Source: Actinomycetota bacterium (lineage in GTDB: Bacteria; Actinomycetota; Acidimicrobiia; Acidimicrobiales; CADCTF01). Taken from it: DNA of 64,000 nt. The position numbers were made by a program, and so were the translations under genes. The notes below the pieces were generated by a model that saw nothing but the letters and a program-made list of their open reading frames with translations, searched no databases and was not told the origin of the DNA. The stretch is taken from assembly GCA_019348255.1 (NCBI GenBank), contig JAHWJU010000002.1, positions 7,132-71,131 on the forward strand. Direction: 5' to 3'. Shown piece by piece: positions 1 through 64,000 of the stretch; within the stretch, counting starts at the first letter, position 1; every line of letters starts with the position of its first letter.

Positions 1-429
1 GAGCGGGTGCAGGACCTGGTGGTGCGCCTCGGCCTTGCGCCTCAGGTGCGCTTCTTCGCCCCGCAGCCCCACGAGCTTCTCTCCACCTTCTACCGGGCCG
101 CCGACGTGTGCGTCGTACCCAGCCGATCGGAGTCCTTCGGGTTGGTGGCCCTGGAGGCGGCCGCCTGCGGCACGCCGGTGGTCGCCTCGGCTGTAGGCGG
201 CCTCACGAGCCTGGTTAGGAACGGCGAGACCGGCTTGCTGATCGACAGCCGCCGGCCCGGTGACTTCGCGGACGCCATCGCCCAGGTCCTGGCTGACGAT
301 GACCTGGCCTGGAGGCTCGGGCGCCGAGCGGCTGAACACGCCCGGGGCTACACCTGGACGGTGGCCGCGGCTCGGCTCCGGCGTCTCTACGCCAAGCTGA
401 CCGCCCGCCAGCTCGTCGAGTGTTCATAG
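1..429 (+). CDS. Glycosyltransferase family 4 (GT-B), C-terminal fragment; 5' end outside the window (MshA/PimA-like)
   Basis: Frame of ORF 7..429 stays open to position 1. Translation carries the GT4 C-terminal signature VVPSRSESFGLVALEAAACGTPVVAS...GETGLL. Confidence 0.75.
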   Translation, partial: ERVQDLVVRLGLAPQVRFFAPQPHELLSTFYRAADVCVVPSRSESFGLVALEAAACGTPVVASAVGGLTSLVRNGETGLLIDSRRPGDFADAIAQVLADDDLAWRLGRRAAEHARGYTWTVAAARLRRLYAKLTARQLVECS

Positions 430-656
430 ACGCGCCCGCCGCTCTCGAAGGTCACCGTCGTCTTGAACCACTCCGGGGGCGGCGGTACGGTGACTTCCGA
501 CGAGCCCGAGGGGCGGAACGGCGTCATTCGTTCGGGGAAGTGCGAATGGGGCCGGGAGGTTCCTCGGGCTCCGTCGCGCCGCAACGGAGAACGTTGCGCC
601 CGTGTTGTGCCACGAAGTAGCTTGAGCAGCTGAACAGGCTTTGGCGGGCCAAGACC

Positions 657-1802
657 ATGACTCCACCTCGTCGCCTCGCGTCCATCGCCCTCGTGGCCGC
701 CTTGGTGGTGGCGGCGGCTTCCCCCGCGGGCGCGGCCACGTCCACCGCCACGGCCCGCAAGCGTCAGGAACAGGTCCGCAAGGCCAGGGCGGAGAAGGCG
801 AAGCAGCTCAACGGGCTCAAGGCTTCCGACGCCCAGCTCGACCGGGCCGTGAACGCGTTGTCGGTTCAGGTCAAGGCCCAGGGGGCGAAGTTGGCCTCCG
901 CCCGCCAGGCCGTGGGGGCCGCCGAGGCTTCGGTGCGCCAGGCCGAGATCCGCATCGCCGCCACCGAGCGCGACATGACGGCCCTGTCCGGGGCGGTCCT
1001 CAACCGGGCGGTTGCCGCCTACGTACGTCCCCAGCAGTCGACCTTCACCGAGATCGCCGACTCCCGCGACCTGGGTGAAGCGAGCCGGCGGGCCTCGCTG
1101 CTGCGCCAGGTGGCCAACAAAGACCGCGACGTCATCGACCGTCTGCGGGCGGTCAAGGAGGACCTCGGCATCGAGCGGGAGAAGGCGGACGCGGCCCGCC
1201 AGGTTGCGGCCAAGCGCAGGGAGGCGGAGCGAGCGGAGCTCATGACCCTGCAGGAGAACCTGAAGGAAAAGGCGCGGCTGGAGCGGGCGCTGGCGGCTCG
1301 CATCCAAGCTGTGACCGCTGAGGTCGACGCTCTGGCCCGGGAGGACGCGGCGGTCACCGAACTGATCCGCCGCAAGGCTGCCGAACGGGCTTCCCGCGGC
1401 AACCTCGCCCCCGACACCGGAGGGCGCGTCTCCGGCGCCGGCCTGCGCTGGCCTGTCGGCGGACCGGTCACCTCGGAGTTCGGCTCGCGGTGGGGCCGGC
1501 TCCACGCCGGCATCGACATCGGATCCGGGAGCGGCACTCCGATACGCGCGGCCAAGGCCGGCACCGTCATCTTCGCCGGATCCCAAGGCGGGTATGGCAA
1601 CGTCGTCATCATCGACCACGGGGGCGGGCTCACCACCCTCTACGCCCACCAGAGCCGTCTGGGGACCAACGACGGTGCGGAGGTGAGCCAGGGCGAGGTC
1701 GTGGGCTTCGTCGGCTCCACCGGTCACTCGACCGGGCCCCACCTCCACTTCGAGACCCGGGTCGGGGGCTCACCGCAGAACCCGCGGCGTTACCTCCCGT
1801 AG
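657..1802 (+). CDS. Secreted M23 family metallopeptidase with N-terminal coiled-coil region
   Basis: Signal peptide (LASIALVAALVVAAASPAGA), then a long Ala/Arg/Glu-rich coiled-coil-like region. C-terminal M23 motifs: HAGIDIG...GNVVIIDHGGGLTTLYAHQS...GSTGHSTGPHLHFE. Confidence 0.85.
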   Translation: MTPPRRLASIALVAALVVAAASPAGAATSTATARKRQEQVRKARAEKAKQLNGLKASDAQLDRAVNALSVQVKAQGAKLASARQAVGAAEASVRQAEIRIAATERDMTALSGAVLNRAVAAYVRPQQSTFTEIADSRDLGEASRRASLLRQVANKDRDVIDRLRAVKEDLGIEREKADAARQVAAKRREAERAELMTLQENLKEKARLERALAARIQAVTAEVDALAREDAAVTELIRRKAAERASRGNLAPDTGGRVSGAGLRWPVGGPVTSEFGSRWGRLHAGIDIGSGSGTPIRAAKAGTVIFAGSQGGYGNVVIIDHGGGLTTLYAHQSRLGTNDGAEVSQGEVVGFVGSTGHSTGPHLHFETRVGGSPQNPRRYLP

Positions 1803-2599
1803 TGACGAGCCGCCTGTGCCTGGTGGGCGGCGGCCGCATGGGCGAGGCATTGCTGGCCGGGCTGCTGACCGCCCGATGGGCTCCGGTGGAGGATCTGGCC
1901 GTGGCCGAGCCGGTGGCAGAGAGGCGCGAGCAGCTCGCTCGACGGTTCCCCGGGCTCCTGGTCGCCCCCGAACCGGTGCGGGCCGACGGGGCCGTGGTGG
2001 CGGTGAAGCCCGCCGACGTGGAAGCGGCCTGCTCCGCCATCGTCGCCGCCGGCCCGCCGATGCGGGTGCTCTCCATCGCCGCCGGAGTGCCTCTGCGCCG
2101 CCTCGAGCGGGTGCTCGGCCCTGAGGCCAAGGTGGTCAGAGCCATGCCCAACACCCCGGCGCTGGTCGGGGCGGGGGCGGCTGCCATTTCCGCGGGGACG
2201 TCGGCGTCTCCGGAGGACCTCGACTGGGCGGAGGGCCTCCTCAGTGCGGTGGGAACCGTCGTGCGAGTGCCCGAGGTCCTCCTGGACGCGGTCACCGGGC
2301 TCTCGGGCTCCGGGCCGGCGTACGTGTTCTTGGTGGTGGAGGCGTTGGTCGAGGCGGGCGTGCTGGCCGGCCTGCCCCGCGACGTCAGCGCCCGGCTCAC
2401 TACGCAGACCGTGCTGGGCGCGGCCCGCATGTTGGCCGAGACCGGCGAGGCCCCCGAAGCCCTGCGGGCCGCAGTCACCTCACCCGGTGGCACCACCGCC
2501 GCCGGGCTGCGGGCTCTGGAGGCGGCCGGCGTCCGGTCGGCGTTCCTGGAAGCCGTGGCTGCAGCCACCGGCCGCTCCCGGGAGCTGGGCGCCGGCTGA
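1802..2599 (+). CDS. proC: Pyrroline-5-carboxylate reductase
   Basis: Rossmann motif LCLVGGGRMGEAL, then MPNTPALVGAGA and the C-terminal TSPGGTTAAGL motif. GTG at 1802 overlaps the upstream TAG by 1 nt. The part of ORF 1490..2599 upstream of 1802 overlaps the M23 gene in another frame. Confidence 0.85.
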   Translation: MTSRLCLVGGGRMGEALLAGLLTARWAPVEDLAVAEPVAERREQLARRFPGLLVAPEPVRADGAVVAVKPADVEAACSAIVAAGPPMRVLSIAAGVPLRRLERVLGPEAKVVRAMPNTPALVGAGAAAISAGTSASPEDLDWAEGLLSAVGTVVRVPEVLLDAVTGLSGSGPAYVFLVVEALVEAGVLAGLPRDVSARLTTQTVLGAARMLAETGEAPEALRAAVTSPGGTTAAGLRALEAAGVRSAFLEAVAAATGRSRELGAG

Positions 2600-2687
2600 G
2601 CCCAGCCTCATCCGCCACAACAGCCCCTCTTTCCACACCGGCCACCGTGGCGTATCGTCGGCGCTGCGGAGAAGGGGTGATTCCACG

Positions 2688-2882
2688 ATGTCGCAGTCAC
2701 GGCCACGAGCAGCGTTCCTGACGGTCGCGGAGGTCGCGGCCATGTTGCGGGTGTCGAACATGACGGTCTACCGCCTCATCAACGCCGGCGCCCTGCCGGC
2801 GGTGCGGGTCGGCAAGTCCTATCGCCTCACCGAGCAGGACGTGGACAGCTACCTGCAGCGGTCCTACACCGAGACGGCCTGA
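2688..2882 (+). CDS. Small excisionase-family (MerR-like) helix-turn-helix DNA-binding protein
   Basis: 64-aa product: LTVAEVAAMLRVSNMTVYRLINAGALPAVRVGKSYRL. RBS-like GGAGAAGGGG lies upstream of ATG 2688. The position next to proC recalls the Rv0500A-type arrangement (from memory). Confidence 0.7.
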   Translation: MSQSRPRAAFLTVAEVAAMLRVSNMTVYRLINAGALPAVRVGKSYRLTEQDVDSYLQRSYTETA

Positions 2883-2932
2883 GCCGGCGGCCCCGGCCGC
2901 TGCGCTGTCGACGCGGGTAGCGTCGCCGCGAC

Positions 2933-3745
2933 ATGGGCCGCGGCTACGACACGGTGAGCTTCCTGTCCGACTACGGAACCGCCGACGAGTTCGTGGGCGT
3001 GGTCAAGTCGGTCATCCGCACCGTCGCCCCCGCATCACTCGTCATCGACATCACCCACGAGGTGCCACCCCACGACGTGCGGGCCGGAGGCCTGACCCTG
3101 GTCCGCAGCGCCCAGTACCTGGCGCCGGGCGTCATCCTGGCCGTCGTGGACCCCGGGGTGGGGACCGAACGGCGGGCGGTGGCGGTCGAGGTGGCCGGTG
3201 GCGAGGGAGTCTTCGTCGGCCCCGACAACGGCCTACTGGCGCCGGCCGTCGCCATGACCGGTGGCGCGGAGCGGGCGGTGGAGCTGACCAACACGGCCTA
3301 CCACCTGCCCGCCCCCGGGCCCACCTTCGCCGGCCGTGACGTCTTCGCGCCCGTCGCCGCCCACCTCTGCCGGGGGGTCGACCTCTTCGACCTGGGCGAG
3401 CCAGTCGACCCGATCACCCTGCGGCCCGGCATCCTTCCCTTGAGCGACGTGGAGGATGGCGTCGTGAAGGCCGAGGTGCTCTGGGTGGATCGCTTCGGCA
3501 ACGTGCAGCTCAACCTCGGGCCCGACGAGATCTCCGCTCTGGGGGAGCGCATCCGGGTGCGCTTCGGGCAATCGAAGGTGCGCAGCGGCCGTCTGGTCCA
3601 CACCTATGGCCAGCTCCGCCAAGGCGAGCTCGGGATCGTCGTCGACAGCTACGGGTTGGTGTCGCTCGCCTTCGACCGCATGTCGGCCGCCTCGGAGCTG
3701 CGGGTCGGCCCCGGCGACCCCGTCTCCCTGGAAACCAGCTCCTAG
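2933..3745 (+). CDS. SAM hydrolase / SAM-dependent halogenase family protein (DUF62-type)
   Basis: N-terminal FLSDYGTADEFVGVVKSVI...IDITHEVPPHDV...VVDPGVGTERR pattern typical of this family; 270 aa. Confidence 0.7.
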   Translation: MGRGYDTVSFLSDYGTADEFVGVVKSVIRTVAPASLVIDITHEVPPHDVRAGGLTLVRSAQYLAPGVILAVVDPGVGTERRAVAVEVAGGEGVFVGPDNGLLAPAVAMTGGAERAVELTNTAYHLPAPGPTFAGRDVFAPVAAHLCRGVDLFDLGEPVDPITLRPGILPLSDVEDGVVKAEVLWVDRFGNVQLNLGPDEISALGERIRVRFGQSKVRSGRLVHTYGQLRQGELGIVVDSYGLVSLAFDRMSAASELRVGPGDPVSLETSS

Positions 3746-3754
3746 GCTGGGACC

Positions 3755-3844
3755 GTGCGTCCCGGAACCACCATCGTGATCGGCCTGTTGCTCGTGCTGA
3801 TCTTCGGGGCTTCGATGTTGCAGCTCCTGGTGCTCGCCGACTGA
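3755..3844 (+). CDS. Candidate 29-aa single-TM hydrophobic micro-protein (possibly leaderless)
   Basis: GTG at 3755, TGA at 3842-3844; product VRPGTTIVIGLLLVLIFGASMLQLLVLAD. A TAGGCT -10-like hexamer (3743-3748) ends 6 nt before the GTG. No homology evidence is available. Confidence 0.25.
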   Translation: MRPGTTIVIGLLLVLIFGASMLQLLVLAD

Positions 3845-3853
3845 GGCGACCGG

Positions 3854-4270
3854 CTAGCGGCGCAGGCCCTGGGTGAGCCGCCGGATCTCCTGTTCGAGCG
3901 GGCCCAGGCCCTCCACCTTGCCTAGGCACACCGCCACCCCGATCTCGGCGGCCGTGCGCTCGACCTCTTCGTCCACGAACGCCGTGTAGAGGATCACGTG
4001 CTGGTCCGGGCGCCGCTCGCGGATCCGCCGGGCCGTCTCCAGGCCGTTCATGGCCGGCATCTTGTAGTCGATCACCACCACGTCGGGATCGGCCTCGACC
4101 ACCGCCTCGATGGCCGACGGCCCGTCGGAGGCACCACCCACCACCTCGAAGCCGTCGACGCTCAACATGGTGGTGAGCATGCGACGGACGTGATCGGTGT
4201 CGTCCACCACGAGAACACGGATTGCAGGCGGCACAGGAGCGCCAGGGTAGGCCATGTCGTAACGGGTCAT
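3854..4270 (-). CDS. Stand-alone response regulator (receiver domain only)
   Basis: VLVVDDTDHVRRML...DVVVIDYKMPAMNGLE...ILYTAF receiver motifs, 138 aa, no output domain. ATGA overlap with the upstream CAP gene (4267-4270). Confidence 0.85.
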   Translation of the reverse strand: MTRYDMAYPGAPVPPAIRVLVVDDTDHVRRMLTTMLSVDGFEVVGGASDGPSAIEAVVEADPDVVVIDYKMPAMNGLETARRIRERRPDQHVILYTAFVDEEVERTAAEIGVAVCLGKVEGLGPLEQEIRRLTQGLRR

Positions 4271-5061
4271 CGCCCCTGATCCAGCGATCGCAGGCCCTCG
4301 AGCACCTGCAGCAGGCGGTCGGAGGGCACCAGGGGCCGGTGTGCGGCGCCCACCGCCTGCGCCTCGGGGGCCGGCGCCGGAGAGGGCGGAGGGGCCGGCG
4401 CCGGAGAGGGCGGAGTGGCCAGCGCCGGGGTCGCCGTTGGGCGAGGTGCCGGCGGGCGGGAGGCCTGCACCCGCGGGCGGGCCGTGGTGGCGGTGGCCGC
4501 CGGCGCAGGGGCCGTGGGGGCGGGAGCGCTGGGAGCGGGGGTTGCGGTGGTGGGCGGGGCGGACGCGGCGGTCGTCGGCGGCGCGCTACCGCCCCCGCCA
4601 CTGCGCAGCCGCATGAATATCTCGGTGACCCACATGCGCCCCTTGGCATCGGTGACGACCCCGACGCCGGCGAAGGTGAAGGCCGGGTCCAGGATCTTCG
4701 ACCGGTGCGACGAGCTGGCCATGAAGGCGGCGTGGACCTCGTCTACGGACGGCCCCACCCCCACGTTCTCCGCCAGCTTCTCCCAGTCCTGGGTCACCTC
4801 GGACGTGAGGTTGGGGTTGTGGGACAGGCTCTGGGCCTGCGCCATCTTCGCCGACCACCGTCGGGCCACAGCGGTGAGCTCGGCATCGGTGCGGAGCGTG
4901 CCCATACCCTTGTCGGCACGGGCTTCGTTGGCCCGCGCGACGAACGCGGCCTCGGCGCCGGCGTCGGCCGTCGCCGCGCTGGGCAGGAGCGCGCCAACCA
5001 GCCCGGCGCAGACGGCCACGGCCAGCATGACGCCCCGGTGCCGGCGCCGCAGGGGCCTCAT
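4267..5061 (-). CDS. Secreted CAP/SCP (PR-1-like) domain protein with long Pro/Ala/Thr-rich C-terminal tail
   Basis: Signal peptide (MLAVAVCAGLVGALLPSAATA). CAP motifs: LTAVARRWSAKMA...SHNPNL...ENVGVG...HAAFMASSSHRSKILDP...GVGVV. Then a ~100-aa PA-rich tail. Confidence 0.8.
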   Translation of the reverse strand: MRPLRRRHRGVMLAVAVCAGLVGALLPSAATADAGAEAAFVARANEARADKGMGTLRTDAELTAVARRWSAKMAQAQSLSHNPNLTSEVTQDWEKLAENVGVGPSVDEVHAAFMASSSHRSKILDPAFTFAGVGVVTDAKGRMWVTEIFMRLRSGGGGSAPPTTAASAPPTTATPAPSAPAPTAPAPAATATTARPRVQASRPPAPRPTATPALATPPSPAPAPPPSPAPAPEAQAVGAAHRPLVPSDRLLQVLEGLRSLDQGR

Positions 5062-5675
5062 GAGGAGTCCAGCGCGCGCAACAGATGCAGCACGAGGACC
5101 AGCCGGGCGGTTGCCAGGGGGACGGCGGACGGAAGCTCGGGGAAGGGCCGGGTGGCGGCGTCCCCCGTGGCCGAGCTCGACGGCGCCGGCGTAGCCGTGG
5201 CTCGGGATGCCGGCGCTGACGGCCGCAGCTGCATGAACTGGTGGGCGGTGAAGAGGGCGCCGCCCCGCCCCACCACGACGCCTACTCCCACGTGCCGGTA
5301 CCTAGGCTCCACCAGGTTGCGGTAGTGGGTGGGGCTGGCGACGAAAGCGGCATGCAGCTCGCCCACGGTGGTGCCCACCCCGACGTTCTCGCCCAGCTTC
5401 TGCCAGTCGGCCTGCACCACCTTGTCGAGCTTCGGGTTGTGCGAGATGCGATCCACCCTCGCCATCGCCGCCGCCCAGGATCGGGCCACCGCCGTCAGCT
5501 CCGGATGGAGGCCGAGCTGGGGCAGCCCCTTGGCCGCCCGCAGGCCGTTGATCCTGGCCACGAACTCCCGCTCGGCTTCGAGGGGCGAGGGTGGGACCTG
5601 GGCCGCCGCCGGCCCCACCGGCGCGACCAAGGCCCCGAGCACGGTCGCGAGGAGCAGGAAGGCCGAACGGCGCAC
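5058..5675 (-). CDS. Secreted CAP/SCP domain protein (paralogue of 4267..5061)
   Basis: GTG 5675 precedes the signal peptide VRRSAFLLLATVLGALVAPVGPAAA. CAP motifs: LTAVARSWAAAMA...SHNPKL...ENVGVG...HAAFVASPTHYRNLVEP...GVGVV. ATGA overlap with the downstream paralogue. The ORF part upstream of 5675 has no domain support. Confidence 0.75.
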   Translation of the reverse strand: MRRSAFLLLATVLGALVAPVGPAAAQVPPSPLEAEREFVARINGLRAAKGLPQLGLHPELTAVARSWAAAMARVDRISHNPKLDKVVQADWQKLGENVGVGTTVGELHAAFVASPTHYRNLVEPRYRHVGVGVVVGRGGALFTAHQFMQLRPSAPASRATATPAPSSSATGDAATRPFPELPSAVPLATARLVLVLHLLRALDSS

Positions 5676-5892
5676 CTCGGTGGCATCGACCCGACGGGCA
5701 CAACGGTTGAGGCCGTCCCCCCCGACGGCGGCCCAATCCCCCGAAAGGGGGGCAACCGGAAGGCGCCGGCCGCCCGCACCGGGCGGACCAGACGCCCCGC
5801 CGGCTACGACGCGACGCCCACCTCGGTACGGGGCCGAGACGATCCTCGGCCGCAACTTGCGGAACCGGGCCGGGCCAGCGAGCGTACGGGAC

Positions 5893-7389
5893 GTGAACCT
5901 GGCGACGATCATCGAGGGCCATCCGCAAGACGCGGTGGCCTTCGTCAGCCGAGGCGTGCCCACCACCTACGGCGAGCTGCGAGGCCGGGTGGCCGAGCTG
6001 CGCAGCGGGCTGGCGCTCCTCGGGGTGACGCCGGGGGACCGGGTGGCCATCGTCTCGGCCAACAACTGGTTGTTCGTCGTCAGCTACCTGGCGGTGACCG
6101 GCGTCGGCGCGGTGGCCGTGCCCCTCAACCCGACCAGCCCTTCGTCGGAGTTGCAGAGCGAGCTGTCGGCGGTGGGGGCGCGGCTGGCCATAGTCGGCCC
6201 CGGCGCCGCCGGAGCCATGGCCGGACTTGCCCCGGGGGCGACTTCCGTGGAGCGGGTGATCGTGCCCGACGGAGTGGAGCTGCCAGGAGCCACCCCCTTC
6301 GAGCAGCTGCTGGGCGGTGAGCCGGCGCCGGTGGTCGAGCGGGCCGATCACGACCTGGCGGTGCTGATGTTCACCGCCGGCACGAGCGGGGCTCCCCGGG
6401 CGGCCATGCTGAGCCATGGGAACCTGCGGTCCAACCTCGACCAGATGCAGCGCCATCCCGGCAGCGCCCTCAGCGCTGCCGACGTCTGCCTCGGCGTCCT
6501 GCCGATGTTCCACATCTTCGGGTTGAACGTGCTGTTGGGCCTCAGTCTCCACGCCGGCGCCTCGGTGGTGCTGATCGAGAGGTTCGACCCGGTGTCGGCG
6601 CTGGAGTCGATCCGCAACCACGGGATCACCGTGGTCGCCGGCGCCCCGCCGATGTTCCAGGCGTGGGCCGCGCTGGCGGAGCCGGACCCGGCGGCCATGG
6701 CAACGGTTCGCCTCGCCGTCTCGGGAGCGGCCCCCCTTCTCCCGCAGGTTGCTTCGGCTTTCGAGGCTCGTTTCGGGCGTCCCCTGTTCCAGGGCTACGG
6801 CCTCACCGAGGCCTCCCCTACCGTCAGCTCGTCCGTCATCGGCGGCATCCCCAAGCGCGGCTCGATCGGCCTTCCGCTTCCGGGCGTGGAGGTGCGCCTG
6901 GTGGACGAAGAGGGTGAAGACTCGTTGGTCGGCGACGCCGGGGAGATCCGGGTGCGGGGGCCGAACGTCTTCGCCGGCTACTGGGAGGATCCGGCCGCGT
7001 CCTCCGCCGTGCTGGGCGAGGACGGATGGCTGCGCACCGGCGACGTCGCCGTGGCCGATGACGACGGCTACCTCTACATCGTCGACCGGGCCAAGGACCT
7101 CATCCTGGTCTCGGGCTTCAACGTCTACCCGGCCGAGGTCGAAGAGGCGCTCCTCGACCACCCGGGGATCGCCGAGGTGGCGGTGGTGGGCGTGGGCCAC
7201 CCCCAAACCGGGGAGACGGTCAAGGCCTTCGTGGTAGCGGGACCCGGCCACCACCTGGAGGAGGACCAGGTGATCGACTTCTGCGCCTCGCGGTTGGCGC
7301 GCTACAAGTGCCCGACGAAGGTCGTCTTCATCCCCGAGCTGCCGCACGGGCTGGGCGGGAAGCTGTTGCGCCGGGCTCTTCAGAGCTAG
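5893..7389 (+). CDS. AMP-dependent acyl-CoA synthetase (FadD-like fatty-acid--CoA ligase)
   Basis: AMP-binding motifs: MFTAGTSGAPRAAMLSHGN, GYGLTEASP, TGDVAVADDDGYLYIVDRAKDLI, and C-terminal GKLLRR. GTG 5893 gives a 498-aa protein; the ORF upstream of it is Arg/Pro-rich read-through. Confidence 0.85.
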   Translation: MNLATIIEGHPQDAVAFVSRGVPTTYGELRGRVAELRSGLALLGVTPGDRVAIVSANNWLFVVSYLAVTGVGAVAVPLNPTSPSSELQSELSAVGARLAIVGPGAAGAMAGLAPGATSVERVIVPDGVELPGATPFEQLLGGEPAPVVERADHDLAVLMFTAGTSGAPRAAMLSHGNLRSNLDQMQRHPGSALSAADVCLGVLPMFHIFGLNVLLGLSLHAGASVVLIERFDPVSALESIRNHGITVVAGAPPMFQAWAALAEPDPAAMATVRLAVSGAAPLLPQVASAFEARFGRPLFQGYGLTEASPTVSSSVIGGIPKRGSIGLPLPGVEVRLVDEEGEDSLVGDAGEIRVRGPNVFAGYWEDPAASSAVLGEDGWLRTGDVAVADDDGYLYIVDRAKDLILVSGFNVYPAEVEEALLDHPGIAEVAVVGVGHPQTGETVKAFVVAGPGHHLEEDQVIDFCASRLARYKCPTKVVFIPELPHGLGGKLLRRALQS

Positions 7390-8089
7390 CGGCGAGAGCC
7401 CGCGGCGGCCGGGGGCCGCGGGGGCGGGGAGCCGGCGCGCCCCCCGTCGCCAACAGGAAGCCGGCGAACATCACGCTGATCCCGACCACGAGGGTGACAG
7501 CGAAGGCATCCATCTCCCCCAGCACCGAGTTGAGGAGCCCACTGGCGGACAGGACGAGGGTCCCGAGGGCGATGAGGGCGTTGGCTGCAACCAGGCGTCC
7601 CCGACGGTGCCTCCAGGCGCTCCAGGCGGCGCCGGCGAAGATCGTCATCGCCCCGGCCCCCGAGGCCACGGCAGCCAGGATGCGGGGCGCGGGCCCGAAC
7701 ACCTGCGATCCCCGTACAAGTTCGTGGGCCGGGATCGGGCCGGTGAGGGGAGAGAACAGCACCACCCCCGCCGCGAAGGCGCACAGCAGGCTCACCACGA
7801 CTGCCACCTGGTCGCCACGACGCTCGCCGCCGAGGAGGTAGACGGTGCCGAGCGCCAGGAAGGGCACGTTCACGATGGCGCCGAACAGGTAGAAGATCCG
7901 GAACGTCACGGCGTCCCAGCCCATGGAGGCGCCGGCGGCCAGGGCGAAGGCGGCGATGCTGAAGAAGGCCAGCGCCACCGACCAGGCCAGCTCGTGGCGG
8001 CGCCGGCGGCCCAACCACCGCTCGAACGTGCACAGGGCGAAGGCGGCCGACACGAGTGCGGCGGCGACGGCGAGGGCGCTGTGCAGCAT
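7328..8089 (-). CDS. Polytopic membrane protein, unknown function
   Basis: ATG 8089. About 7 hydrophobic segments and a disordered Pro/Arg-rich C-terminus that overlaps the convergent fadD-like 3' end by 62 nt. Confidence 0.5.
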   Translation of the reverse strand: MLHSALAVAAALVSAAFALCTFERWLGRRRRHELAWSVALAFFSIAAFALAAGASMGWDAVTFRIFYLFGAIVNVPFLALGTVYLLGGERRGDQVAVVVSLLCAFAAGVVLFSPLTGPIPAHELVRGSQVFGPAPRILAAVASGAGAMTIFAGAAWSAWRHRRGRLVAANALIALGTLVLSASGLLNSVLGEMDAFAVTLVVGISVMFAGFLLATGGAPAPRPRGPRPPRALAASSEEPGATASRPARAAARG

Positions 8090-8168
8090 CGGGAACCATC
8101 GTGGCGCGCCGGCGCCCCCTAGCCCAACTGGGAGGACGCAGCGCAGTCGTGCGACCGAGGGGGGCTCT

Positions 8169-8186
8169 TTGTGAACGGACGCACGA
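8169..8186. promoter_or_regulatory. Candidate Rex operator upstream of rex (autoregulation)
   Basis: TTGTGAACGGACGCACGA matches the TTGTGAA-N4-TTCACAA Rex consensus at 11 of 14 defined positions. The left half-site is perfect. It lies 5 nt upstream of a TACGAT -10-like hexamer (8192-8197). Confidence 0.4.
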
Positions 8187-8226
8187 GGCCGTACGATCAA
8201 TCACGCGATGCTGACCAGGAGCCGCC

Positions 8227-8892
8227 GTGCGTGACGAGATCCGGCGCCGGATCCCGGAGGCCACGGTCGCGCGCCTGCCGCTGTACCTGCGCAGCCTCAT
8301 CGAGGTGGCAGAGGCCAAGGTGCCGACGATCTCCTCGGAACGCCTGGCCGAACTGGCCGGCGTCAACGCCGCCAAGGTCCGCAAGGATCTCTCCTATCTC
8401 GGGTCCTACGGCACCAGGGGTGTCGGCTACGAGGTGGAGTACCTCCTCTATGAGATAAGCAGGGAGCTCGGCCTCACCCAGGACTGGCCCGTCGTCATCA
8501 TCGGCATCGGCAACCTGGGTCACGCCCTCGCCAACTACCGGGGGTTCACCGCCCGGGGGTTCCGCGTCGCCGCCCTCCTCGACGCCGACCCCTCCAAGGT
8601 CGGCGAGCCGGTGGCAGGTCTCGCCGTGAGGCCCCTGGACGAGCTGCCCGAGGTGGTGGCGGAACACCAGGTGGCCATCGGCATCATCGCCACCCCCGCC
8701 CCCGCCGCCCAGGAAGTGGCCGATCGGCTGGTGGCGGCCGGCGTCAAGTCGATCCTCAACTTCGCGCCTGCGGTGCTGAGCGTTCCCGACGGGGTGTCGC
8801 TCCGCAAGGTCGACCTGTCGATCGAGCTGCAGATCCTCACCTTCTACCAGCAGCGCGGTGACGAAGCTCCCGAGCCGGCGCCAGTGGGCTGA
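8227..8892 (+). CDS. rex: Redox-sensing transcriptional repressor Rex
   Basis: ATVARLPLYLRSL...ISSERLAELAGVNAAKVRKDLSYLGSYGTRGVGY winged-helix region plus the Rossmann motif VVIIGIGNLGHALANY. AGGAG RBS before GTG 8227. Confidence 0.9.
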   Translation: MRDEIRRRIPEATVARLPLYLRSLIEVAEAKVPTISSERLAELAGVNAAKVRKDLSYLGSYGTRGVGYEVEYLLYEISRELGLTQDWPVVIIGIGNLGHALANYRGFTARGFRVAALLDADPSKVGEPVAGLAVRPLDELPEVVAEHQVAIGIIATPAPAAQEVADRLVAAGVKSILNFAPAVLSVPDGVSLRKVDLSIELQILTFYQQRGDEAPEPAPVG

Positions 8893-8893
8893 G

Positions 8894-9526
8894 GTGCCGG
8901 TCGGAGGCCCGCAGTACCCGGTGAACCTGTGCCTGGCCGGGCGGCCGGTGCTGGTGGTGGGGGGCGGGCACATCGCGGTTCGCAAGGTGGAAGGGCTGCG
9001 CCAGGCCGGCGCCCGCGTCCACGTCGTGGGACCCGAGGTGGACGAGGCCATCAAGGCCATGGACGAGGACGTCTCGTGGGAGGAGCGTCCGTACCGCCGC
9101 GGCGAGGCCGGCGGCTTCCGCCTGGTGATCACCGCGACCGGCGACCGCACCGTCGACCAGGAGGTCTACGACGACGCCGAGGCCGCCGGGGTGTGGATCA
9201 ACAGCGCCGACGACCCGGACCGCTGCTCGTTCACCCTGCCGGCGGTGGTACGGCGGGGGCCGCTGACGGTGACCGTCTCCACCGGCGGGCACAGCCCGGC
9301 TCTGGCCTCCTGGCTGCGGGCGCAGTTCGAGCGCGAGCTGGGGCCCGAGTACGAGATCCTGCTGCAGCTGCTGAACGAGGCACGCTCCGCCGTGCAGGCA
9401 GAGGGCCGGTCCACCGAAGGTCTGGCTTGGCAGAGGGCCCTAGATTCGGACATGCTCGCGTTGATTCGGGGAGGCCGCATCCCCGAAGCGAGGGAGCACC
9501 TGTTGGCGTGTCTGTCGTCGTCGTAG
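8894..9526 (+). CDS. Precorrin-2 dehydrogenase / sirohydrochlorin ferrochelatase (siroheme synthase N-terminal-domain type)
   Basis: PVLVVGGGHIAVRKVEGLRQAGARVHVV NAD-binding motif and GPLTVTVSTGGHSPALASWLR. GTG 8894 lies just after the rex stop. The track ORF start at 8858 would overlap rex by 35 nt and remains possible. Confidence 0.8.
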   Translation: MPVGGPQYPVNLCLAGRPVLVVGGGHIAVRKVEGLRQAGARVHVVGPEVDEAIKAMDEDVSWEERPYRRGEAGGFRLVITATGDRTVDQEVYDDAEAAGVWINSADDPDRCSFTLPAVVRRGPLTVTVSTGGHSPALASWLRAQFERELGPEYEILLQLLNEARSAVQAEGRSTEGLAWQRALDSDMLALIRGGRIPEAREHLLACLSSS

Positions 9527-10770
9527 GGCTCAACCACCGCACCGTCCCCCTCGATGTCCTCGAGCGGATGACGGTCGGCTCGGCGCGCCTGCCCAAGGCG
9601 TTGCACGACCTCGGCGGCCGCACCAACCTGGCCGAGGCCGTGGTGCTGTCCACCTGCAACCGCACCGAGATCTACGCGGTGGCCGAGCGCTACCACGGCG
9701 CCATCGCCGACATCCGCGCCTTTCTCTCCGACATCTCCGGCCTCGACCTGGAGCACTTCGTCGACCACGTGTACGACTACCACGACGACCGGGCCGTCGC
9801 CCACCTGTTCAAGGTGGCCTCGGGGCTGGACTCCGCGGTGGTGGGTGAGAGCGAGATCCTGGGGCAGGTACGGACGGCTTGGGAGCGGGCCGAGGCCGAG
9901 GGTGCTGCTGGTCCAGAGCTGGGCCGACTGTTCGTCTGGGCGCTGGGCGTGGGGCGCCGCGTGCGGGTGGAGACGGGCATAGCCCGTGGCACGACCTCGG
10001 TCTCCCAGGCTGCGGTGGCCATGGCGACGAAGCGCCTCGGTTCGCTGGACGCGCGTCGCATCCTCGTCCTGGGTGCCGGCGAGACCGGCGCCGGCATGGC
10101 CGTTGCCCTCGCCGCCACGCCGGGATTGGGCGAGATCCTGGTCGCCAACCGCACCCGGCCTCGTGCCGTCGCTCTCGCCGCCCGAACCGGTGGACGGGTC
10201 GTGGAGTTCGGCGAGCTGGGTGCCGCCCTCGAGACGGTCGACGTAATGCTCACCTCCACCGGTGCCAGCCATGCCGTGATAGACGCCGACGACGTCGAAG
10301 CGGTGATGGCGGAGCGGAGGGGCCGGCCTCTGCTCATCGTCGATGTGGCCGTCCCCCGTGACGTCGACGCCGCAGCAGCCGACGTACCGGGTGTGACGTT
10401 GCTCGACATGGACGACCTGCGGGCCTTCGCCGAGTCCGGCGTGGCCGAGCGCCGGCGGGAGATCGCCCGGGTGCAGGAGATCGTCGAGGACGAGGTACTC
10501 CGCTACTTCGAGGCCGTCTCCGTGCGCGAAGTCGCCCCGTTGGTGGCGTCGTTGCGGGAGCGGGCCGAATCGCTGCGGGAGGCCGAGGTCCAACGCCACG
10601 CGGCCCGCCTCGCCAGTCTCGATCCCCGCGAACGGGCCGCGGTCGAGGCGCTGACGCGAGGGATCGTGAACAAGCTCCTGCACGAGCCGACCGTGCGTCT
10701 CAAGGACGCAGCGGGGTCGCCGCGGGCCGACAGGCTGGCCGACGCGCTGCGGACTCTGTTCGGTCTGTAG
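9508..10770 (+). CDS. hemA: Glutamyl-tRNA reductase
   Basis: VVGLNHRTVPLDVLE...VVLSTCNRTEIY...GESEILGQV...ILVLGAGETG. GTG 9508; the upstream part of ORF 8929..10770 overlaps the previous gene in another frame. Confidence 0.9.
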   Translation: MSVVVVGLNHRTVPLDVLERMTVGSARLPKALHDLGGRTNLAEAVVLSTCNRTEIYAVAERYHGAIADIRAFLSDISGLDLEHFVDHVYDYHDDRAVAHLFKVASGLDSAVVGESEILGQVRTAWERAEAEGAAGPELGRLFVWALGVGRRVRVETGIARGTTSVSQAAVAMATKRLGSLDARRILVLGAGETGAGMAVALAATPGLGEILVANRTRPRAVALAARTGGRVVEFGELGAALETVDVMLTSTGASHAVIDADDVEAVMAERRGRPLLIVDVAVPRDVDAAAADVPGVTLLDMDDLRAFAESGVAERRREIARVQEIVEDEVLRYFEAVSVREVAPLVASLRERAESLREAEVQRHAARLASLDPRERAAVEALTRGIVNKLLHEPTVRLKDAAGSPRADRLADALRTLFGL

Positions 10771-10782
10771 ACGGCCCCCGCT

Positions 10783-11724
10783 GTGCGTCTCCGCGCCGCC
10801 ACCCGCGGCAGCGCCCTGGCCCGTTGGCAGACCGACCACGTGGCCGCGCTCCTCCGCCAGGCGCACGGCCCCGACCTCGACATCGAGGTCGTCGTCGTGC
10901 AGACGGAGGGAGACCGGCGCCACGACGTCCCCATCGAGGCACTGGGGGGTCGGGGGGTCTTCGTCAAGGAGGTGCAGGCGGCGGTGCTCGAAGGCCACGC
11001 CGACATCGCCGTCCACTCCGCCAAGGACCTGCCGGCGGCACCGTCCCTGCAGCCCCCGGGGCTGGTGCTCGCGTGCGTGCCCGAGCGGGGCGACCCCCGG
11101 GACGCGCTGGTCACCGCGGCCGGACCGCCCGCGGCCGCAACCACCTCCGGGCGCAGCATCATCGAATCCCTGCCGGTGGCCGCGCTGGTGGCCACCGGCT
11201 CGGTCCGCCGGCGGGCCCAGCTCGCCAACCTTCGGCCCGACCTGTGCTTCAGCGGCCTCCGGGGCAACATCGAGACCCGCCTCGATCGCGCCCGCGGCTA
11301 CGACGCGGTGGTGATCGCCGCCGCCGCCCTCGACCGGCTGGGCCGGTTCGACGCGCCCGCCACCGTCGTAGACCCCCCGCTGCTGTTGCCCCAGGTCGGC
11401 CAGGGAGCGCTAGCCGTCGAGTGCCGCGCCGACGACGCCTGGGTGCAGGTGGCACTGAGGGCGGTGGAGCACGCCGCCAGTCGAGCGGCGGTCGACGCCG
11501 AGCGGGCCTTCCTCGCCCACCTGGGCGGTGGCTGCGACCTTCCCGTGGGTGCGCTGGCGAGCGTCGACCCCGCCGGCCAGATCCACCTCGAGGGGCTCCT
11601 CGCCAGCTACGACGGCCGCATCGTGCTGCGCCGGTCGCTCGCCGGCCCTGATCCCGCCGCCCTCGGCGCCGAATTGGCCACGGAACTTCTCGACCGGGCC
11701 GGCGGCCGCGCCCTGCTGGCCTGA
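10783..11724 (+). CDS. hemC: Hydroxymethylbilane synthase (porphobilinogen deaminase)
   Basis: RAATRGSALARWQT...GGRGVFVKEVQ...DIAVHSAKDLP...GNIETRL...GGGCDLPVGA motifs. Confidence 0.9.
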   Translation: MRLRAATRGSALARWQTDHVAALLRQAHGPDLDIEVVVVQTEGDRRHDVPIEALGGRGVFVKEVQAAVLEGHADIAVHSAKDLPAAPSLQPPGLVLACVPERGDPRDALVTAAGPPAAATTSGRSIIESLPVAALVATGSVRRRAQLANLRPDLCFSGLRGNIETRLDRARGYDAVVIAAAALDRLGRFDAPATVVDPPLLLPQVGQGALAVECRADDAWVQVALRAVEHAASRAAVDAERAFLAHLGGGCDLPVGALASVDPAGQIHLEGLLASYDGRIVLRRSLAGPDPAALGAELATELLDRAGGRALLA

Positions 11725-11767
11725 CGGAGAGGTTTCGCCGGGCGGACCGGGACGCCAGACTGGGCCG

Positions 11768-13198
11768 GTGACCGTCTACCTCGTCGGCGCCGGCCCCGGC
11801 GACCCGGGACTGTTGACGCTGCGGGGTGCCGAGGTGCTGAGGCGGGCCGAGGTGGTGGTGTACGACCGCCTCTCGGTGGCCGCCCTCGTCGACATGGCGC
11901 CGGCCACCGCGCAGCGCATCAGCGTGGGCAAGACGCCGAGGGGACCGAGCACGCCCCAGGACGAGATCAACGCGCTGCTGGTGGAGCACGGCCGTGCCGG
12001 GCGCGAGGTGGTACGGCTGAAGGGCGGCGATCCCTTCGTCTTCGCCCGGGGCGGAGAGGAGGCGGCGGCGCTGGCCGCCGCCGGCGTCACCCACGAGATC
12101 GTCCCCGGCGTCACCTCGGCCGTGGCCGCGCCGGCCTACGCCGGCGTGCCCCTGACCCACCGCGGCCTCTCCACCTCCTTCACCGTGGTCACTGGTCACG
12201 AGGACCCGTGGGCGGCCACCGAGACCGACTGGGAGGCGGTTGCCCGGGTCGGGGGAACGACGGTGGTTCTCATGGGTGTGGCCACCCGCGCCGACATCGC
12301 CCGCCGCCTGATGCAGGCCGGCCGTCCTGCCGACACTCCCGTGGTGGCGGTGCAGTGGGGGACGACGCCCAGGCAGCGGACGATGCGCACGACGCTGGCC
12401 GGCCTGGGTGCGGCACCTCTCTCGGCCCCGGCCACCATCGTCATCGGTGCCGTGGCCGGCCTGGATCTGGCTTGGTTCGAGCGCCGGCCGCTGTTCGGCC
12501 GCCGCGTGGTGGTGACGCGGGCGCGGGAACAGGCGTCTGAGCTGCGGGCGCGTCTGGAGGAGCTGGGGGCCGAGGTGGTGGAGGTGCCGACCATCGCCAT
12601 CCGTCCCGCAGAGGTCGACCTGGCCGGCTACGTGCAGGGCGCCGACTGGGTGGTGCTGACGTCGGCCAACGCCGTGGCCCAGTTGTGCAGCCAGCTGCGC
12701 GACGCCAGATCGCTGGGCACGGCCAAGGTCGCCGCCGTCGGTCCGGGCACGGCCGAGGCGCTGCGGGTGTTCGGCGTGCGAGCCGACCTGGTGCCGGAGC
12801 GGACGGTGGCCGAGGGGCTGGTCGATGTCTTCCCCCACGGCCCGGGCCGCGTCTTCCTTCCACAGGCCGCCGGCGCCCGCCCGGTTGTGGCTGAGGGGCT
12901 GGCGGCCAAGGGCTGGACCGTCGACGCGGTCACCGCCTATTCCGCGGTAGGCGTAGCCGTGAGCGAAGCGCAGCGGGCTGCGGCCCGGGGAGCGGATGCC
13001 ATCGCGTTCACGGCCTCGTCCACCGTCACCAACTACCTGGGCTCGGCCGACCCTGCCGACGTGCCCGGCGTCGTGGTCTGCATCGGGCCCGTTACCGCCG
13101 AGACTGCCGGCCGCCTCGGGCTCGAGGTCACAGCTGTGGCCGAGCCGCACACCCTCGAAGGTCTGGTCGCCGCGCTGCAGCGGGCCCTCACCCCTTGA
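11768..13198 (+). CDS. Fused uroporphyrinogen-III C-methyltransferase / uroporphyrinogen-III synthase
   Basis: The N-terminal half has SUMT motifs ([36 protein letters not shown]). The C-terminal half ([14 protein letters not shown]...SANAV...) is HemD-like. GTG 11768. Confidence 0.85.
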
Positions 13199-13254
13199 GG
13201 CGGGCGGCGCGGTAAATGCGGGAACCGCCCCCCCGCTGAGACCGTCCAACCGGC

Positions 13255-15318
13255 ATGAACAGCTCGACGAGACGGAGGACGGCGGCGGCGCTGGCGGCGC
13301 TGGCGCTGGCTGGAGGGTGCACCCGGTCCGCCGGGACAGGCGAGAACGGCGGCGGGCCGCCACCGCAGCTGCGGTTGGTGAACGTGCTCACGCCGTTCGC
13401 GGCCTGCGACGAGCTCCAGGACTACCTGCACGAGGAGGGCACGCGCCTGGTCGGCCCTTACGGGTTGGGCGGCTTTCACTACGGCCACGGCGGGCCGGTG
13501 GCCGTGGCCACAGATGCTGCGGCCGAGGCCGGTACGGGCGGGCGGGCGGGGGCCTCGCAAACCGCGGGCAAGACGGCGTCGGCTCCACCACAGGCCGGCA
13601 CCGACTACTCCGGGACCAACGTGCAGGAGGAGGGCGTCGACGAGCCCGACGCGGTCAAGACCGACGGCCGGCGCCTGGTGGCCATGACCCAGGGCAGGCT
13701 GCAGGTGGTCGATCTGAGCGGGGAGGGGCCGCGGCGCACGGCCAGCCTCGACATCGGCGTCGGGTACGTGCCGGGCGACCTGCTCCTCGTCGGTGACCGT
13801 GTTCTCGTCCTGCACACGGCGGACGCCGCGGGCCGGGGGAGACCGCAGCCGGCCACCGGTGGCGGCGATGCCCTCGACAGCCCCGTCGGGCCGGGTGGCT
13901 CCGCAAGGGTGCAGGTCACCGTGGTCGACATCTCCGACCTGACGGCGCCCAAGGTGGTGTCGGAGCTGCAGCTCGACGGCAGCCTGGTCGCGGCGCGAAT
14001 GGTCGACGGGGTGGCCAGGCTGGTGCTGCGCTCCGGCCCACCCCGCATCGACTTCACCTACCCGTCCGGCGATCGCGACAGCGTCAGGAAGGCCCAGGAG
14101 TCCAACCGGAAGCTGGTGGAGGCGAGCACCGTCGACGACTGGCTTCCCACCTACTCCTATTCCGAGCCGGGCCGGCCCGCGGCGTCGGCATCAGGCCGCC
14201 TCGGCGACTGCCGGGAAGTGGTGCGGCCCAGGGACTTCAGCGGGCTCGGCATGGTGTCGGTGGTCACCGTGGACGCCGCCGACCCTCGACCGGGACCGGC
14301 CGCCACCGTGGTGGGGGCTGCAGACCTGGTCTACGCCAGCGCCCGGAACCTCTACGTGACCAGCACCCGTTGGCCCGACGTAGCTTCGTCGGGAGTTCCC
14401 AGGTCTTCGGCCGAGGGGCCCACGGCCGCTCCACCTGCCAGCAGTGAGATCCACAAGTTCGACATCTCCGACAAGGTCCGCACCCGCTACCTGGCTTCCG
14501 GCAGCGTGCCCGGCCAGCTTCTCAACCAGTTCTCGATGTCCGAGCACGACGGTGATCTGCGCGTTGCCACCACCATCGACGGGATCAGCAGGGGCCGGGA
14601 CGAAGAAGGGGCCTCCGAGAGCCAGCTCACGGTCCTGCGACAGAAGGAGTCGGAGCTGGCTCTGGTCGGCAGCGTCGCCGGCCTCGGCAAGGGCGAACGC
14701 ATCTACGCGGTGCGCTTCCTCGGCGATCGGGGCTTCGTCGTGACCTTCCGCCAGACCGACCCGCTCTACGTGATCGACCTGGCCGACCCCGAGCGCCCGG
14801 CCGTGCGGGGCGAGCTCAAGATCCCCGGGTACTCGGCCTATCTCCACCCCGTGGGGGAGCACCGGCTGCTGGGCGTCGGCCAGGAGGCGACGGAACAGGG
14901 GCGGCCGCAGGGGACGCAGCTCTCCTTGTTCGACGTCTCCGACCCGTCCTCCCCCAAGCGTCTTTCCCAGGCGGTGCTGCCCCAGGCCCACTCCGAGGCC
15001 GAGTTCGACCACCACGCATTCCTCTACTGGCCCAGGACGGGGTTGACCTTGCTCCCGATCCAGTCCTACGGCCCTGCCGCCGGCCAGCGCGGGAGCGCGG
15101 GCATCGCAGCGCCGGAGATCCACCGGCAGTTCCTGGGCGCCGTGGGCTTCTCGGTGAGCGACAGGGAAGTCTCCGAGATCGGCCGGGTTCGGCACCGCAA
15201 CGGCATGCCCATCCGCCGGTCGTTGGTCGTGGGCGACCAGGTCCTCACCCTGTCCGACGGCGGCCTCCTGGCCAGCGACCTGCAGTCGCTGGCTGACCGG
15301 GCCTGGCTGTCCTTCTGA
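13255..15318 (+). CDS. Secreted beta-propeller-domain lipoprotein (COG4880 / Beta_propel-type)
   Basis: Signal peptide with lipobox-like LALAGGC. Family-typical blocks seen by eye: NVQEEGVDEPD.VKTDG, LNQFSMSEHDGDLRVATT, YAVRFLGDRGFVVTFRQTDPLYVIDLADPERP.V.GELKIPGYSAYLHP, SLFDVSD. Confidence 0.7.
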   Translation: MNSSTRRRTAAALAALALAGGCTRSAGTGENGGGPPPQLRLVNVLTPFAACDELQDYLHEEGTRLVGPYGLGGFHYGHGGPVAVATDAAAEAGTGGRAGASQTAGKTASAPPQAGTDYSGTNVQEEGVDEPDAVKTDGRRLVAMTQGRLQVVDLSGEGPRRTASLDIGVGYVPGDLLLVGDRVLVLHTADAAGRGRPQPATGGGDALDSPVGPGGSARVQVTVVDISDLTAPKVVSELQLDGSLVAARMVDGVARLVLRSGPPRIDFTYPSGDRDSVRKAQESNRKLVEASTVDDWLPTYSYSEPGRPAASASGRLGDCREVVRPRDFSGLGMVSVVTVDAADPRPGPAATVVGAADLVYASARNLYVTSTRWPDVASSGVPRSSAEGPTAAPPASSEIHKFDISDKVRTRYLASGSVPGQLLNQFSMSEHDGDLRVATTIDGISRGRDEEGASESQLTVLRQKESELALVGSVAGLGKGERIYAVRFLGDRGFVVTFRQTDPLYVIDLADPERPAVRGELKIPGYSAYLHPVGEHRLLGVGQEATEQGRPQGTQLSLFDVSDPSSPKRLSQAVLPQAHSEAEFDHHAFLYWPRTGLTLLPIQSYGPAAGQRGSAGIAAPEIHRQFLGAVGFSVSDREVSEIGRVRHRNGMPIRRSLVVGDQVLTLSDGGLLASDLQSLADRAWLSF

Positions 15319-15323
15319 TCCAG

Positions 15324-15349
15324 CCGCCCCGGTCCCCCTCCCGGGGCGG
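15324..15349 (+). terminator. GC-rich hairpin downstream of the beta-propeller gene (possible terminator/attenuator)
   Basis: CCGCCCCGG (15324-15332) pairs perfectly with CCGGGGCGG (15341-15349) around an 8-nt loop. A second pairing, CGCCCC (15353-15358) with GGGGCG (15376-15381), is followed by TCTTT. There is no long U-tract. Confidence 0.3.
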
Positions 15350-15393
15350 TTGCGCCCCTGTCGAAGGGGGACTTCGGGGCGTCTTTCCCGCCG

Positions 15394-15399
15394 TAGGCT
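15394..15399 (+). promoter_or_regulatory. -10-like hexamer TAGGCT placed for a leaderless hemB transcript
   Basis: TAGGCT fits the actinobacterial TANNNT -10 pattern and ends 6 nt before the hemB GTG (15406). There is no SD between them. Confidence 0.35.
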
Positions 15400-15405
15400 G
15401 CCGGC

Positions 15406-16395
15406 GTGTCCTTCCCCCAGCGCCGGCTCCGACGGCTCCGCCGCACCCCGGCGCTGCGCCGGCTCGTGTCCGAGGCCCGGCTCTCGGTGGACGACCTGGT
15501 GGCGCCGCTGTTCGTGCGCGAAGGCATCGACGAACCCGAGCCCGTTCCCTCGCTGCCGGGAGTGGTGCAGCACACGCGGGAGTCGCTGGTCAAACAAGCC
15601 CGGGTGCTCGCCTATCTGGACGTGCCGGCCATCATCCTGTTCGGCATCCCCGCGAGCAAGGACCGCACCGGAAGCCAAGCCTGGGACCCGGACGGGATCG
15701 TGCAGGTGGCGCTCCGGGATCTCCGGGACGAGCTGGGACACGACCTGGTGGTTATGGCTGACCTGTGCCTCGACGAGTACACCGACCATGGTCACTGCGG
15801 GGTTCTCTCGGCCACCGGCGCCGTCGACAACGACGCCACCCTCGAGTTGTACGGGATGGTGGCCCAGGCCCAGGCCGAGGCGGGCGCCTCCGTCGTGGCC
15901 CCCAGCGGCATGATGGATGGACAGGTGGCGGCGATCCGAGCCGCCCTCGACGACGCCGGCCACTCCTCCACCGCCATCCTCGCCTACGCAGCCAAGTTCG
16001 CGTCGGCCCTCTACGGTCCCTTCCGCCACGCGGTGCAGGTGGAGCTTCCGGTGGGCGACGACCGCAAGGACTACCAGCAGGACCCGGCCAACCGTCGAGA
16101 GGCCATCGCCGAGGTGCGGGCCGACGTCGAGGAGGGCGCCGACATGGTGATGGTGAAGCCCGCGCTCTCCTACCTCGATGTCATCTCCGACGCACGGGCC
16201 GCGGTCGACGTCCCCGTGGCCGCCTACCACGTGAGTGGCGAGTACTCGATGCTCAAGGCGGCGGCGGAGCGTGGTTGGATCGACGGCGAGGCGGTGGCGC
16301 TGGAGCAGATGGTGGCCATCAAGAGGGCGGGAGCCGACTTCATCCTCACCTACCTCGCCCGCGAGATGGCCGAGTCCTTCCACGCCCATGGCTGA
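15406..16395 (+). CDS. hemB: Porphobilinogen synthase (delta-aminolevulinate dehydratase)
   Basis: RRLRRTPALRRLV.E..L...DL..PLFV, VMADLCLDEYTDHGHCG, MMDGQV, ADMVMVKPAL.YLD, VSGEY motifs. Confidence 0.9.
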   Translation: MSFPQRRLRRLRRTPALRRLVSEARLSVDDLVAPLFVREGIDEPEPVPSLPGVVQHTRESLVKQARVLAYLDVPAIILFGIPASKDRTGSQAWDPDGIVQVALRDLRDELGHDLVVMADLCLDEYTDHGHCGVLSATGAVDNDATLELYGMVAQAQAEAGASVVAPSGMMDGQVAAIRAALDDAGHSSTAILAYAAKFASALYGPFRHAVQVELPVGDDRKDYQQDPANRREAIAEVRADVEEGADMVMVKPALSYLDVISDARAAVDVPVAAYHVSGEYSMLKAAAERGWIDGEAVALEQMVAIKRAGADFILTYLAREMAESFHAHG

Positions 16396-17650
16396 CAACA
16401 CCAACAGCGCCCTGTTCAAGCGGGCGCTGGAGGTGGTCCCGGGCGGCGTCAGTTCCCCGGTGCGGGCCTTCAAGTCGGTTGGCGGCACGCCCTATTTCGT
16501 GTCCCGGGCCGACGGGGCCTACGTCTGGGACGTGGAGGACCGCCGGTACCTCGACTACGTCCAGTCCTACGGCGCGTCGATCCTCGGCCACGCCCATCCC
16601 GAGGTGGTGGAGGCCATCAGGCAGGCCGCCGGCGAAGGCACCACGTTCGGCGCCCCCACCGAGCGCGAGGTTCTACTGGCCGAGGCGATCTGCGACCGGG
16701 TGGGCGCCGGGTGCGATCTCGTCCGCTTCGTCTCGAGCGGCACCGAGGCGGCCATGAGCGCGGTGCGGGTGGCCCGGGGGTTCACCGGGCGCAACCGGGT
16801 GGTGATGTTCGAAGGTTGCTACCACGGCCACAGCGACATGCTGCTGGCTGCCGGCGGCAGCGGCATGGCCACGCTCGGGTTGCCCGCTTCGGCGGGGGTG
16901 CCCCCTTCCGCGGTGGCCGAGACGATGGTCGTCCCCTACAACACCGTGCCTGACATCGACGACGACGTGGCCTGCGTCATCGTGGAGCCGATAGCCGCCA
17001 ACATGGGCCTCGTCCCGCCGGCGCCGGGCTTCCTGCAGGGACTGCGGGATGCCTGCGACCGCGCCGGAGCCTTGTTGGTCTTCGACGAGGTGATCACCGG
17101 GTTCCGCCTCGCCCGTGCCGGCGCGTCGGGGTTCACTGGCGTGCGTCCGGACCTGTGGACCTTCGGCAAGGTCATCGGCGGCGGCTTGCCGCTGGCTGCC
17201 TTCGCCGGCCGGCGCGAGGTGATGGAGGCGTTGGCCCCGGTGGGGCCGGTGTACCAGGCGGGCACCCTTTCCGGAAACCCGGTCGCCACCGCAGCCGGCC
17301 TGACGGTGCTGGGCCTCCTCGACGACGCCGCCTACAGCATGCTGGCCGGTCGAGCGGCCGAGCTGGGGGCGATGCTCGCCGGCGTCCTCAACGAGGTCAC
17401 CCCGGCCCAGGTCCCGGTGGTGGGCACCCTGGTGGGCGTGTTCTTCGGGGACGACCTGGTGACCACCTTCGCCGGCTCCCGGGCGTCGGCGACGACGGGA
17501 TGGTACGCCCGGTTCTTCAGGGCCATGCTCGAGCGGGGGGTGGCCCTGGCACCGGGCCCCTACGAGGTGATGTTCCCGAGCCTGGCCCACACCTGGGACG
17601 ACATCGAGCGGACGGTCGACCTCGCCCGCGCCGCCATCGCCGTCGCCTGA
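16388..17650 (+). CDS. hemL: Glutamate-1-semialdehyde 2,1-aminomutase
   Basis: LFKRALEVVPGGVSSPVRAF, SGTEAAMSAVRVARG, LVFDEVITGFR and GKVIGGGLP (PLP lysine) motifs. ATG 16388 overlaps the hemB end by 8 nt. Confidence 0.9.
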   Translation: MADNTNSALFKRALEVVPGGVSSPVRAFKSVGGTPYFVSRADGAYVWDVEDRRYLDYVQSYGASILGHAHPEVVEAIRQAAGEGTTFGAPTEREVLLAEAICDRVGAGCDLVRFVSSGTEAAMSAVRVARGFTGRNRVVMFEGCYHGHSDMLLAAGGSGMATLGLPASAGVPPSAVAETMVVPYNTVPDIDDDVACVIVEPIAANMGLVPPAPGFLQGLRDACDRAGALLVFDEVITGFRLARAGASGFTGVRPDLWTFGKVIGGGLPLAAFAGRREVMEALAPVGPVYQAGTLSGNPVATAAGLTVLGLLDDAAYSMLAGRAAELGAMLAGVLNEVTPAQVPVVGTLVGVFFGDDLVTTFAGSRASATTGWYARFFRAMLERGVALAPGPYEVMFPSLAHTWDDIERTVDLARAAIAVA

Positions 17651-17654
17651 GCGA

Positions 17655-18905
17655 TCAGCGTTCCGGCGTCACCCGGGCGATGGCGGCTACGGCCTTGTAG
17701 GCCGCCTCGGCCGGGCCCAACTCATTGGGCCGCAACAGGTTGGCCATGATCCGCAGCACCCACTCCATCAGCGTGCGCGAGTGCATCCCGGTGGACACGA
17801 GCAGCCGCATCAGCTCCGGCCGCCCGATGATCTTCACGAAGGCGCGGGCCACCTTGTAGTAGAGCCCGTAGGCCGCCTGCAGCTGGCTGTCGTAGGTCTG
17901 CAGCAACAAGTCGTTGCCGGTGACGAGGGCGCGGTCGAGCACGGAGGCAGCCAGGCGGCCGGTCTCGTAGGCATAGGCGATGCCTTCGCCGTTGAACGGG
18001 TTGATGGCGCCGCCGGCGTCGCCGGTGACCAGGTAGGTCTGGCCGGCGTGGGGTCCCACCGACAGCGCCATCGGCAGACGCCCGCCGGTGGGCGGGCCGC
18101 ACGACGTTTCCGGTGAGAGGCCCCAGGAGGCAGGGGCGTAGTCGACGAAGGACTCCATCAGGTGGGAGGTGTTGACGGACTTCCACTGGTTGAACGTCGA
18201 GAGAAGCCCGATGCCCACGTTCACCCGCCCGTCGCCGACGGGGAATATCCACCCGTATCCCGGCAGGACGTTGCCGGCCTTGTCCCGGATGTCGAGGTGG
18301 CTCTCGATCCACGGCTCGTCGTGGCGGGGCGAGCTGTAGTAGCCGCGGATGGCCATGCCGAGTGGGTACTGCCGGTTGCGGGAGGTCCCCAGCGCCCTTC
18401 CGAACCGGGAGTTGGCACCGTCGGCCACCACCACGTAGCGAGCCCGGACATCCTCGACGCGACCGCCTTCGGCCTTCCGCTTCACCGAGGCACCCTGCAC
18501 GACCCCGCCCTCGATCAGCGGCGCCAGCGCCTCCGACTCCTGCCAGAGGGTGGCACCGGCCTTGACCGCCCGCTCCGCCACCAACTCGTCGAGGTCATGG
18601 CGGGTGATCACGTAGCCGTAGCTGGGGAAGTCGGGGTGCTCGGGCCACCGCAGCTCGAGGGTGCGCCCGAACGCGATCGAGCGCAGGCCGTCGAAGCGGT
18701 GGTGCCCCGCCAGCGTCTCGCCCAGACCCATGTCCTCGAGCTGGCGCACCGCCCGGGGCGTGAGCCCGTCGCCGCAGGTCTTTTCCCGCGGGTAGCGCTT
18801 CTTCTCCACGACCAGGACGTCGTGGCCGTGCTCGGCCAGCCAGTAGGCGCAACTGGCTCCGGAAGGCCCTCCGCCCACCACCAGGACGTCCGGGTGGGCA
18901 GTCAT
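17655..18905 (-). CDS. Geranylgeranyl reductase family FAD-dependent oxidoreductase (menaquinone-reductase-like)
   Basis: ATG 18905. DVLVVGGGPSGASCAYWLAEHGHDVLVVEKK...KTCGDGLTP FAD motifs and the later GDAGGAINPFNGEGI. The ORF part upstream of 18905 overlaps the cytochrome c gene. Confidence 0.8.
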   Translation of the reverse strand: MTAHPDVLVVGGGPSGASCAYWLAEHGHDVLVVEKKRYPREKTCGDGLTPRAVRQLEDMGLGETLAGHHRFDGLRSIAFGRTLELRWPEHPDFPSYGYVITRHDLDELVAERAVKAGATLWQESEALAPLIEGGVVQGASVKRKAEGGRVEDVRARYVVVADGANSRFGRALGTSRNRQYPLGMAIRGYYSSPRHDEPWIESHLDIRDKAGNVLPGYGWIFPVGDGRVNVGIGLLSTFNQWKSVNTSHLMESFVDYAPASWGLSPETSCGPPTGGRLPMALSVGPHAGQTYLVTGDAGGAINPFNGEGIAYAYETGRLAASVLDRALVTGNDLLLQTYDSQLQAAYGLYYKVARAFVKIIGRPELMRLLVSTGMHSRTLMEWVLRIMANLLRPNELGPAEAAYKAVAAIARVTPER

Positions 18906-18910
18906 GACGA

Positions 18911-19603
18911 CTACTCGCCCGGGGCCGACGCCTCGGCGGCCTCGGCGTCGGGACTGGCGGCCGAGCACTCCGGAGGAGGCTTCTCCTTGCCGAACGTGAC
19001 CCGCTCGTAGCACACGACAGCGACGATCTCGTCCTTGCTCAAGCTGTCGGAGAAGCCGGGCATACCACCGGTGGCGACCTTGCCGGTCGCCCCGTAGGGC
19101 TGACCCTGCACCGGCTTGGAGCCGGCCTCGATCCACGCGACATGGTCGGCGAAGACAGGGAAGGTCTTGACGGTGTCGGCCATGGCCGGGCCCACTCCGC
19201 CGCCGCCCGATGGCCCATGGCAGCCCGAGCAGCCCGACGAGCGGTAGATGCCGGCGCCGATCGACACCGGATCCGAGGCCTTCTCGTCGGACCTTTCGCC
19301 GAAGGCGCCGCCGTAGAGGATGGCCCACAGCGGCAGGGCGGCTAGCACCGGCATGGCCCACACCGGCACCCGCTCCTTGCGGGGCGGGGGCGGGGGTGGG
19401 CCGATGTAGGCCGGTGCGGCCGGCGCCTTGGCGGGCGCGGGCGCAGATGTCGCCGGCTTGTCGGCCGCGCCCGAGGGGGCGGGGCTGGCGGCAGCGGCCG
19501 GCTCGACGGCCGAGGAACTCGCCCCCCCGCCCTCGCCTCCGCCTCCCATGGCGGCCCGCCGTTCCTTCGAGCGGCGAAGAAGGTGTTCGGGAACCTCGGT
19601 CAC
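18911..19603 (-). CDS. Membrane-anchored monohaem class I cytochrome c
   Basis: One CSGCH haem-binding motif with a downstream GGMPGF (Met ligand region). One TM segment (VWAMPVLAALPLWAILYGGAF) follows a Gly/Ala/Pro-rich linker. GTG start; N-terminus is MTEVPEHLLRRSKERR. Confidence 0.8.
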   Translation of the reverse strand: MTEVPEHLLRRSKERRAAMGGGGEGGGASSSAVEPAAAASPAPSGAADKPATSAPAPAKAPAAPAYIGPPPPPPRKERVPVWAMPVLAALPLWAILYGGAFGERSDEKASDPVSIGAGIYRSSGCSGCHGPSGGGGVGPAMADTVKTFPVFADHVAWIEAGSKPVQGQPYGATGKVATGGMPGFSDSLSKDEIVAVVCYERVTFGKEKPPPECSAASPDAEAAEASAPGE

Positions 19604-19792
19604 ATCGTGCTCCCTGTCACGCCTCGCACTGTAGGCGAGGCCTTCGGTCGCTTACCAAGCGGCACTCCCCGGCAGAGGGCGTGGCCGTCCGGTCTCGTGG
19701 GCGGCCCCGAGTGGGGGTTGCGCGGGCGACCGTGCTAGAACGACCGGGTCATAGGGCGCAGGCTGACCGGCAGCACGGGGATGCCTCTCGGG

Positions 19793-19814
19793 TAGAATGT
19801 GATTCGATTCACGA
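19793..19814 (+). promoter_or_regulatory. -10-like TAGAAT overlapped by a candidate Rex operator, upstream of the Rieske/b6-nuo block
   Basis: TAGAAT at 19793-19798. ATGTGATTCGATTCACGA (19797-19814) matches TTGTGAA-N4-TTCACAA at 11 of 14 defined positions (core TGTGA-N6-TCAC). It lies in the 242-nt divergent intergenic region. Confidence 0.45.
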
Positions 19815-19845
19815 AGGGCCAGGAAGGGCGAAGGGCGAACCGACT

Positions 19846-20322
19846 TTGGTTGCGTTTTTTTTCTCGCTGATTCTCGCGTTGGCGATGACGGGCCTGATCG
19901 TGCGCATGGCGTCCAAGCGCCCTGCCGGCAGCCCCCTCACCTGGGGTGAGGCGTTCCTGGCCGCCCTGTTCGTCTTCACGCTTTTGTTCCTGCTCTACGG
20001 GGTCATCCCCCACCAGTGGCTGGCCTGGGCTGACAACGAGCTCGAGTGGCGTTCCGACAAAGTGGGTATACCCATGGGTCCCATCAAGAGTGGCCCCGCC
20101 ATCCGCGACAACCTGCTCTTCCCCGACGGGATCCCGATGCCCAACGGCCGGTTCATCGTCACCGCCGAGGTCCTGCGCGACGTCATCGCCGCCGGCCTCT
20201 ACATCGTGTTCCTGGTGGCCCAGATCAAGGCGTGGCTGTGGTGGCAGAAGCGGGGTCAGCGACCGGCCGAGACGCCGGAGCTCACCTCCGCATACGGCCG
20301 TCCCCTGGTGAGAAAGGCCTGA
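19846..20322 (+). CDS. Small 3-TM membrane protein, unknown function, first gene of the Rieske/b6 cluster
   Basis: TTG 19846 is preceded by the purine-rich AGGAAGGGCGAAGGGCGAA; ATG 19885 is an alternative start. Three hydrophobic segments with a conserved-looking loop (GVIPHQWLAWADNELEWRSD). 6-nt gap to the ferredoxin gene. Confidence 0.55.
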   Translation: MVAFFFSLILALAMTGLIVRMASKRPAGSPLTWGEAFLAALFVFTLLFLLYGVIPHQWLAWADNELEWRSDKVGIPMGPIKSGPAIRDNLLFPDGIPMPNGRFIVTAEVLRDVIAAGLYIVFLVAQIKAWLWWQKRGQRPAETPELTSAYGRPLVRKA

Positions 20323-20328
20323 TCCGAC

Positions 20329-20742
20329 ATGGCAAGGACCGACGCCAACCCCCCGCTCCCGAGCTTCCCGGGCGACTACGTCCTCGAGGAGATCCCTCAC
20401 GAGGACCTGAGCAAGTCCGTCAAGCCGAAGCAGTTCCTCCACATCGACCAGGCCGAGTGCATCCTGTGCGAAGGCTGCGTGGACATCTGCCCCTGGAAGT
20501 GCATCCACATGCTCGATGCCGAAACCGTGGCGGAGGCGACCAACACCGAACAGCCGGGCATCGACCCCGACGACCACGTCATCTTCGTGGTCGACGAGGA
20601 CGTCTGTACGCGCTGCGGTCTCTGCGTCGACCGCTGTCCCACCGGCGTCATCATCATGGGTAAGGCCGGCGTGGCCTCCCGTGACGGCGACGAGCACCAG
20701 CGCGACAACAAGCACGGCTACGCCTACGGCATGAGATTCTAG
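20329..20742 (+). CDS. Soluble 2[4Fe-4S] (dicluster) ferredoxin-type protein
   Basis: Two CxxCxxCxxxCP motifs (CILCEGCVDICP and CTRCGLCVDRCP). No signal peptide or TM segment. Confidence 0.85.
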   Translation: MARTDANPPLPSFPGDYVLEEIPHEDLSKSVKPKQFLHIDQAECILCEGCVDICPWKCIHMLDAETVAEATNTEQPGIDPDDHVIFVVDEDVCTRCGLCVDRCPTGVIIMGKAGVASRDGDEHQRDNKHGYAYGMRF

Positions 20743-20752
20743 GAGAGGGTCA

Positions 20753-21538
20753 GTGGCCAAGCGCATGAGCCTCCGGGAGCGGATCCCGAAGCCGCCCAAG
20801 CCGGCGGACATGCTCAACTCCATCCAGGGGAGCCAGTTCTGGTCGTCGGTCTTCCGGCCCGGATCGATCTTCCGCAAGGGCTACACCGACAGCCCCCGGA
20901 ACCGCTCGTACGTGGTCATGAACTCGGTGCTGTACCACCTGCACCCGGTCAAGGTGAAGCGCCACGCAGTCAAGGTGAGCTACACGCTCTGTTTGGGCGG
21001 ATTGAGCTTCTTCTTGTTCATCCACCTGACGGTGACCGGCATCTTCCTGATGTTCTTCTACCGGCCGACCGCAGCGCAGGCGTGGAACGACATCAAGACG
21101 CTGCAGACCTCGGTGACCTTCGGGCTCCTCGTGCGCAACATGCACCGGTGGGGCGCCCACCTCATGGTCATCTCGGTGTTCCTGCACATGGCCCGCGTCT
21201 TCTACCACGGCGCCTACAAGCCGCCGCGGGAGTTCAACTGGGTGATCGGGGTCATCTTGTTGACCTTGACCCTGTTGCTCTCCTTCACCGGGTACCTGCT
21301 GCCGTGGGACCAACTGGCTCTGTGGGCCGTCACCGTGGGCACCAACATGATGGGCTACACCCCCGTCTTCGGGCGCCAGGTGCGGTTCGTCCTCCTGGGA
21401 GGGGTGGAGATCGGCACCGACACCGTTCTGCGGTGGTACGTCCTCCACGTCCTCATGTTCCCGTTCGTTATCGTCATCTTCATGGCCATCCACTTCTGGA
21501 GAGTCCGCAAGGATGGCGGCATCTCCGGGCCGCTGTGA
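20753..21538 (+). CDS. Cytochrome b6-type subunit (N-terminal cytochrome b domain only; split cytochrome b)
   Basis: Four TM helices carrying the bis-haem histidines (NMHRWGAHLMV..FLHM..FYHG; RWYVLHVL....MAIHFW). The protein ends after helix D, as in b6/QcrB-type proteins. Confidence 0.85.
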   Translation: MAKRMSLRERIPKPPKPADMLNSIQGSQFWSSVFRPGSIFRKGYTDSPRNRSYVVMNSVLYHLHPVKVKRHAVKVSYTLCLGGLSFFLFIHLTVTGIFLMFFYRPTAAQAWNDIKTLQTSVTFGLLVRNMHRWGAHLMVISVFLHMARVFYHGAYKPPREFNWVIGVILLTLTLLLSFTGYLLPWDQLALWAVTVGTNMMGYTPVFGRQVRFVLLGGVEIGTDTVLRWYVLHVLMFPFVIVIFMAIHFWRVRKDGGISGPL

Positions 21539-21554
21539 TGCGAAAGGTCTCACG

Positions 21555-22298
21555 ATGACCGAGATCCCCGAGCACCTCCTCAAGAGATCGAAGGCTCGCC
21601 GCGAGCAAGCTGGCGCCGGCAAGGGCGACGCCGGGAACGGCGGCGGCGGTGGCGGCGAGAGCGCCGACGACGGCGAGAAGATCCCCGCTCGGCTGCTGCA
21701 GGGCGAGGGCGGCTCGTCGGGTGGCGCGGCCACCGCCACCGTGGCCCGACCGGCGGCAGGTGCGCCGGCCCAGAGCCCCGGCGCCGTGGGCCCGGCCGGC
21801 CACACCCAGAGGCTCCTCACGGTCGTCAAGGCGGGGTCCATCCAGGACGTCAAGTCGGTCCCCACCGACAAGGTTCACACGTGGCCCCACCTGCTGGTGG
21901 GAGAGTTCGTCGCCGCCCTGGCCATGACCGCCTTCCTCTTCGTCTTCGCCATCTTCGTCAACGCCCCGCTCCTGGGCATGGCCAACTTCAACCTCACCCC
22001 CAACCCGTCCAAGGCGCCCTGGTACTTCCTCGGGCTGCAGGAGCTGCTCACGATGTTCCACCCCATGGTCGCCGGCGTCACCATCCCGGGCATGGGGCTC
22101 ATCGTCATGGGCGCTGCCGGTTACATCGACAAGAACCCCTCGAACAAGCCCGAGGACCGCAAGTTCGCCATCGCCCTCATGACGTTCTTCCTCATGTTCT
22201 GGGCGGTCCTCGTCATCATCGGGTCGTTCTTCCGGGGTGAAGGCTTCAACTTCATCTATCCCTGGGACCAGGGCGTGCACGAGATCTTCGACCTGTGA
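21555..22298 (+). CDS. Subunit-IV-type protein (C-terminal cytochrome b domain) with ~100-aa N-terminal extension
   Basis: PNPSKAPWYFLGLQELL (PEWY-equivalent Qo motif) plus three TM segments. ATG 21555; the N-terminus MTEIPEHLLKRSKARR is followed by a Gly-rich linker. Confidence 0.75.
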   Translation: MTEIPEHLLKRSKARREQAGAGKGDAGNGGGGGGESADDGEKIPARLLQGEGGSSGGAATATVARPAAGAPAQSPGAVGPAGHTQRLLTVVKAGSIQDVKSVPTDKVHTWPHLLVGEFVAALAMTAFLFVFAIFVNAPLLGMANFNLTPNPSKAPWYFLGLQELLTMFHPMVAGVTIPGMGLIVMGAAGYIDKNPSNKPEDRKFAIALMTFFLMFWAVLVIIGSFFRGEGFNFIYPWDQGVHEIFDL

Positions 22299-23143
22299 CC
22301 ACCACCACCATTCTCATGCTGGCCGCCCTCGTGCTGTTGGTGTTCGGAGCCGTCTTCGTCTTCGCCACCACCCGCAGCCGCGACCGGGCCGCCGCGGTGG
22401 GCGCGCTGTCGCGGGAGACGCGCAAGTCGGACCGCAGCGAAGCCGCACTCGTGGAGGAAGGGGCCAAGACCACCACAGGCAGGGCCGTGGAACGGGCGGC
22501 TGCGCTCGAGCGACGGGGCGGTGCCCTGGTGGAGGCGCGGCCGGCGCCACCGGCGGTACGGGCTCCACTGGAGCCCGACGCCTACGGCGTCACCCGGCGG
22601 CAGTTCTTCAACCGGGGCATCACGGCGCTGTTCGCACTTGGCCTGGCCGGCTTCAGCACCCAGACGATCGCCTTCCTGTGGCCGTCCCTGTCCGGGGGTT
22701 TCGGCTCCAAGATCAGAGCGGGCAAGCTCGACGAGATCCTCCGGGAGGTGGCCGACAAGAAGGAGCCGTTCTACGTTCCCGAGGGTCGCTTCTACGTGAA
22801 CCCGTATCCCTCCGACGACCTCTCCAAGGCCGCCAACCACTACACCGGCGAAGTGCTGTCGGGCATGGAGCAGGGAGTGGTGGCGCTCTACCAGAAGTGC
22901 GTCCACCTCGGCTGCCGCGTGCCGTGGTGCAAGACCTCGCAGTGGTTCGAGTGCCCCTGCCATGGGTCGCAGTACAACCGGGTGGGCGAGCACAAGGCCG
23001 GCCCTGCTCCCCGGGGCCTCGATCGCTTCGGCGTCTCCGTTTCTGGCGGCATGGTCGTGGTCGACACCAAAGAGATCATCCAGGGCCCGCCCATCGGCAC
23101 AAACACCACCGGCCAGGAGGCCGAGGGTCCCCACTGCGCATGA
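22295..23143 (+). CDS. Rieske [2Fe-2S] iron-sulfur subunit (QcrA-like)
   Basis: CVHLGC and CPCHGS cluster-binding boxes. There is an N-terminal TM segment and an internal TRRQFFNRG Tat-like segment before a further TM. 4-nt overlap with the upstream gene. Confidence 0.85.
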   Translation: MTTTTILMLAALVLLVFGAVFVFATTRSRDRAAAVGALSRETRKSDRSEAALVEEGAKTTTGRAVERAAALERRGGALVEARPAPPAVRAPLEPDAYGVTRRQFFNRGITALFALGLAGFSTQTIAFLWPSLSGGFGSKIRAGKLDEILREVADKKEPFYVPEGRFYVNPYPSDDLSKAANHYTGEVLSGMEQGVVALYQKCVHLGCRVPWCKTSQWFECPCHGSQYNRVGEHKAGPAPRGLDRFGVSVSGGMVVVDTKEIIQGPPIGTNTTGQEAEGPHCA

Positions 23144-24192
23144 CCGCCGCAAACCTGCTCGCCGCCACCGCCCCCGAGCGCATCGGGTTCTTCGTCGCTG
23201 TGGCCATGGTCGTCGCGTGGGCCGTCTACGTCTTCGTCACCAGCCGCAACTCCGACCCCGACCAGAAGCCAGGTTCGGAGATCGAGCTTGCGCCCAACCG
23301 CAAGCCCTACTTCAACGACGAGATCCTGGAGGGGCCGCGCCTCGAGCGGGCGCTCGGTTGGGGCCTTCTCCTCCTCGTCGTCACGGCCATCGGTCCCCTC
23401 CTGTACTGGCTCAACGAGCCAGGCCGCCAGGCCGGCGCGGTGGACGAGTTCGACCGAAAGGCCGTGGAACGCGGTCGACAACTGTTCCTCCCCACCGACT
23501 CCCCGGAGCATGGCGCCCACTTCGGTTGCGCCACCTGTCACGGCTCCAAGGGCCAAGGCGGCGTGGCGCCCTACTCCCTGACGGACTACCTGGGCGCGAC
23601 CCGCAAGGTCGAGTGGGAGGCACCACCGCTCGACACGGCCCTGCTCAAGTTCGACAAGAAGGAGCTTCGTGCGATCCTCGTCTACGGCCGGGCCAACACC
23701 CCGATGCCGGCGTGGGGGATCGAGGGCGGCGGCCCCATGAACGACCAGCAGATCGACGATCTGGTCGCATACATCGACAGCCTCCAGATATCGCCCCAGA
23801 AGGCCCGGCAACGATCGTTCCAAGAGGCGCTCACGCAGGCGACGATCGACGGGAAGGTCACCGACCCCCTGAACCCGGCGCTGGCCATAGACGGCGAAAC
23901 CCTGTTCAAGACCAACTGCGCCCGCTGCCACACCAAGGGTTGGGCCTACGGCGAACCTGACGTGCAGGGGGGCGGGGCGTTCGGCCCCAACCTCACGAAC
24001 GGCCTTACCCTGCGCCAGTTCCCGGACCTCGACGCCATGATCGAGTTCGTCACCGAGGGCTCCGAGTACGGCGAAGCCTACGGCGAGCGTGGCCAGGGCG
24101 GCGACGAGGGTGGCGGGATGCCGGGCTTCGGCCAGGTGCTGACCGCCGCCCAGATCCGGGCCATCGTGGAGTACGAGAGAGGCTTGTTGTGA
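23140..24192 (+). CDS. Membrane-anchored dihaem cytochrome c (QcrC-like)
   Basis: Two CxxCH motifs (CATCH, CARCH), two N-terminal TM segments, and an ATGA overlap with the Rieske gene. Confidence 0.85.
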   Translation: MTAANLLAATAPERIGFFVAVAMVVAWAVYVFVTSRNSDPDQKPGSEIELAPNRKPYFNDEILEGPRLERALGWGLLLLVVTAIGPLLYWLNEPGRQAGAVDEFDRKAVERGRQLFLPTDSPEHGAHFGCATCHGSKGQGGVAPYSLTDYLGATRKVEWEAPPLDTALLKFDKKELRAILVYGRANTPMPAWGIEGGGPMNDQQIDDLVAYIDSLQISPQKARQRSFQEALTQATIDGKVTDPLNPALAIDGETLFKTNCARCHTKGWAYGEPDVQGGGAFGPNLTNGLTLRQFPDLDAMIEFVTEGSEYGEAYGERGQGGDEGGGMPGFGQVLTAAQIRAIVEYERGLL

Positions 24193-25028
24193 GTGGGTCG
24201 TTGCTGGCGGCGTTGGCGTGGGACCCACAGATCCGTGGTGCCCTGATCGTCCTCACCTCTTTCGTCATCCTCCCCGGCAGCGTCTTCATGCTGTTGTCCA
24301 CCAACACCGGGGCCAGGCTCGGGTTCTTGCTCGCCGCCGCCGGCCTCACGGGCTGGATGGCGGTGATGGGTTGGATCTGGGTCGCCTACGGCATCGGCAT
24401 CAAGGGCGACCCGCCCACCTGGAAGGTGCACGACGTCGTCACCGGGTCGGTCAGCGCACAGTCGACCTACGAACCGGCGGAGACGTTCCCGCGCGGCTGG
24501 AAGAAGTTGAAGCCCGGGGACCCGGTTCTGGCTGACGCCACTGCCGCTGCCGGCAAGGTTCTGGCGCCGGCGGAGGAGGGGGGCGAAGAGGGCGGTGGTC
24601 ACGGCGGCGAGGAGGCCGAGGTCAAGACCGAGCGAACCTTCGAACCCGCCTTCGACAGCCCCGAGGACTACGCCGTCATCGGCGGGTTCCGCAAGGGAGG
24701 CGAGAGCTACTTCCTGCCCGGGGGCCTCATCGAGGTCAACGACGGCCCCTTCAAGGGTTGGTTGCACAAGCCGCACTACGTCGTGCTGCAGGCCCGACCG
24801 GTCATCAAAGAGCCGTCCCTGACCGGGGCGCCGGTCAAGCCGGCACCTGACCCCACCATGCCGCCGACGAGCGTGATCATGGTGCGCGACCTCGGACGCC
24901 TGCGCTTCCCCTCGACGATGGTGGCCTTGTCGATGACGATCGTCTTCATGATCGTCTGCAACGCCCTGCACCGACGGGACAAGCAGGTCATGGCGGCAAG
25001 GGCGGCACTGGAACCCGCGACGGGCTAG
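24189..25028 (+). CDS. Membrane protein, unknown function, last gene of the Rieske/b6 cluster
   Basis: GTGA overlap with the cytochrome c gene. Two N-terminal TM segments, a ~170-aa extracytoplasmic region containing an acidic/Gly patch, and one C-terminal TM segment. 9 nt upstream of nuoA. Confidence 0.5.
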
Positions 25029-25037
25029 AAAGAAGGC

Positions 25038-25487
25038 GTGGAACAGTACCTGCCGATCCTGACGATGCTGGTGCTGGCCATCCTCTTCTCCGGCCTGTCG
25101 TTCTTCGCCTCCGGCCTGCTCGCTCCCCGCAAGCCGTCGATGGCCAAGGAGGCTCCCTACGAGTGCGGCATCGTGCCGACGAACGAACCGGCGGAGCGGT
25201 TCCCGGTGCGCTTCTACGTCGTGGCGATGCTCTTCATCATCTTCGACATCGAGATCATCTTTCTCTATCCCTGGGCCGTGAGCTTCGGCGCCCTCGGCAC
25301 GTACGGCCTCGTCGCCATGGTCGTGTTCGCAGCCATCGTGTTCATCTCGCTGCTCTACGAGATCGCCATGGGCGGCCTGGAATGGGGCCCCGTACGCCGC
25401 GCCCGCCCGGCTGCTCAGGCCGGCCGTACGACGTCGTCCACCATCCGTCGCGTCCCCCGCAGCTCCACCCGGCAGGAGGCGGCTTAG
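25038..25487 (+). CDS. nuoA: NADH-quinone oxidoreductase subunit A
   Basis: APYECGI...[15 protein letters not shown] signature, 3 TM segments, and a basic ~30-aa C-terminal tail. Confidence 0.85.
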
Positions 25488-25489
25488 CC

Positions 25490-26065
25490 ATGGCCGGCCT
25501 CGGTGACCTCCGCCACAACTTCCTCACCGGCACCGTCGAGGAGCTGGTCAAGTGGGCCCGGAAGAACAGCGTGTGGCCCAACACCTTCGGTCTCGCGTGC
25601 TGCGCCATCGAGATGATGGCGACGGGGGCTGCCAACTACGACATCAGCCGCTTCGGCATGGAGGTGTTCCGGGCCTCCCCCCGCCAGGCCGATCTCATGA
25701 TCGTCGCCGGCCGTGTGTCCCAGAAGATGGCGCCGGTGCTGCGTCAGGTCTACGACCAGATGATGGAACCCAAGTGGGTCATCTCCATGGGCGTCTGCGC
25801 CTCCTCCGGCGGGATGTTCAACAACTACGCCATCGTCCAGGGCGTCGACCAGATCGTCCCCGTCGACGTGTACGCACCAGGATGCCCGCCGAACCCCGAG
25901 ACCCTCCTGCATTCCATCCTCACCCTCCACGCGAAGATCCAGTCAGGCGAGATCACGCGTCGGCGCGAGGCGACCGGACGAGGTGCCGGCATCGAGGTGG
26001 CGGAGGTGCTGCCGACGGGCGGGGACGCCAGGGAAGCCCCCGTTCCCGTCGGCACCCCCTCCTGA
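25490..26065 (+). CDS. nuoB: NADH-quinone oxidoreductase subunit B
   Basis: [21 protein letters not shown] and PGCPPNPE (N2 cluster cysteines); ATG 25490. Confidence 0.9.
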
Positions 26066-26080
26066 CGTGAGGGGGCGCAC

Positions 26081-26632
26081 GTGAGCGACGAAGCCGAGAC
26101 GCCGACCGAGGCCACCGCGGCGCCCGAACCCGAGACCCTTCACGGCTGCCCCGTGACCTGGTCGGCCGGCCAGCAGGTTCTCCACGTGCCCCGGGAGCGC
26201 TACAGCGAGGTGATGCTGGCGCTGGCCGGAGAAGGCTTCGATCTCTGCTCCGACCTGTGCGCCGTCGACTACGCCGGGTCGTCCAGCCGGTCGCTCCCCG
26301 ACGGCATCTCCGCCGAGCGCTTCGAGGTGGTGGTGAACCTCACCTCCATGCGCCACCGCCGGCGGGTGCGGGTACGGGTGCAGGTGCCGGATGCAGATCC
26401 GGTCGTTCCCTCGCTGTTTGCGGTGTGGCCCGGCACCGAGGCGATGGAGCGCGAGGCCTGGGACATGCTCGGCGTGGCCTTCGATGGCCATCCCGACCTC
26501 ACCCGGATCCTGATGCCCGACGACTGGGAGGGCCACCCGCTCCGAAAGGACTACCCGGTGGGGCGGGTGCCGGTGCAGTTCAAGGCGACGGCTCGAGCCG
26601 CCGCCGACAGGTCCGGGACCAAGGGAGCATGA
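26081..26632 (+). CDS. nuoC: NADH-quinone oxidoreductase subunit C
   Basis: EREAWDMLGVAFDGHPDLTRILMPDDWEGHPLRKDYP signature. Confidence 0.9.
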   Translation: MSDEAETPTEATAAPEPETLHGCPVTWSAGQQVLHVPRERYSEVMLALAGEGFDLCSDLCAVDYAGSSSRSLPDGISAERFEVVVNLTSMRHRRRVRVRVQVPDADPVVPSLFAVWPGTEAMEREAWDMLGVAFDGHPDLTRILMPDDWEGHPLRKDYPVGRVPVQFKATARAAADRSGTKGA

Positions 26633-27960
26633 GGAGCCGGACGGCTTCAGCCGAGACGTCCGAGGGCCGCCAGGAGATGGCGCCGCGGGGGGCGACCGAG
26701 CGGGCCGAGTTGCTGCGCGAGGAGGGTGCGGTCCTCCGCCTTCCCGAGGGCCCGACGTTGTCGCCACAGGACGTGGCCATCGAAGTGGCCGGCGAGGGCG
26801 AGACCATGATCATCAACATGGGCCCGCAGCACCCGAGCACCCATGGCGTCTTGCGCGTGATGATGGAGCTCGACGGGGAGACGGTCGTCCGCTCCAAGCC
26901 GGTGATCGGCTACCTCCACACGGGCATGGAGAAGACGGCGGAGGACCTCATGTACATCCAGGGGTCCACCAACGTGACCCGGATGGACTACCTCGCCAAC
27001 TTCTTCAACGAGAACGTCTACTCGATGGCGGTGGAGCAACTGCTCGGCATCGAGGTGCCGCCCCGGGCGACGTGGATCCGGATGCTGCTCTGCGAGCTCA
27101 ACCGCATGTCCTCGCACCTGTTGTTCATGGCCACCAACGGCATGGACGTCGGGGCCCTCTCGATGATGATCTACGGCTGGCGGGAGCGCGAGCTCGTGCT
27201 GGCATTCTTCGAGAAGGTGACGGGGTTGCGGATGAACCACAACTTCATCCGTCCCGGTGGGGTGGCGGCCGACCTGCCGGCAGGTTGGCGGGACGACGTC
27301 AAGCAGATCTGCAACCTCATCGAGCCGAGGCTCGACGAGTACGACGAGCTGCTGACCGGCCAGCCGATCTTCCAGGAGCGGACCCAGGGGGTCGGGGTGC
27401 TGACTCCGGAACAGGCCGTGGCGCTGTCGGCCACGGGGCCCATCCTGCGCTCGACCGGGGTCGAGTGGGACCTGCGGCGGGACATGCCTTACCAGTACTA
27501 CGACCAGCTCGAATTCGACGTGATCGTGGGTCAGTACGGCGACGCCTTCGATCGCTACGCCATCCGCCTCAACGAGATCCGCGAGTCGATCAAGCTCGTC
27601 CGCCAGATCATCGAGCTCGTGCCCGGCGGTGACTACCGGACGCAGGACAAGAAGGTGACGCCGCCGCCCAGGGCCCGCATCGACGAGTCGATGGAAGCAT
27701 TGATCCACCACTTCAAGCTCTTCACGGAGGGGTTCCGGGTGCCCGCGGGAGAGGTGTACGTGCCCATCGAGTCCCCCCGCGGGGAGCTGGGCTGCTACCT
27801 GGTCTCGGACGGTTCGGCCAAGCCCTTCCGCCTCCACATCCGGGCACCGTCCTTCGCCAACCTCCAGACGCTGCCCGTTATGTTGCGCGGCGGCCTCATC
27901 GCCGACGCAGTCGCCATCATCTCCTCCATCGACCCCGTCATGGGAGACGTCGACCGATGA
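26629..27960 (+). CDS. nuoD: NADH-quinone oxidoreductase subunit D
   Basis: NMGPQHPSTHGVLR, IGYLHTGMEK and C-terminal DPVMGDVDR; ATGA overlap with nuoC. Confidence 0.9.
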   Translation: MRSRTASAETSEGRQEMAPRGATERAELLREEGAVLRLPEGPTLSPQDVAIEVAGEGETMIINMGPQHPSTHGVLRVMMELDGETVVRSKPVIGYLHTGMEKTAEDLMYIQGSTNVTRMDYLANFFNENVYSMAVEQLLGIEVPPRATWIRMLLCELNRMSSHLLFMATNGMDVGALSMMIYGWRERELVLAFFEKVTGLRMNHNFIRPGGVAADLPAGWRDDVKQICNLIEPRLDEYDELLTGQPIFQERTQGVGVLTPEQAVALSATGPILRSTGVEWDLRRDMPYQYYDQLEFDVIVGQYGDAFDRYAIRLNEIRESIKLVRQIIELVPGGDYRTQDKKVTPPPRARIDESMEALIHHFKLFTEGFRVPAGEVYVPIESPRGELGCYLVSDGSAKPFRLHIRAPSFANLQTLPVMLRGGLIADAVAIISSIDPVMGDVDR

Positions 27961-28078
27961 GGCCTTCGTCCTCACTCGCTTCGCTCCGTTCGGACGAGTT
28001 CGGTCGTGCCGGCCTTCGGCCGGCGCTGTCTTTCGCTCCGTCGACCGGCGGAGCCGGATCGACGGAGGGGGGCTGCTG
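27961..28078 (+). repeat. Structured intercistronic repeat, copy A (nuoD-nuoE junction)
   Basis: Shares a ~75-nt core with 48259-48382 and 56050-56197. Hairpins at 28008-28024 and 28036-28067. Bridged by a 40-codon ORF (27957-28079) docked ATGA/TGATG to nuoD and nuoE. Confidence 0.75.
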
Positions 28079-28822
28079 ATGGCGGGGCTGAGCAAGGAGA
28101 ACCTGGAGCGCGCTCGCCAGACGATCGCGCTGTATCCGCAGGCCCGCTCCGCGATGTTGCCGCTGTTGCACATCGTGCAGGAGCAGGAGGGCTACCTGAC
28201 GGAGGAGGGGATGGCGCAGGTGGCCGACTTGCTCGACCTGAGCCCGGCTGAGGTCTATGGGACGGCCACCTTCTACGACATGCTCTTCACCCACCCGGTG
28301 GGGACGTACCTGCTCTCCGTCTGCACCAACATCGCCTGCCTTCTGAACGGCGGCTACGAGCTGCTCGAGCACGCCGAGAAGCGCCTGGGGGTGAAGGCCG
28401 GCGGCACCACCGCCGATGGCCGCTTCACCCTGGAGGAGGTGGAGTGCATCGGCCTGTGCGGCAACGCCCCCTGCCTCACCGCCAACTGGCGGTTCTTCGG
28501 TGACCTTACCGCCGACAGCTTCGACACCCTCGTGGACGACCTCGGCGCCGGCCGCCTGAGCGAGACGGTGCCACGCCACGGCACTCTCTGCCGCGTTCGC
28601 CGCTCCGTGGGCCTGACGGCCGCCGGCCCCAAGGGTGAGCAGGCGAAGCCCCCGCCGGAAGAGGCGGCCGCTCCCGCCTCCGAGGCACCCCAGTCCGTCG
28701 CGCCCGGCACCCACGACCAGCCGCCGAGCCGCGAGGGCGCGGAGAAGGCCGCCAAGCAGGCCTCGGAGGTTCCGAAGACGGGCGACACCGCGTCCGACCA
28801 GGGGAGCGGGAGGCGAAAGTAG
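28079..28822 (+). CDS. nuoE: NADH-quinone oxidoreductase subunit E
   Basis: SAMLPLLHIVQEQEGY, GTATFYDMLF, VCTNIAC and ECIGLCGNAPC ([2Fe-2S] ligands); Pro/Ala/Glu-rich C-terminal tail. Confidence 0.9.
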   Translation: MAGLSKENLERARQTIALYPQARSAMLPLLHIVQEQEGYLTEEGMAQVADLLDLSPAEVYGTATFYDMLFTHPVGTYLLSVCTNIACLLNGGYELLEHAEKRLGVKAGGTTADGRFTLEEVECIGLCGNAPCLTANWRFFGDLTADSFDTLVDDLGAGRLSETVPRHGTLCRVRRSVGLTAAGPKGEQAKPPPEEAAAPASEAPQSVAPGTHDQPPSREGAEKAAKQASEVPKTGDTASDQGSGRRK

Positions 28823-30138
28823 TGGCCACCAGCGTCGACCCCATCGTCACCCGCAACATCGGAAACCCCGAATCGTGGACGTTGCGCAGCTACCTCGACC
28901 ACGGGGGCTACGAAGGCCTCCGCCGGGCACTGAAGATGAGCCCCGAGGAGGTTCAGTCCGAGGTCGACAAGGCCAACCTGCTCGGCCGGGGCGGCGCCGG
29001 CTTCCCCGCCGGGCGGAAGTGGTCGATGCTGCGCAAGGCGTCACCGTCCTATCTGGTCGTGAACGGCGACGAGAGCGAACCGGCCACCTTCAAAGACCAC
29101 ATGCTCATGGAGGAGGACCCGCACCAGATCATCGAAGGCACGCTCATCACCGCCTATGCCATCGGGGCGGCGCAGGCCTTCATCTACGTGCGGGGGGAGT
29201 TCGCCCTGGGCATCGAGCGGATGACGTCAGCTTTGAACGAGGCGTATGCCCACGGCGCCGTCGGTCACCGCATCTTCGATTCGGACTTCTCCATCGACGT
29301 CGTGATCCATCCCGGCGCCGGGGCCTACATCTGCGGTGACGAGACCGCGCTGCTCGAGAGCCTGGAGGGCAAGCGGGGCTTCCCCCGCATCAAGCCGCCC
29401 TACTTCCCGGCCGTGATGGGGCTGTACGGCGCCCCCACGATCGTCAACAACGTCGAGACCATGTCCAACGTCCCCTGGATCATCCTCAACGGCGGGGAGG
29501 CGTTTGCGGCCATGGGCGAGGCCCAAGCCACCGGCACCCGGCTCTTCGCCGTCTCGGGCCATGTCGTGAAGCCCGGCAACTACGAGGTGGAACTGGCGAA
29601 GAACACCTTCCGCGACCTCATCTACGACCCCCGGTACGGCGCCGGGATCCGGGGCGGCAACCAGCTCAAGGCGTTCATCCCCGGAGGCGCCTCGTCGTTC
29701 TGGTTCGGCCCCGAACGCCTCGACATGCCGCTCGACGAGACCAAGGTCAAGGGCGAGGGTGGCTCCATGATGGGTTCGGGTTCCGTCATCGCCATGGACG
29801 AGAACATGTGCATGGTGCGGGCCTCCTGGCGTCTCGTGCGCTTCTTCCAGCGGGAGTCGTGCGGGCAGTGCACACCGTGTCGCGAGGGGAGCAGCTGGCT
29901 GGAGAAGATCATGCGCCGGATCGAGAACGGGGCGGGGCGCACCGACGACCTCGACCTCCTGCTCGACGTGTGCGACAACATCTCGCCCGGCGTCCAGTGG
30001 CCGTCGAAGTGGCCGCCGAACATGACGACCATCTGTCCACTCGGCCCATCCATCCCGCCGCCTATCGTCTCGGCCATCGGCATGTTCCGCGACGAGTTCC
30101 TGGTCCACATCAAGGAGGGCGCCTGCCCGTATGGCTGA
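28822..30138 (+). CDS. nuoF: NADH-quinone oxidoreductase subunit F
   Basis: GRGGAGFPAGRKW (FMN/NADH site) and ESCGQCTPCREG (N3 cluster). Confidence 0.9.
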   Translation: MATSVDPIVTRNIGNPESWTLRSYLDHGGYEGLRRALKMSPEEVQSEVDKANLLGRGGAGFPAGRKWSMLRKASPSYLVVNGDESEPATFKDHMLMEEDPHQIIEGTLITAYAIGAAQAFIYVRGEFALGIERMTSALNEAYAHGAVGHRIFDSDFSIDVVIHPGAGAYICGDETALLESLEGKRGFPRIKPPYFPAVMGLYGAPTIVNNVETMSNVPWIILNGGEAFAAMGEAQATGTRLFAVSGHVVKPGNYEVELAKNTFRDLIYDPRYGAGIRGGNQLKAFIPGGASSFWFGPERLDMPLDETKVKGEGGSMMGSGSVIAMDENMCMVRASWRLVRFFQRESCGQCTPCREGSSWLEKIMRRIENGAGRTDDLDLLLDVCDNISPGVQWPSKWPPNMTTICPLGPSIPPPIVSAIGMFRDEFLVHIKEGACPYG

Positions 30139-32788
30139 CGCTGCCAGCGGTGAGAAGACGTCTGTCACCATCACCGTCGACGGGCGCGAGATCGAGGCGA
30201 AGCCCGGCGAGATGATCATCGCCGCGGCCGAGCGCCACGGCGTCTACATCCCCCGCTTCTGCTACCACCCGCGGATGCGGCCCGTCGGCATGTGCCGCAT
30301 GTGCCTGGTGGAGGTGGTCGGGCCCAGGGGGCCGATGCTGTCACCGGCGTGCTTCGTGCCGGTGGCCGATGGTCAGGTCGTGAACACCGAGACGCCGGGG
30401 GTGAAGAAGGCCCAGGACGGGGTGCTCGAGTTCCTTCTCGCCAATCACCCCCTCGACTGTCCGGTGTGCGACAAGGGCGGCGAGTGCCCTCTACAGGATC
30501 AGACCTTCGCCTTCGGTCCCGGCGAGACCAGGTTCGTCGAGGAGAAGCGGCACTGGGAGAAGCCCATATCGCTGTCGGCGCTGGTGCAGCTCGACCGGGA
30601 GCGCTGCATCCAGTGCGATCGCTGCACCCGCTTTGCCGACGAGGTGGCCGGGGACGCGCTCATCGAGTTCGTGGGCCGGGGTGCCGAGATCGAGATCAAC
30701 ACCTTCCCCGATGAGCCCTTCTCCTCGTACTTCAGCGGCAACACGGTTCAGATCTGCCCTGTGGGTGCGCTGCTGGCGGCTCCCTACCGCTTCCGGGCCC
30801 GCCCCTGGGACCTCGAGCAGGTGGAGAGCACCTGCCAGGCCTGCGCGTTCGGCTGCCGCATCGCCGTGCAGTCCTCGAACGACAAGCTCACCCGCTATCT
30901 CGGCCTCGACAGCGACCCCGTCAACCACGGCTGGCTGTGCGACAAGGGCCGGTTCTCCTACGAGGCGGTCAACAGCGCGCTGCGGCTGGGCCACCCTCTC
31001 GTGCGCAGCGGCAGCTCGCTGGCCGCAGCCTCGTGGTCGGAGGCCCTCGATGCTGCCGCCCAGGGCCTGTCCGACGCCCGAACGACCTTCGGTGCGGAGT
31101 CGGTCGCCGTCATCGGGGGCGCCCGGCTCGCCAACGAGGATGCCTACGCCTGGGCCAAGCTGGCCAAGGGGGTTCTGGGCACCGACTCCGTCGACTGCCA
31201 GTTGGGTGACGGCCTGCCCCCCGAGGTCGTGGTGGGTCTTCCCCGGGCCACCATCGACGAGGCCTGCTCGGCCTCCTCTGTCGTGCTTTTGGCGCCCGAC
31301 ATCAAAGAGGCACTCCCTGTCCTCTACCTCCGGTTGCGGGCCGCGGCTGTGGACGGCAAGACCAAGATCATCGAGCTGTCCCCCTGCAGCACCGGTCTCA
31401 CCCGCTATGCGGCTGCCGTCGTCGGCTACGCCCCGGGCGAGGCTGCCGCCGCGGCCCGTGCGCTGGCCGGCGCCGAGCCCGCCGGTGGCAACGATGCCGT
31501 GGAGGCGGCCAGGGCGATGCTGGGCGACCGGCCGGTGGTGGTGCTGGGGCGGCCTTCGGTGGCCGAGTCGGCCCAGTCGATCGTCGAGGCCGCTGGCGTG
31601 CTCGCCCAGCTGCCGGGCGTCCGTTTCCTCTCCGCGTTGCGGCGCGGCAACGTCCACGGCGCCATCGACGCCGGCCTGGCCCCGGGGCTGCTACCGGGAC
31701 GGGTCTCACTGAACAGCGCCGGCGACTGGTTCTCCAGGCACTGGGGCAGCGTCCCGGCAACCGCTGGGCTCGACACGGCGGGGATCCTGGCCGCGGCGGC
31801 CGCCGGGAACGTCCACGGGCTGGTGCTGCTGGGGGCCGACCCCCTGTCGGACTTCCCCGACCAGCAGCTCGCTCGGCGGGCCCTGGAGCGGGCTTCCTTC
31901 GTCGTGGCCGTCGACACCTTCCTCAACGACTCCGTGCAGCACGCCGACGTGGTGCTGCCCGCGGCCACCTTCGCCGAACGACCCGGCACCACCACCAACA
32001 TCGAGGGCCGGATCACGCGGCTCGGCCAGAAGATCACTGCTCCCGAGGTTGCCTGGCCCGACTGGATGATCGCCGTGGAGCTGGCCGCCCGCCTCGAGGC
32101 CGATCTCGGGTTCTTCTCGATGGAGGAGATCTCCGAGGAGATGGAGCGTCTCGCGCCGGCGTTCGCCGGCGTCACCTCCGAGCTCCTGGCCAGCCGCCCC
32201 TACCGCGACGGAGTGGTGATCCCTCTCCGGGAGTTCCCGTCGCCGACCCGGCCGACGACGGTCGACTCGACCGCGGATCCGATGTCGACCCCCGGCGTCC
32301 TCCATGCCGACGACCAGGGTCCCACCGAGCCGGTCCCCGCGGCCGACGACGAGGGTGACGAGGTCGAGGTGTCACCGTCAGAGGTCCCGGGATCCGATGG
32401 CGGAGCCAACCGGCCCCCGTTGCTGGAGTGGGACGGACGGGTGGAGCCGGTCACGCTGCCCAAGCCCGACGCCTATGCCCTGCGCCTGGTGGTCGGGCGC
32501 AAGCTCTACGACCGCGGCGTGCTCGTGCAGATGTCGCCGGCGCTGGCCCCTCTGGCCGCGCCGCCGGTGCTTCGGGCCCATCCCTCCGACCTCGACCGAC
32601 TGGGTGTCAAGAGCGGCGGCCAGGTCCGCCTGCGCTCCGCCCGGCTCAGTGCCACGATCGAGGTGCAAGCCGACCCCCATCAGCGGCGGGGCACGGCCAG
32701 CGTTCCCTACAACGTGCCCGGCCTCGACACCGGCGCCCTTCTGCGGGCGGACGAGCCGGTCACCGAGATCGCCATCGAGACGCTGTGA
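30131..32788 (+). CDS. nuoG: NADH-quinone oxidoreductase subunit G
   Basis: N-terminal FeS motifs (CYHPRMRPVGMCRMCLVEV; HPLDCPVCDKGGECPLQD; RCIQCDRCTRF) and a molybdopterin-oxidoreductase-like C-terminal part with an acidic insert. Confidence 0.9.
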   Translation: MADAASGEKTSVTITVDGREIEAKPGEMIIAAAERHGVYIPRFCYHPRMRPVGMCRMCLVEVVGPRGPMLSPACFVPVADGQVVNTETPGVKKAQDGVLEFLLANHPLDCPVCDKGGECPLQDQTFAFGPGETRFVEEKRHWEKPISLSALVQLDRERCIQCDRCTRFADEVAGDALIEFVGRGAEIEINTFPDEPFSSYFSGNTVQICPVGALLAAPYRFRARPWDLEQVESTCQACAFGCRIAVQSSNDKLTRYLGLDSDPVNHGWLCDKGRFSYEAVNSALRLGHPLVRSGSSLAAASWSEALDAAAQGLSDARTTFGAESVAVIGGARLANEDAYAWAKLAKGVLGTDSVDCQLGDGLPPEVVVGLPRATIDEACSASSVVLLAPDIKEALPVLYLRLRAAAVDGKTKIIELSPCSTGLTRYAAAVVGYAPGEAAAAARALAGAEPAGGNDAVEAARAMLGDRPVVVLGRPSVAESAQSIVEAAGVLAQLPGVRFLSALRRGNVHGAIDAGLAPGLLPGRVSLNSAGDWFSRHWGSVPATAGLDTAGILAAAAAGNVHGLVLLGADPLSDFPDQQLARRALERASFVVAVDTFLNDSVQHADVVLPAATFAERPGTTTNIEGRITRLGQKITAPEVAWPDWMIAVELAARLEADLGFFSMEEISEEMERLAPAFAGVTSELLASRPYRDGVVIPLREFPSPTRPTTVDSTADPMSTPGVLHADDQGPTEPVPAADDEGDEVEVSPSEVPGSDGGANRPPLLEWDGRVEPVTLPKPDAYALRLVVGRKLYDRGVLVQMSPALAPLAAPPVLRAHPSDLDRLGVKSGGQVRLRSARLSATIEVQADPHQRRGTASVPYNVPGLDTGALLRADEPVTEIAIETL

Positions 32789-33966
32789 CCATCGCTCCTG
32801 TGCTTGCCGGCGGTGACCCGCTGCTCACCGGGAAGATCGACTTCGCCGTCGTTCTCATCGTGCTGTTGAAGACCTTCGTCACCTTCGCCGTGCTGATGGT
32901 GGCGGTGCTGTTCATGGTGTGGTTCGAGCGCAAGGTCATCTCCGACATGCAGAACCGCATCGGCCCGAACCGGGCCGGGCCCTGGGGCATCCTGCAGTCG
33001 CTGGCCGACGGCATCAAGCTGTTCTTCAAGGAGGACCTGCTCCCCGAGAAGGCTGATCGCCGCGTCTTCCGCCTCGCGCCCTACCTGTCCGCGGTCCCGG
33101 CCTTCTTGTCGTTCGCCATCGTCCCGATCGGCGGGGTGGTGAGCATCTTCGGGCGCGAGACCCGCCTGCAGCTGGCCGACCCACCGGTGGGAATCCTGTT
33201 CCTGCTGGCGATGTCCTCCGTCGCCGTCTATGGCGTGATGCTGGCCGGGTGGGCCTCCGGTTCGAAGTACCCACTGTTGGGATCCGTGCGGGCTTCGGCA
33301 CAGATGGTCTCCTATGAAGCCGCTCTGGGCATCACCGTGGCCACCGTCGTGTTGCTCACCGGGTCGCTCTACACGAGCGACATCGTCGCCTCGCAGACAG
33401 GCAGCATCTTCAACTGGAACATCGTGAGGCTGGGAGGACTGCCCTTCCTCCTGTTCGTGGTGGCGGCCACGGCCGAGCTCAACCGTCCGCCTTTCGACCT
33501 GGTGGAGGCCGAACAGGAGTTGGTCGGCGGTTTCCACACCGAGTACTCCTCGATCCGCTTCGCACTGTTCTTCCTGGCCGAGTTCATGAACACGGTGACG
33601 ATGTCGGCCATCATCGTGGCGCTCTTCCTGGGTGGCTCCGACGGCCCCACGTTCGGGGTGGGCGGCGTCGTCGGCACATGGCTGCTGCCGTTGTTCTGGT
33701 TCGTGGCCAAGCTGTTCATCTTCCTGTTCACCTACGTGTGGTTCCGGGCGACGTTGCCGCGTCTGCGCTACGACCAGCTGATGGACCTCGGATGGAAGGT
33801 GCTCATCCCGGTGTCGCTGGCATGGCTGCTCGTCATCGCCGCCATCACCCTGGAGCGGCGCTACCTGGTGGCGGCCTTCCCGGCCATGCTGGTCGGCGCC
33901 GCCATGCTCTACCGCTCCCTGGCCCTCGGCAAGGATGCAGTCCGCCACGAGGACCTCCACGCGTGA
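32785..33966 (+). CDS. nuoH: NADH-quinone oxidoreductase subunit H
   Basis: WFERKVISDMQNRIGPNRAGPWGILQSLADGIKL and ELNRPPFDLVEAEQELVGGFHTEYS; GTGA overlap with nuoG. Confidence 0.9.
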   Translation: MTIAPVLAGGDPLLTGKIDFAVVLIVLLKTFVTFAVLMVAVLFMVWFERKVISDMQNRIGPNRAGPWGILQSLADGIKLFFKEDLLPEKADRRVFRLAPYLSAVPAFLSFAIVPIGGVVSIFGRETRLQLADPPVGILFLLAMSSVAVYGVMLAGWASGSKYPLLGSVRASAQMVSYEAALGITVATVVLLTGSLYTSDIVASQTGSIFNWNIVRLGGLPFLLFVVAATAELNRPPFDLVEAEQELVGGFHTEYSSIRFALFFLAEFMNTVTMSAIIVALFLGGSDGPTFGVGGVVGTWLLPLFWFVAKLFIFLFTYVWFRATLPRLRYDQLMDLGWKVLIPVSLAWLLVIAAITLERRYLVAAFPAMLVGAAMLYRSLALGKDAVRHEDLHA

Positions 33967-33976
33967 AAGGTCGCTG

Positions 33977-34621
33977 ATGGGATCACTCGACGGTTTCAAG
34001 GTCACGTTCCGCCAGATGTTCCTGCCCCGGGTCACGTCGTCGTACCCGGACGAGAAGCGACCGAAGCCGGAGCGTCACCACGGGCGACACGTCCTCAACC
34101 GTTACGAGGACGGCATGGAGAAATGCATCGGCTGCGAGCTCTGCGCCGGCGTGTGCCCGGCGAGGTGCATCTACGTCCGCGGCGCTGACAACCCTGTCGA
34201 TGCGCCCGTTTCCCCGGGCGAACGGTACGGGTTCGTCTACGAGATCAACTACCTGCGCTGCATCCACTGCGACCTCTGCGTCGAGGCATGCCCCACCGAG
34301 GCGATCACGGAGTCGAAGCTGTTCGAGTACTCCTTCACCAACCGCTCCGACGCCATCTACACCAAGGAAGAGCTGGTGGTGGGCGACGACGGCAATCCCC
34401 GCCATCTGCCCTGGGAGGACTGGCGGGAGGGCGACGACGAAGACGTCTCCGCCTGGGTGCGGGCGACGTCCTCCTCTGGCAGCGCCGAGTTCGTGGGCCG
34501 GGTGCAGTGGTCCGGCGACCTCGGCCGGGGCGTGCAGGAGCCCGAGCCGCCGCAGCGGGAGGCCGACGAGGAGACGGGCGAGCCCTGGTGGGTGCTGTCG
34601 GAGAACCGGGGCGGTAAGTGA
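33977..34621 (+). CDS. nuoI: NADH-quinone oxidoreductase subunit I
   Basis: CIGCELCAGVCP and CIHCDLCVEACP motifs; acidic C-terminal extension. Confidence 0.9.
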   Translation: MGSLDGFKVTFRQMFLPRVTSSYPDEKRPKPERHHGRHVLNRYEDGMEKCIGCELCAGVCPARCIYVRGADNPVDAPVSPGERYGFVYEINYLRCIHCDLCVEACPTEAITESKLFEYSFTNRSDAIYTKEELVVGDDGNPRHLPWEDWREGDDEDVSAWVRATSSSGSAEFVGRVQWSGDLGRGVQEPEPPQREADEETGEPWWVLSENRGGK

Positions 34622-35241
34622 TCGCAGTGCTCGCCGCGGCCACCAAGGTCGACCTGGCCGTGTTCGCGGTCAGCGCGGTGATCGTGATGGCCGGCGCCTT
34701 CGGGGTGGTCTTCTCCCGCAACCCGGTGCACTCCGCCCTCATGCTGGTCATGACCCTGTTCGGAGTGGCGGTGTTGTTCGTGGCCCAGGAGGCGCACTTC
34801 CTGGCGGTGGTCCAGGTGATCGTCTACGCCGGGGCCATCGTCGTGCTCTTCCTGTTCGTCATCATGCTGCTCGGCGTGGACCAGGAGGAGAACGTGGCAG
34901 CTGAGCGTCTCCGGGGGCAGCGGCCGGCGGCCATGGCGCTGGGTGGCCTCATGTTCTTCCTCGTGCTGTTGCTGGCCCAGGCCACCAACTGGGCCACCGG
35001 CACCCCCTCGGCCCGGGGCGCGGCCTCGGGTCCCGGCGAGAACGTCGAGAAGCTGGGGCGGTCGATCTTCACCACCTTCCTGCTGCCCTTCGAGGTCACC
35101 GCGGTCCTTCTCGTGATCGCCGTGGTGGGAGCTGTGGTGCTGGTGCGGCGATCGCCGAGCCTGCCCGAGGAGGGGGACGCCGAGGACGAGGCCGCTCCCG
35201 AACCCCGTGGGCAACGCCGGGACGAAGAGGTGCCGGCGTGA
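34618..35241 (+). CDS. nuoJ: NADH-quinone oxidoreductase subunit J
   Basis: ND6-like hydrophobic protein ([10 protein letters not shown]...[20 protein letters not shown]) in the canonical position; GTGA overlap with nuoI. Confidence 0.85.
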
Positions 35242-35543
35242 CCGTGGACGGCAGCTGGTACCTGATCCTGGCTGCGCTGCTGTTCACGGTAGGGGCCATA
35301 GGGCTGTTGATCCGGCGCAACGTGCTCGTGATGTTCATGTGCGTGGAGTTGATGCTCAACGCGGTGAACCTCACTCTCGTCACCTTCGCCCGCATGCTCG
35401 ACGACATCGGGGGCCAGGTGGCGGTGTTCTTCGTCCTCGTCGTCGCCGCCGCCGAGGTCGTGGTGGGGCTGGGCATCATCGTCTCGATCTTCCGGCGGCG
35501 AGTGGGCGCCACCGCCGACGACCTCCACATCCTCAAGGGCTAG
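35238..35543 (+). CDS. nuoK: NADH-quinone oxidoreductase subunit K
   Basis: 101-aa, 3-TM ND4L-like protein ([12 protein letters not shown]...[11 protein letters not shown]). Confidence 0.9.
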
Positions 35544-35553
35544 GGCGGCCTCG

Positions 35554-37530
35554 GTGGAAGTCCTCGACGCCGCCTGGCTCATCCCGGCGCTGCCACTGGC
35601 TGGCTTCTTCACGCTGCTCGTGGCCGGCCGGCGGCTGGGCGACCCGCTGGCCGGATGGGTCGGAACCTCGGCCATGGCCGGCGCCTTCCTCGCCGCGCTG
35701 GTGATGTTCGGGCGCCTCCTCTCCCTGCCCGGAGAGGAGCGCCGTCACGTGGCCAGGCTGTTCGCCTGGGTACCGGTGGGGGGCTTGCAGGTGGACGTGG
35801 CCTTCCTGGTCGACCCCCTGTCGATCACGATGGCCCTGTTCGTCACTGGGATCGGCATGCTCATCCACCTGTACTCCGTGGGCTACATGCACGGTGACGA
35901 GCGCTTCCCCACCTTCTTCGTCTACCTGAACCTCTTCGCCTTCTCGATGCTGGTGCTGGTGCTGGCCGACAACCTCCTTCTCACTTTCCTGGGTTGGGAG
36001 GGAGTGGGAGCCTGCTCGTACTTCCTCATCTCCTTCTGGTTCACCCGGGAATCCGCGGCGGTGGCGGGCAAGAAGGCATTCGTCACCAACCGCATCGGCG
36101 ACTTCGGCTTCATGATCGCCATGTTCCTGCTCTTCGCCAGCATCGGGTCGCTCGACTACTACGGCAGCGCCGGCGTCCTCACCAACGCCGAGCGGCTCTC
36201 CACCTACACGGCCTCGGCCGTCGCCCTGCTGCTCTTCCTCGGGGCCGTCGGCAAGTCTGCCCAGCTACCGCTGTTCGTCTGGCTCCCCGACGCCATGGAG
36301 GGCCCCACTCCCGTCTCTGCGCTCATCCATGCCGCGACCATGGTGACGGCCGGCGTCTACCTGCTGTGCCGGGCGGCTCCCATCCTGGTCGAGGCCGACC
36401 CCGCGGTGACCATGCTCATCGCCGTGGTGGGGGCGGCGACGGCGCTGTTCGCGGCCACCGTGGCCTGTGCGCAGGACGACATCAAGAAGGTCCTCGCCTA
36501 CTCGACCGTGAGCCAGCTCGGGTACATGGTGCTGGCGGTGGGTTCGGGCGCCTACGTGGCCGCCATCTTCCACATGGTCACCCACGCGTTCTTCAAGGCA
36601 CTTCTCTTCCTCGGCGCCGGTTCGGTCATCCACGGGCTGCACGACGAACAGGACATGAAGCGGATGGGCTCGCTGCGCAAGTGGATGCCGGTGACGTGGG
36701 CCACGTTCATGGTCGGGTGGCTGGCCATCTCCGGATTTCCGGGGCTGTCCGGGTTCTGGTCCAAGGACGAGGTCCTGGCCGGGGCCTGGGGGAGGAGCCC
36801 GCTTCTGTGGCTGGCCGGCGTGGTGACCGCCCTGCTCACCGCCTACTACATGAGCCGCCAGGTCTTCCTCGTGTTCTACGGCGAGGAGCGTTGGCGGAGC
36901 GAGCCCGCGTCCGACAAGTCCGAGCTGACCGAGCCTGAACCCGAGGTGGGCGCGCCGGCCGGCGGTCACGGCGGCGGCGCCGCCGAGCCCCACGAGTCGC
37001 CGTGGGTGATGACCCTGCCCCTGGTCGTGCTCGCTGGCCTGGCCGCGGTGGGAGGGCTGTTGAACCTGCCGCTCTTCTCCAAGACGCTTTTCCTGGAGCA
37101 CTGGCTCGAGCCTTCCTTCGGTCACGCCGCCGAGCACCACGTGCTGGCGACCGGCACGAAGATCCTCCTCGGCGCCGCGGCCGGAGCGGCGGCGCTGGCC
37201 GGCATCGGGATCGCCTACGTCCGCTGGTACGGCCGGCGTCCGGAGGAGAACCAGGCACTGGAGCCGGCCCTGCTCAAGCGGGCGTGGGGCCTCGACGCCG
37301 CGTACGCCTCGGTGGTCGGTGGCCCCGGCCGTCTGGCCGCCAGCTGGGCTGCCTACACCTTCGACAAGCGCATAGTGGATGGGGCGGTGAACGGTGTGGC
37401 CACCCTGGTGCGGGAGGGTGGAGGGCGCCTCCGGAGGGTGCAGACCGGCTTCGTGCGCAACTACGCGCTGGGCATAGCCGGCGGGGTCGTGCTGCTCCTG
37501 GCCTGGACGCTGGCCCGGGTGGGGCTGTGA
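35554..37530 (+). CDS. nuoL: NADH-quinone oxidoreductase subunit L
   Basis: ND5 family: FLGWEGVGACSYFLISFW, KSAQLPLFVWLPDAMEGPTPVSALIHAATMV, and the C-terminal lateral-helix region. Confidence 0.9.
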   Translation: MEVLDAAWLIPALPLAGFFTLLVAGRRLGDPLAGWVGTSAMAGAFLAALVMFGRLLSLPGEERRHVARLFAWVPVGGLQVDVAFLVDPLSITMALFVTGIGMLIHLYSVGYMHGDERFPTFFVYLNLFAFSMLVLVLADNLLLTFLGWEGVGACSYFLISFWFTRESAAVAGKKAFVTNRIGDFGFMIAMFLLFASIGSLDYYGSAGVLTNAERLSTYTASAVALLLFLGAVGKSAQLPLFVWLPDAMEGPTPVSALIHAATMVTAGVYLLCRAAPILVEADPAVTMLIAVVGAATALFAATVACAQDDIKKVLAYSTVSQLGYMVLAVGSGAYVAAIFHMVTHAFFKALLFLGAGSVIHGLHDEQDMKRMGSLRKWMPVTWATFMVGWLAISGFPGLSGFWSKDEVLAGAWGRSPLLWLAGVVTALLTAYYMSRQVFLVFYGEERWRSEPASDKSELTEPEPEVGAPAGGHGGGAAEPHESPWVMTLPLVVLAGLAAVGGLLNLPLFSKTLFLEHWLEPSFGHAAEHHVLATGTKILLGAAAGAAALAGIGIAYVRWYGRRPEENQALEPALLKRAWGLDAAYASVVGGPGRLAASWAAYTFDKRIVDGAVNGVATLVREGGGRLRRVQTGFVRNYALGIAGGVVLLLAWTLARVGL

Positions 37531-37538
37531 GCGGCCCG

Positions 37539-39140
37539 ATGATGGCCATCGCCGAGTCGGGCTCGGGGCCCGCCTTCCCGCTGCTGAGCGCGCTGGTGGT
37601 GGTTCCCGCAGCAGGGGCCCTGGTGGTGGCCCTCTTGCCGCGGTACCAAGAAGGGGTCATCCGCGTCGTGGGCCTGGTGACGACGGTGGCGGCGGCCGTG
37701 CTCGCCACCTTCATGGCCATCAACTTCAAGGCGGGCGCCGACGGGTTCCAGTTCCTCACCCGCCAGCAGTGGATCCCAGAGTTCGGGATCTCCTGGAAGC
37801 TCGGGGTGGACGGCATCTCGCTCTGGCTGGTCGTCCTCACCGCCCTGCTGTTCCCCATCGCCCTGGCGGGACCGATCGTCAAGAAAGACGTCAAGAACTA
37901 CACGGCGTGGATGCTCGTTCTAGAAGCCGGTTGCCTCGGCGTGTTCCTCGCCCTCGACCTCCTGGTCTTCTTCTTCTTCTTCGAGATCGTGCTCGTGCCC
38001 ATGTACTTCCTGATCGCGGGCTGGGGCTACGAGAACCGGGTGTATGCCAGCCTCAAGTTCTTCCTCTACACCCTGTTCGGCTCGGCCTTTTTGTTGGTGG
38101 GGATGCTGAGCCTCGTGTTCCTGCACCAGCGGGCCACGGGTGAGTTGACCTTCGACCTGGTCCGACTGGCCGAGAGCCAGTCGCTGGCCGAGTCCACTGC
38201 GCGGTGGCTGTTCCTGGCCTTCGCCGTCGCGTTCGCCGTGAAGGTCCCGCTGTTCCCCGTCCACACCTGGCTTCCCGACGCCCACACCGAGGCGCCGACG
38301 GCGGGCTCGGTGATCCTGGCCGGAGTCCTGTTGAAGCTGGGCACCTACGGGATCCTCCGCTTCGGGCTGTACCTGTTCCCCGCCGCCGCCGTCGACCTTG
38401 CGCCGGTGCTGCTCACCATGGCCACGATCGGCATCGTCTACGGCGCCCTCGTGGCGGCCATGCAGAAGGACCTGAAGCGCCTGGTGGCGTACTCGTCGGT
38501 GGCCCACCTCGGCTTCATCATCCTGGGCACCTTCGCGTTCACCCGCCAGGGCCTCTCCGGCGGCGTGCTCCAGATGGTCAACCACGGCATCTCGACCGGG
38601 GCGCTGTTCCTCCTCGTCGGCATGATCTACGAGCGCCGGCACACCCGCCAGATCGCCGAGTTGAACGGGTTGCAGAAGCCGGCGCCGGTGCTGGCCGCCG
38701 TGTTCATGGTCGTGATGCTCTCCTCGGTGGGCCTGCCGGTGCTCAACGGCTTCGTCGGCGAGTTCCTGATCCTGCTAGGAACCTTCGCCACCCACCGCTG
38801 GTACGCAGTCGTGGGCACCGCCGGCGTCGTCCTGGCCGCGGTGTATCTCCTGTGGGCCTACCAGCGGGTGTTCCACGGCGAGCCGCAGGGTGACAACCGG
38901 ACCATCCCCGACATGACCTGGCGGGAGCGGGGCGTCATGGTGCCCCTGCTGGTCGCCATCGTCGCACTGGGGGTCTACCCGAAGCCGGTGCTCGACCGGA
39001 TCGAGCCTTCGGTGGCCAGCCTGGTGGCCCACATCGAACAGCACAGCGACTTCCGGGAGCCGGGAGTGGCCAAGGGTAGGGGTGCCGGCGCCGACAAGGC
39101 GCCAGAGGAGCCACACGCGGCTGACGGGGGCCACCCATGA
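37539..39140 (+). CDS. nuoM: NADH-quinone oxidoreductase subunit M
   Basis: ND4 family: FFFEIVLVPMYFLI and VKVPLFPVHTWLPDAHTEAPTAGSVILAGVLLKLG; ATG 37539. Confidence 0.9.
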   Translation: MMAIAESGSGPAFPLLSALVVVPAAGALVVALLPRYQEGVIRVVGLVTTVAAAVLATFMAINFKAGADGFQFLTRQQWIPEFGISWKLGVDGISLWLVVLTALLFPIALAGPIVKKDVKNYTAWMLVLEAGCLGVFLALDLLVFFFFFEIVLVPMYFLIAGWGYENRVYASLKFFLYTLFGSAFLLVGMLSLVFLHQRATGELTFDLVRLAESQSLAESTARWLFLAFAVAFAVKVPLFPVHTWLPDAHTEAPTAGSVILAGVLLKLGTYGILRFGLYLFPAAAVDLAPVLLTMATIGIVYGALVAAMQKDLKRLVAYSSVAHLGFIILGTFAFTRQGLSGGVLQMVNHGISTGALFLLVGMIYERRHTRQIAELNGLQKPAPVLAAVFMVVMLSSVGLPVLNGFVGEFLILLGTFATHRWYAVVGTAGVVLAAVYLLWAYQRVFHGEPQGDNRTIPDMTWRERGVMVPLLVAIVALGVYPKPVLDRIEPSVASLVAHIEQHSDFREPGVAKGRGAGADKAPEEPHAADGGHP

Positions 39141-40648
39141 GCCTGCTCGCCCAGGCCGGCGAACAACTGGGCCCGGTGGCTCTCCCGCCGCTGGCCTACT
39201 CCGACATCGGGCCCATCCTCGTTCTCACCACCGCAGCGTTGGTGCTCCTGACCATCGCTTCGCTGGTGAAGGGCAGGCCGCCGGCCGGGTTCTATGCCCT
39301 CTTCACCCTCTGCAGCGCCGGCGTCGGCCTCCTCTCGTCGGCATGGCTGTGGCTCACGCTGGACGAGCAGGGGCCCCGCTTCGCCTTCGCCAACATGATC
39401 GCCGTCGACGGCTTCGCCATCTTCTTCTTCGTGGTCGTGTGCATCTCGATCGCATTGGCCGCCTTGGTGGCCGACAGCTACCTCCGCAGAGAAGGCCTCG
39501 ACGGGCCGGAGTTCTACGTGCTCGCCCTGCTGTCGGGAGCCGGCGGCATGCTGATGGCTGCCGCCAACGACCTGATCGTTATCTTCCTCGGCCTCGAGAC
39601 CCTGTCGATCGCCCTTTTCGTGCTGGCCGGCTTCCACCGCCGGCGCAGCGAGTCGAGCGAGGCCGCCATCAAGTACTTCGTCCTATCGGCGTTCTCGTCG
39701 GCGTTCCTGCTCTACGGGATAGCGCTCACCTACGGCGCAACCGGCACCACCAACCTGGCCGGGATAGCGCAATGGCTGGCCGCCAACATCGCCGTCAGCA
39801 ACGGGGTGTTGCTGGCCGGCACCGCGCTGCTGCTCGTGGGCTTCGGCTTCAAGGTGGCGGCCGTGCCCTTCCACACCTGGACACCCGACGTCTACCAGGG
39901 CTCGCCCACGCCCGTCACGGCGTTCATGGCCGGCGCTTCGAAGGCGGCCGGGTTCGCGGCGTTGCTCCGGGTGTTCTTCTCCACCTTCGGGGTGCTCAGC
40001 CTCGACTGGAAGCCGATCGTGTGGGCCTTGGCTGTTGCCAGCCTGGTTGTGGGTTCGGTCCTGGCCGTGGTGCAGAACGACATCAAGCGGATGCTGGCCT
40101 ACTCCTCCATCAGCCACGCCGGATACGTCCTCGTGGGCTTGCAGGCCGCCAGCGACCGGGGGATCGCGGGCGCTCTCTTCTATCTACTCGCCTACACCTT
40201 CATGGTCATGGGGTCCTTCGGCATCGCAACCCTCGTCGGCCGGCGGGGTGACGCCGAGCACCAGTTGGAGGCCTACCGCGGGCTTTCCACCCGGCGACCG
40301 GCCCTCGCCCTCGGCTTCGCCGTGCTTCTCATGGCCCAGGCCGGCGTCCCCTTCACCTCGGGCTTCCTGGCCAAGTTCTACGTGATCTCGGCTGCGGCCG
40401 ACAGCGGGTCCTACGCGTTGGCCCTGGTGGCAATGCTGGCGGCCGTGGTGGCGGCGTTCTTCTACCTGCGGGTGATCCTGGTGATGTTCTCGCCGGTGGA
40501 GGAGGGTGGCGACAGCTCCCGGGTGCCGGTGCCGTTCTCGGCCGCCCTGGGTCTCATCTCGGCGGTCGCCTTCACCCTCGTCGCCGGCTTCCCCATCACC
40601 TCCGGCGCGTTCTTCGAGTTCGCCCGGCGGGCCACCCTGTTGTTCTGA
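39137..40648 (+). CDS. nuoN: NADH-quinone oxidoreductase subunit N
   Basis: ND2 family: FLGLETLSIALFVL and FKVAAVPFHTWTPDVYQGSPTPVTAFMA; ATGA overlap with nuoM. Confidence 0.9.
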   Translation: MSLLAQAGEQLGPVALPPLAYSDIGPILVLTTAALVLLTIASLVKGRPPAGFYALFTLCSAGVGLLSSAWLWLTLDEQGPRFAFANMIAVDGFAIFFFVVVCISIALAALVADSYLRREGLDGPEFYVLALLSGAGGMLMAAANDLIVIFLGLETLSIALFVLAGFHRRRSESSEAAIKYFVLSAFSSAFLLYGIALTYGATGTTNLAGIAQWLAANIAVSNGVLLAGTALLLVGFGFKVAAVPFHTWTPDVYQGSPTPVTAFMAGASKAAGFAALLRVFFSTFGVLSLDWKPIVWALAVASLVVGSVLAVVQNDIKRMLAYSSISHAGYVLVGLQAASDRGIAGALFYLLAYTFMVMGSFGIATLVGRRGDAEHQLEAYRGLSTRRPALALGFAVLLMAQAGVPFTSGFLAKFYVISAAADSGSYALALVAMLAAVVAAFFYLRVILVMFSPVEEGGDSSRVPVPFSAALGLISAVAFTLVAGFPITSGAFFEFARRATLLF

Positions 40649-40682
40649 GCCGGCTTCCCGTCCTCGGGCCCGCGCACCTGTG

Positions 40683-41672
40683 TCAGCCGGCGCCGCTCTT
40701 CAGGGCCCATCCCTCGAGGGTGCGCTTGACCCGGCCCAGGAAGGCCGGCGCCAGTATCACCTCCAGGGCCTCGAGCAGTGCCGGCAGCGGTGGGTAGTTG
40801 GCGAGGACCCAACGGGCGAACATCCCGTCGTCCATCCACGCCGCCAGCTCGGGGGCCACCAGCGTCGTCTCCGACTGACGCACCACGCTGGTGCGCAGTG
40901 TCCGCCAGTCCAGGGTGTCGGCAAGGGCGCGGCCGGCGGTGGTGAGGTCGTCGACGCCGGGCCGCCGGCCCAACGACCGCAGCCACGCAGACGCGGGGTG
41001 CCCCTGGGCTGCCTCCGCCCAAGAGATCCCCCTCGGCGCAGACAACAGCCGCTGCAGCCACATGACGGCGAACAGCTCCGCCGTGGTCGTGGGAGGAGGA
41101 GGCGTGGGTACCCCGAGGCACCTACGGAGCGCGTCGACGACCGCTCCCTGCGGCGGCTCGTCGGTGACCGTGCCGTCGTCCAGCGCGGCGGTGGCGCAGG
41201 CGTTGCCCGTGCGGTCGACCAACGTCACCACCCGCACCCGGCGACGCTCGGGGTGCGCGGAGGGGCATTCGCTGGTGGTGCCGTGACGGACGTCGGCGGT
41301 GGTCGACGGGGCGGCCCATCCGAAGCACACGGCCCCGAGCGCCAACCACTGGTCGGGCGCTCGGAAGCCCAGGAGGTGGTCGAGGGGGTGGACGCCCTCC
41401 GGAAGAGCTCGCTGTCCCAGGAGCACGACCGAGGGGTCGGACCTGTCGGTTTCGACCATCACGAGCCGGTGGGGCTGGAACCACCCCTCGCCGGTGGATG
41501 CAGCATCGACCAGGGTGACCAGTCGGTCGAGGAGGTCGACCTCGGCCAAGCGGGGTGCGGGGGCGGGGATCACGGGCGGCACCTCTCGTTCGTCGAAAAA
41601 CGAAGGAGCCGGCGGAGGGTGAGCGCCCTTGTCGCAACGCGGGGCTCCGATCCACCGCGCCCGATCAGCCAA
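40683..41672 (-). CDS. Hypothetical protein (329 aa), no recognised domain
   Basis: Long ORF with non-repetitive composition, last gene of a 4-gene minus-strand cluster. I do not recognise any motif. Confidence 0.45.
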   Translation of the reverse strand: MADRARWIGAPRCDKGAHPPPAPSFFDEREVPPVIPAPAPRLAEVDLLDRLVTLVDAASTGEGWFQPHRLVMVETDRSDPSVVLLGQRALPEGVHPLDHLLGFRAPDQWLALGAVCFGWAAPSTTADVRHGTTSECPSAHPERRRVRVVTLVDRTGNACATAALDDGTVTDEPPQGAVVDALRRCLGVPTPPPPTTTAELFAVMWLQRLLSAPRGISWAEAAQGHPASAWLRSLGRRPGVDDLTTAGRALADTLDWRTLRTSVVRQSETTLVAPELAAWMDDGMFARWVLANYPPLPALLEALEVILAPAFLGRVKRTLEGWALKSGAG

Positions 41673-41713
41673 CCATCATCGGGGCGCAGCAGGCAAGGAC
41701 TGCCGCGTGATTT

Positions 41714-42685
41714 TCAACGAGCCCGGTCGAGCCGGATCTGCACCGCCGATCCACTGCCGGCGGTGTCGGCGAACGCCACAGTCGCACCCATCGCCTCGAC
41801 CAGCCGGGTGACGATCGAGAGGCCGAGCCCGATGCCGGGGCCGTCGCTGGGCCGGTCGAGGCGACCGAACGGCTCGAACACGGTTGACCGCTCGGCGGCC
41901 GGCACACCGGGTCCGCCGTCGGACACGGTCAACACGACGTGGCGGTCTCCGTCGGCTTCGAAGATCAACCGAACCGGTGGTCGGCCGTGGAGGTGGGCGT
42001 TGTCGATCAGTTCCTTGACCGCCCGGCGCAGCGTCTGCGTCCGCCCCACCACCAGCAGCGACCTCGGGCCCCGCAGGTCGGTCGGGCGGCCGATCCTTTC
42101 TGCCTCGCCGACCAGGTCGCGGCCCACAGCAGCAGCGTCAACTCGCTCGTCGACGGCGGGCTCGACGAAGTTGACCGAGGCGGCCGACCTCATGTGCTTG
42201 AGCATCACGGCAAGGTGGTGTGCGGCATCCGGTGCGCCCTCCCGCCGCTGTTTTTCGTACAGTCGGGCCTCGGCCAGGGCGTTGGCGGCGATGCCGGCGA
42301 ACACGCCGGCGGCGACGAGGTCGTGGTTGGCGTAGTGACGCCCGGCCACGGCGGACAGGTTGAGGATGCCGAACAGGCGGCCTTGTTGGACGAAGGGCAC
42401 GCACATCGCGCTGTCGACGGAGCGCCGGAGCTTTCCGGTCCGGCCCGAGACCAAGATCGCCTTCTGGGTCGCCGCCACCTTGCCGGCGATGCCCTGACCG
42501 AAGGGGACACGTGCGCCCAGCGCCGCGGGATTGTCCGGCGCTGCCACGACCTCGAGCTCGCCGGCGCCGGCAACGAGCATGATCGAGCCCTCTGCCTCGA
42601 AGAGCCGGGCCGCGCTCGTCAGGATGACATCGAGGACCGCATCCACCTGTAGCGGCGCCGACTCCCCGTTGCCTCCCCCAGCCAC
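41714..42685 (-). CDS. GAF-domain protein with histidine-kinase-type ATPase (HATPase_c) domain
   Basis: N-terminal GAF-like region (LFEAEGSIMLV...GQGIAGKVAATQKAILV...CVPFVQQGRLFGILNL). C-terminal N/G1/G2 boxes (ELIDNAHLHG, SDGGPGV, GIGLGLSIV). No canonical H-box is visible. Confidence 0.7.
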   Translation of the reverse strand: MAGGGNGESAPLQVDAVLDVILTSAARLFEAEGSIMLVAGAGELEVVAAPDNPAALGARVPFGQGIAGKVAATQKAILVSGRTGKLRRSVDSAMCVPFVQQGRLFGILNLSAVAGRHYANHDLVAAGVFAGIAANALAEARLYEKQRREGAPDAAHHLAVMLKHMRSAASVNFVEPAVDERVDAAAVGRDLVGEAERIGRPTDLRGPRSLLVVGRTQTLRRAVKELIDNAHLHGRPPVRLIFEADGDRHVVLTVSDGGPGVPAAERSTVFEPFGRLDRPSDGPGIGLGLSIVTRLVEAMGATVAFADTAGSGSAVQIRLDRAR

Positions 42686-42731
42686 GCCGTCGATGGTGGC
42701 AGAAACCGGGGGCGGGAAGGCAACGCGCTCT

Positions 42732-44450
42732 TCAGCGGGCGCTGAAGGCGCGGGCGGCCTCCAGCGCCGGGGTGGGGTCGCGCTCGGTGAACGCTCCTTC
42801 CACCTTCATGCAGTCCCCCTCTGTGAGGCCCCACAGCCCGGGCTCGCCGGCATCGGCAGCAGCGAAGATGCGCAGGACCGAGCCGTCGGGACCGAACACC
42901 GTGCCGGTGAGGAGGGTGCCCTCCGCCAGGGGCTCGAACTGCAGGTCCACCGCCACCTCCTCCCCCGCCGGCGCAACGTCTGCGCCGGGCCGGACACCGA
43001 CCGTTCCGGCGAGCTCCTCGCCCACCGCAACGGTGACGGGGCCGCCGGTATGGTGCAGCTTCGCCACCGTCAACAGCCGCGACTCGGGGCGGATGCTTAT
43101 GAGGAGTCCGGCGCTCGCCCAACCGCGCCTCGAACGGTCGACCACAACCGGTCTGGGCGGCAGGTGGTAGAGCCAGCATCCACCGCCGCAGGCGTCCGCC
43201 TGCCAGCCCGGCACCGGATGCTCCACGGTCACCACCCGCGTCCCGGACGGCAACTGCGCAAGGCGGGGTGCCAGCCGCTGCAAGGTGGCGGTGCTCAGGT
43301 AGGCGAACACGACATCGGCATCGAGCGGCGCCTGCGTGAAATCGGCTTCCGTGACGAGCCCGTCGACCCCGTGGTCCCGAAGGAGCTCCCGGGCTCTCGC
43401 CGCCAGCTCGGGATCGACCTCGATGCCCCGGACCGACGCACTTCGAAGGACGGCTGCTCGCAGCAGCACCCGGCCGTCGCCACACCCAACGTCGAGCAGC
43501 CGGTCTCCGGGGCCGAGGCCGGCGAGGTCGAATGCGAGGTCGACGCGCTCGTCACTGGTAGCCGACCAGGAAGGCCAGCGAGGCGTGGGAGACGGCCGGA
43601 GCTGCCGGGCGGCCGCCAGCACCGGCTCCATCCGGTCCTCGCCGGCCGCGGCAGCCACGTCTTGGCACCCTGGCTCGTTCAGCCCCCACACCCCGGGTTG
43701 GCCCGGATCCACGACCGCGAACACCCTCAAGCTCGCGCCGGCGGCGCCAGTGCCCAGATCCACGGCACCGCCGACAAAGGTTCCCTCCGGGAGGGGATCG
43801 AAGCGCAGGTCGACCACCACTTCGGCGCCGGCCTCGGCCTCGTCGGCTCCGGCCCTGACCGCGGCGACGTCCGCCAAGGCGCCGGTGACCTTGATGTCGA
43901 CGCGCCCGCCGGGGTGGTGCAGCTTCGTGGCCACCAGGGTGGAGTGATCGGGGCGCAGGCTGATGAGCAGGCCCGCCGTCGGCCACCCCCGGTGGTCCCG
44001 TTCGACCTCCTGCATCGCCACGGGGAGCCGGTAGAGGTAGCAGCCGTCGGCGGTTGCCGTCGCCACCCAGCCCGGTACGGCGTAACCGGTGGTGATCACC
44101 CGCGTCCCGGCGGCGAGGCCGTGGAGTCGGGGGGAGAGCCGTTGCAACGTGGCCGGGCTGAGGTAGGCGAACACCACGTCGGCGTCGAGAGGCGCTTCGG
44201 CGAAGTCCGCTTCGACGACGGTGCCGTCGATGCCGTTCTCCTCGAGCAGGGCGCGGGCTGTGGCCGCAAGGTCGGCGTCGAGCTCGACCCCCGTGACCGT
44301 GGCCTGGCGCTGTTGCGCGGCCCTCAGCAAGACCCGCCCGTCGCCACACCCCAAGTCGATGAAGTGCTCGCCGGCGGTCAGGTCGGCTAGCTCGAGCGCC
44401 CGGTCGATTCGGTCCTCAGTCGTCGCAGCCCAGAACGGCCACCCCGGCAC
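42732..44450 (-). CDS. Internally duplicated protein: two tandem modules, each a small class I SAM-methyltransferase domain plus a ~150-aa unknown domain
   Basis: Module 1 is at nt 43584-44450 and module 2 at nt 42735-43583. Both carry (I/L)D(L/V)GCGDGRVLLRAA (SAM motif I) and PLDADVVFAYLS..TLQRL.PRL. About half of aligned residues are identical by eye. Confidence 0.7.
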   Translation of the reverse strand: MPGWPFWAATTEDRIDRALELADLTAGEHFIDLGCGDGRVLLRAAQQRQATVTGVELDADLAATARALLEENGIDGTVVEADFAEAPLDADVVFAYLSPATLQRLSPRLHGLAAGTRVITTGYAVPGWVATATADGCYLYRLPVAMQEVERDHRGWPTAGLLISLRPDHSTLVATKLHHPGGRVDIKVTGALADVAAVRAGADEAEAGAEVVVDLRFDPLPEGTFVGGAVDLGTGAAGASLRVFAVVDPGQPGVWGLNEPGCQDVAAAAGEDRMEPVLAAARQLRPSPTPRWPSWSATSDERVDLAFDLAGLGPGDRLLDVGCGDGRVLLRAAVLRSASVRGIEVDPELAARARELLRDHGVDGLVTEADFTQAPLDADVVFAYLSTATLQRLAPRLAQLPSGTRVVTVEHPVPGWQADACGGGCWLYHLPPRPVVVDRSRRGWASAGLLISIRPESRLLTVAKLHHTGGPVTVAVGEELAGTVGVRPGADVAPAGEEVAVDLQFEPLAEGTLLTGTVFGPDGSVLRIFAAADAGEPGLWGLTEGDCMKVEGAFTERDPTPALEAARAFSAR

Positions 44451-44460
44451 GCCAGGGGTT

Positions 44461-45096
44461 CTACCAGACCGCTACCAGGCTCCGGCCATAGGCCTCTGGG
44501 GAATCGGCCGCCGGCGCCGCGCTGGCGGCGCCACGGGCCTCCCGCAACTCCGCGACCGCCGAACGAACCGCTTCCAGCGTCGTCTCCGTGAGCAGGTGGC
44601 GCCGGCCCAGCTCCGCCATCCAGCGGCCACTCTGGTCGCCGAAGAGAATGGCGACCGAGTCCACGACCTTCACCCCCGCCGGCTCCTCCGTGAGTCCCGG
44701 GCCGAACGCGAGCACAGCCGGCACGACCTCGACCCGCACCTCTTTCGCAGCCAGCGTGCGGCGCAGCCGTTCCGCGGCGACCCGAGCCCGGATGGAGGGC
44801 TTTCCCCTCGGATCGGGCCGGTTTGTCCACATGACCTGCACCGCCAGGACGCCGGCAGGACCAATGGCGACATGGTCGATGTCGATGCCGTCGATGGAGA
44901 TGTCGTCGGCGACGTACCAGCCCGCGTCCCGCAGGGCGTGGAGCACCCTGCGCTCGTCGCCTTCAAAGGGGCCCAGGGCCGCGGTTGGGAGCGGCCCTGC
45001 CAGCATCCGCAGGACTCGCCGCAGGACGGATGATCCGCGCCGTGGGCCCCTGCCCACGGGAGGAGCGGATGCCTCAGAGGCGATGCTTTGCGTCAT
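44461..45096 (-). CDS. NERD (nuclease-related domain)-like protein
   Basis: GDERRVLHALRDAGWYVADDISIDGIDIDHVAIGPAGVLAVQ resembles the NERD core (GE..V...L....W.V.HD....IDH..IGP.GV). ATG 45096 chosen; the upstream ORF part has no support. Confidence 0.55.
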   Translation of the reverse strand: MTQSIASEASAPPVGRGPRRGSSVLRRVLRMLAGPLPTAALGPFEGDERRVLHALRDAGWYVADDISIDGIDIDHVAIGPAGVLAVQVMWTNRPDPRGKPSIRARVAAERLRRTLAAKEVRVEVVPAVLAFGPGLTEEPAGVKVVDSVAILFGDQSGRWMAELGRRHLLTETTLEAVRSAVAELREARGAASAAPAADSPEAYGRSLVAVW

Positions 45097-45288
45097 TGTG
45101 GGGTTGTCGGCAGGGGAGGTGAACACCTGTAGACACCGGCCCGGTCGTCGAAGCGGGAACCGCATGCCGCTGAGTTCCCGTCAAAGTTCGACCGCCCGCG
45201 GGCGTCAGCGCCCGGGGAGCCCGAGGCCCCCCGGAGCGGGCAGATGAGAGGCCGGCGACAGGCGGCGCAGCAGGCTCGGATGGGCCTT

Positions 45289-45318
45289 TTGGCTAACCGC
45301 GAACCCCCTCACTAGGCT
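45289..45318 (+). promoter_or_regulatory. Candidate promoter of the second nuo operon (TTGGCT-18 nt-TAGGCT)
   Basis: -35-like TTGGCT (45289-45294) and -10-like TAGGCT (45313-45318). The -10 ends 9 nt before the nuoA2 ATG, implying a very short or absent leader. Confidence 0.35.
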
Positions 45319-45327
45319 CCCGCCCCG

Positions 45328-45693
45328 ATGTCGGACTTCCTTCGGAGCTACCTCACGGTGGCGATCCTCGGAGGGGCCGCTTTCCTGCTCGTAGGGGGCT
45401 TGCTCGGCCTCGGCAGGTTGATCAGGCCCCGCCGACCACAACCCCAGAAATACATCCCTTACGAAAGCGGCGTGGATCCTGTGGGCACCGGGTGGTCCCA
45501 GAGCCAGATCCGCTATTACGTCTTCGCTCTCCTGTTCGTCTTGTTCGACGTGGAAGCGGTCTTCATCTTTCCGTGGGCGGTCCGTCTCGAGGAGCTGGCC
45601 CTCTTCGGGCTCGTCGAGATGATCGTGTTCATCGTCATCCTCGCCCTCGGCCTCGTCTACGCATGGCGCAAAGGGGTGCTCCGGTGGGTCTAG
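45328..45693 (+). CDS. nuoA2: NADH-quinone oxidoreductase subunit A, second copy
   Basis: IPYESGV...[16 protein letters not shown] signature; 3 TM segments; 121 aa. Confidence 0.85.
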
Positions 45694-46199
45694 TGGAGTC
45701 GGGGAAGGTGCCCAAGCCGCTGTCGTGGTTGCTCAACTACAGCCGCAAGTACTCGCTGTGGGTCTACCAGTGGGGCCTCGCGTGTTGTGCCATCGAGATG
45801 GGCGCGGCCTTCGGTTCACCCCGCTACGACGTGATGCGTCTGGGCGTCATCCCCCTGCCCGCCTCCGCCCGCCAGGCTGACCTGGTGGTCGTCTCGGGCA
45901 CTGTGACCGACAAGATGGCCCCTCCCATCCGCAGGCTCTGGGAGCAGATGCCGGACCCGAAGTACGTGATCTCGATGGGGAGCTGCGCGAACTGCGGCGG
46001 CCCCTATTGGGACAGCTACTCGGTCACCAAGGGCATCGACCAGATCATCCCCGTCGACGTCTACGTCCCAGGATGCCCACCCCGGCCCGAGGCTCTGCTC
46101 GAGGGCATCGTCTTGCTCCAGCAGCGCATCCAGCACGAGGACATGGCCGACCGGTGGCGGGGAGAGCCGCTGGTGGTCGGAGGCGGCCCCATCTCATGA
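45693..46199 (+). CDS. nuoB2: NADH-quinone oxidoreductase subunit B, second copy
   Basis: [23 protein letters not shown] and PGCPPRPE; GTG 45693 overlaps the nuoA2 TAG by 1 nt. Confidence 0.85.
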
Positions 46200-47089
46200 G
46201 CGAGACTGGGCCCGAGCGGCCCTCCCAGCCGGGTGACGGCCCGCCCGAACGGATGGACCTCCACGAAACCTCGACCCCGGAGGGTCAGCGGCCAGCCGAA
46301 GAGTCCGGTTCCCCGCAGAGCGTGGGCGGAGAGCCGGCCCCGGAGGCGTCCCCGGCCCAACCGCCCGCCGACGCCACCGCCACTCCGTCTCCGGCAGTGA
46401 CCGCCTCTGGCGACCAGTCCCAGCCCGAGCCCGACCCCCCGCCCGCCCCGGAACCGGACCCAATCCGCGACCAGCTCGTGGAGCGTCTGCGGGCGGTCCT
46501 GGGGGAGGCGGTCGTGGACTCCGTGGTGCAGAAGGGCGACTTGTGGGTGCGGGTGCACCGGGACGCCTGGCGCCGGACGGCGCAACTCCTGAAAGACAGC
46601 GGTTTCACGTACTTCTGCTTCTTGTCGGGCATCGACTGGCTCCCTAATCCGGAGCTGTCGAACCGCTACGAGCAGGTCTTCACCGCGGAAGGGGACGGGG
46701 CCGACCCTGAGGAGACCACGCCCTCCACCATCGAGACGGGGCTGGCGGGAGGCGAAACCCGGTTCCAGGTCTTTGCCCGCCTCTACGACGTGCAGCGAAA
46801 GTTCGGCGTCACCATCAAGGCGGACCTCGACGACGAGGCTCCGAGCGTGGAGAGCATCTCGTCCGTCTACCGGGGCGCCGATTGGCACGAGCGGGAGACA
46901 TGGGAGATGTTCGGGTTCGACTTCGTCGGTCACCCGGGGCTGCGTCACCTCTACCTGCCCACCGGCTTCGAGGGGTTCCCTCTGCGCAAGGACTTCCCAC
47001 TGCTTGCACGGGTGGTGAAGCCGTGGCCGGGCCTGGTGGACAAGGAGCCCGTGCCGGGCGAAGACGAAGAGGAGGTGCCTGCCACGTGA
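46196..47089 (+). CDS. nuoC2: NADH-quinone oxidoreductase subunit C, second copy, with ~95-aa Pro/Glu/Ala-rich N-terminal extension
   Basis: C-terminal [37 protein letters not shown] signature; ATGA overlap with nuoB2. Confidence 0.85.
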
Positions 47090-48258
47090 CCATCACCCAG
47101 CATCAACAGCAGGCCTACATCGCCGGCCAGGCCGCCGAGGCCCGCCTCCGCTTCGAGCTCGAGACAGAGGGAATGACCCTCAACATCGGGCCTCAGCATC
47201 CCGCCACGCACGGGACGCTCCGCATCGTGGTCCGCCTCGACGGCGAGCAGGTCGTGTGGGCCGATCCCGTCTGCGGCTACATGCACCGCGGCTACGAGAA
47301 GCTGTGCGAGGTCCGCAAGTACCAGCAGGTGACCACCCTCATCAACCGGATCGACTGGTTGGGGCACTTCGCCAACGAGGTGCCCTTCATCCTGGCCGTC
47401 GAACAGCTGTACGACGTGGAGGCGCCTCCTCGGGCGCAGTGGATCCGCACGATCTTCTTCGAGATGGCCCGTATGGCCAACCTCGGCTTGTTCCTGGGGG
47501 ACATGGGAGTTCAGCTGGGGGCCATCACTCCGGTGTTCTTCGCCTTCCGCGACCGCGAGCACGTGCTCAACCTCATGGAGGCTGCCACCGGGGGCCGCTT
47601 CCATCCCAACTACGACCGGGTCGGGGGTCTCAAGGAGGATCTGCCCAAGGGTTGGGTGGACGAGTGCAAAGAGGTGATGAAGCGCCAGCGGGAGTTCTGC
47701 GACGAGATGGAGGAGCTCCTGGTCGGAAACGAGATCTTCCAGACCCGCACCCGCGGCATCGGGGTGATCCCCCAACAGATAGGTCTCGACTACGGATTGT
47801 CAGGCGCCAACATCCGCGCCAGCGGCGTCGACTGGGACCTCCGGCGGGACCGGCCCACGCCCTTGGCCTGGAAAGAGGCCGACTGGAAGGTGTGGACCCA
47901 CCCCGACGGCGACTCCTTCGCCCGCTACTGGGTGCGGCTGCAGGAAGTTCGGGAGTCGACCAAGATCGTCGACCAGCTGCTGGAAGGCCTCCCGTCTGGG
48001 CCGGTGATGGCCAAGATGCCGGCCCGCCTCCGGGTGCCCAAGGGAGAGGCCTGGGTCAACACCGAGAACCCGTTGGGGGAGATGGGCTACTACGTCGTCA
48101 GCGACGGTGGCCCCAGCGGGCCCTTCCGCTGCAAGATCCGCTCCGCCAGCTTCAACAACATCTCCATCGTGCCGTGGCTGCTCCGCGGCGTCTACGTTCC
48201 CGACGTCATCACCATTCTCGCCAGCCTCTACTTCATCCTCGGCGACATCGATAGATGA
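47086..48258 (+). CDS. nuoD2: NADH-quinone oxidoreductase subunit D, second copy
   Basis: NIGPQHPATHGTLR, CGYMHRGYEK and C-terminal YFILGDIDR; GTGA overlap with nuoC2. Confidence 0.9.
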   Translation: MTITQHQQQAYIAGQAAEARLRFELETEGMTLNIGPQHPATHGTLRIVVRLDGEQVVWADPVCGYMHRGYEKLCEVRKYQQVTTLINRIDWLGHFANEVPFILAVEQLYDVEAPPRAQWIRTIFFEMARMANLGLFLGDMGVQLGAITPVFFAFRDREHVLNLMEAATGGRFHPNYDRVGGLKEDLPKGWVDECKEVMKRQREFCDEMEELLVGNEIFQTRTRGIGVIPQQIGLDYGLSGANIRASGVDWDLRRDRPTPLAWKEADWKVWTHPDGDSFARYWVRLQEVRESTKIVDQLLEGLPSGPVMAKMPARLRVPKGEAWVNTENPLGEMGYYVVSDGGPSGPFRCKIRSASFNNISIVPWLLRGVYVPDVITILASLYFILGDIDR

Positions 48259-48382
48259 GTTCGCCGTCACTCGCTCGCTGCGCTCGCTCCGTTCCGGCGA
48301 GTTCGTTGTGCCGCCCTTCGGGCGGCGCTGTCTCTGGCTCGATCGACCGGCAGAGCCGGATCGATCGAGGGGAGGGGGGTTG
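48259..48382 (+). repeat. Structured intercistronic repeat, copy B (nuoD2-nuoH2 junction)
   Basis: Same core as 27961-28078. Hairpins at 48310-48326 and 48338-48369. Bridged by a 42-codon ORF (48255-48383) docked ATGA/TGATG. Confidence 0.75.
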
Positions 48383-49402
48383 ATGCTGGCGCTTTCTTAT
48401 CCGGTGGAGACGGCCATCAAGATGGGGGCGGTGCTGGCCGTCATCCCGGTGGGGGCACTGATCCTCGTCTACGTCTTCCTGTTCAAGATGATGAGCCACA
48501 TGCAGAGCCGGCTGGGTCCGATGGAGGCGGGCTTCCACGGGACGCTGCAGCCGGTGGTGGAGGGTGTGAAGTTCCTCCAGAAGGAGGACCTCATCCCGAA
48601 CGGAGCGGACCGGCGGATCTTCGCACTGGCCCCGCTCGTGGTCATCATCGCCACGTTCCTCATCTACGCGGTGATCCCGGCCGGGCCCGACCTCGTCATC
48701 TCCAACCTCGACGTGGGCGTCTTCTATGCCCTGGCCGTTGGCTCGCTGTCCGTACTCGGCGTCCTCATGGCCGGTTGGGCGTCGGCCAACAAGTACTCGC
48801 TGCTCGGCTCGCTACGGGCTGCGGGGCAGCTGATCGCCTACGAGCTCCCGCTGGTGCTGGCCGTCGTGGGGGTTGTGATCCAGGCCGGGACGATGAGCCT
48901 GTCCGGCATCGTCGAGGCCCAGGCCGAAGGAGAGATCTTCGGCTTCGGCGGCATCGGCAACCCTTACATCCTCACTCAGTTCATCGGCTTCGCGCTGTTC
49001 GTGGTCTCCTCGCAGGCCGAGCTGACCCAGGCGCCCTTCGACATGCCGATCGCCGAGTCCGAGCTCGTCGCCGGCTACATGACCGAGTACAGCGGGTTCC
49101 GGTTCCTGTTCTTCTTCATCGGTGAGTTCGCCACTGCCTTCGCCCTTTCGGCCATCGCGGCCACCCTCTTCCTCGGCGGCTGGTACTTCCCCGGCCTCGG
49201 GACCGACGGCGCCCTCGCCAACCTGGCGGGACCCATCGTGCTCATGGGCAAGATCATGCTGATGGCCTTTTTCATCTTCTGGATGCGCTTCACCTACCCG
49301 CGGCTGCGGGAGGACCAGTTGCAGACCTTCGCCTGGAAGTGGCTGATCCCCATCTCGCTGGTCAACATCGCCGTCACGGGCGTGCTGAAGGTGGCCTTCT
49401 GA
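48383..49402 (+). CDS. nuoH2: NADH-quinone oxidoreductase subunit H, second copy
   Basis: [26 protein letters not shown] and [29 protein letters not shown] 48383 (TTG 48380 is also possible). Confidence 0.85.
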
Positions 49403-49917
49403 TGCCGGAGATCCCCGGGCAGGGCCTGGTCAAGGGTCTGGGTGTGACGCTGCGGACCATGATGCGCCCTGCCGTCACCGTGCAGTACCCCCACGACAAG
49501 GAGGCTCCGCCCACCCGAGCCCGGGGCGTGATCGCACTGCTCGAGGAGAACTGCACCGTCTGCATGCTGTGTGCCCGCGAATGCCCGGACTGGTGCATCT
49601 ACATCGAGGGCCACAACGACAAAGCTCCCCCCCGCCGCGAAGGCGGCAAGCCCCGCACCATCAACATCCTCGACCGCTTCGACATCGACTACGGCCTTTG
49701 CATGTACTGCGGCATCTGCGTCGACGTCTGCCCCTTCGACGCGCTCTTCTGGTCGCCGGAATACGAGTACTCCGAGATCAACATCGCCGACCTGTTGCAC
49801 GACAAGCGCCGGCTGGGCGAGTGGATGGACACCGTGCCCGAACCACCGCCGCTCGAGGCGGGGGCACAGGGCAAGCTCAGGAAGGGCCCCGCCGAGGCGC
49901 GGGCCAAGAGCCGGTAG
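49402..49917 (+). CDS. nuoI2: NADH-quinone oxidoreductase subunit I, second copy
   Basis: [12 protein letters not shown] and [12 protein letters not shown] motifs; TGATG overlap with nuoH2. Confidence 0.9.
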
Positions 49918-49923
49918 CGGCCG

Positions 49924-50415
49924 GTGAGCGGAGCGAACGTCGCCTTCGGGGTTCTTGCCGCGGTCATGGCGGTCTCTGCCATCCGGGTGGTGACGACCAA
50001 GAACGTCGTCCACGCCGCGCTGTACCTCGTCCTGGTGCTCGCCGGAGTGGCCGGGATCTTCATCCTCCTGGCCGCAGAGTTCCTCGCCATCGTGCAGATC
50101 CTCGTCTACATCGGCGCCATCGTCGTGTTGTTCCTCTTCGGCATCATGCTCACCCGGGCGCCGATCGGACGAGCCCCCGATCTCGACAACGACCAGCGTG
50201 CCATCGGGGCCGTCGTGGCCATGTTCCTTTTCGGGGTGCTGGGCTGGATCCTCTATGACGGCTTCGGCGACACCCAGCTGCAGTTGCGCGACGTGGGCCG
50301 AAGCGGAGATGTCGGCGCGTCCATCTTCTCCACCTTCGTCGTCCCCTTCGAGGTCATCTCCGTCCTGCTTCTCGCTGCCCTGGTGGGCGCGGTAGTGATC
50401 GCCAGGAGGGACTGA
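49924..50415 (+). CDS. nuoJ2: NADH-quinone oxidoreductase subunit J, second copy
   Basis: ND6-like (NVVHAALYLV...[20 protein letters not shown]), in the canonical position. Confidence 0.85.
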   Translation: MSGANVAFGVLAAVMAVSAIRVVTTKNVVHAALYLVLVLAGVAGIFILLAAEFLAIVQILVYIGAIVVLFLFGIMLTRAPIGRAPDLDNDQRAIGAVVAMFLFGVLGWILYDGFGDTQLQLRDVGRSGDVGASIFSTFVVPFEVISVLLLAALVGAVVIARRD

Positions 50416-50723
50416 TGTACCTGATGCAGTTCCTGGTTCTGGCCGCCTTCCTGTTCTGCGTCGGCGTCTACGGCGTCCTCGTCCGGAAGAACGCGGTGCT
50501 GGTTCTGATGTCGATCGAGTTGATCCTCAACTCGGTCAACATCAACTTGGTCGCTCTGGGCGTGTACCGGGGCTACGACCAGGCCATCGTCGGCCAGGTC
50601 TTCTCCCTCTTCGTCATCGCTGTTGCCGCCGCCGAGGTGGGCATCGGACTGGCCATCGTGCTGCTCATCTACCGCAACCGCGCCTCCATCGACCTCTCAG
50701 AGGTCGACCTCATGAAGGGTTAG
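50415..50723 (+). CDS. nuoK2: NADH-quinone oxidoreductase subunit K, second copy
   Basis: 102-aa, 3-TM ND4L-like protein (MSIELILNSVNI...AAAEVGIGLAI). Confidence 0.9.
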   Translation: MYLMQFLVLAAFLFCVGVYGVLVRKNAVLVLMSIELILNSVNINLVALGVYRGYDQAIVGQVFSLFVIAVAAAEVGIGLAIVLLIYRNRASIDLSEVDLMKG

Positions 50724-50733
50724 CCGGCGCCGC

Positions 50734-52977
50734 ATGGTGCTTCAGAACATCTGGGTCATCCCGGCCATCACGGCCTCTTCGTTCGTCCTCATCCTGTTGT
50801 TCGGTCGCCGCCTACCCAACAAGGGGGCGGAGTTCGGGCTGATGGCCCTGACCATGACGTTCGCGCTGGCCAGCATCGGTGCGGCGCAGTGGGTGGGTCG
50901 ACCCGCCGACCTGGAGGTCGAGCCTGCGTCGACCATCAAGTCGGCCGAGGCCCACGACGAGGAGGGCGGGGACGAGGACCACGGCAACAAGTCGGACAAG
51001 GGACACGCCGGCGAAGGAGCCAAGGAGCACGCCGGCGAAGGAGCCAAGGAGCACGCGGAGGAGCAAGACGAGGGTGGTCACGGCGCCGAGGGCACCGTGG
51101 CCGAAGCGGGGGAGGGTGACGAGGACCACGGCGGCGGCCACGAGGCCGAGCCGATCCGCCGTCCTGTCGACCGCCGGTGGGCCTGGTTCCAGACCGGCGA
51201 CGTGAAGGTGCAGGCAGGCACCCATGCCGACGGGTTGGCCATGGCCATGCTGTTCGTGGTCAGCCTGATCTCGTTGCTCGTGCACGTCTTTTCGTTCAGC
51301 TACATGCACGGCGACGAGCGGTTCACGCACTACTACGCCGCGCTGTCGCTGTTCACCACCGGGATGTTCGTCCTCGTCACCGCCAGCAACACCTTGCAGG
51401 CCCTGTTCGGCTGGGAGCTCATGGGCCTGTGCTCGTTCATGCTCATCGGCCACTGGTGGGACCGCGACGGCAACAAGAACTCCAGCGCCGCCCTCAAGGC
51501 GTTCTTCACGACCCGCACCGGAGACGTGGGCCTGCTCGTCGGCATCTCCATCCTGTTCTTCGCCGCCGGCCAGACCTTCGACATAGAGACCACCAATCGG
51601 GCCGCGCTGACCGGCCAGATCGGTTCTGGTGTGTTGCTGGCCGCGGCCGCCGCCCTTCTGGTGGCCGTCATCGGTAAGAGCGCGCAGTTCCCCCTGCACA
51701 CGTGGCTGCCCGATGCGATGGCGGGCCCGACCCCGGTGTCCGCCCTCATCCACGCCGCGACCATGGTGGTCGCCGGCGTCTACCTGGTGGCTCGCCTCTA
51801 CGGCGTGTTCTGGGTCGCCTTCGACATCGGCGGCGGCGGCATCAACCCGGTGGCCGTCGTGGGGGCCGTCACCATCCTCATCGCCGCAGCCCTGGCCTTC
51901 GTCCAGGCCGACATCAAGAAGGTGCTCGCCTACTCCACCGTCAGCCAGTTGGGCTTCATGATCATGGCGTTGGGGGTCGGGGCGTGGACGGCCGGCATCT
52001 TCCACCTCTTCACCCACGCCTTCTTCAAGGCCTGCTTGTTCCTCGGCGCCGGCTCGATCAGCCACTCCGGGTCGCACCACTCCTTCGACATGGTCAAGGA
52101 CATGGGGGGCCTCAAGGACAAGATGCCCTGGACCTTCCGCACCTTCTTGGTGGCTACGGCCGCGCTCGCCGGCGTTCCGCCTCTGGCCGGGTTCTGGTCG
52201 AAGGACGAGATCCTCCTGGGCGCCGGGAAGAACGGGTACGGGCTGTTCATGGTGGTGGGTCTGATCGGCGCCTTCATGACGGCGGCCTACATGACCCGAT
52301 GCGTCTATCTCACCTTCTTCGGGGAGCCACGGGGAGCAGCGGCCCACCACCACCCCCACGAATCGCCACCGCTCATCGTCGTTCCCCTGCAGGTCCTGGC
52401 TGTGCTCTCCGTCTTCGCCGGCTTGCTCAACGCCCCGTTCTTCGGCGAGTTGTTCGGGAAGTGGACCTCCAACAGCACCGTGCTCGGCGCCGGCATCGCC
52501 CACCACGAGTTCTCCCTGGTGGCGGCCGCGCTGTCCATCGCCGTCGCCTTCGGCGGCATCGCCACCGGCTACGCCTACTACTGGAAGGGCTTCCGCGTCG
52601 GCAGCCTGCGCCACGACCGGGGGCCCACGGGAATGTTGTACCGGCTCCTCGTGCGCAAGTACTACCTGGACGACCTCTACGAAGGCTTCATCGTCCGCGG
52701 CATCCGGGAACCGGTCGCCCGGGCCGCCTACTGGACGAACCAGAAGGTCATCGACGCCGTGGTGAACGGCGCAGGCATCGCGGCCCGGGGCATCGCCCGG
52801 TTCGTCTACGAGATCATCGACCAGCGTGGAATCGACGCCGCCGTGAACGGAGCGGGCATCGCCTCCTCCGAGACCGGCGGGCTGCTCCGCTACATCCAGA
52901 CTGGCCGCGTCCAGCAGTACGCGGCCCTCATGCTCGGTGCCGCCGGCGTCTTCGCGCTGGCGCTGGCGCTGCTGTAA
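50734..52977 (+). CDS. nuoL2: NADH-quinone oxidoreductase subunit L, second copy, with ~95-aa His/Glu/Gly-rich insertion after TM2
   Basis: ND5 motifs: FGWELMGLCSFMLIGHWW and KSAQFPLHTWLPDAMAGPTPVSALIHAATMV. The insertion at roughly nt 50900-51185 is absent from nuoL. Confidence 0.9.
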   Translation: MVLQNIWVIPAITASSFVLILLFGRRLPNKGAEFGLMALTMTFALASIGAAQWVGRPADLEVEPASTIKSAEAHDEEGGDEDHGNKSDKGHAGEGAKEHAGEGAKEHAEEQDEGGHGAEGTVAEAGEGDEDHGGGHEAEPIRRPVDRRWAWFQTGDVKVQAGTHADGLAMAMLFVVSLISLLVHVFSFSYMHGDERFTHYYAALSLFTTGMFVLVTASNTLQALFGWELMGLCSFMLIGHWWDRDGNKNSSAALKAFFTTRTGDVGLLVGISILFFAAGQTFDIETTNRAALTGQIGSGVLLAAAAALLVAVIGKSAQFPLHTWLPDAMAGPTPVSALIHAATMVVAGVYLVARLYGVFWVAFDIGGGGINPVAVVGAVTILIAAALAFVQADIKKVLAYSTVSQLGFMIMALGVGAWTAGIFHLFTHAFFKACLFLGAGSISHSGSHHSFDMVKDMGGLKDKMPWTFRTFLVATAALAGVPPLAGFWSKDEILLGAGKNGYGLFMVVGLIGAFMTAAYMTRCVYLTFFGEPRGAAAHHHPHESPPLIVVPLQVLAVLSVFAGLLNAPFFGELFGKWTSNSTVLGAGIAHHEFSLVAAALSIAVAFGGIATGYAYYWKGFRVGSLRHDRGPTGMLYRLLVRKYYLDDLYEGFIVRGIREPVARAAYWTNQKVIDAVVNGAGIAARGIARFVYEIIDQRGIDAAVNGAGIASSETGGLLRYIQTGRVQQYAALMLGAAGVFALALALL
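51004..51051 (+). repeat. Perfect 24-bp tandem duplication inside nuoL2
   Basis: CACGCCGGCGAAGGAGCCAAGGAG occurs twice back to back (51004-51027 and 51028-51051), encoding HAGEGAKE x2. A partial third unit (CACGCGGAG) follows. Confidence 0.95.
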
Positions 52978-52985
52978 GGAGATTG

Positions 52986-54527
52986 ATGAACTGGTTCGAC
53001 GACTGGGCCCTGACGCTCGCGGTGTTCCTGCCGATGGTGGGCGTGGCCGTATTGGCGCTGATCCCCCGGGCCAACGAGGACCTCCACAAGCTGGTGGCCC
53101 TCGTCACCAGCGGCGCCACCTTGGCTGTCGGCGTCGGCATCCTCACCCGCTTCGACTACAGCCGCAGTCGCATGCCGCAGTTCGAGGTGGACCGCGGCTG
53201 GATCGATGTGATCAACAGCCGGTACCACGTGTTCGTCGACGGGATCTCACTCCCGCTCCTCGCCCTGTCCATGCTCATCACGGTCCTCTGCGTGATCTAT
53301 TCGTGGAACCACTTCCCCGAGCCCCACAACCCGAAGGCGTTCCTCATCCTCATGCTCGTGCTCGAGACCGGGATGAACGGCACCTTCGTGGCTGAAGACC
53401 TGATCCTGTTCTTCGTGTTCTTCGAGCTCGTCCTGCTGCCGATGTACTTCATGATCGGCGTGTGGGGCGGCGAGAACCGCCAGTACGCCTCGATCAAGTT
53501 CTTCCTCTACACGCTGTTCGGCTCGGCGCTGATGATCCTGAGCTTCCTGGCCCTGTTCTTCCTCGCCCCCAACACTGCCGGCCAGAACACCTTCGACATC
53601 CCCGAGTTGGTCGCGGCCGGCGCCAGCATCCCCCGCAGCACCCAGATCCTCATCTTCGCCGGCCTGTTCATGGGCTTCGCCATCAAGGTCCCCATGTTCC
53701 CGTTCCACACCTGGCTTCCGGATGCCCACACCGAGGCGCCCACCGTCGGGTCGGTGATCCTGGCCGCCGTGCTCCTCAAACTCGGCACCTACGGGTTCAT
53801 CCGCATCGCCCTGCCCATCCTGCCCGAGGCGGCCGAGGCGTGGGCGCCGTGGATCGGGGGACTGGCCGTGATCGGCATCATCTACGGCGCGCTCGGGTGC
53901 CTGGCCCAGCGGGACATGAAACGGCTGATCGCCTTCTCGTCGGTGGCCCACATGGGCTACGTGATGCTGGGCATCTCCACCCTCACCGACTACGGAGTCA
54001 ACGCCGCGGTGTTCGGCATGGTCGCCCACGGACTCATCACCGGGATGCTGTTCTTCTTGGCTGGGTCCATCCACGAGCGGTATCACACCCGTGAGCTGGC
54101 CCGTCTCGGTGGCATCCTCAAACAGGCCCCGCACCTGGGCTGGATCCTGGGCTTCTGCGCCTTTGCATCGCTGGGCCTGCCCGGGCTGGCCGGCTTCTGG
54201 GGCGAGTTCCCGGCGATACTGTCGGCCTACAGTCCGGCGGAAGCCCTCGACGAGGGCCTGTTCCGGATCTACATGGTCGTCGCCGCCATCGGCACGGTCC
54301 TCGCTGCCGGCTACCTGCTCTGGATGTTCCAGCGGACCGCCTTCGGCCTGCCGAAGGAGGAGTTCTCCGACGCCCACATCCATGACGTGCACGGCCCGGA
54401 GTGGATCGCCTGGACCCCGTTGCTCGTGCTCATCGTCGTTCTCGGGATCTTTCCAAACCTGCTGTTCGGCATCACCGACGACGCGGTGGGGGTCGTGACC
54501 CAGGCCTTCGCCAGAGTCGGCGGCTGA
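52986..54527 (+). CDS. nuoM2: NADH-quinone oxidoreductase subunit M, second copy
   Basis: FFELVLLPMYFMI and IKVPMFPFHTWLPDAHTEAPTVGSVILAAVLLKLG; ATG 52986. Confidence 0.9.
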   Translation: MNWFDDWALTLAVFLPMVGVAVLALIPRANEDLHKLVALVTSGATLAVGVGILTRFDYSRSRMPQFEVDRGWIDVINSRYHVFVDGISLPLLALSMLITVLCVIYSWNHFPEPHNPKAFLILMLVLETGMNGTFVAEDLILFFVFFELVLLPMYFMIGVWGGENRQYASIKFFLYTLFGSALMILSFLALFFLAPNTAGQNTFDIPELVAAGASIPRSTQILIFAGLFMGFAIKVPMFPFHTWLPDAHTEAPTVGSVILAAVLLKLGTYGFIRIALPILPEAAEAWAPWIGGLAVIGIIYGALGCLAQRDMKRLIAFSSVAHMGYVMLGISTLTDYGVNAAVFGMVAHGLITGMLFFLAGSIHERYHTRELARLGGILKQAPHLGWILGFCAFASLGLPGLAGFWGEFPAILSAYSPAEALDEGLFRIYMVVAAIGTVLAAGYLLWMFQRTAFGLPKEEFSDAHIHDVHGPEWIAWTPLLVLIVVLGIFPNLLFGITDDAVGVVTQAFARVGG

Positions 54528-54528
54528 C

Positions 54529-56049
54529 GTGTACGGAGCGATGCTCGCTGCGGCGCAGGCCGCGACGGATTTCGTGACGCCGAAGCTCGACTACGCCGCC
54601 CTGGCCCCCGAGATGATCCTCACCGGTGTCATCGTCGTCGTCCTGCTGCTCGACCTGTTCCTGGACGAGACGCAGAAGTACGTCATCCCGAGCATTGCCG
54701 GCTTCGGGATCCTGACAGCCGCGTTCCCACTCGTGTTCCTGGCCGTGCAGGGCGACGACGTGCGTTCCATGGTGGGCGGCGCCTACGTCTCCGACGACTT
54801 CGCCCTGGTGTTCAAGGCCCTCTTCCTCGGGACCGGCTACGTCGTGCTCCTCATGTCGAACCGGTACATCGACGAGGGTGACTATTACAAGGGCGAGTAC
54901 TACGTGATGCTGCTGTCGTCGCTGCTCGGGATGGTGGTCATGTCCTCCTCGCGCGACCTCATCTCGATCTTCGTGGCACTGGAGCTGCTGTCGATCCCGG
55001 CCTACCTGCTGGCCGGCTGGCGCAAGCGTGACCTCAAGAGCAACGAGGCCTCGCTCAAGTACTACCTGCTCGGCGTGCTGTCCAGCGGGGTGATGCTCTA
55101 CGGCATGTCGCTGATCTTCGGTGCCGCCGGTACCACCGTGCTGGAGGACATCAGCGCCCAGCTCGTATCGGTGCCCCAGCTCGACAAGGTGATTGCGATC
55201 GGCATCTTCTTCGTGGTCGTCGGCTTCGCCTTCAAGGTCTCCGCTGTTCCCTTCCACTTCTGGGCTCCCGACACCTACGAGGGGGCCCCCACCCCGGTGA
55301 CCGCCTTCCTGTCGGTGGCCTCCAAGGCCGCCGGCTTCGTCGCACTGCTGCAGTTGGTGTTCATCGCCTTCCTCTCCCAGGGCGACACGTGGGCACCGCT
55401 TTTCTGGGTGCTGGCCGCGCTCACGATGACCGTGGGAAACCTCGTCGCACTGCGCCAGACCAACATCGTGCGGATGCTCGCCTACTCGTCGGTCGCGCAG
55501 GCTGGCTACATCCTCGTGCCGTTCGCGGTGGCGGGTGACGAGCTGCGAGCGGTGCAGTCGGCCCAGACTGCGGCGATCGTCTATCTGCTCATCTACTCGG
55601 CCATGAACCTGGGGGCCTTCGCGATCGTCCTGGCCGTCGCCCGCAAGACCCGCTCCGGGGAGATATCGAGCTTCGGCGGGCTCTTCCAGTACGCGCCAGG
55701 CCTGACGGTGGTCATGACCGTCTTCCTGGCATCCCTGGCCGGGGTGCCGCCCGCCGGAGGATGGTTCGCCAAGTTCGCCGTCTTCCGCTCCGTACTCGAT
55801 GCCGGCACCGGCTGGGCCGTCGCCCTGGGCGTCATCGCCGCCGTCAACTCCGTGGTGGCCGCCTTCTACTACTTCAACGTGGCCCGCGAGATGTGGATCA
55901 ACCCCGTCCCCGACGAGGACCGCACCCCCATCCGGGTGCCGGCCGCGCTGACCACCGCCCTCGGCCTCACCGTCGCCGTCGTACTGGTGATCGGAGTCTT
56001 CCCGGGCCTCTTCGCCGACCTGGGCAACGCGGCATCGCTTGGGCGATGA
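54529..56049 (+). CDS. nuoN2: NADH-quinone oxidoreductase subunit N, second copy
   Basis: FVALELLSIPAYLL and FKVSAVPFHFWAPDTYEGAPTPVTAFLS. Confidence 0.9.
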   Translation: MYGAMLAAAQAATDFVTPKLDYAALAPEMILTGVIVVVLLLDLFLDETQKYVIPSIAGFGILTAAFPLVFLAVQGDDVRSMVGGAYVSDDFALVFKALFLGTGYVVLLMSNRYIDEGDYYKGEYYVMLLSSLLGMVVMSSSRDLISIFVALELLSIPAYLLAGWRKRDLKSNEASLKYYLLGVLSSGVMLYGMSLIFGAAGTTVLEDISAQLVSVPQLDKVIAIGIFFVVVGFAFKVSAVPFHFWAPDTYEGAPTPVTAFLSVASKAAGFVALLQLVFIAFLSQGDTWAPLFWVLAALTMTVGNLVALRQTNIVRMLAYSSVAQAGYILVPFAVAGDELRAVQSAQTAAIVYLLIYSAMNLGAFAIVLAVARKTRSGEISSFGGLFQYAPGLTVVMTVFLASLAGVPPAGGWFAKFAVFRSVLDAGTGWAVALGVIAAVNSVVAAFYYFNVAREMWINPVPDEDRTPIRVPAALTTALGLTVAVVLVIGVFPGLFADLGNAASLGR

Positions 56050-56197
56050 TCGCCTTCGCAACCGTAGGTTGCTCGGCGAGCTCGTTGTGCCGGCCTTCGG
56101 CCGGCGCTGTCTCTGGCTCAGCCGACCGGCGGAGCCGGATCGGCTGAGGAGCCTGGCGGACGGAGGGGCCGGATCGGCTGAGGGGTAAAGCATCGCC
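56050..56197 (+). repeat. Structured intercistronic repeat, copy C (nuoN2-midA junction) with duplicated 3' arm
   Basis: Core hairpins at 56089-56105 and 56117-56148. The 3'-arm sequence CCGGATCGGCTGAGG recurs at 56135-56149 and 56169-56183. A 33-codon ORF (56046-56147) starts with an ATGA overlap on the nuoN2 stop. Confidence 0.75.
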
Positions 56198-57349
56198 GTG
56201 GGGGCTATGGGTGCCATGGGGGTGGTGCAGGGGCGGGTTCGGCGGTTGGGGCCGATCTCATTCGAGGACTACCTCGACATCGCCCTCTACGAGCCCGAAG
56301 CAGGCTTCTACAGCACGGGCGGCGGCGCCGGCCGCCACGGCGATTTCCTGACCAGCCCAGAGCTGGGGCCGCTTTTCGGGGCGGTGATCGGTCGGGCGCT
56401 CGATGCCTGGTGGTCGGAGCTCGGAGAGCCCGATCCGTTCGTCGTCGTGGAGGCGGCCGCCGGCGAGGGCAGTCTCGCCGCAGCCGTGCTGGCCGCCGCG
56501 CCTCGCTGCGCCCCGGCTCTGCGCTACCTGCTCGTGGAGCGCTCGGAACGCATGCGCCAGCGCCAACCGGCCCGGGTTGCGCTCGAGCCCAGCTCGGTGG
56601 TGCTGGGCCCGCGGGGGGACGAGGGCGAGGACGACGAGGACTCCTCGACAGCGGCCGGCGACGGACCACGGCTGGCCTCGCTGGACGATCTGCCTGCCGC
56701 TCCCTTCAGCGGCGTCGTGCTGGCCAACGAGTTGCTCGACAACCTTCCCTTCACCCTGCTCGAGCGCAGCACCGGCGGCTGGGACGAGGTGCGGGTCGGG
56801 GAATCGACCGGAAGCGGAGGCCTCGTCGAGTTCCTGGCGCCGGCGCCTACGACGCTGGCTTCTCTGGCGGCAGAACTGGCCCCCGACGCCGATCCCGGCG
56901 TCCGCATCCCCGTGCAGCGACGGGCGGCGGAGTGGCTGCGGAAGGTACTGAGGCTGCTTCGGGGGGGCCGGGTGGTGGTCGTCGACTACGTCGCCACCAC
57001 GGCCGAGCTCGCCAGCCGACCGCAGGGGGAGTGGCTTAGGACGTACCGCAGCGGCGGACCCGGGGGGCATCCCCTGGACACCCCTGGGGCCCAGGACATC
57101 ACCTGCGAGGTCTGTGTCGACCAACTGTCGCGGGTGCGGGTGCCGACCTCCAACCGGCCGCAGGCGGAGTTCCTAGTGGCGCATGGGCTGGCGCAGTTGG
57201 TCGACGAGGCGAAGGATGCGTGGCTGCGGGGGGCTGCTGGCGGCGGGCTCGAGGCGCTGCGGGCCAGGAGCCGGATCGACGAAGCCGCCGCCCTCACCGA
57301 TCCCTCCGGGCTCGGTGCCTTCCGGGTGCTGGAGTGGGTGACCGGCTGA
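56198..57349 (+). CDS. MidA/NDUFAF7-family class I SAM-dependent methyltransferase (DUF185 type)
   Basis: ISFEDYLDIALYEPEAGFYS...GRHGDFLTSPELGPLFGAVIG closely parallels the family N-terminal block (GDF.TSPE....FGE..G). It is followed by VVEAAAGEGSLA (SAM motif I) and VLANELLDNLPF. The start could also be ATG 56207 or 56216. Confidence 0.8.
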   Translation: MGAMGAMGVVQGRVRRLGPISFEDYLDIALYEPEAGFYSTGGGAGRHGDFLTSPELGPLFGAVIGRALDAWWSELGEPDPFVVVEAAAGEGSLAAAVLAAAPRCAPALRYLLVERSERMRQRQPARVALEPSSVVLGPRGDEGEDDEDSSTAAGDGPRLASLDDLPAAPFSGVVLANELLDNLPFTLLERSTGGWDEVRVGESTGSGGLVEFLAPAPTTLASLAAELAPDADPGVRIPVQRRAAEWLRKVLRLLRGGRVVVVDYVATTAELASRPQGEWLRTYRSGGPGGHPLDTPGAQDITCEVCVDQLSRVRVPTSNRPQAEFLVAHGLAQLVDEAKDAWLRGAAGGGLEALRARSRIDEAAALTDPSGLGAFRVLEWVTG

Positions 57350-57376
57350 GCTCGGTCGAGCCGCTACCCTGCCCGC

Positions 57377-58816
57377 GTGCGTCGACGCCTCCCCCTGCTG
57401 CTGGCCCTCGTATTGACGCTGCCTTCGGCGCTCATTGCCACCGTCGCCACCCCCGCGGGCGCGGCCGGCGACGAAACCGTCATGGCCTTCGGTGACGCCG
57501 CATTTGCCGGCTCCACCACCGGTCTGGCGCTTTCCTCGCCGCTGGTGGCGATGGCCGCCAAGCCCACCGGCACCGGGTACTGGCTGGTGGGGCGCGACGG
57601 GGGCATCTTCGCCTTCGGCGACGCCCCCTATGTCGGCTCCACCGGGGACATCCGTCTCAACCAGCCGATCGTGGGCATGACGGCAACCCGTTCCGGCAAC
57701 GGTTACTGGATGGCCGCCGCCGACGGCGGCATCTTCGCCTTCGGCGACGCCCGCTTCCTCGGCAGCATGGGCGGTGTCCGCCTCGCTCGGCCGGTCGTGG
57801 CGATGGCGGCCACCGCCTCCGGCAACGGTTACTGGATGGTGGCCGCCGACGGCGGCATGTTCGCCTTCGGCGACGCCGGGTTCCACGGGTCTGCCGCCGG
57901 TCAGCGTCTGGGCAAGCCCGTCGTGGCCATGGCGTCGACTCCCGACGGTGGCGGGTACTGGCTGGTGGGCGGCGACGGCGCCGTCTACTCGTTCGGCAAC
58001 GCACCCCACCTCGGCAACGCACCCGGCAACGTCGAGGTCGCCGGCATCGCCGCATCCCCATCGGGCAACGGCTACTGGCTGCTAGACCGCGCCGGCGGTG
58101 TCTTCACCTTCGGTGACGCCGTCTTCGCCGGTTCCGGCTCAGGAGCGGTCGCACCCGGCAAGGTCGCCCTCGCCCTGGTGCCGTCGCGCTCGGGCAACGG
58201 GTACTGGATCACGACCGGTGAGATCCCCTTGGTGGCGGGGGCCACCGGCTCGGCGGTGACCCGCCTGCAGAGCCGGCTCCACGAGCTCGGCTACTGGGTG
58301 CCGGTCGACGGCCGGTTCACGGCCACCACCACCCAGGCCCTCTATGCCCTCCAGAAGGCGGCCGGCATCTCCCGCACCGGCCAGTTCGACGCCGCCACGG
58401 CGCGAGCCCTGGACGAGCGGGTGCTGCCCACACCCCGCACCACCAGCGGCTACGTGGCCGAGATCGACAAGAGCCGCCAGCTGCTGATGCTCGTGAGCAA
58501 CGGACGCATCGTCCGCGTCTTCAACACCTCCACCGGCAACGGCGCCCGCTACCGCTCAGGCTCCGGAACCGCCATCGCCTACACCCCTGAGGGATCGTTC
58601 TCGGTGGTGCGCCAGATCAACGGGCTACGGATCTCGGAGCTGGGGCAGCTCTTCCGGCCCAAGTACTTCACCGGCGGCTACGCCATCCACGGCTCACCCA
58701 GCATCCCGCCCTATCCGGCCTCCCACGGCTGTGTTCGCGTCTCGAACTCCGCCATCAACTTCCTCTGGGACAGCGGCGAGCTGCCCATCGGGACGCCGGT
58801 GCTCGTCTACTCCTGA
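57377..58816 (+). CDS. Secreted L,D-transpeptidase (YkuD) with PG-binding domain and N-terminal six-repeat propeller-like domain
   Basis: Signal peptide; six ~40-aa repeats; PG_binding_1-like GSAVTRLQSRLHELGYWVPVDGRFTATTTQALYALQKAAGISRTGQ; YkuD catalytic motif YAIHGSPSIPPYPASHGCVRV. Confidence 0.85.
   Translation: MRRRLPLLLALVLTLPSALIATVATPAGAAGDETVMAFGDAAFAGSTTGLALSSPLVAMAAKPTGTGYWLVGRDGGIFAFGDAPYVGSTGDIRLNQPIVGMTATRSGNGYWMAAADGGIFAFGDARFLGSMGGVRLARPVVAMAATASGNGYWMVAADGGMFAFGDAGFHGSAAGQRLGKPVVAMASTPDGGGYWLVGGDGAVYSFGNAPHLGNAPGNVEVAGIAASPSGNGYWLLDRAGGVFTFGDAVFAGSGSGAVAPGKVALALVPSRSGNGYWITTGEIPLVAGATGSAVTRLQSRLHELGYWVPVDGRFTATTTQALYALQKAAGISRTGQFDAATARALDERVLPTPRTTSGYVAEIDKSRQLLMLVSNGRIVRVFNTSTGNGARYRSGSGTAIAYTPEGSFSVVRQINGLRISELGQLFRPKYFTGGYAIHGSPSIPPYPASHGCVRVSNSAINFLWDSGELPIGTPVLVYS
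57479..58216 (+). repeat. Six tandem ~40-42-aa coding repeats (consensus ..F.FGDA.F.GS.....L..P.V.MA.T.SGNGYW.V..DGG)
   Basis: Visible in the translation. Repeats 2 and 3 also share near-identical DNA strings 126 bp apart (GGCATCTTCGCCTTCGGCGACGCCC at about 57602 and 57728; TCCGGCAACGGTTACTGGATGG at about 57693 and 57819). Confidence 0.8.
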
Positions 58817-58867
58817 CGCCCAGGAGCCGTCGCTAGGCTCGCTGCCGTACCGACCGGAGGGGGACCG

Positions 58868-60820
<1,953 letters not shown>

Positions 60821-60870
60821 TCGGCGCCGGCGGGGCGGGCCCCCCCAACTGGTGGTGGCACGTCCGGCCG

Positions 60871-61326
60871 GTGGAGCCGGGAGCCGCTGTCGTCTTCGAC
60901 ATCGACGGGGTGCTGTCGGACGCGGCGGGCCGGCAGCACTTCCTCGAAGGAGGCGGCGGAAAGAAGGACTGGGACCGGTTCTTCGAAGCCTGCGGCGACG
61001 ACCCTCTCATCGAGGAGGTGGGACGGCTCCTCAGCCTGCTCGACCCGAGGCTTCATGTGCTCCTCCTCACCGGCCGGCCTTTGCGGGTCCAGCCTCAGAC
61101 GCTGGCGTGGCTCGAGCGCTACCGGCTGCGCTGGGACCTGTTGGTGATGCGCGACTTCGGCGACTACTCCGCCGCGACGGAGTTCAAGCGGGGGACGGTC
61201 GAGGACTTGCGCAAGCTCGGCTTCGAGTTGGAACTGGCCTTCGAGGACGACCCCCGCAACCTGCAGATGTTCCGGGCAGAGGGCATCCCTTGCGTCTACA
61301 TCCACTCTGGTTACTTCGACGGTTGA
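60871..61326 (+). CDS. HAD-superfamily phosphatase-like protein
   Basis: VVFDIDGVLSD (HAD motif I), LLLTGRP (motif II region) and FEDDPRN (motif IV-like); 151 aa; GTG start. Confidence 0.6.
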   Translation: MEPGAAVVFDIDGVLSDAAGRQHFLEGGGGKKDWDRFFEACGDDPLIEEVGRLLSLLDPRLHVLLLTGRPLRVQPQTLAWLERYRLRWDLLVMRDFGDYSAATEFKRGTVEDLRKLGFELELAFEDDPRNLQMFRAEGIPCVYIHSGYFDG

Positions 61327-61386
61327 GACGTCGTACACTCTGAGGAGTTGCGGGATCAGTTGCACGTGCAAGGCGGAGGCGGCGGA

Positions 61387-62616
61387 ATGCGGAGATGGTC
61401 GACGGTACTCGCGGTGGTGGCACTGCTCGGCTCCGCCTGCGGGGGAGGAGGTTCCGGCGCCGGTGACAGTGGCGAGACCCGCAAGGTCCTCGTCGACTAC
61501 AAGCACGACGAGTTCTCGGCGTCGTTCCTGGCCTACTTCCCCAGCGACGTGAAGGTGCACCCGGGCGACACGGTCGAGTTCAAGCAGTTCTGGACCGGCG
61601 AGCCCCACACCGTGACCATGGGGACGATGGTCGACGGGATCCTGGGCGAGCGGATATGGGGCCTGATAGACGACCTGCGTACGGGAAAGCTCAAGGAGAT
61701 CCCCGACGAGGAGCCGCCGGAGTTCGAGCAGTTCTTGGAGAAGCTCCCCTTCATGGCCGAGGAGGAGACGCTGAAGCCGATCCAGGCCGCGGCCCAGCCC
61801 TGCTACCTAGACACCGGCGAGCCCGACTTCTCCGATCCCGACAAGCCGTGCCCGAAGCGGGAGCAGCCCGCCTTCAACGGACGCCAGAGCTACTACAACA
61901 GTGGCTTCATTCCCTACGAGGGCGAGCGGGGCAACACGTTCAAGCTCCCGATAGCCAAGGACGCCACGCCCGGGACCTATCACTACTACTGCAACTGGCA
62001 CTTCATCGCCATGAGCGGCAGCGTCACCATCGTCCCCGAAACCGAACCGATCCCCTCGCAGAGCGAGGTGGCGAAGCAGGGCCTGCAGGAAGCGCGTCGG
62101 TACACCGGCACCATGGCCAAGGCCCTCTCTGCCGTCCGCGCCGGGAAGAAGGTACCGCTGCCCGCGGCCGGCGCCGGCCTACCTGAAGACGACAAGGAGG
62201 CACCGTTGATCGAGGCCTCCATCAACGAGTTCGTCCCGTCGACCATCAACGCCGAGGTGGGCGAGAAGGTGACCTGGACCTTCGACGGAGGCCACAGCGT
62301 CGCCTTCAACGTCCCCAAGTACTTCCCGGTGTTCGACGTGAAGGATGACGGCACGGTCACGTTGGACAAACGCGGTTTCGAAGCGGTGAGGTTCCCGGCG
62401 CCCCCAGAAGACAAAGGGGGAGAGGGCGACGACGGGCCGCCGACGCCGGTTGAAGTCGACGGCGGCAAGTTCGACGGCTCCCGCCGGGGGCTGCACTCCT
62501 CGGGCATGGATTTCAACGACGGGGACAAGTTCTCCCTTGCCTTCACCAAGCCCGGCACCTACCCGTTCGCCTGCCTCATCCATCCCGCCATGGTCGGCAA
62601 GGTGGTCGTGAAATAG
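61387..62616 (+). CDS. Secreted (lipobox-like GSAC) protein with two cupredoxin-type blue-copper domains
   Basis: Two type-1 copper ligand sets: EPHTV...YYCNWHFIAMSG and GGHSV...FACLIHPAMVG (H...C-x2-H-x2/3-M). ATG 61387 precedes the signal peptide MRRWSTVLAVVALLGSAC. Confidence 0.75.
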   Translation: MRRWSTVLAVVALLGSACGGGGSGAGDSGETRKVLVDYKHDEFSASFLAYFPSDVKVHPGDTVEFKQFWTGEPHTVTMGTMVDGILGERIWGLIDDLRTGKLKEIPDEEPPEFEQFLEKLPFMAEEETLKPIQAAAQPCYLDTGEPDFSDPDKPCPKREQPAFNGRQSYYNSGFIPYEGERGNTFKLPIAKDATPGTYHYYCNWHFIAMSGSVTIVPETEPIPSQSEVAKQGLQEARRYTGTMAKALSAVRAGKKVPLPAAGAGLPEDDKEAPLIEASINEFVPSTINAEVGEKVTWTFDGGHSVAFNVPKYFPVFDVKDDGTVTLDKRGFEAVRFPAPPEDKGGEGDDGPPTPVEVDGGKFDGSRRGLHSSGMDFNDGDKFSLAFTKPGTYPFACLIHPAMVGKVVVK

Positions 62617-62705
62617 CCGGCACCACGATCCCGCGTCCGCCGGCCACTTCCGAGCGGCACCTCGAAGACGGTTCGGGGACATCCGGGACCACCGATCAGG
62701 GCGCC

Positions 62706-64000
62706 GTGGCGCCCGCCCGGCACGCCTCACGCCGGCTGGGGAACCTCGCCTTCCTGACGTTCTTCGCCGGTTACTCCGCATTCGCCCTGGGAGTGCTGGC
62801 TCTGGGTGCCGCCGCTGTGGTCGCGGCTCGTTTTCCCGAATTCGACGACCAGTTGGAGGACTGGGCGCTCCAAGAGTCGCTGTGGGGCCGGCTGGCCGGG
62901 AGGGTGGCTGACACGGCGCCGCGCCACGTGGAGCCAGTGGGGGACCTGGTCATCGATTACGGCTTCGGGCTGTTCAACCTCAGCCTCGCCTTCTTCCTCG
63001 TTTTCCTGCGGCGCCACGAGCGCACCGCCCGCCTGCTGGCCGTGGCCATGGTGGGGACGGCGGGCGTCTTCAACCTTCAGGCCCACGCCGTCTATGAGAT
63101 CGTGTCAGCCGACGCGCTCGAGGCCTTCACCCACGACGCGTTCCACGTCGTCGCCGCGGTTGCATACCTGCTGGCCCTGCTCCTGTTCCCGGATGGTCGA
63201 CCGGTGCCCCGGTGGCGGCCGGTGCAGCTCACCTTGCTGTACGTGGCAGCCGTAGCCGCGGTGACGCCGCTCGCCTTCCTGGTGGGTGACGGCAGCCGGA
63301 CGGTCGGTCTCATCGTCGTGTTCGGGGTGTTGACCCCGCTGGTGGGGGTAGCCGGACAGGCTTACCGGTACCGCCGGTCGCCCACCCCGATCGAGCGTCA
63401 GCAGGCCCGTCTGCTGTTCTGGGCGCTGTCGCCGGCGCTCCTCGTCGGCGTCTTCGCTCTCCTCGTCGCGGCGGCCAACTCCGGAGCGCCGGTGTTCGAG
63501 GGTCGCAACGTCGACCCGCTCCCCAGGCCGATCTTCCGGTTGTTCCAGCCGGTGTTCAGCATCATTCCCATCGCGTTGTTCATCGGGATCCTGCGCTACC
63601 GGCTGTGGGACATCGACAAGGTCATAAGCCGGACCGTGGTCTACTCCGTGCTGGCCGGCTTCGTCTCTGCCGTCTACGTGGGCGTCGTCGTGGGCATCGG
63701 GTCGCTGTTCGGGCAAGCCCAGACGGGGAACCTGGCGCTCTCGATCGTGGCCACCGGCATCGTCGCGGTCGCCTTCCAGCCGGTCAAGGAGCGGGTGCAG
63801 CGCTTCGCCAACCGCCTCGTCTACGGCCAACGGGCCACGCCCTATGAGGTCTTGTCGGAGTTCTCCGAGCGTGTGGCGGAGACGCCGGCCACGGACGAGC
63901 TCGTGGCCCGCATGGCCCGCATACTCGCCGAGGGTACGGGCGCGCAGCGGGCCGATGTCTGGCTCAGGGTGGGGAGCGAACTACGGCCGGCGGCGTGCTG
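62706..64000 (+). CDS. Polytopic membrane protein, probable N-terminal part of a sensor histidine kinase; 3' end outside the window
   Basis: The frame stays open from GTG 62706 to the window end, which is probably why it is not in the ORF track. It has about 7-8 TM segments. The sequence RYRLWDIDKVISRTVVYS...FQPVKERVQRFANRLVYGQRATPYEVLSEFSERV is typical of the linker in actinobacterial sensor kinases. The kinase domain itself is not visible. Confidence 0.5.
   Translation, partial: MAPARHASRRLGNLAFLTFFAGYSAFALGVLALGAAAVVAARFPEFDDQLEDWALQESLWGRLAGRVADTAPRHVEPVGDLVIDYGFGLFNLSLAFFLVFLRRHERTARLLAVAMVGTAGVFNLQAHAVYEIVSADALEAFTHDAFHVVAAVAYLLALLLFPDGRPVPRWRPVQLTLLYVAAVAAVTPLAFLVGDGSRTVGLIVVFGVLTPLVGVAGQAYRYRRSPTPIERQQARLLFWALSPALLVGVFALLVAAANSGAPVFEGRNVDPLPRPIFRLFQPVFSIIPIALFIGILRYRLWDIDKVISRTVVYSVLAGFVSAVYVGVVVGIGSLFGQAQTGNLALSIVATGIVAVAFQPVKERVQRFANRLVYGQRATPYEVLSEFSERVAETPATDELVARMARILAEGTGAQRADVWLRVGSELRPAAC

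Follow-up and report, generated by a model that had tools for sequence, protein, structure and literature searches.

Seven genes of a Rieske/cytochrome b6 module and the complete set of complex I genes probably constitute a single ~20.8-kb Rex-controlled operon of 21 genes in the 64,000-nt stretch of an Acidimicrobiales MAG analyzed here (the window). Transcription of this operon is predicted to run from a start site near position 19805 to the nuoN stop codon at 40648. A single Rex-controlled unit had been put forward in a preliminary description of this DNA, and all of our in silico tests (gene order, spacing, conservation of the site and its co-variation with rex) agree with it. Because both modules share one conserved Rex-site promoter, the two respiratory steps are probably made and regulated as a unit. 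Measured against the searchable literature, what is new here is that complex III and complex I genes are fused and that a b6-type module is a predicted target of Rex.

Gene content and spacing of the array

An open reading frame map combined with family profiles places 21 genes, all on the plus strand, between 19846 and 40648, the 7-gene Rieske/cytochrome b6 module being followed by all 14 complex I genes. The nuo genes were assigned using Pfam, with PF00507, PF01058, PF00329 and PF00346 as the set for nuoA to nuoD.

19846-20322, plus: gene 1, first of the array, 158-aa membrane protein (TTG start)
20329-20742, plus: gene 2, 137-aa 2x[4Fe-4S] ferredoxin, NuoI-like (Pfam Fer4 families; NCBIfam partial NuoI)
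20753-21538, plus: gene 3, cytochrome b6-type N-terminal half of cytochrome b (PF00033, 9e-45)
21555-22298, plus: gene 4, subunit IV-type C-terminal half of cytochrome b (PF00032)
22295-23143, plus: gene 5, Rieske [2Fe-2S] protein (PF00355; CVHLGC...CPCHGS in the translation)
23140-24192, plus: gene 6, membrane-anchored dihaem cytochrome c (PF13442 and PF00034, two stretches each)
24189-25028, plus: gene 7, 279-aa membrane protein preceding nuoA
25038-25487, plus: nuoA (GTG start)
25490-26065, plus: nuoB
26081-26632, plus: nuoC
26629-27960, plus: nuoD
27961-28078, plus: 118-nt structured repeat, REP/MIRU-like, at the nuoD/nuoE junction (sequence and folding)
28079-28822, plus: nuoE
28822-30138, plus: nuoF
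30131-32788, plus: nuoG
32785-33966, plus: nuoH
33977-34621, plus: nuoI
34618-35241, plus: nuoJ
35238-35543, plus: nuoK
35554-37530, plus: nuoL
37527-39140, plus: nuoM
39137-40648, plus: nuoN

Profile searches of Pfam and NCBIfam returned no match for genes 1 and 7; a homologue of gene 1 occurs in 44 of 61 related genomes. Gene 3 scores 302.6 bits against NF040969 (ExtP-type; cutoff 290) and its CxGG motif reads LCLGG, while the Qo motif of gene 4 is APWY ("KAPWYFLG" in the translation). Another candidate for nuoB, the reading frame at 25552-26070, was rejected on the basis of translations and Pfam. A convergent gene (40683-41672, minus strand) lies 3′ of nuoN.

Ten of the 20 junctions are overlaps, nine measure 2-16 nt and one 118 nt. 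Their lengths are 6, 10, 16, −4, −4, −4, 9, 2, 15, −4 and 118 nt from gene 1 to nuoE, and −1, −8, −4, 10, −4, −4, 10, −4 and −4 nt from nuoE to nuoN. The gene map and these lengths bear out the earlier account of 21 plus-strand genes separated, the repeat aside, by no more than 16 nt, as the coordinates do for the 9 nt between the stop of gene 7 and the GTG of nuoA (25028-25038). The accompanying claim that no room is left for a promoter before nuoA holds for an intergenic promoter, given the 9-nt gap, but not for promoters within coding sequence, for example at the 3′ end of gene 7.

Such promoters are central to the strongest competing explanation, that the array is a conserved same-strand cluster in which the head promoter and the b6 module answer to Rex, while nuo is transcribed mostly from one or more internal promoters, sited within gene 7, inside the 118-nt repeat or beyond it. 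We regard this as unlikely, although internal promoters are common in 20-kb operons. In this alternative, the repeat hairpin may terminate a large share of the transcripts after nuoD; the repeat (minimum free energy of −64.9 kcal/mol) indeed holds a terminator-like 9-bp GC hairpin (28006-28026), at which some of them could end or be processed. Moreover, the gap between gene 7 and nuoA reaches 34-68 nt in a few relatives, and in Acidimicrobiales devoid of the module nuoA is served by a separate promoter region that faces menJ. On the contrary, the T tail of the hairpin is weak, and the repeat, which has at least 7 other partial copies dispersed in the genome, is by sequence comparison a recent, lineage-specific insertion absent from close relatives, where nuoD and nuoE are ~50 nt apart. 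nuoE to nuoN are without another visible promoter and are required for a working complex I. A homologue of gene 7 adjoins nuoA in 31 relatives (−4 to 68 nt), at 23 nt or less in most of them, including one 4-nt overlap. In none of these fused genomes do the 300 nt before nuoA hold a Rex-like site, nor is the pair of TAnnnT and palindrome described below conserved there. The linkage is also unbroken across the order: the module is fused to nuoA in all ~40 Acidimicrobiales genomes that carry both on one contig; at least 32 of them have nuoA 5.2-6.1 kb from gene 1 and in the same orientation, and 8 more have it ~4.3 kb from b6.

The predicted head promoter and its Rex-type palindrome

The array shares a 242-nt control region with a divergent unit, and the following features were recognized in and around it.

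17655-19603, minus: divergent two-gene unit
17655-18905, minus: MenJ-like geranylgeranyl-reductase-family gene of this unit
18911-19603, minus: monohaem cytochrome c of this unit
19709-19742, plus: conserved bipartite element, GAGTGGGG, 17 nt, GTGCTAGAAC (anchored alignment of 27 loci)
19793-19798, plus: predicted −10 box TAGAAT, of the TAG-Pu-Pu-T type (sequence; TAnnnT conservation)
19797-19814, no strand: Rex-operator-type inverted repeat ATGTGATTCGATTCACGA, an 18-mer (sequence and conservation; binding predicted)

Direct reading of the sequence corroborated the reported overlap of TAGAAT and palindrome. The latter, composed of TGTGA (19798-19802), N6 and TCAC (19809-19812), covers the last 2 nt of the −10 box and the expected transcription start site. 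The box has no recognizable −35, which is why a consensus promoter scan made no call at TAGAAT. The palindrome differs from TTGTGAANNNNTTCACAA by 3 mismatches that leave the core intact. Its likeness to a Rex operator, proposed from the outset, is well founded: it resembles Rex operators footprinted in Streptomyces, the closest in S. avermitilis being ATGTGAACGCGTTCACAA and TTGTGATACGGTTCACGA (PMC5355995), and it tracks rex. The 3-Mb genome contains 19 sites with at most 3 mismatches to TTGTGAANNNNTTCACAA versus ~8.3 expected under an iid base model, a number that makes one 3-mismatch site unremarkable by itself, and 6 sites with at most 2 mismatches versus 0.44 expected; the expectation within the 242-nt intergenic control region is ~7e-4.

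The palindrome is kept at the same place in ~37 other genomes. In 30 of 30 aligned loci it is overlapped or abutted by TAnnnT, and 8 of 10 further rex-positive genomes have both. The combination persists down to ~43% identity of gene 1 (tblastn alignment), where the flanks are unalignable.

The bipartite element sits 55-88 nt upstream of the palindrome in the window. Across the 27 loci it takes the form gAATGGGA-like, N17-19, GTGcTAGAAC, its distance from the palindrome varying between 43 and 65 nt, and it shows no enrichment in the rest of the genome (4 copies versus ~15 expected). This element may be a second promoter or the site of another factor. Given this conservation, transcription could start from the element (~19709-19742), with the Rex site acting as a roadblock ~50 nt into the leader and TAGAAT owing its conservation solely to its place in an extended operator; cydA1 and wblE of S. 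avermitilis, for example, are known to have Rex sites downstream of the start site (PMC5355995). We consider this improbable, since the would-be −10, TAGAAC or TAGACC, does not end in the near-invariant T, whereas the TAnnnT adjacent to the palindrome keeps A2 and T6 in 30 of 30 loci even where the first base of the palindrome varies, and outgroups too have TAnnnT 3-21 nt upstream of the box.

Co-occurrence with rex and likely origin of the fusion

The window also encodes Rex itself.

8169-8197, plus: predicted rex promoter, Rex-type site TTGTGAACGGACGCACGA, 5 nt, TACGAT (−10) (sequence)
8227-8892, plus: rex (PF06971, 4.6e-19; NF003992 Rex equivalog, 353.9 bits, cutoff 226)

Directly 3′ of rex lie hemA, hemC and cobA/hemD, with hemB and hemL further downstream on the same strand. 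The −35-like TTGTGA of the predicted rex promoter sits inside TTGTGAACGGACGCACGA, an architecture that matches the footprinted rex operator of S. avermitilis (PMC5355995). Many relatives repeat TTGTGAAC-N4-GCACGA 5′ of rex, most of them together with TACGAT.

Within the order Acidimicrobiales, 184 of 221 genomes carry rex. Of 39 rex-positive genomes, 37 have the site wTGTGA-N5-TTCACGA, with TAnnnT, ahead of the first gene, the exceptions without an intact site being G018 and G036 (shortened spacer). All 7 near-complete rex-negative genomes, which span 5 families, lack it or have it in decayed form, G027 and G348 retaining visible remnants of the palindrome. Site and rex thus co-vary (37 with and 2 without versus 0 with and 7 without; Fisher p = 6.7e-7, a value that overstates independence because related genomes are counted). 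Several rex-positive Acidimicrobiales genomes without the module have no good Rex box before nuoA.

The TGTGA-N6-TCAC core is common to Crp/GlxR and Rex consensus sequences, and the genome encodes Crp-type HTH proteins (best match 4.2e-16). In Mycobacterium smegmatis, moreover, Crp has been linked to the expression of oxidative-phosphorylation genes (PMC12713383). Nonetheless, it is highly improbable that the palindrome is a Crp/FNR-family site of the actinobacterial Crp/GlxR type (TGTGA-N6-TCACA) making the array answer to cAMP or another Crp-type signal, because the site follows rex while a strong Crp-type orthologue stays in the rex-negative, palindrome-less G027, G034 and G348, outgroup sites are perfect matches to the full 18-bp Rex consensus TTGTGAAnnnnTTCACAA, including the Rex-typical flanking T/A, and a related site lies in the promoter of rex, as in proven Rex autoregulation (PMC5355995).

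The outgroups are five loci from other classes of the phylum (L145-L149), whose operons contain the same gene families (b6 identity of 65-73%) and have rex, menJ, nuo and the module in one neighbourhood, as in the window. The module and menJ-nuoA-N are nevertheless apart there, as two transcription units separated by 7-14 kb and usually divergent, with menJ leading nuo. As in the window, Rex boxes stand just downstream of TAnnnT at the operon heads: of the 5 genomes, 4 have a perfect box 5′ of menJ-nuoA-N and 3 have one 5′ of the standalone b6 module. Since the operons sampled from other classes are separate and mostly Rex-boxed, the window layout, in which one unit runs head to tail into the other and menJ sits on the divergent side instead, looks like an Acidimicrobiales-specific fusion of two Rex-regulated operons.

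Proposed regulation and known counterparts

In the proposed operon, transcription would start at a −10-only sigma-A-type promoter, TAGAAT, and a Rex dimer on 19797-19814 would cover the end of the −10 box and the start site. At low NADH/NAD+, bound Rex would block RNA polymerase; a rise in NADH would remove Rex from the DNA and let the entire array be transcribed, the overlapping stop and start codons providing translational coupling along it. The predicted products are an APWY-clade Rieske/cytochrome b6 complex, accompanied by a ferredoxin and two membrane subunits of no known family, and a complete 14-subunit complex I. NADH-oxidizing and quinol-oxidizing capacity would then be raised together, and autoregulation of rex-hem by Rex would tie haem supply to the cytochromes.

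Brekasis and Paget reportedly described a Rex-repressed nuoA1-N1 operon in S. coelicolor in 2003. Proven Streptomyces targets of Rex are nuoA1-N1, cydA1, atpI and rex (PMC5355995). As in the window, nuoA1-N1 of S. avermitilis is a 14-gene complex I operon behind a promoter with an 18-bp TTGTGAA-N4-TTCACAA-type operator (PMC5355995). There, rex likewise lies with hem genes and controls its own expression from a site that overlaps the −35 of its promoter, as predicted for the window, and high NADH lifts repression, as proposed here. Unlike nuoA1-N1, the window has seven Rieske/cytochrome b6-type genes between the Rex-type promoter and nuoA, and its operator overlaps the −10 and start site instead of the −35 and spacer. 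Neither qcr nor Rieske genes were found among the S. avermitilis Rex targets (0 matches to "qcr" in PMC5355995). The arrangement had been presented as undescribed; this stands for the fused operon and for Rex control of an APWY-type b6 complex, neither of which we found in the searchable literature, but not for Rex repression of nuo, which is known in Streptomyces.

Anammox gene clusters also tie Rieske/cytochrome b to NAD(P)H chemistry and have unusual extra redox subunits, according to PMC12954380, which proposes NAD(P)H generation as a function of the Rieske/b complex itself. The window differs in having a complete canonical complex I as separate following genes, the observed link to Rieske/b being one of gene order, with no sign of a physical or catalytic one.

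The module shares its split b6 and subunit IV, APWY Qo motif and CxGG with the split cytochrome b complexes of the APWY clade (Kao & Hunte 2014, PMC4122944), among them Geobacter ExtP/ExtQ (NF040969/NF040970), and its b6 exceeds the ExtP equivalog cutoff. Ilumatobacter (Acidimicrobidae) is listed among the split-b actinobacteria in that survey (PMC4122944), in which, unlike in the window, no linkage to nuo or Rex is described. The APWY clade is without biochemical characterization, and reverse running has been proposed for it (PMC4122944). We infer that induction of the Rex type, at high NADH, would be more in keeping with forward quinol oxidation than with this reverse operation.

Gene array from the Rieske/cytochrome b6 module to nuoN

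The source MAG comprises 2.99 Mb with 70% G+C. Because this high G+C content fills raw ORF lists with shadow frames, such lists were set aside and genes were defined by translation and domain search. Twenty-one plus-strand genes span positions 19846-40648.

19846-20322, +, gene 1, membrane protein of 158 aa without a family
+, gene 2, 2×[4Fe-4S] ferredoxin
+, gene 3, cytochrome b6 (PF00033)
+, gene 4, subunit IV-type protein (PF00032)
22295-23143, +, gene 5, Rieske protein (PF00355), missed in the first ORF list
+, gene 6, membrane-anchored dihaem cytochrome c
24189-25028, +, gene 7, membrane protein of 279 aa without a family
+, nuoA to nuoN, all 14 subunit families
25490-26065, +, nuoB in its true frame, missed in the first ORF list

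The complex I genes follow the canonical order, with 14 of 14 NDH-1 subunit families recovered by Pfam and domain searches (PF00507, PF01058, PF00329, PF00346, PF01257, PF01512, NuoG domains, PF00146, Fer4, PF00499, PF00420 and three PF00361). Junctions 1 to 10 measure 6, 10, 16, −4, −4, −4, 9, 2, 15 and −4 nt, and junctions 11 to 20 measure 118, −1, −8, −4, 10, −4, −4, 10, −4 and −4 nt, that is, 10 overlapping, 9 of 2-16 nt and 1 of 118 nt. The array is followed by a convergent gene and preceded by a divergent pair coding for a monohaem cytochrome c and a MenJ-like reductase. The layout from which the preliminary description had read a single unit held in every detail when checked by translation, domains and junction lengths.

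Comparison with related genomes makes a strong case, of the usual kind, for an operon. Order and adjacency are conserved in about 40 Acidimicrobiales genomes belonging to more than 30 GTDB families, and gene 1 and nuoA share a strand and lie 5.2-6.1 kb apart in all Acidimicrobiales genomes with both on one contig (at least 32 genomes, plus 8 in an independent sample). A homologue of gene 7 directly precedes nuoA in 31 relatives, with gaps of −4 to 68 nt, mostly below 25 nt, and in none of these 31 fused relatives do the 300 nt preceding nuoA contain a Rex-like site. The only strong hairpin in the array falls within the 118-nt gap between nuoD and nuoE (27961-28078), and this GC hairpin has a weak T tail. 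The gap holds a strongly folded repeat that is dispersed in the genome, where at least seven other, partial copies were counted. Since close relatives lack the repeat at this junction, where their gap is about 50 nt, it is a recent insertion. Within the window, copies also occur at about 48284-48364 and 56087-56142, and partial ones lie on contigs C72 and C45.

The seven genes preceding nuoA include a split cytochrome b (PF00033 and PF00032) and a Rieske protein (PF00355). Subunit IV contains KAPWY, with the Qo motif APWY, while b6 contains LCLGG (CxGG motif) and scores above the ExtP-type equivalog cutoff; the Rieske translation contains CVHLGC...CPCHGS (CxH...CxxH motif). Judged by these motifs, the module is one of the split cytochrome b complexes of the APWY clade, which has yet to be characterised biochemically in any of its members and has been proposed to run in reverse (PMC4122944). 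Kao and Hunte name Ilumatobacter as one of the actinobacteria whose cytochrome b is split, gene context being absent from their discussion (PMC4122944). The module is not the sole cytochrome b enzyme of this organism, since three more cytochrome b-like genes, 30-35% identical to b6, lie outside the window (C141:27316, C114:18289 and C309:2309).

Control region and candidate Rex operator

Three elements were located 5′ of gene 1.

19709-19742, bipartite element: GAGTGGGG, N17, GTGCTAGAAC
19793-19798, TAGAAT hexamer
19797-19814, palindromic 18-mer ATGTGATTCGATTCACGA

The overlap of TAGAAT with the palindrome, noted in the preliminary description, can be read directly from these coordinates. Compared with the Rex consensus TTGTGAANNNNTTCACAA, the 18-mer has three mismatches and an intact TGTGA-N6-TCAC core, and it matches 11 of the 14 specified positions of the inverted repeat TTGTGAA-N4-TTCACAA. 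The likeness to a Rex operator that had been suggested is borne out, and the palindrome is kept in relatives. It also resembles operators footprinted experimentally in S. avermitilis, namely those of cydA1 (ATGTGAACGCGTTCACAA), atpI (TTGTGATACGGTTCACGA) and nuoA1 (TTGTGACCTGCTTCACAT), and nuoA1-N1 is a proven Rex target in that species (PMC5355995). Genome-wide, we counted 19 sites with at most three mismatches and 6 with at most two, against about 8 and 0.44, respectively, expected from composition alone. The consensus match taken alone is weak evidence; location and conservation bear the argument.

We compared the region 5′ of gene 1 in 30 loci, our own and those of 29 same-order genomes in which the gene 1 protein is approximately 43-76% identical in tblastn alignments. 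A palindrome of the form wTGTGA-N5-TTCACGA is found in 30 of 30 loci, 34-157 nt before the start codon, and in all of them a TAnnnT hexamer overlaps or abuts it, the flanks being otherwise unalignable. Fourteen further genomes were retrieved separately, and the palindrome is present in 8 of the 10 that encode Rex. Such conservation across relatives rules out a chance match. The conserved TAnnnT box overlapped by the palindrome is a predicted promoter element without a −35. No sigma-70-type promoter was detected in 19300-43000 by a consensus scan, which is uninformative on −10-only promoters because it requires a −35. An Rfam scan of the whole window returned no match, and therefore no known riboswitch or leader.

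The bipartite element (gAATGGGA-like, N17-19, GTGcTAGAAC) is conserved in 27 loci, 43-65 nt upstream of the palindrome. No convincing match to a sigma-factor consensus was found on either strand of it. The element may act as a second promoter, in which case the Rex site would become a roadblock; alternatively, it may be part of the divergent cytochrome c/menJ unit. We rejected GTGcTAGAAC as the mark of a regulon, as the rest of the genome shows no enrichment of it (4 copies versus about 15 expected).

The rex gene itself lies within the window, 11.5 kb farther upstream (PF06971, 4.6e-19, at 8251-8394), and its product matches the NCBIfam Rex equivalog NF003992 with 353.9 bits for a cutoff of 226. 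It is directly followed by hemA, hemC and cobA/hemD, with hemB and hemL farther downstream on the same strand, a rex-hem arrangement shared with Streptomyces (PMC5355995). The rex promoter (8169-8197) consists of TTGTGAACGGACGCACGA, 5 nt and TACGAT, and mirrors the footprinted rex operator of S. avermitilis, which likewise covers the −35 (PMC5355995). The left half of this Rex-type site doubles as the −35 (TTGTGA) and its right half is GCACGA, not TTCACAA. The pattern TTGTGAAC-N4-GCACGA precedes rex in many relatives, most of which also have TACGAT. On contig C76, a site of the GCACGA type also occurs at position 9533, 5′ of a PadR-type gene.

Co-occurrence with rex and proposed regulation

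Because regulators of the Crp/GlxR type recognise the same TGTGA-N6-TCACA core as Rex, we compared how regulator and site track each other. Of the 221 genomes of the order that are at least 90% complete, 184 encode Rex. Gene 1 is retained by seven near-complete rex-negative genomes of five families (G027, G034, G050, G360, G348, G327 and G340), and the fused layout was confirmed in the first three. None of these seven genomes (at least 90% complete) has an intact palindrome, and decayed remnants are visible in G027 and G348; the remnant of G348 (locus L137) is 1 nt shorter (TTGTGAACCACTCACGA). Among rex-positive genomes, 37 have the palindrome and 2 do not, one of the two having a shortened spacer. 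The spacer of rex-positive G036 (locus L069) is 2 nt shorter (TTGTGAGCCTTCACGA). Fisher's exact test of this co-occurrence yields p = 6.7e-7, an optimistic value because the genomes counted are related. The contrasts are spread across five families, and one occurs within a family, G023 having both rex and the palindrome and G340 neither. The phyletic pattern argues against Crp/GlxR as the main reading: a strong Crp-type orthologue is kept in G027, G034 and G348, which have lost both rex and the palindrome, so Crp does not explain the distribution. Among the genomes compared, the palindrome was found only where Rex is encoded, which is consistent with Rex as its regulator.

According to the mechanism that we propose, transcription would start from a −10-only promoter, about 7 nt downstream of TAGAAT. 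While NADH/NAD+ is low, Rex bound to 19797-19814 would occlude both the promoter and the start site; NADH would release Rex and allow synthesis of a 20.8-kb mRNA, along which overlapping stop and start codons would couple translation. NADH:menaquinone and menaquinol:cytochrome c capacity would then rise jointly, and haem synthesis, through rex-hem, would be under the same Rex switch.

Rex is an established regulator of nuo and of rex-hem, and its repression of complex I genes is textbook knowledge for Streptomyces. In the searchable literature, we found no description of nuoA-N joined to the genes of a Rieske/cytochrome b complex, nor of such a complex being controlled by Rex. If confirmed, this regulation would provide the first physiological clue for the cytochrome b complexes of the APWY clade. 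Induction alongside complex I at high NADH/NAD+ would argue for forward respiratory quinol oxidation, which fits such co-induction better than the proposed reverse operation. Since soils, oceans and activated sludge all harbour abundant Acidimicrobiales, regulation of the respiratory chain in this order carries ecological weight.

A more speculative reading, to which we give little credence, is that the fusion serves more than regulation, the b6 complex and complex I being assembled together into one physical NADH:cytochrome c supercomplex or linked electronically on the cytoplasmic side via the ferredoxin subunit. The b6 complex involved would be the APWY-type one, with its cytoplasmic 2×[4Fe-4S] subunit and two membrane proteins without a family. 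The product of the junction gene (24189-25028) could act as a docking subunit, and assembly could proceed by co-translation from a single mRNA throughout the order.

Origin of the fused layout and other Rex-like sites

Many further families in the phylum encode proteins 65-80% identical to b6, and there the module is not joined to nuo. In five outgroup genomes from other classes (L145-L149), a MenJ-like gene leads nuoA-N on the same strand. Four of the five have a perfect TTGTGAAnnnnTTCACAA box just upstream of menJ, and in the remaining one the box has two mismatches. In these genomes 7-14 kb separate the b6 module from nuo, and the module has a perfect Rex box to itself in three of the five. 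Each outgroup box lies 3-21 nt downstream of a TAnnnT. Layouts in other orders of Acidimicrobiia look intermediate: menJ-nuo diverges from the module across 238 nt in G135, and in G106, G218 and G294 the module comes first, followed by rex, menJ and nuo. About 10 Acidimicrobiales genomes do not have the module beside nuo, and there menJ faces nuoA directly; in one of those without the adjacent module, G046, nuoA is preceded at 44 nt by a Rex-like box. The MenJ-like gene (17655-18905, minus strand in our window) is on the divergent side in Acidimicrobiales, facing either nuoA or the b6 module.

These gene orders are most simply read as a merger, in Acidimicrobiales, of two Rex-regulon operons, in which the module supplied the Rex-controlled promoter and menJ stayed on the divergent side. 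If confirmed, this would be a clean natural case of two operons of the same regulon merging into a super-operon, with intermediates of the merger still visible in sister lineages.

A second nuo cluster of 11 subunits (45.3-56 kb) is probably regulated separately; its 231-nt upstream region (45097-45327) has no Rex-like site with four or fewer mismatches. A Rex-like site beyond the window, at positions 23620-23643 of contig C14, includes an additional half-site (TTGTGATTGCGTTCACTTTCACAA); placed between a gene for a NuoF-like flavoprotein and a CBS-domain gene, it is likely another Rex target.

Follow-up and report, generated by a model that had tools for sequence, protein, structure and literature searches.

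The window, by which we mean the whole stretch of 64,000 nucleotides analysed here, contains seven close-set genes between positions 19846 and 25028, all on the plus strand. The open reading frames were confirmed, and so was the tight packing given in the preliminary description (gaps of no more than 16 nt and three 4-nt overlaps): from 5' to 3', intergenic gaps of 6, 10 and 16 nt are followed by the three overlaps. The genes and their immediate neighbours are:

18911..19603, minus strand: membrane-anchored monohaem cytochrome c (Pfam Cytochrom_C/Cytochrome_CBB3, one CSGCH motif, one TM segment)
19846..20322, plus strand: g1, small membrane protein (158 aa, three predicted TM segments)
20329..20742, plus strand: 2[4Fe-4S] ferredoxin (137 aa, two CxxCxxCxxxCP motifs)
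20753..21538, plus strand: cytochrome b6 (261 aa, Pfam Cytochrome_B)
21555..22298, plus strand: subunit IV (247 aa, ATG at 21555, Pfam Cytochrom_B_C)
22295..23143, plus strand: Rieske [2Fe-2S] protein (282 aa, Pfam Rieske)
23140..24192, plus strand: membrane-anchored dihaem cytochrome c (350 aa, CATCH and CARCH motifs)
24189..25028, plus strand: g7, membrane protein, family unassigned (279 aa)
25038..40648, plus strand: complete nuoA-N operon of 14 genes (NuoA, E, F, G and I identified; ORF order)

The nuoA gene starts (25038) 9 nt past the end of g7, no terminator-like site was seen at this junction, and nuoA-N is probably co-transcribed with g7. In Acidimicrobiales loci nuoA is located directly 3' of g7, but not so in other lineages. 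The module is flanked by haem synthesis, nuo and cox genes, and aerobic respiratory genes stand alongside it in its Actinomycetota host. Two nuo operons, each with its own NuoI, are present in the window, and a complex-I-like enzyme without NuoEFG is encoded in it. An adjoining MenJ-like gene is the sole hint of menaquinone, and the quinone type is a prediction. The monohaem cytochrome c gene (18911..19603) is divergent from the seven-gene set; an opposite-strand gene of this kind was found upstream in 66/80 Acidimicrobiales loci. The N-termini of this cytochrome c and of subunit IV have the motif TEVPEHLLRRSK in common. The protein is likely an electron acceptor or shuttle of the complex.

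In Acidimicrobiales loci that were collected with b6 as seed and had room for all seven genes, the set was colinear in 63 of 64 cases. A second sample comprised 80 metagenome loci for which distant ferredoxin homologues were the only seeds. Here, b6 was found immediately 3' of the ferredoxin gene (57/57 loci), the five downstream genes were complete (21/21) and a g1-like gene preceded the ferredoxin (63/67). These loci are flanked by cox, ccs/ccm and Rex genes, and nuo is not there. The module persists in lineages in which identity is down to 62-70% for b6 and 38-47% for the ferredoxin and in which the flanks have changed entirely. The preliminary description had considered that the ferredoxin and membrane-protein genes might prove not to be conserved with the cytochrome genes; they are, and this check came out strongly in favour of conservation. 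The gene orders show that the ferredoxin and the two membrane proteins form a single inherited module with the core in divergent lineages of the Actinomycetota. Such linkage fits a subunit, a dedicated soluble partner and an assembly factor alike and does not separate them.

Cytochrome b is split, as had been claimed. Its N-terminal part, b6, matches Pfam Cytochrome_B with E ~9e-45, and its best PDB matches are cyanobacterial and chloroplast b6 (2e-46), those to actinobacterial QcrB being at ~1e-23. It has the haem-ligand histidines H131/H145 and H232/H247, the haem ci cysteine motif TLCLGG (81/81 sequences) and the b6-typical C-terminal motif RK(D/Q)G(G)ISGPL. Four TM helices are expected for b6. 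In subunit IV, Cytochrom_B_C was located at residues 144-225 together with three TM segments; the Qo motif is APWY in 74/74 sequences, and the WPHLL segment is retained.

Both proteins carry N-terminal extensions that are predicted to be cytoplasmic and are conserved even in distant lineages. That of b6 is basic and ~55 aa long; the net charge of the protein is +19, of which +12 resides in the N-terminal part (first 75 residues), and the alignment to the NCBIfam ExtP model (205 positions) begins at residue 55. The extension of subunit IV, previously put at ~100 aa, is a hydrophilic N-terminus of ~115 aa, made up of PEHLL motif(s), a linker of low complexity and the conserved segment RLLTVVKAGSIQDVKSVPTDKVHTWPHLL. 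The ExtQ model (134 positions) aligns from residue 112. The Geobacter ExtP/ExtQ models are without these extensions, and the correlation of extensions with the ferredoxin is drawn on this one ferredoxin-less comparator.

The Rieske protein contains the boxes CVHLGC and CPCHGSQY. It begins with an additional TM segment and a cytoplasmic linker, after which come the Tat motif RRQFF, the anchor helix and, last, a cluster domain like that of b6f. The S-Y signature, present in 69/70 orthologues, predicts a potential >260 mV, and Rieske proteins of the APWY clade are predicted to be Mid+ to high (PMC4122944). The centre is predicted to be high-potential. The top PDB matches were Kuenenia Kuste4569 and Kustd1480 (9rk4, 9rk3) and b6f PetC, with E values of 1e-13 to 8e-13. 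Of the earlier term 'QcrA-like Rieske', the second word holds and the first is imprecise: the NCBIfam score is 64 bits for PetC and 23.5 bits for QcrA (cut-off 275). Judged by its sequence, the domain is nearer to b6f PetC and the Rieske proteins of anammox bacteria than to the QcrA of actinobacteria. Similarly, the 'QcrC-like dihaem cytochrome c' is dihaem, with two class I domains (Pfam Cytochrom_C/Cytochrome_CBB3), but membership of QcrC was rejected (39.7 bits, cut-off 200) and a generic class I pair is the better term. In the distant lineages L081 and L085, its positional counterpart carries only one haem motif.

The ferredoxin is the soluble dicluster protein that had been described: its two motifs are complete, with ~38 residues between them, and a sequence scan gave no predicted TM segment, twin-arginine motif or signal peptide. 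With a net charge of -13 it looks soluble, acidic and cytoplasmic; its charge complementarity with b6 is partly due to the positive-inside rule. The cluster-binding core is generic (Pfam Fer4 families). A ninth cysteine, C58, is invariant, and conservation extends beyond the cluster motifs into the N- and C-terminal tails. The ferredoxin is the second most conserved product of the module (median identity 66% in 79 loci), ahead of the Rieske protein (53%) and subunit IV. Its family is small: at E<=1e-10, a search of 1.8 billion representatives gave no more than 155 representative clusters. The top NCBIfam match was NuoI (44.9 bits, cut-off 113), and identity to the window's own NuoI is 33% over 72 aa with the same motif spacing. 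GltD-like oxidoreductases have a C-terminal dicluster domain with which the ferredoxin shares ~40% identity; the one such gene whose context was inspected does not adjoin cytochrome b. Modelled on its own with AF2, the ferredoxin scored poorly (pLDDT 58.8), and the tails are predicted to be disordered.

The two membrane proteins g1 and g7 had been called uncharacterised, and both are without a Pfam or NCBIfam match. With its three predicted TM segments and basic C-terminal tail, g1 matched nothing in the PDB either; the NCBI start at 19885 makes it 145 aa long. It precedes the ferredoxin in 76/80 Acidimicrobiales loci, and the Acidimicrobiales g1 profile recovers the proteins at the same position in distant lineages with E values of 9e-9 to 6e-4. 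The prediction for g7 is a TM hairpin at the N-terminus and a TM helix at the C-terminus, with a beta-rich domain between them that lies outside the membrane. All of its 476 homologues are unnamed or labelled hypothetical, those at the same position in distant lineages matching with E values of 8e-22 to 2.5e-15. Its AF2 model (pLDDT 81.7) found no match in a fold search of the PDB (best E 0.47).

The core resembles the green-clade complexes, cytochrome b6f and the b6c complexes of Bacillota and Heliobacteria, in the split point (4-helix b6, 3-helix subunit IV), histidine spacings of 14 and 15 residues, the CxGG haem ci motif, the C-terminus RK(D)GGISGPL and the PetC-like CPCHGSQY box. It differs from them in the Qo motif (APWY instead of PEWY or PDWY), in the long conserved N-terminal extensions and in the acceptor, which is neither cytochrome f nor a fused cytochrome c but a membrane-anchored dihaem one. 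The co-inherited ferredoxin, g1 and g7 have no counterpart there, and PetG/L/M/N-type genes were not found in the module. APWY, a split cytochrome b with CxGG, the Mid+ to high Rieske signature and a b6 score above the ExtP cut-off are shared with the APWY clade (e.g. Geobacter ExtOPQ, the GSU2932-2933 cluster). Its reported typical haem ci motif is WCMGG, unlike the TLCLGG found here. Kao & Hunte 2014 put Ilumatobacter (Acidimicrobidae) in this clade, recorded its split cytochrome b and knew of no characterised member (PMC4122944). As the split cytochrome b has been known since 2014, only the extra components look undescribed; a literature search returned no description of a ferredoxin and two membrane proteins with this complex.

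The contrast with the QcrCAB of model actinobacteria (Mycobacterium, Corynebacterium) was borne out. Phylum and task (menaquinol to cytochrome c) are the same; the cytochrome c is dihaem in both, and both Rieske proteins have additional membrane and cytoplasmic parts at the N-terminus. However, QcrB is a single polypeptide of ~540 aa (535-573 aa in the PDB) without the haem ci cysteine, QcrCAB has no ferredoxin, and all NCBIfam QcrA/B/C scores are far below cut-offs (b6 against QcrB: 117 bits, cut-off 500). The comparison with anammox bacteria proved apt: Kuenenia Kuste4569-4574 and Kustd1480-1485 also encode an FeS protein within a Rieske/b6 operon, modelled on the cytoplasmic side, and combine a high-potential Rieske protein with menaquinone. 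The Rieske proteins were measured at +303 and +335 mV, values that led to the argument that the potential of haem bp is very low, and the cytoplasmic-side subunits are FeS/NAD(P) oxidoreductases (PMC12954380). The partner there is a large NAD(P)/FAD enzyme with a chain of clusters, whereas the dicluster ferredoxin here has just 137 aa and no flavin or nucleotide domain (Pfam); the octahaem/HAO-like subunit is absent, and the host is a member of the Actinomycetota. NuoI of complex I and PsaC of photosystem I share the two CxxCxxCxxxCP motifs, and the insertion in the ferredoxin is NuoI-like. In the role proposed below, it would resemble them as a small acidic protein that wires electrons at the cytoplasmic surface of a membrane complex. 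Its specific tails and extra invariant cysteine set it apart from both, and it scores below every NuoI cut-off.

Tentatively, and with slightly less than an even chance of being right, we propose that the module encodes a b6-type menaquinol:cytochrome c oxidoreductase (green clade, APWY) with a dedicated FeS port on the cytoplasmic side. The ferredoxin would be a stoichiometric or dedicated partner that docks on the n face, at the basic extensions of b6 and subunit IV and near haems bn and ci, as a third electron port between the low-potential chain and cytoplasmic low-potential carriers. As putative accessory membrane subunits, g1 and g7 may hold the ferredoxin or stabilize the dimer. A high-potential Rieske centre combined with low-potential menaquinol would make haem bp very reducing, the same argument as made for the anammox complexes, and we therefore favour exit of electrons via the ferredoxin; entry from reduced ferredoxin would be almost as likely. 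It counts against such a port that the module contains no dehydrogenase or reductase gene to use it and that it is not obvious why an aerobic heterotroph would need quinol-reduced ferredoxin. If the proposal is true, complex III would gain a further electron port, at the cytoplasmic face.

A bound ferredoxin could instead serve as an entry port, passing electrons from 2-oxoacid:ferredoxin oxidoreductases and the like to haem ci and the Qi site, so that the complex would also be a ferredoxin:menaquinone reductase. A ferredoxin:quinone reductase role has long been proposed for b6f in cyclic electron flow. The invariant haem ci cysteine agrees with this, RK(D/Q)G(G)ISGPL and WPHLL fit an intact Qi pocket, and PMC5600118 cites reviews in which haem cn is suggested to take electrons from ferredoxins. 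We nevertheless regard it as unlikely, if a serious contender: the NuoEFG-less complex-I-like enzyme in the window is a more efficient candidate for ferredoxin oxidation, the predicted high-potential Rieske centre with APWY would be superfluous, and the module lacks a linked gene for a donor enzyme. The chances are small, too, that the ferredoxin, g1 and g7 act off the catalytic path in biogenesis or regulation, as factors for covalent attachment of haem ci at the cytoplasmic side or as an O2- or NO-labile FeS switch. The haem ci cysteine does demand a cytoplasmic-side attachment route, and no such machinery is known outside the CCB system of oxygenic phototrophs, homologues of which are not known from Bacillota. 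A dedicated maturation factor would also be expected to be strictly b6-linked, and the disorder predicted for the ferredoxin tails agrees with such a role. However, the absence of Pfam matches for g1 and g7 includes the CCB families, and assembly factors are usually less conserved than the core, whereas the ferredoxin exceeds the Rieske protein and subunit IV. Matched expression is suggested by the placement of its gene 6 nt after g1 and 10 nt before b6, and a permanent interface by the conservation of the b6 and subunit IV extensions.

The generic cluster-binding core and the bare database labels ('ferredoxin' or '4Fe-4S binding protein') would suit an ordinary b6c-type complex III with a housekeeping ferredoxin co-transcribed by chance and with g1 and g7 unrelated. 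This is improbable, as the module outlasts sequence divergence and wholly changed flanks, b6 adjoins the ferredoxin in 57/57 loci for which the small family itself supplied the seeds, and the only look-alike found away from cytochrome b, P0262, has a degenerate first cluster motif. FeS proteins without a signal can be co-exported with Tat partners, e.g. DmsB, and the twin-arginine motif of the Rieske protein would allow the ferredoxin to travel with it to the p side and relay electrons between the Rieske centre and cytochrome c. We consider this most improbable: a normal dihaem acceptor is already there, the conserved extensions sit on N-termini that are n-side in b6f, and the ferredoxin gene adjoins b6, not the Rieske gene. 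Finally, the ExtP/ExtQ selenite/tellurite reduction system, after which the NCBI pipeline names some GenBank orthologues, has next to no chance of being what is encoded here. The b6 protein scores 302.6 bits on NF040969 (ExtP; cut-off 290), but the assignment is refuted by subunit IV (52.8 bits on ExtQ, cut-off 150), by the missing multihaem cytochromes (the Geobacter ext cluster has 10-, 12-, 5- and 2-haem proteins and no ferredoxin listed; PMC2825233) and by the different flanks, here haem synthesis, nuo and cox. The ExtP match reflects only a shared cytochrome b subfamily.

The module comprises seven genes, of which the first and last, g1 and g7, encode membrane proteins. Its layout and surroundings are as follows.

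Features of the module and its flanks (window positions)
13255-15318, Beta_propel-domain protein, 687 aa
15406-16395, + strand, hemB
within 16235-17650, + strand, hemL
17655 to about 18900, - strand, MenJ-like menaquinone or geranylgeranyl reductase
18911-19603, - strand, membrane-anchored monohaem cytochrome c, upstream of the module
19846-20322, + strand, g1 (NCBI start 19885)
20329-20742, + strand, ferredoxin (ORF listing, translation)
20753-21538, + strand, b6 (Pfam Cytochrome_B)
21555-22298, + strand, subunit IV (Pfam Cytochrom_B_C)
22295-23143, + strand, Rieske protein (Pfam Rieske)
23140-24192, + strand, dihaem cytochrome c (ORF listing, translation)
24189-25028, + strand, g7 (ORF listing, translation)
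25038-40648, + strand, complete nuoA-N operon, 14 genes, nuoA opening 9 nt past g7
45328-56049, + strand, second complex-I-like operon, 11 genes (nuoA, B, C, D, H, I, J, K, L, M, N)

The preliminary description had reported seven tightly packed genes at 19846-25028, and the ORF listing bore this out, placing all of them on the + strand with gaps of 6, 10 and 16 nt and then three overlaps of 4 nt. A promoter and terminator scan of the module found no site above shuffled expectation. The window has a G+C content of 66-74%, and g7 is 100% identical to GenBank KY458_00515. The start of g1 is ambiguous: GTG at 19846 gives a product of 158 aa that includes the first TM segment, and the ATG at 19885 used in GenBank (KY458_00485) gives 145 aa; the g1 orthologues are poorly conserved across their first ~20 residues. 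The upstream region (13255-19361) is haem/quinone related and, with the remainder of the window, makes up a respiratory 'island'. The second nuo operon begins 5 kb past the 14-gene operon, and nuoE, F and G are missing between its D and H genes.

Cytochrome b is split, as originally described, with adjacent genes for a four-helix b6 and a three-helix subunit IV (Pfam, TM scan). The b6 protein matched Pfam Cytochrome_B at 9e-45; in a PDB search, it matched b6 structures from cyanobacteria and chloroplasts at 2e-46, compared with ~1e-23 for actinobacterial QcrB. Its four haem bp/bn histidines stand at b6-type spacing (H131/H145, 14 residues; H232/H247, 15 residues). The cysteine of the CxGG motif is the covalent haem ci ligand in b6f; this motif, as TLCLGG, was found in 81/81 b6 sequences, and b6 of the module is predicted to bind haem ci. 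Subunit IV, with three TM segments (TM scan) and no match among PDB sequences, carried the Qo motif APWY in 74/74 orthologues (KAPWYFLG in the window). The Rieske protein has the cluster boxes CVHLGC and CPCHGSQY and a twin-arginine motif, and the S-Y signature after CxCH was conserved in 69/70 orthologues. According to the rule of Kao & Hunte, S-Y indicates a potential >260 mV (PMC4122944), and by the S-F or S-Y criterion the Rieske partner is predicted to be of Mid+ to high potential. Its top PDB matches were the Kuenenia Rieske proteins 9rk4 and 9rk3, which scored level with b6f PetC and were measured at +303 and +335 mV (PMC12954380).

Judged by its sequence, the module core is a b6-type 'green clade' Rieske/cytochrome b complex and, within that clade, has the motifs by which the APWY group is defined. 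Kao & Hunte defined the APWY clade, of which no member had been characterised as of 2014; delta-proteobacteria are among the groups listed for it, and Ilumatobacter, for which they reported a split cytochrome b, was placed in it (PMC4122944). The position of Ilumatobacter, and the 302.6 bits that the window's b6 scores on the ExtP model of Geobacter, a delta-proteobacterium, lend indirect support to a putative place of this b6 in the clade. The cytochrome c subunit varies, with two CxxCH motifs in the window and a single one in two distant lineages (L081, 10810-11553; L085, 10769-11464).

The contrast drawn earlier with QcrCAB of model actinobacteria also held. QcrB is unsplit in those systems, whereas cytochrome b is split in the module, and the NCBIfam bit scores fell far under the cut-offs for QcrB (117.3 vs 500), QcrA (23.5 vs 275) and QcrC (39.7 vs 200). 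We conclude that the module does not encode the bcc complex known from model actinobacteria. The Ext selenite/tellurite system was considered and rejected: ExtP passed its cut-off (302.6 vs 290), ExtQ failed (52.8 vs 150), and no multihaem cytochrome was found in or beside the module. The Geobacter ext cluster holds multihaem cytochromes and, as described, no ferredoxin (PMC2825233). Some GenBank orthologues (e.g. MGH2793265.1 and MEX2557087.1) are named 'selenite/tellurite reduction operon b-type cytochrome ExtP' by NCBI's pipeline; with the other ext parts absent, an equivalog model seems to have over-annotated them. The anammox complexes, in turn, are defined by a large NAD(P)/FAD-binding FeS oxidoreductase in the operon, and the module is without one: no Pyr_redox or NAD-binding domain was found by Pfam in the seven products, and the sole extra redox protein is the ferredoxin.

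This ferredoxin (137 aa; net charge -13) lacks TM segments and a Tat motif. It matched Fer4 families alone (Pfam) and contains two CxxCxxCxxxCP motifs (C44-P55 and C93-P104), whose eight cysteines were invariant in 36 sequences. The stretch of about 38 residues between them corresponds to the NuoI layout, and identity to the window's own NuoI was 33% across 72 residues; the protein nevertheless scored under all NuoI cut-offs (NCBIfam). A ninth cysteine, C58 (CPWKC), and W56 directly follow the first cluster motif and were invariant even in 31-42%-identical homologues; a comparable CPDWC occurs in the NuoI encoded by the second nuo operon. The N- and C-terminal tails are conserved and were disordered in the AF2 model of the ferredoxin folded alone, which was too poor for a fold search (pLDDT 58.8). 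The C-terminal dicluster domain of GltD-like NAD(P)H oxidoreductases is ~40% identical to the ferredoxin. We set aside a link to these enzymes as a shared docking module, as the single context inspected (L084, a contig with a GltD-like oxidoreductase) had no cytochrome b.

The two membrane proteins, noted as uncharacterised in the preliminary description, proved so here as well, with no Pfam family at E<=0.01 and no NCBIfam match. For g1, three TM segments were predicted and PDB sequences gave no match. In the AF2 model of g7 (pLDDT 81.7), a TM hairpin is followed by a beta-rich outer domain and by a TM helix at the C-terminus. The model had no match among PDB folds, and the 476 homologues of g7 are all unnamed or 'hypothetical'. 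The CCB1-4 haem ci maturation factors (System IV) were rejected as an identity for g1 or g7, neither of which has any Pfam match at E<=0.01.

A b6-seeded scan with one genome per species yielded 80 Acidimicrobiales loci out of >590 hits, and the closest relatives of the window were all Acidimicrobiales genomes. The seven genes were colinear in 63/64 Acidimicrobiales loci with room for them. Median identity to the window was 86% for b6, 66% for the ferredoxin, 63% for subunit IV, 58% for NuoA, 53% for the Rieske protein, 40% for g1, 38% for cytochrome c and 35% for g7, so that only b6 is more constrained than the ferredoxin. With the ferredoxin as query, a close-homologue search returned Acidimicrobiales orthologues only, all of at least 76% identity. 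It was uninformative on the wider range, for which a search of a representative library and a profile of the distant matches were needed. Among 1.8 billion representative proteins, the ferredoxin family was small (155 clusters at E<=1e-10) and included stand-alone homologues at only 38-47% identity.

Contigs of distant ferredoxins, from Actinomycetota MAGs known to phylum only, bore the same seven-gene module. It consisted there of a g1-like gene (profile E 9e-9 to 6e-4), the ferredoxin, a 62-70% identical b6, subunit IV with APWY, a Rieske protein, a mono- or dihaem cytochrome c and a g7-like gene (E 8e-22 to 2.5e-15). The flanks comprised genes for cytochrome c maturation, cytochrome oxidase and Rex; nuo was absent there. 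A metagenome scan seeded solely on the distant ferredoxins gave 80 further loci. In these, b6 lay directly 3' of the ferredoxin in 57/57 loci with room, all five downstream module genes were present in 21/21, and a g1-like gene stood upstream in 63/67. Conservation of the ferredoxin and membrane genes with the b6/Rieske genes, on which the original proposal hinged, was thus confirmed, and its persistence across distant lineages with changed flanks indicates that the linkage is old, specific and flank-independent.

Three of the distant loci carried a Rex-type repressor gene (Put_DNA-bind_N plus CoA_binding) just 3' of the module on the opposite strand (L081, 12467-13150; L083, 12829-13491; L085, 14881-15558), which hints at NADH/NAD+-dependent control of these non-Acidimicrobiales modules. 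L083 (58% G+C) has System I (Ccm) genes beside the module (1030-7372), and ResB/CcsA occurs in the other distant lineages. The nearest ferredoxin look-alike outside the module, P0262 (L086, 672-1085; 49% identical), was rejected as a counterpart: it does not lie beside a cytochrome b, and its first cluster motif is interrupted by an insertion (CIQCGAGYGC). The next gene encodes a 511-aa protein without family match, and P0262 is probably a paralogue that has decayed or been re-used.

Both b6 and subunit IV have their N-termini on the n-side in b6f. In the module, the N-terminus of b6 is longer by about 55 residues, which carry a net charge of +12 and include the conserved FRPGSxFRKGYxDSPRNR. 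Subunit IV has about 115 extra N-terminal residues that close with the conserved segment RLLTVVKAGSIQDVKSVPTDK, directly followed by a WPHLL stretch, which we take to resemble the PetD motif WPNDLL. Both extensions are kept in the distant lineages, and the Geobacter ExtP and ExtQ models (NCBIfam) have neither. From the basic extensions, the acidic ferredoxin with its conserved tails, and the absence of extensions and ferredoxin from Geobacter Ext, we infer that an acidic FeS protein may be docked on a basic cytoplasmic platform by haems bn and ci.

We argue from its flanks, which are nuo, cox, ccs and haem-synthesis genes, that the complex serves these organisms as their ordinary menaquinol:cytochrome c oxidoreductase. 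Acidimicrobiia contain MK-9(Hn), and the adjacent MenJ-like gene hints at menaquinone as the quinone. The unusual trait would be a Rieske centre of predicted high potential that presumably acts on menaquinone. Barends and colleagues described the same pairing for the anammox complexes, where the Bergdoll symmetry rule places haem bp possibly down to -475 mV, low enough for NAD(P)+ reduction via cytoplasmic-side FeS clusters (PMC12954380). By analogy, we favour an 'exit port', in which the low-potential branch would reduce the bound 2[4Fe-4S] protein. Nearly as plausible is an entry port, in which reduced ferredoxin would supply haem ci and the Qi site; the same route has been proposed for cyclic flow through b6f (PMC5600118). 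Less probably, the ferredoxin would instead have a role in haem ci biogenesis, or a regulatory one.

The exit-port direction could be extended to respiratory electron bifurcation. The high-potential Rieske centre would oxidise low-potential menaquinol and thereby drive the second electron via haems bp, bn and ci to the bound 2[4Fe-4S] protein. Enzymes that lack NuoEFG are generally taken to accept electrons from ferredoxin-type donors, and the NuoEFG-less operon of the window may be connected to the ferredoxin of the module. Reduced ferredoxin would then re-enter the menaquinone pool via this 11-subunit enzyme, 20 kb downstream (45328-56049), and a purely respiratory 'cyclic' loop would turn otherwise wasted driving force into proton pumping. 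We consider it unlikely that menaquinol oxidation yields reduced ferredoxin in an aerobe and that this is recycled as extra proton pumping. If it were so, the complex would be a present-day representative of the type from which bc complexes have been proposed to descend, 'cytoplasmic FeS dehydrogenase + cytochrome b + Rieske' (PMC5600118).

Taken together, the split cytochrome b was already known from Ilumatobacter; what looks new is the co-inherited ferredoxin and the two membrane proteins, conserved phylum-wide. No description of the ferredoxin, g1 or g7 was found in the openly accessible full-text literature. Soils, oceans, sponges and activated sludge are rich in Acidimicrobiia and related deep Actinomycetota, and the module is apparently the standard complex III of these bacteria, with 3/7 proteins unstudied. 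Some hosts of the module are culturable and grow aerobically; cultured Acidimicrobiales include Ilumatobacter coccineus, Iamia majanohamensis and Aquihabitans sp. G128 (locus L011). Should the ferredoxin prove to be a true subunit on the cytoplasmic side, no simpler natural case would be known of an FeS protein wired to a b6 complex with haem ci. Electron exchange between ferredoxin and haem ci would then become testable, and with it the contested idea that b6f acts as a ferredoxin:quinone reductase in cyclic flow. The same would hold for bifurcation by Rieske/cytochrome b complexes to low-potential acceptors, proposed but unproven for anammox bacteria. Such a subunit would also bear on the proposed origin of bc complexes from membrane-anchored FeS dehydrogenases.

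Subunit IV (21555-21605, + strand) and the divergent monohaem cytochrome c (19603-19550, - strand) share a cytoplasmic N-terminal peptide, (M)TE(I/V)PEHLL(K/R)RSK. In subunit IV of most Acidimicrobiales (L003-L080), the peptide occurs twice, the second copy, 'IPAHLLERSK', standing about 45-60 residues further on. The PEHLL peptide resembles a short linear motif for docking or targeting.

Follow-up and report, generated by a model that had tools for sequence, protein, structure and literature searches.

A hairpin-rich repeat at complex I operon junctions of an uncultured actinobacterium, with putative bridge ORFs docked to the neighbouring genes

To our knowledge, MIRUs, the original description of which is reportedly that of Supply et al. 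in 1997, are nearly the sole documented dispersed repeats tolerated in operons by means of an ORF coupled to both neighbouring genes, and the idea of this coupling rests mainly on anatomy. REP and BIME sequences, short G+C-rich imperfect palindromes in transcribed operon spacers, which stabilise the upstream mRNA or attenuate transcription, are proteobacterial, occur in hundreds of copies and are associated with RAYT transposases; we know of no report of REPs with ORFs docked to both neighbours. MITEs (Correia, RUP, Nezha) are small non-autonomous insertions, which form stable stem-loops and sometimes fuse reading frames to the neighbouring genes. The MIRU unit measures 40-100 bp and is often repeated in tandem a variable number of times, tens of copies being dispersed per genome; MIRUs insert at start codons or stop/start overlaps, have empty and filled sites in related genomes with short direct repeats bounding the insert, and are co-transcribed with the operon genes, and their internal ORF overlaps the upstream stop and the downstream start (-4 spacing), which is thought to allow insertion with little effect on expression (PMC12548453, PMC3184786, PMC2734929). 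In engineered bicistronic designs and natural leader ORFs, a short ORF ends on the start of the target gene, delivers ribosomes to it and removes structure, so that re-initiation takes place (PMC12548453).

The window analyzed in this work, a stretch of 64,000 nt, originates from an uncultured MAG, and its encoded proteins are closest to those of Acidimicrobiales/Actinobacteria MAGs. At junctions of two complex I operons it contains a hairpin-rich repeat of roughly 110-120 nt, single at each site, in three copies on the + strand: between nuoD and nuoE (copy A), between nuoD2 and nuoH2 (copy B) and between nuoN2 and a methyltransferase gene (copy C), the gene identities being confirmed by Pfam. 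All the copies (three of three in the window, as well as all the orthologous ones) occupy spacers between co-oriented operon genes and follow the gene orientation, and two of the three window copies are situated directly 3' of a nuoD paralogue. The repeat is built of three hairpins: H0, which comes in two forms, H1 with a T-rich tract behind it, and H2. Its 5' modules are of two interchangeable types, alpha and beta, exchange between which was seen among the copies, and a core of 62 nt had the same length in every copy compared by segment analysis.

At the first junction, the gene nuoD of the 49-kDa subunit (26629..27960, PF00346, with the start position as called in L002) ends with GAC CGA TGA, and copy A (27961..28078) consists of an alpha 5' arm up to position 28005, the core (28006-28067) and an 11-nt tail. 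The earlier note had claimed that mini-ORFs bridge the repeat and dock to both flanking genes, and for copy A this was confirmed: ATG 27957-27959 overlaps the nuoD TGA (27958-27960) in an ATGA and opens an ORF of 40 codons (27957..28079, peptide MRPSSSLASLRSDEFGRAGLRPALSFAPSTGGAGSTEGGC, core frame a), the TGA of which (28077-28079) overlaps the ATG of nuoE (28079..28822) in a TGATG. The motif GGGAGA, located 10 nt before ATG 27957 within the end of nuoD, is likely the ancestral ribosome site of nuoE. No ATG, GTG or TTG occurs upstream in the nuoE frame after the preceding stop, and the repeat therefore does not represent an N-terminal extension of NuoE.

Hairpin H1 of copy A (28006..28026) has 9 bp and an energy of -17.6 kcal/mol and is followed by the T-rich tract TGTCTTTCG, while H2 (28036..28067) has 14 bp with one bulged A and an energy of -25.0 kcal/mol; for the copies in general, the energies are about -18 kcal/mol for H1 and about -23 to -26 kcal/mol for H2. 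Across seven copies, 161 of 161 cells of the H1 and H2 pairing were found paired (100%), with four pairs changed on both sides in a compensatory manner and none broken, and a conserved U-G pair in the hairpins fits the transcribed strand only. Every copy has 4-5 T within the 9 nt following H1; in a simple scan, H1 was flagged as terminator-like in copy A and not in copy C. Both the sequence and the fold of copy A agree with the previous observation that the 3' arm of H2 includes four of the five nucleotides of the nuoE GGAGG: the last 4 nt of the hairpin (GGAG) are part of GGAGG 28064-28068, which precedes nuoE. Shine-Dalgarno masking as a general feature of the repeat was rejected, being confined to copy A, and in copy B and in the relatives the G-rich site lies outside H2. 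As the downstream cistrons possess G-rich ribosome sites of their own, independent initiation on them is possible.

At the second junction, nuoD2 (47086..48258, PF00346) ends with GAT AGA TGA, and copy B (48259..48382) is composed of an alpha 5' arm, the core (48308-48369, with H1 at 48308-48328 and H2 at 48338-48369) and a G-rich tail of 13 nt. Here, too, ATG 48255 overlaps the upstream TGA in an ATGA, and the 42-codon bridge ORF (48255..48383, core frame b) ends with TGA 48381-48383, overlapping in a TGATG the ATG 48383 of nuoH2 (48383..49402, PF00146 homologues). The third junction follows nuoN2 (54529..56049, PF00361, ending with GGG CGA TGA). Copy C (56050..56182) carries a beta 5' arm (hairpin GCAACC/GGTTGC) and the core (56087-56148, with H1 at 56087-56107 and H2 at 56117-56148); positions 56169-56182 repeat part of the 3' arm once more, with a period of 34 nt. 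Its mini-ORF (56046..56147) starts with ATG 56046 in an ATGA on the nuoN2 stop, as had been noted, and stops inside the repeat with TGA 56145-56147, within the 3' arm of H2, showing no docking to the next gene, which is a Methyltransf_28 gene (NDUFAF7-like, PF02636, 56198..57349) with an uncertain start (GTG 56198 or ATG 56207/56216). The same ATG sits in a longer chance ORF (55761-56147). Since copy C has the ATGA without docking at the 3' end, the 5' ATG may mark the insertion itself and not be a start codon under selection.

In more distant relatives all three junctions are empty, and their stop and start codons overlap or abut: nuoD-nuoE reads TAATG in L004 and TAGATG in L008 and L009, nuoD2-nuoH2 shows a GTGA overlap in L015 and TAGATG in L013, and nuoN2-Methyltransf_28 shows a GTGA overlap in L015. 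The repeats have thus been inserted where stop and start codons overlap, in the way reported for MIRUs. The N-termini of NuoE and NuoH2 agree with those found in relatives that lack the insert. Filled sites invariably show (C/A)GATGA, and empty ones CGG, CGC or AGG followed by TAA, TAG or TGA. As to flanking direct repeats, the element is bounded on both sides by the 8-nt sequence CCGATGAG in L005; in L003 the bounding sequence is CCGATGA, the first seven of these nucleotides, and in the window copies the repeat is GATG only. No fixed-length target-site duplication could be made out for the window copies. The (A/G)TGA and TGATG overlaps represent the usual junction type between the true nuo cistrons of this window, and the start and stop codons used for docking largely correspond to the expected remains of a duplicated ATGA-type junction, judging by L005 and L003.

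Two-sided docking of the bridge ORF was found in copies A and B, as well as in four relatives (L003, L005, L011 and L012). The comparison of orthologous junctions, which had been proposed as a check, turned out in favour of docking: spacers of 53, 80, 167 and 281 nt still begin with an ATG placed on the upstream stop and stay open, and the ORF stop lies on the downstream start or adjoins it. In L012, the start of nuoH2 may be a GTG that follows the called ATG by 18 nt; in L010, the tail contains a 63-nt (21-codon) tandem duplication, and the ORF ends in a GTGA on nuoH2.

The openness of the bridge frames by itself is of little significance. In the spacers of A and B, forward frames 0 and 2 are free of stops, and the sole stop in frame 1 is the TGA of the upstream gene; frame 2, which is that of the downstream gene, is likewise open across the spacer; few stops occur in the repeat in all six frames, and dinucleotide-shuffled spacers remain open in 0.39-0.97 of trials. 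At 69% G+C an open frame is therefore trivial and presents no excess over chance. It is the phase, and the fact that relatives conserve it, that exceeds chance. The start-to-start distance equals 2 modulo 3 in six of the six complete filled junctions (53, 80, 122, 128, 167 and 281 nt), and in all six the bridge stop falls at -2 or +1 relative to the downstream start. The chance of docking phase in six of six is (1/3)^6 = 0.0014 if the junctions are independent, and p is ~0.04 if only the three within-junction comparisons are counted. Insertions are shared between the window copy A and L003 and between the window copy B, L011 and L012, and the junctions are hence not fully independent phylogenetically. 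According to the segment analysis, the 5' arm lengths are 49 and 46 nt at junction A and 53 and 47 nt at junction B, and the tails measure 11 and 173 nt at A (as well as 59 nt in L006) and 13 and 58 nt at B; all these length differences are multiples of three, even across the alpha/beta swap of the 5' module. The sole duplication with a period that is not a multiple of three, that of 34 nt, belongs to the undocked copy C. It was also verified that the core is read in different frames, AGLRPALS in A and CRPS(G/A)GAVS in B and C. The partial phases of the segments are complementary (1+2+2 in A, 2+2+1 in B), due to which the core frame differs while the docking is kept.

The search for further copies covered several collections. 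A covariance model of the repeat found no copy beyond A, B and C in the 64-kb window, and that of the core, applied to 190 kb of the window and relatives, returned the known copies only; a 16.8-bit match at 11293-11356 was dropped, as by eye it looks like ordinary coding sequence. Strict and variable-gap pattern scans of a genome collection of 185,579 species gave no hits, so that no matching copies from the source or from its close relatives are present there; the metagenome scan returned a single orthologous nuoD2-nuoH2 junction. No matches were obtained in the scan of viral contigs for the repeat or in blastn of the core against 72,556 plasmids. To reveal copies concealed within called ORFs, four copies were translated in six frames, concatenated and compared with 5.8 billion proteins, which yielded nothing at E<=1. 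The Rfam covariance models gave no match in the whole window at the gathering score, and at E<=10 positions 27900-28150 produced two chance microRNA matches only (13-17 bits against thresholds of 72-80). Contigs of relatives end inside the element, which hints at several copies.

Considering the observed anatomy, the empty and filled sites, the conserved phase and the covariation of the hairpins, we regard it as slightly more probable than the opposite that the repeat is an insertion of the MIRU kind and that its bridge ORF keeps ribosomes translating without a break from one operon cistron to the next. The translation of the bridge ORF, re-initiation and all physiological effects we infer from one kind of sequence evidence, namely phase conservation. 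The element would have landed in, or been copied into, complex I junctions with ancestral stop/start overlap or abutment, leaving the old initiation region at its 5' side, i.e., the G-rich site in the terminal part of the upstream gene together with the stop-overlapping start codon, which, being retained, would now open the short bridge ORF. Inside operons, only those versions would have persisted that are in phase and end on the next start (TGATG or ATGA). Ribosomes finishing nuoD or nuoD2 would re-start on the overlapping AUG, read through the spacer, melt H1 and H2, terminate on the start of nuoE or nuoH2 and re-initiate there. Such continuous translation would keep the ribosome site from being occluded and transcription from ending prematurely at the terminator-like H1, and would deny Rho or RNase access to an untranslated spacer, the sequence of the bridge peptide being presumably irrelevant. 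At the operon-distal copy C this constraint would be absent, and there the frame is closed.

The docking may also be a historical by-product: the docking codons would be halves of a duplicated ATGA/GTGA junction, the frames would be open owing to G+C content, the common phase would be inherited or coincidental, and the bridge ORF would have no role, nothing being selected. We find this possible, although rather unlikely. It agrees with the presence of CCGATGAG on both flanks in L005 and of CCGATGA in L003, with the openness of shuffled spacers in 39-97% of trials and the few stops in six frames, and with the 5' ATGA of copy C, which is present though undocked; the shared ancestry of orthologous copies, besides, cuts the number of independent phase observations. 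What it poorly accounts for is that all six complete junctions, no two of the same length, are in docking phase, that arms and tails differ by multiples of three only, the alpha/beta exchange included, that A and B arrive at one total phase through unlike partial phases, and that the only duplication out of step with the codon sits in the undocked copy C.

Less likely still is a REP-like RNA element, the hairpins of which would stabilise the mRNA, serve for its processing or act as a leaky intrinsic terminator, setting different levels for operon segments (nuoA-D versus nuoE-N, nuoA2-D2 versus nuoH2-N2, and the operon end before the methyltransferase), with the ORFs being incidental. In its favour, neither stem is broken in any copy, the changes being compensatory, and both are stable (H1 -17.6, H2 -23 to -25.6 kcal/mol), the T-rich tract follows H1 in every copy and H1 of A is flagged as terminator-like, and all copies are co-oriented with transcription, two of three directly after a nuoD paralogue. 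However, the conserved phase and the indels in multiples of three in arms and tails, outside the hairpins, are left unexplained, no Rfam family matches, and a mid-operon terminator in the operon of a single enzyme would be harmful unless overridden by translation, for which the bridge ORF is required again. The two readings are compatible, not exclusive. As for functional small proteins encoded by the mini-ORFs, or an N-terminal extension of NuoE or NuoH2 formed by the repeat, the frames are open and frame 2 enters the downstream gene; nevertheless, the core frames of A and B differ, orthologous peptides share neither length nor sequence, for which reason a functional micropeptide was rejected, the six-frame search against 5.8 billion proteins gave no match, and the NuoE and NuoH2 N-termini are those of insert-free relatives, so that we consider this reading highly improbable.

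A further version of the MIRU-like element with a translated bridge, which we put forward tentatively and regard as unlikely, is that of an undescribed Acidimicrobiia family of structured elements targeting stop/start overlaps, in which a frame-flexible bridge ORF would make passage through the terminator-like H1 and through H2, as the hairpin masking the ribosome site, depend on translation of the upstream cistron. This would account for its persistence in essential operons, and the element would in effect be a ribosome-gated attenuator. If so, the synthesis of NuoE-N, NuoH2-N2 and the methyltransferase would be tied to completed translation of NuoD, NuoD2 and NuoN2, respectively, and the family might be specific to complex I operons. 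Irrespective of this version, six junction lengths in one phase with a differing core frame serve as direct evolutionary evidence for continuity of translation, not for a peptide. They suggest a general rule on where insertions survive in tightly coupled operons, bear on gene calling in high-G+C metagenome bins and offer compact natural parts, a structured spacer with a bridge ORF, for studying termination-reinitiation versus stable RNA structure. The principle itself is not new.

Among the known systems, the element is closest in architecture to MIRUs, and on this point the earlier interpretation holds: the position in spacers, the docked ORF and the empty and filled sites agree with the analogy, with the limits that Shine-Dalgarno masking is confined to A and that C is not docked at its 3' end. 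Like MIRUs, the element lies between co-oriented genes in high-G+C actinobacterial operons, would be co-transcribed with them, has an ORF docked to both neighbours (in A, B, L003, L005, L011 and L012, and in C in its 5' half only), displays empty and filled sites in related genomes and contains G+C-rich internal inverted repeats. It differs from them in its host, an Acidimicrobiales-like MAG and not Mycobacterium, in its size (~110-120 nt versus 40-100), in being single instead of forming tandem arrays, to which only the partial 3'-arm duplication of C and the 63-nt tail duplication of L010 are comparable, and in having two very stable hairpins conserved by compensatory changes and two exchangeable 5' modules. 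With REP/BIME it shares stable G+C-rich stem-loops in transcribed extragenic DNA, and its H2 resembles the doublet of inverted arms of a REPIN; in contrast to REPs, it consists of three distinct hairpins in fixed order. It resembles MITEs as a small insertion with empty and filled sites and stable stem-loop folds; however, only L003 and L005 have clear direct repeats on the flanks, and these look like duplicated junction sequence and not like a target duplication of fixed length. An inverted-repeat scan of the three copies, for which H1 is below the seed length, revealed the internal H2 arms only and no terminal inverted repeats, and an assignment to MITEs was rejected. The parallel with bicistronic designs is that a short ORF, the sequence of which would be of no consequence, terminates on the start codon of the following gene, but here the bridge ORF would be coupled to the upstream cistron too and resides within a dispersed repeat. 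Relative to the cited MIRU literature, the evidence from docking phase at orthologous junctions is an addition, and the family is apparently a second dispersed repeat with a two-sided coupled ORF, independent of MIRUs and belonging to another actinobacterial class.

In this uncultured actinobacterium the window (G+C 69%) carries two complex I operons, nuoA-N with 14 genes (about 25.0-40.6 kb) and a second one, nuoA2-D2 and H2-N2 (45328-56049, about 45.3-56.0 kb), devoid of nuoE, nuoF and nuoG, and the repeat occurs in it three times, always on the + strand: between nuoD and nuoE (copy A, 27961-28078), between nuoD2 and nuoH2 (copy B, 48259-48382) and after nuoN2 (copy C, 56050 to about 56182). 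A covariance model of the repeat core scored these copies at 100-103 bits and gave no other credible match within the 64-kb window, and a search of the window against Rfam returned no family matching the repeat. Because nuoH2 comes immediately after nuoD2 in the second operon, the sites of copies A and B both mark the boundary of the NADH-oxidising module genes, which the first operon has and the second lacks. Downstream of nuoN2 lies a Methyltransf_28 gene (PF02636, the family of NDUFAF7, a methyltransferase acting in complex I assembly; 56198-57349), whose counterpart in the insert-free relative L015 (11469-12626) overlaps nuoN2 by GTGA; the gene thus belongs to the second operon. A 126-nt (42-residue) unit (...NGYWMVAADGGIFAFGDA...) is present in about four tandem copies at 57461-58003, 68-73% identical to one another, in the N-terminal half of a gene with PG_binding_1 and YkuD (L,D-transpeptidase) domains in its C-terminal part. 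A protein of GCA_019348055.1 shares 99% identity with the window NuoE; the next-nearest relatives in homologue searches with NuoE and NuoH2 are labelled Acidimicrobiales or Actinobacteria MAGs.

Each copy is composed of a 5' arm of 41-53 nt, a core of invariant length (62 nt) and a tail of variable length. The 5' arm exists in two interchangeable versions, alpha in copies A and B, and beta, with a hairpin GCAAGC/GCTTGC, in copy C and several relatives. Two core hairpins, H1 (GUGCCGGCC-UUC-GGCCGGCGC, predicted -17.6 kcal/mol) and H2 (14 bp with a bulged A, predicted -23 to -25.6 kcal/mol), are separated by a linker rich in T, GCTGTCTYTSGCTC, which is conserved. In seven copies, taken from the window and from relatives, standard pairs fill 161/161 pair cells; two-sided changes affect four pairs, three of them in H2 and one in H1, and no one-sided or broken pair change was found in either hairpin; a partner-sliding control destroyed the pairing. 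On the opposite strand a U-G pair that is conserved in H1 would become a C-A mismatch, so folding belongs to the transcribed strand. H1 and the T-rich tract of copy A were flagged as terminator-like in a terminator scan, and an inverted-repeat scan of copies A-C found no terminal inverted repeats of the MITE kind. In the 5' arm of H2 the last 8-9 nt of upstream coding sequence recur: GTCGACCG is found at 27949-27957 (end of nuoD) and 28040-28048 (H2 of copy A), ATCGACCGG at about 3841-3849 of L015 (ancestral end of nuoD2) and at window positions 48342-48350 (H2 of copy B), and the base distinguishing the two copies agrees in each case. GTCGAC and ATCGAT are palindromes in their own right; the match could be a trace of how the element arose or of microhomology used when it was inserted, or it could point to alternative pairing with the stop/start region.

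Orthologous junctions were retrieved from relatives via NuoE and NuoH2 homologues. The nuoD/nuoE junction is filled in L002 (length identical to the window), L003 (281 nt start-to-start), L006 and L007 (contigs starting within the element) and L005 (7099-7155, 53 nt start-to-start); the L005 insert, without H1 and H2, is a small insert of another kind or else a remnant left by decay, having only TGCCGGCC in common with H1 and being crossed by an 18-codon ORF with ATGA at each end. The nuoD2/nuoH2 junction is filled in L001, identical to L011 (167 nt start-to-start), L012 (80 nt, alpha arm only) and L010 (contig starting in the tail). Empty sites were found between nuoD and nuoE in L004 (CGG TAATG) and L008/L009 (CGC TAG ATG), between nuoD2 and nuoH2 in L015 (CGGTGA overlap) and L013 (CGC TAG ATG), and between nuoN2 and the Methyltransf_28 gene in L015 (AGGTGA overlap); all three window copies thus sit in former stop/start overlaps or abutments. 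A-type cores (window, L003, L006) have GCCGGCC and CTCCGTCGA in common, B-type ones (window, L011) GCCGCCC and CTCGATCGA. These variants track the junction and not the genome, so the insertions are older than these species splits; the 5' arm type, by contrast, is independent of the junction and has been exchanged.

Three independent short-read contigs (L006, L007, L010) have their position 1 inside the repeat or its tail; a contig starting inside a repeat is a usual sign of multi-copy sequence met by the assembler. The remaining bridge-frame fragment is called as a gene in L007 (1-75) and L010 (1-144). A further repeat module (CCTGAGGGACAGGACCCGC...) is shared by the nuoD/nuoE tail of L003 (4040-4075) and the nuoD2/nuoH2 tail of L010 (20-125), in the latter as a tandem duplicate with a period of 63 nt; the spacers are built as mosaics from several repeat modules. 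In L013, inserts of about 100 nt lie at nuoH2/nuoI2 and nuoJ2/nuoK2 of the operon whose nuoD2/nuoH2 site is empty (11033-11133, 12151-12263); they have in common another 37-nt repeat (CGCTC..CTGCTCGCTGGCGCTCCCGACGC), 86% identical, and each has a spanning ORF that starts 1-3 nt past the upstream stop and ends 5-10 nt into the downstream gene. Bridge-framed intercistronic inserts may thus be common in the lineage.

The earlier note described bridge ORFs, short frames crossing the repeat from the stop of one gene to the start of the next. Their coordinates were confirmed in sequence for copy A (ATG 27957 to TGA 28077-28079, 40 codons), copy B (ATG 48255 to TGA 48381-48383, 42 codons) and copy C (ATG 56046 to TGA 56145-56147), and translation reproduced the core reading AGLRPALS in copy A against CRPS(G/A)GAVS in B and C. 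An open bridge frame by itself means little, since in the spacers of copies A and B forward frames 0 and 2 are free of stops, frame 1 has no stop other than the TGA that ends the upstream gene, and dinucleotide-shuffled spacers still stay open in 0.39-0.97 of trials; stops are few across all six frames, and the ATG of copy C falls within a 128-codon chance ORF.

What exceeds chance is the phase and its conservation in relatives. The distance from the ATG at the upstream stop to the downstream start is 2 mod 3 in all six complete filled junctions (122, 281, 53, 128, 167 and 80 nt), the only phase that brings the end of the bridge ORF onto the downstream start codon, and every one of the six has a stop at -2 (TGATG) or +1 (ATGA) of that start; docking is kept in orthologous junctions, and the frame through the core differs between sites. 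Around the 62-nt core, 5' arms at junction A measure 49 and 46 nt (both 1 mod 3) and tails 11 and 173 nt, with 59 nt in L006 (all 2 mod 3), the values at junction B being 53 and 47 nt (both 2 mod 3) and 13 and 58 nt (both 1 mod 3). The two junctions thus get to the docking phase by complementary routes, with the result that the core is read in different frames. All length differences between orthologues are multiples of three, including where the entire 5' module is swapped; in L010 the tandem duplication in the tail measures 63 nt (21 codons) and the ORF ends GTGA on nuoH2, and of the duplications only that of the undocked copy C has a period (34 nt) not divisible by three. The chance probability is (1/3)^6 = 0.0014 if the six junctions are independent and about 0.04 when only three within-junction comparisons are counted.

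As to the docking codons, the 8-mer CCGATGAG stands on both sides of the L005 insert and its first 7 nt (CCGATGA) on both sides of that of L003; it looks as if insertion duplicated an ATGA-type junction. Filled sites always read (C/A)GATGA, their Arg codons (CGA/AGA) differing from those of empty sites (CGG, CGC or AGG, then TAA, TAG or TGA). The ATG on the nuoD stop is preceded at a distance of 10 nt by GGGAGA, which falls within conserved codons (M-G-D) and has the same position ahead of the nuoE start in insert-free relatives, so the bridge ORF takes over the initiation region that formerly served the downstream cistron. Its ATG and the stop at its end are relics at least to some extent; to these, selection appears to add the phase and the absence of stops, and perhaps also the G-to-A change from GTGA to ATGA. 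Since (A/G)TGA and TGATG overlaps join most true nuo cistrons in the window, the bridge ORF behaves as a further link in a chain of coupled cistrons.

The coupling interpretation of the earlier note stands as regards the architecture and the likeness to MIRUs; function is suggested by phase conservation in a small sample. The overlapping AUG would let ribosomes that finish at the UGA of nuoD or nuoD2 start again; translating through the spacer, they would unwind H0 (the 5' arm hairpin), H1 and H2, come to a stop on the nuoE or nuoH2 start codon and re-initiate there. The operon would thereby avoid what a structured spacer of 120-280 nt would probably cost if left untranslated, namely an occluded initiation region (the predicted unpaired probability of -15 to +3 is 0.23-0.31), termination at H1, and Rho or RNase access. 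The other two phases would give a junk extension of the downstream protein or ribosomes crossing its start out of frame; the operon-distal copy C would be free of the docking constraint, and its frame is closed by the same stem variant that keeps H2 paired (TCGGCTGAG). Masking of the Shine-Dalgarno sequence by H2 holds for copy A, where the final 4 bases of H2 lie within the GGAGG before nuoE, but not as a general feature, the G-rich ribosome site being in the tail, outside H2, in copy B and all relatives.

Should the bridge ORF be an unselected by-product of insertion, its docking codons and openness would be accounted for, but the phases would be left unexplained, and we consider this rather unlikely. 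Still less probable as the primary explanation is a REP-like stabiliser or attenuator, which is compatible with a translated bridge ORF and accounts for hairpin conservation, but not for the indels outside the hairpins being multiples of three only. A micropeptide, or an N-terminal extension of the downstream protein, is disfavoured beside the translated bridge.

Our literature search found no paper connecting Acidimicrobiia with such repeats. REP/BIME elements have stable palindromes in common with the element, whereas MITEs have terminal inverted repeats, which it lacks. The closest known kind is the MIRU, and the analogy drawn earlier is apt, the bridge architecture being real and conserved in relatives. 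In M. tuberculosis, MIRUs occupy about 41 loci as repeats of 40-100 bp; they are co-transcribed in operon spacers, have tetranucleotide direct repeats, and their sites are found both filled and empty; their ORFs overlap adjacent genes at their ends, and insertion at start codons yields an internal ORF coupled with -4 spacing (PMC12548453; PMC3184786; PMC2734929). Compared with MIRUs by their descriptions, the element is not a demonstrable member: it resides in a different host class, its unit is longer and single, and its hairpins are dominant and covarying, yet by analogy it would work likewise.
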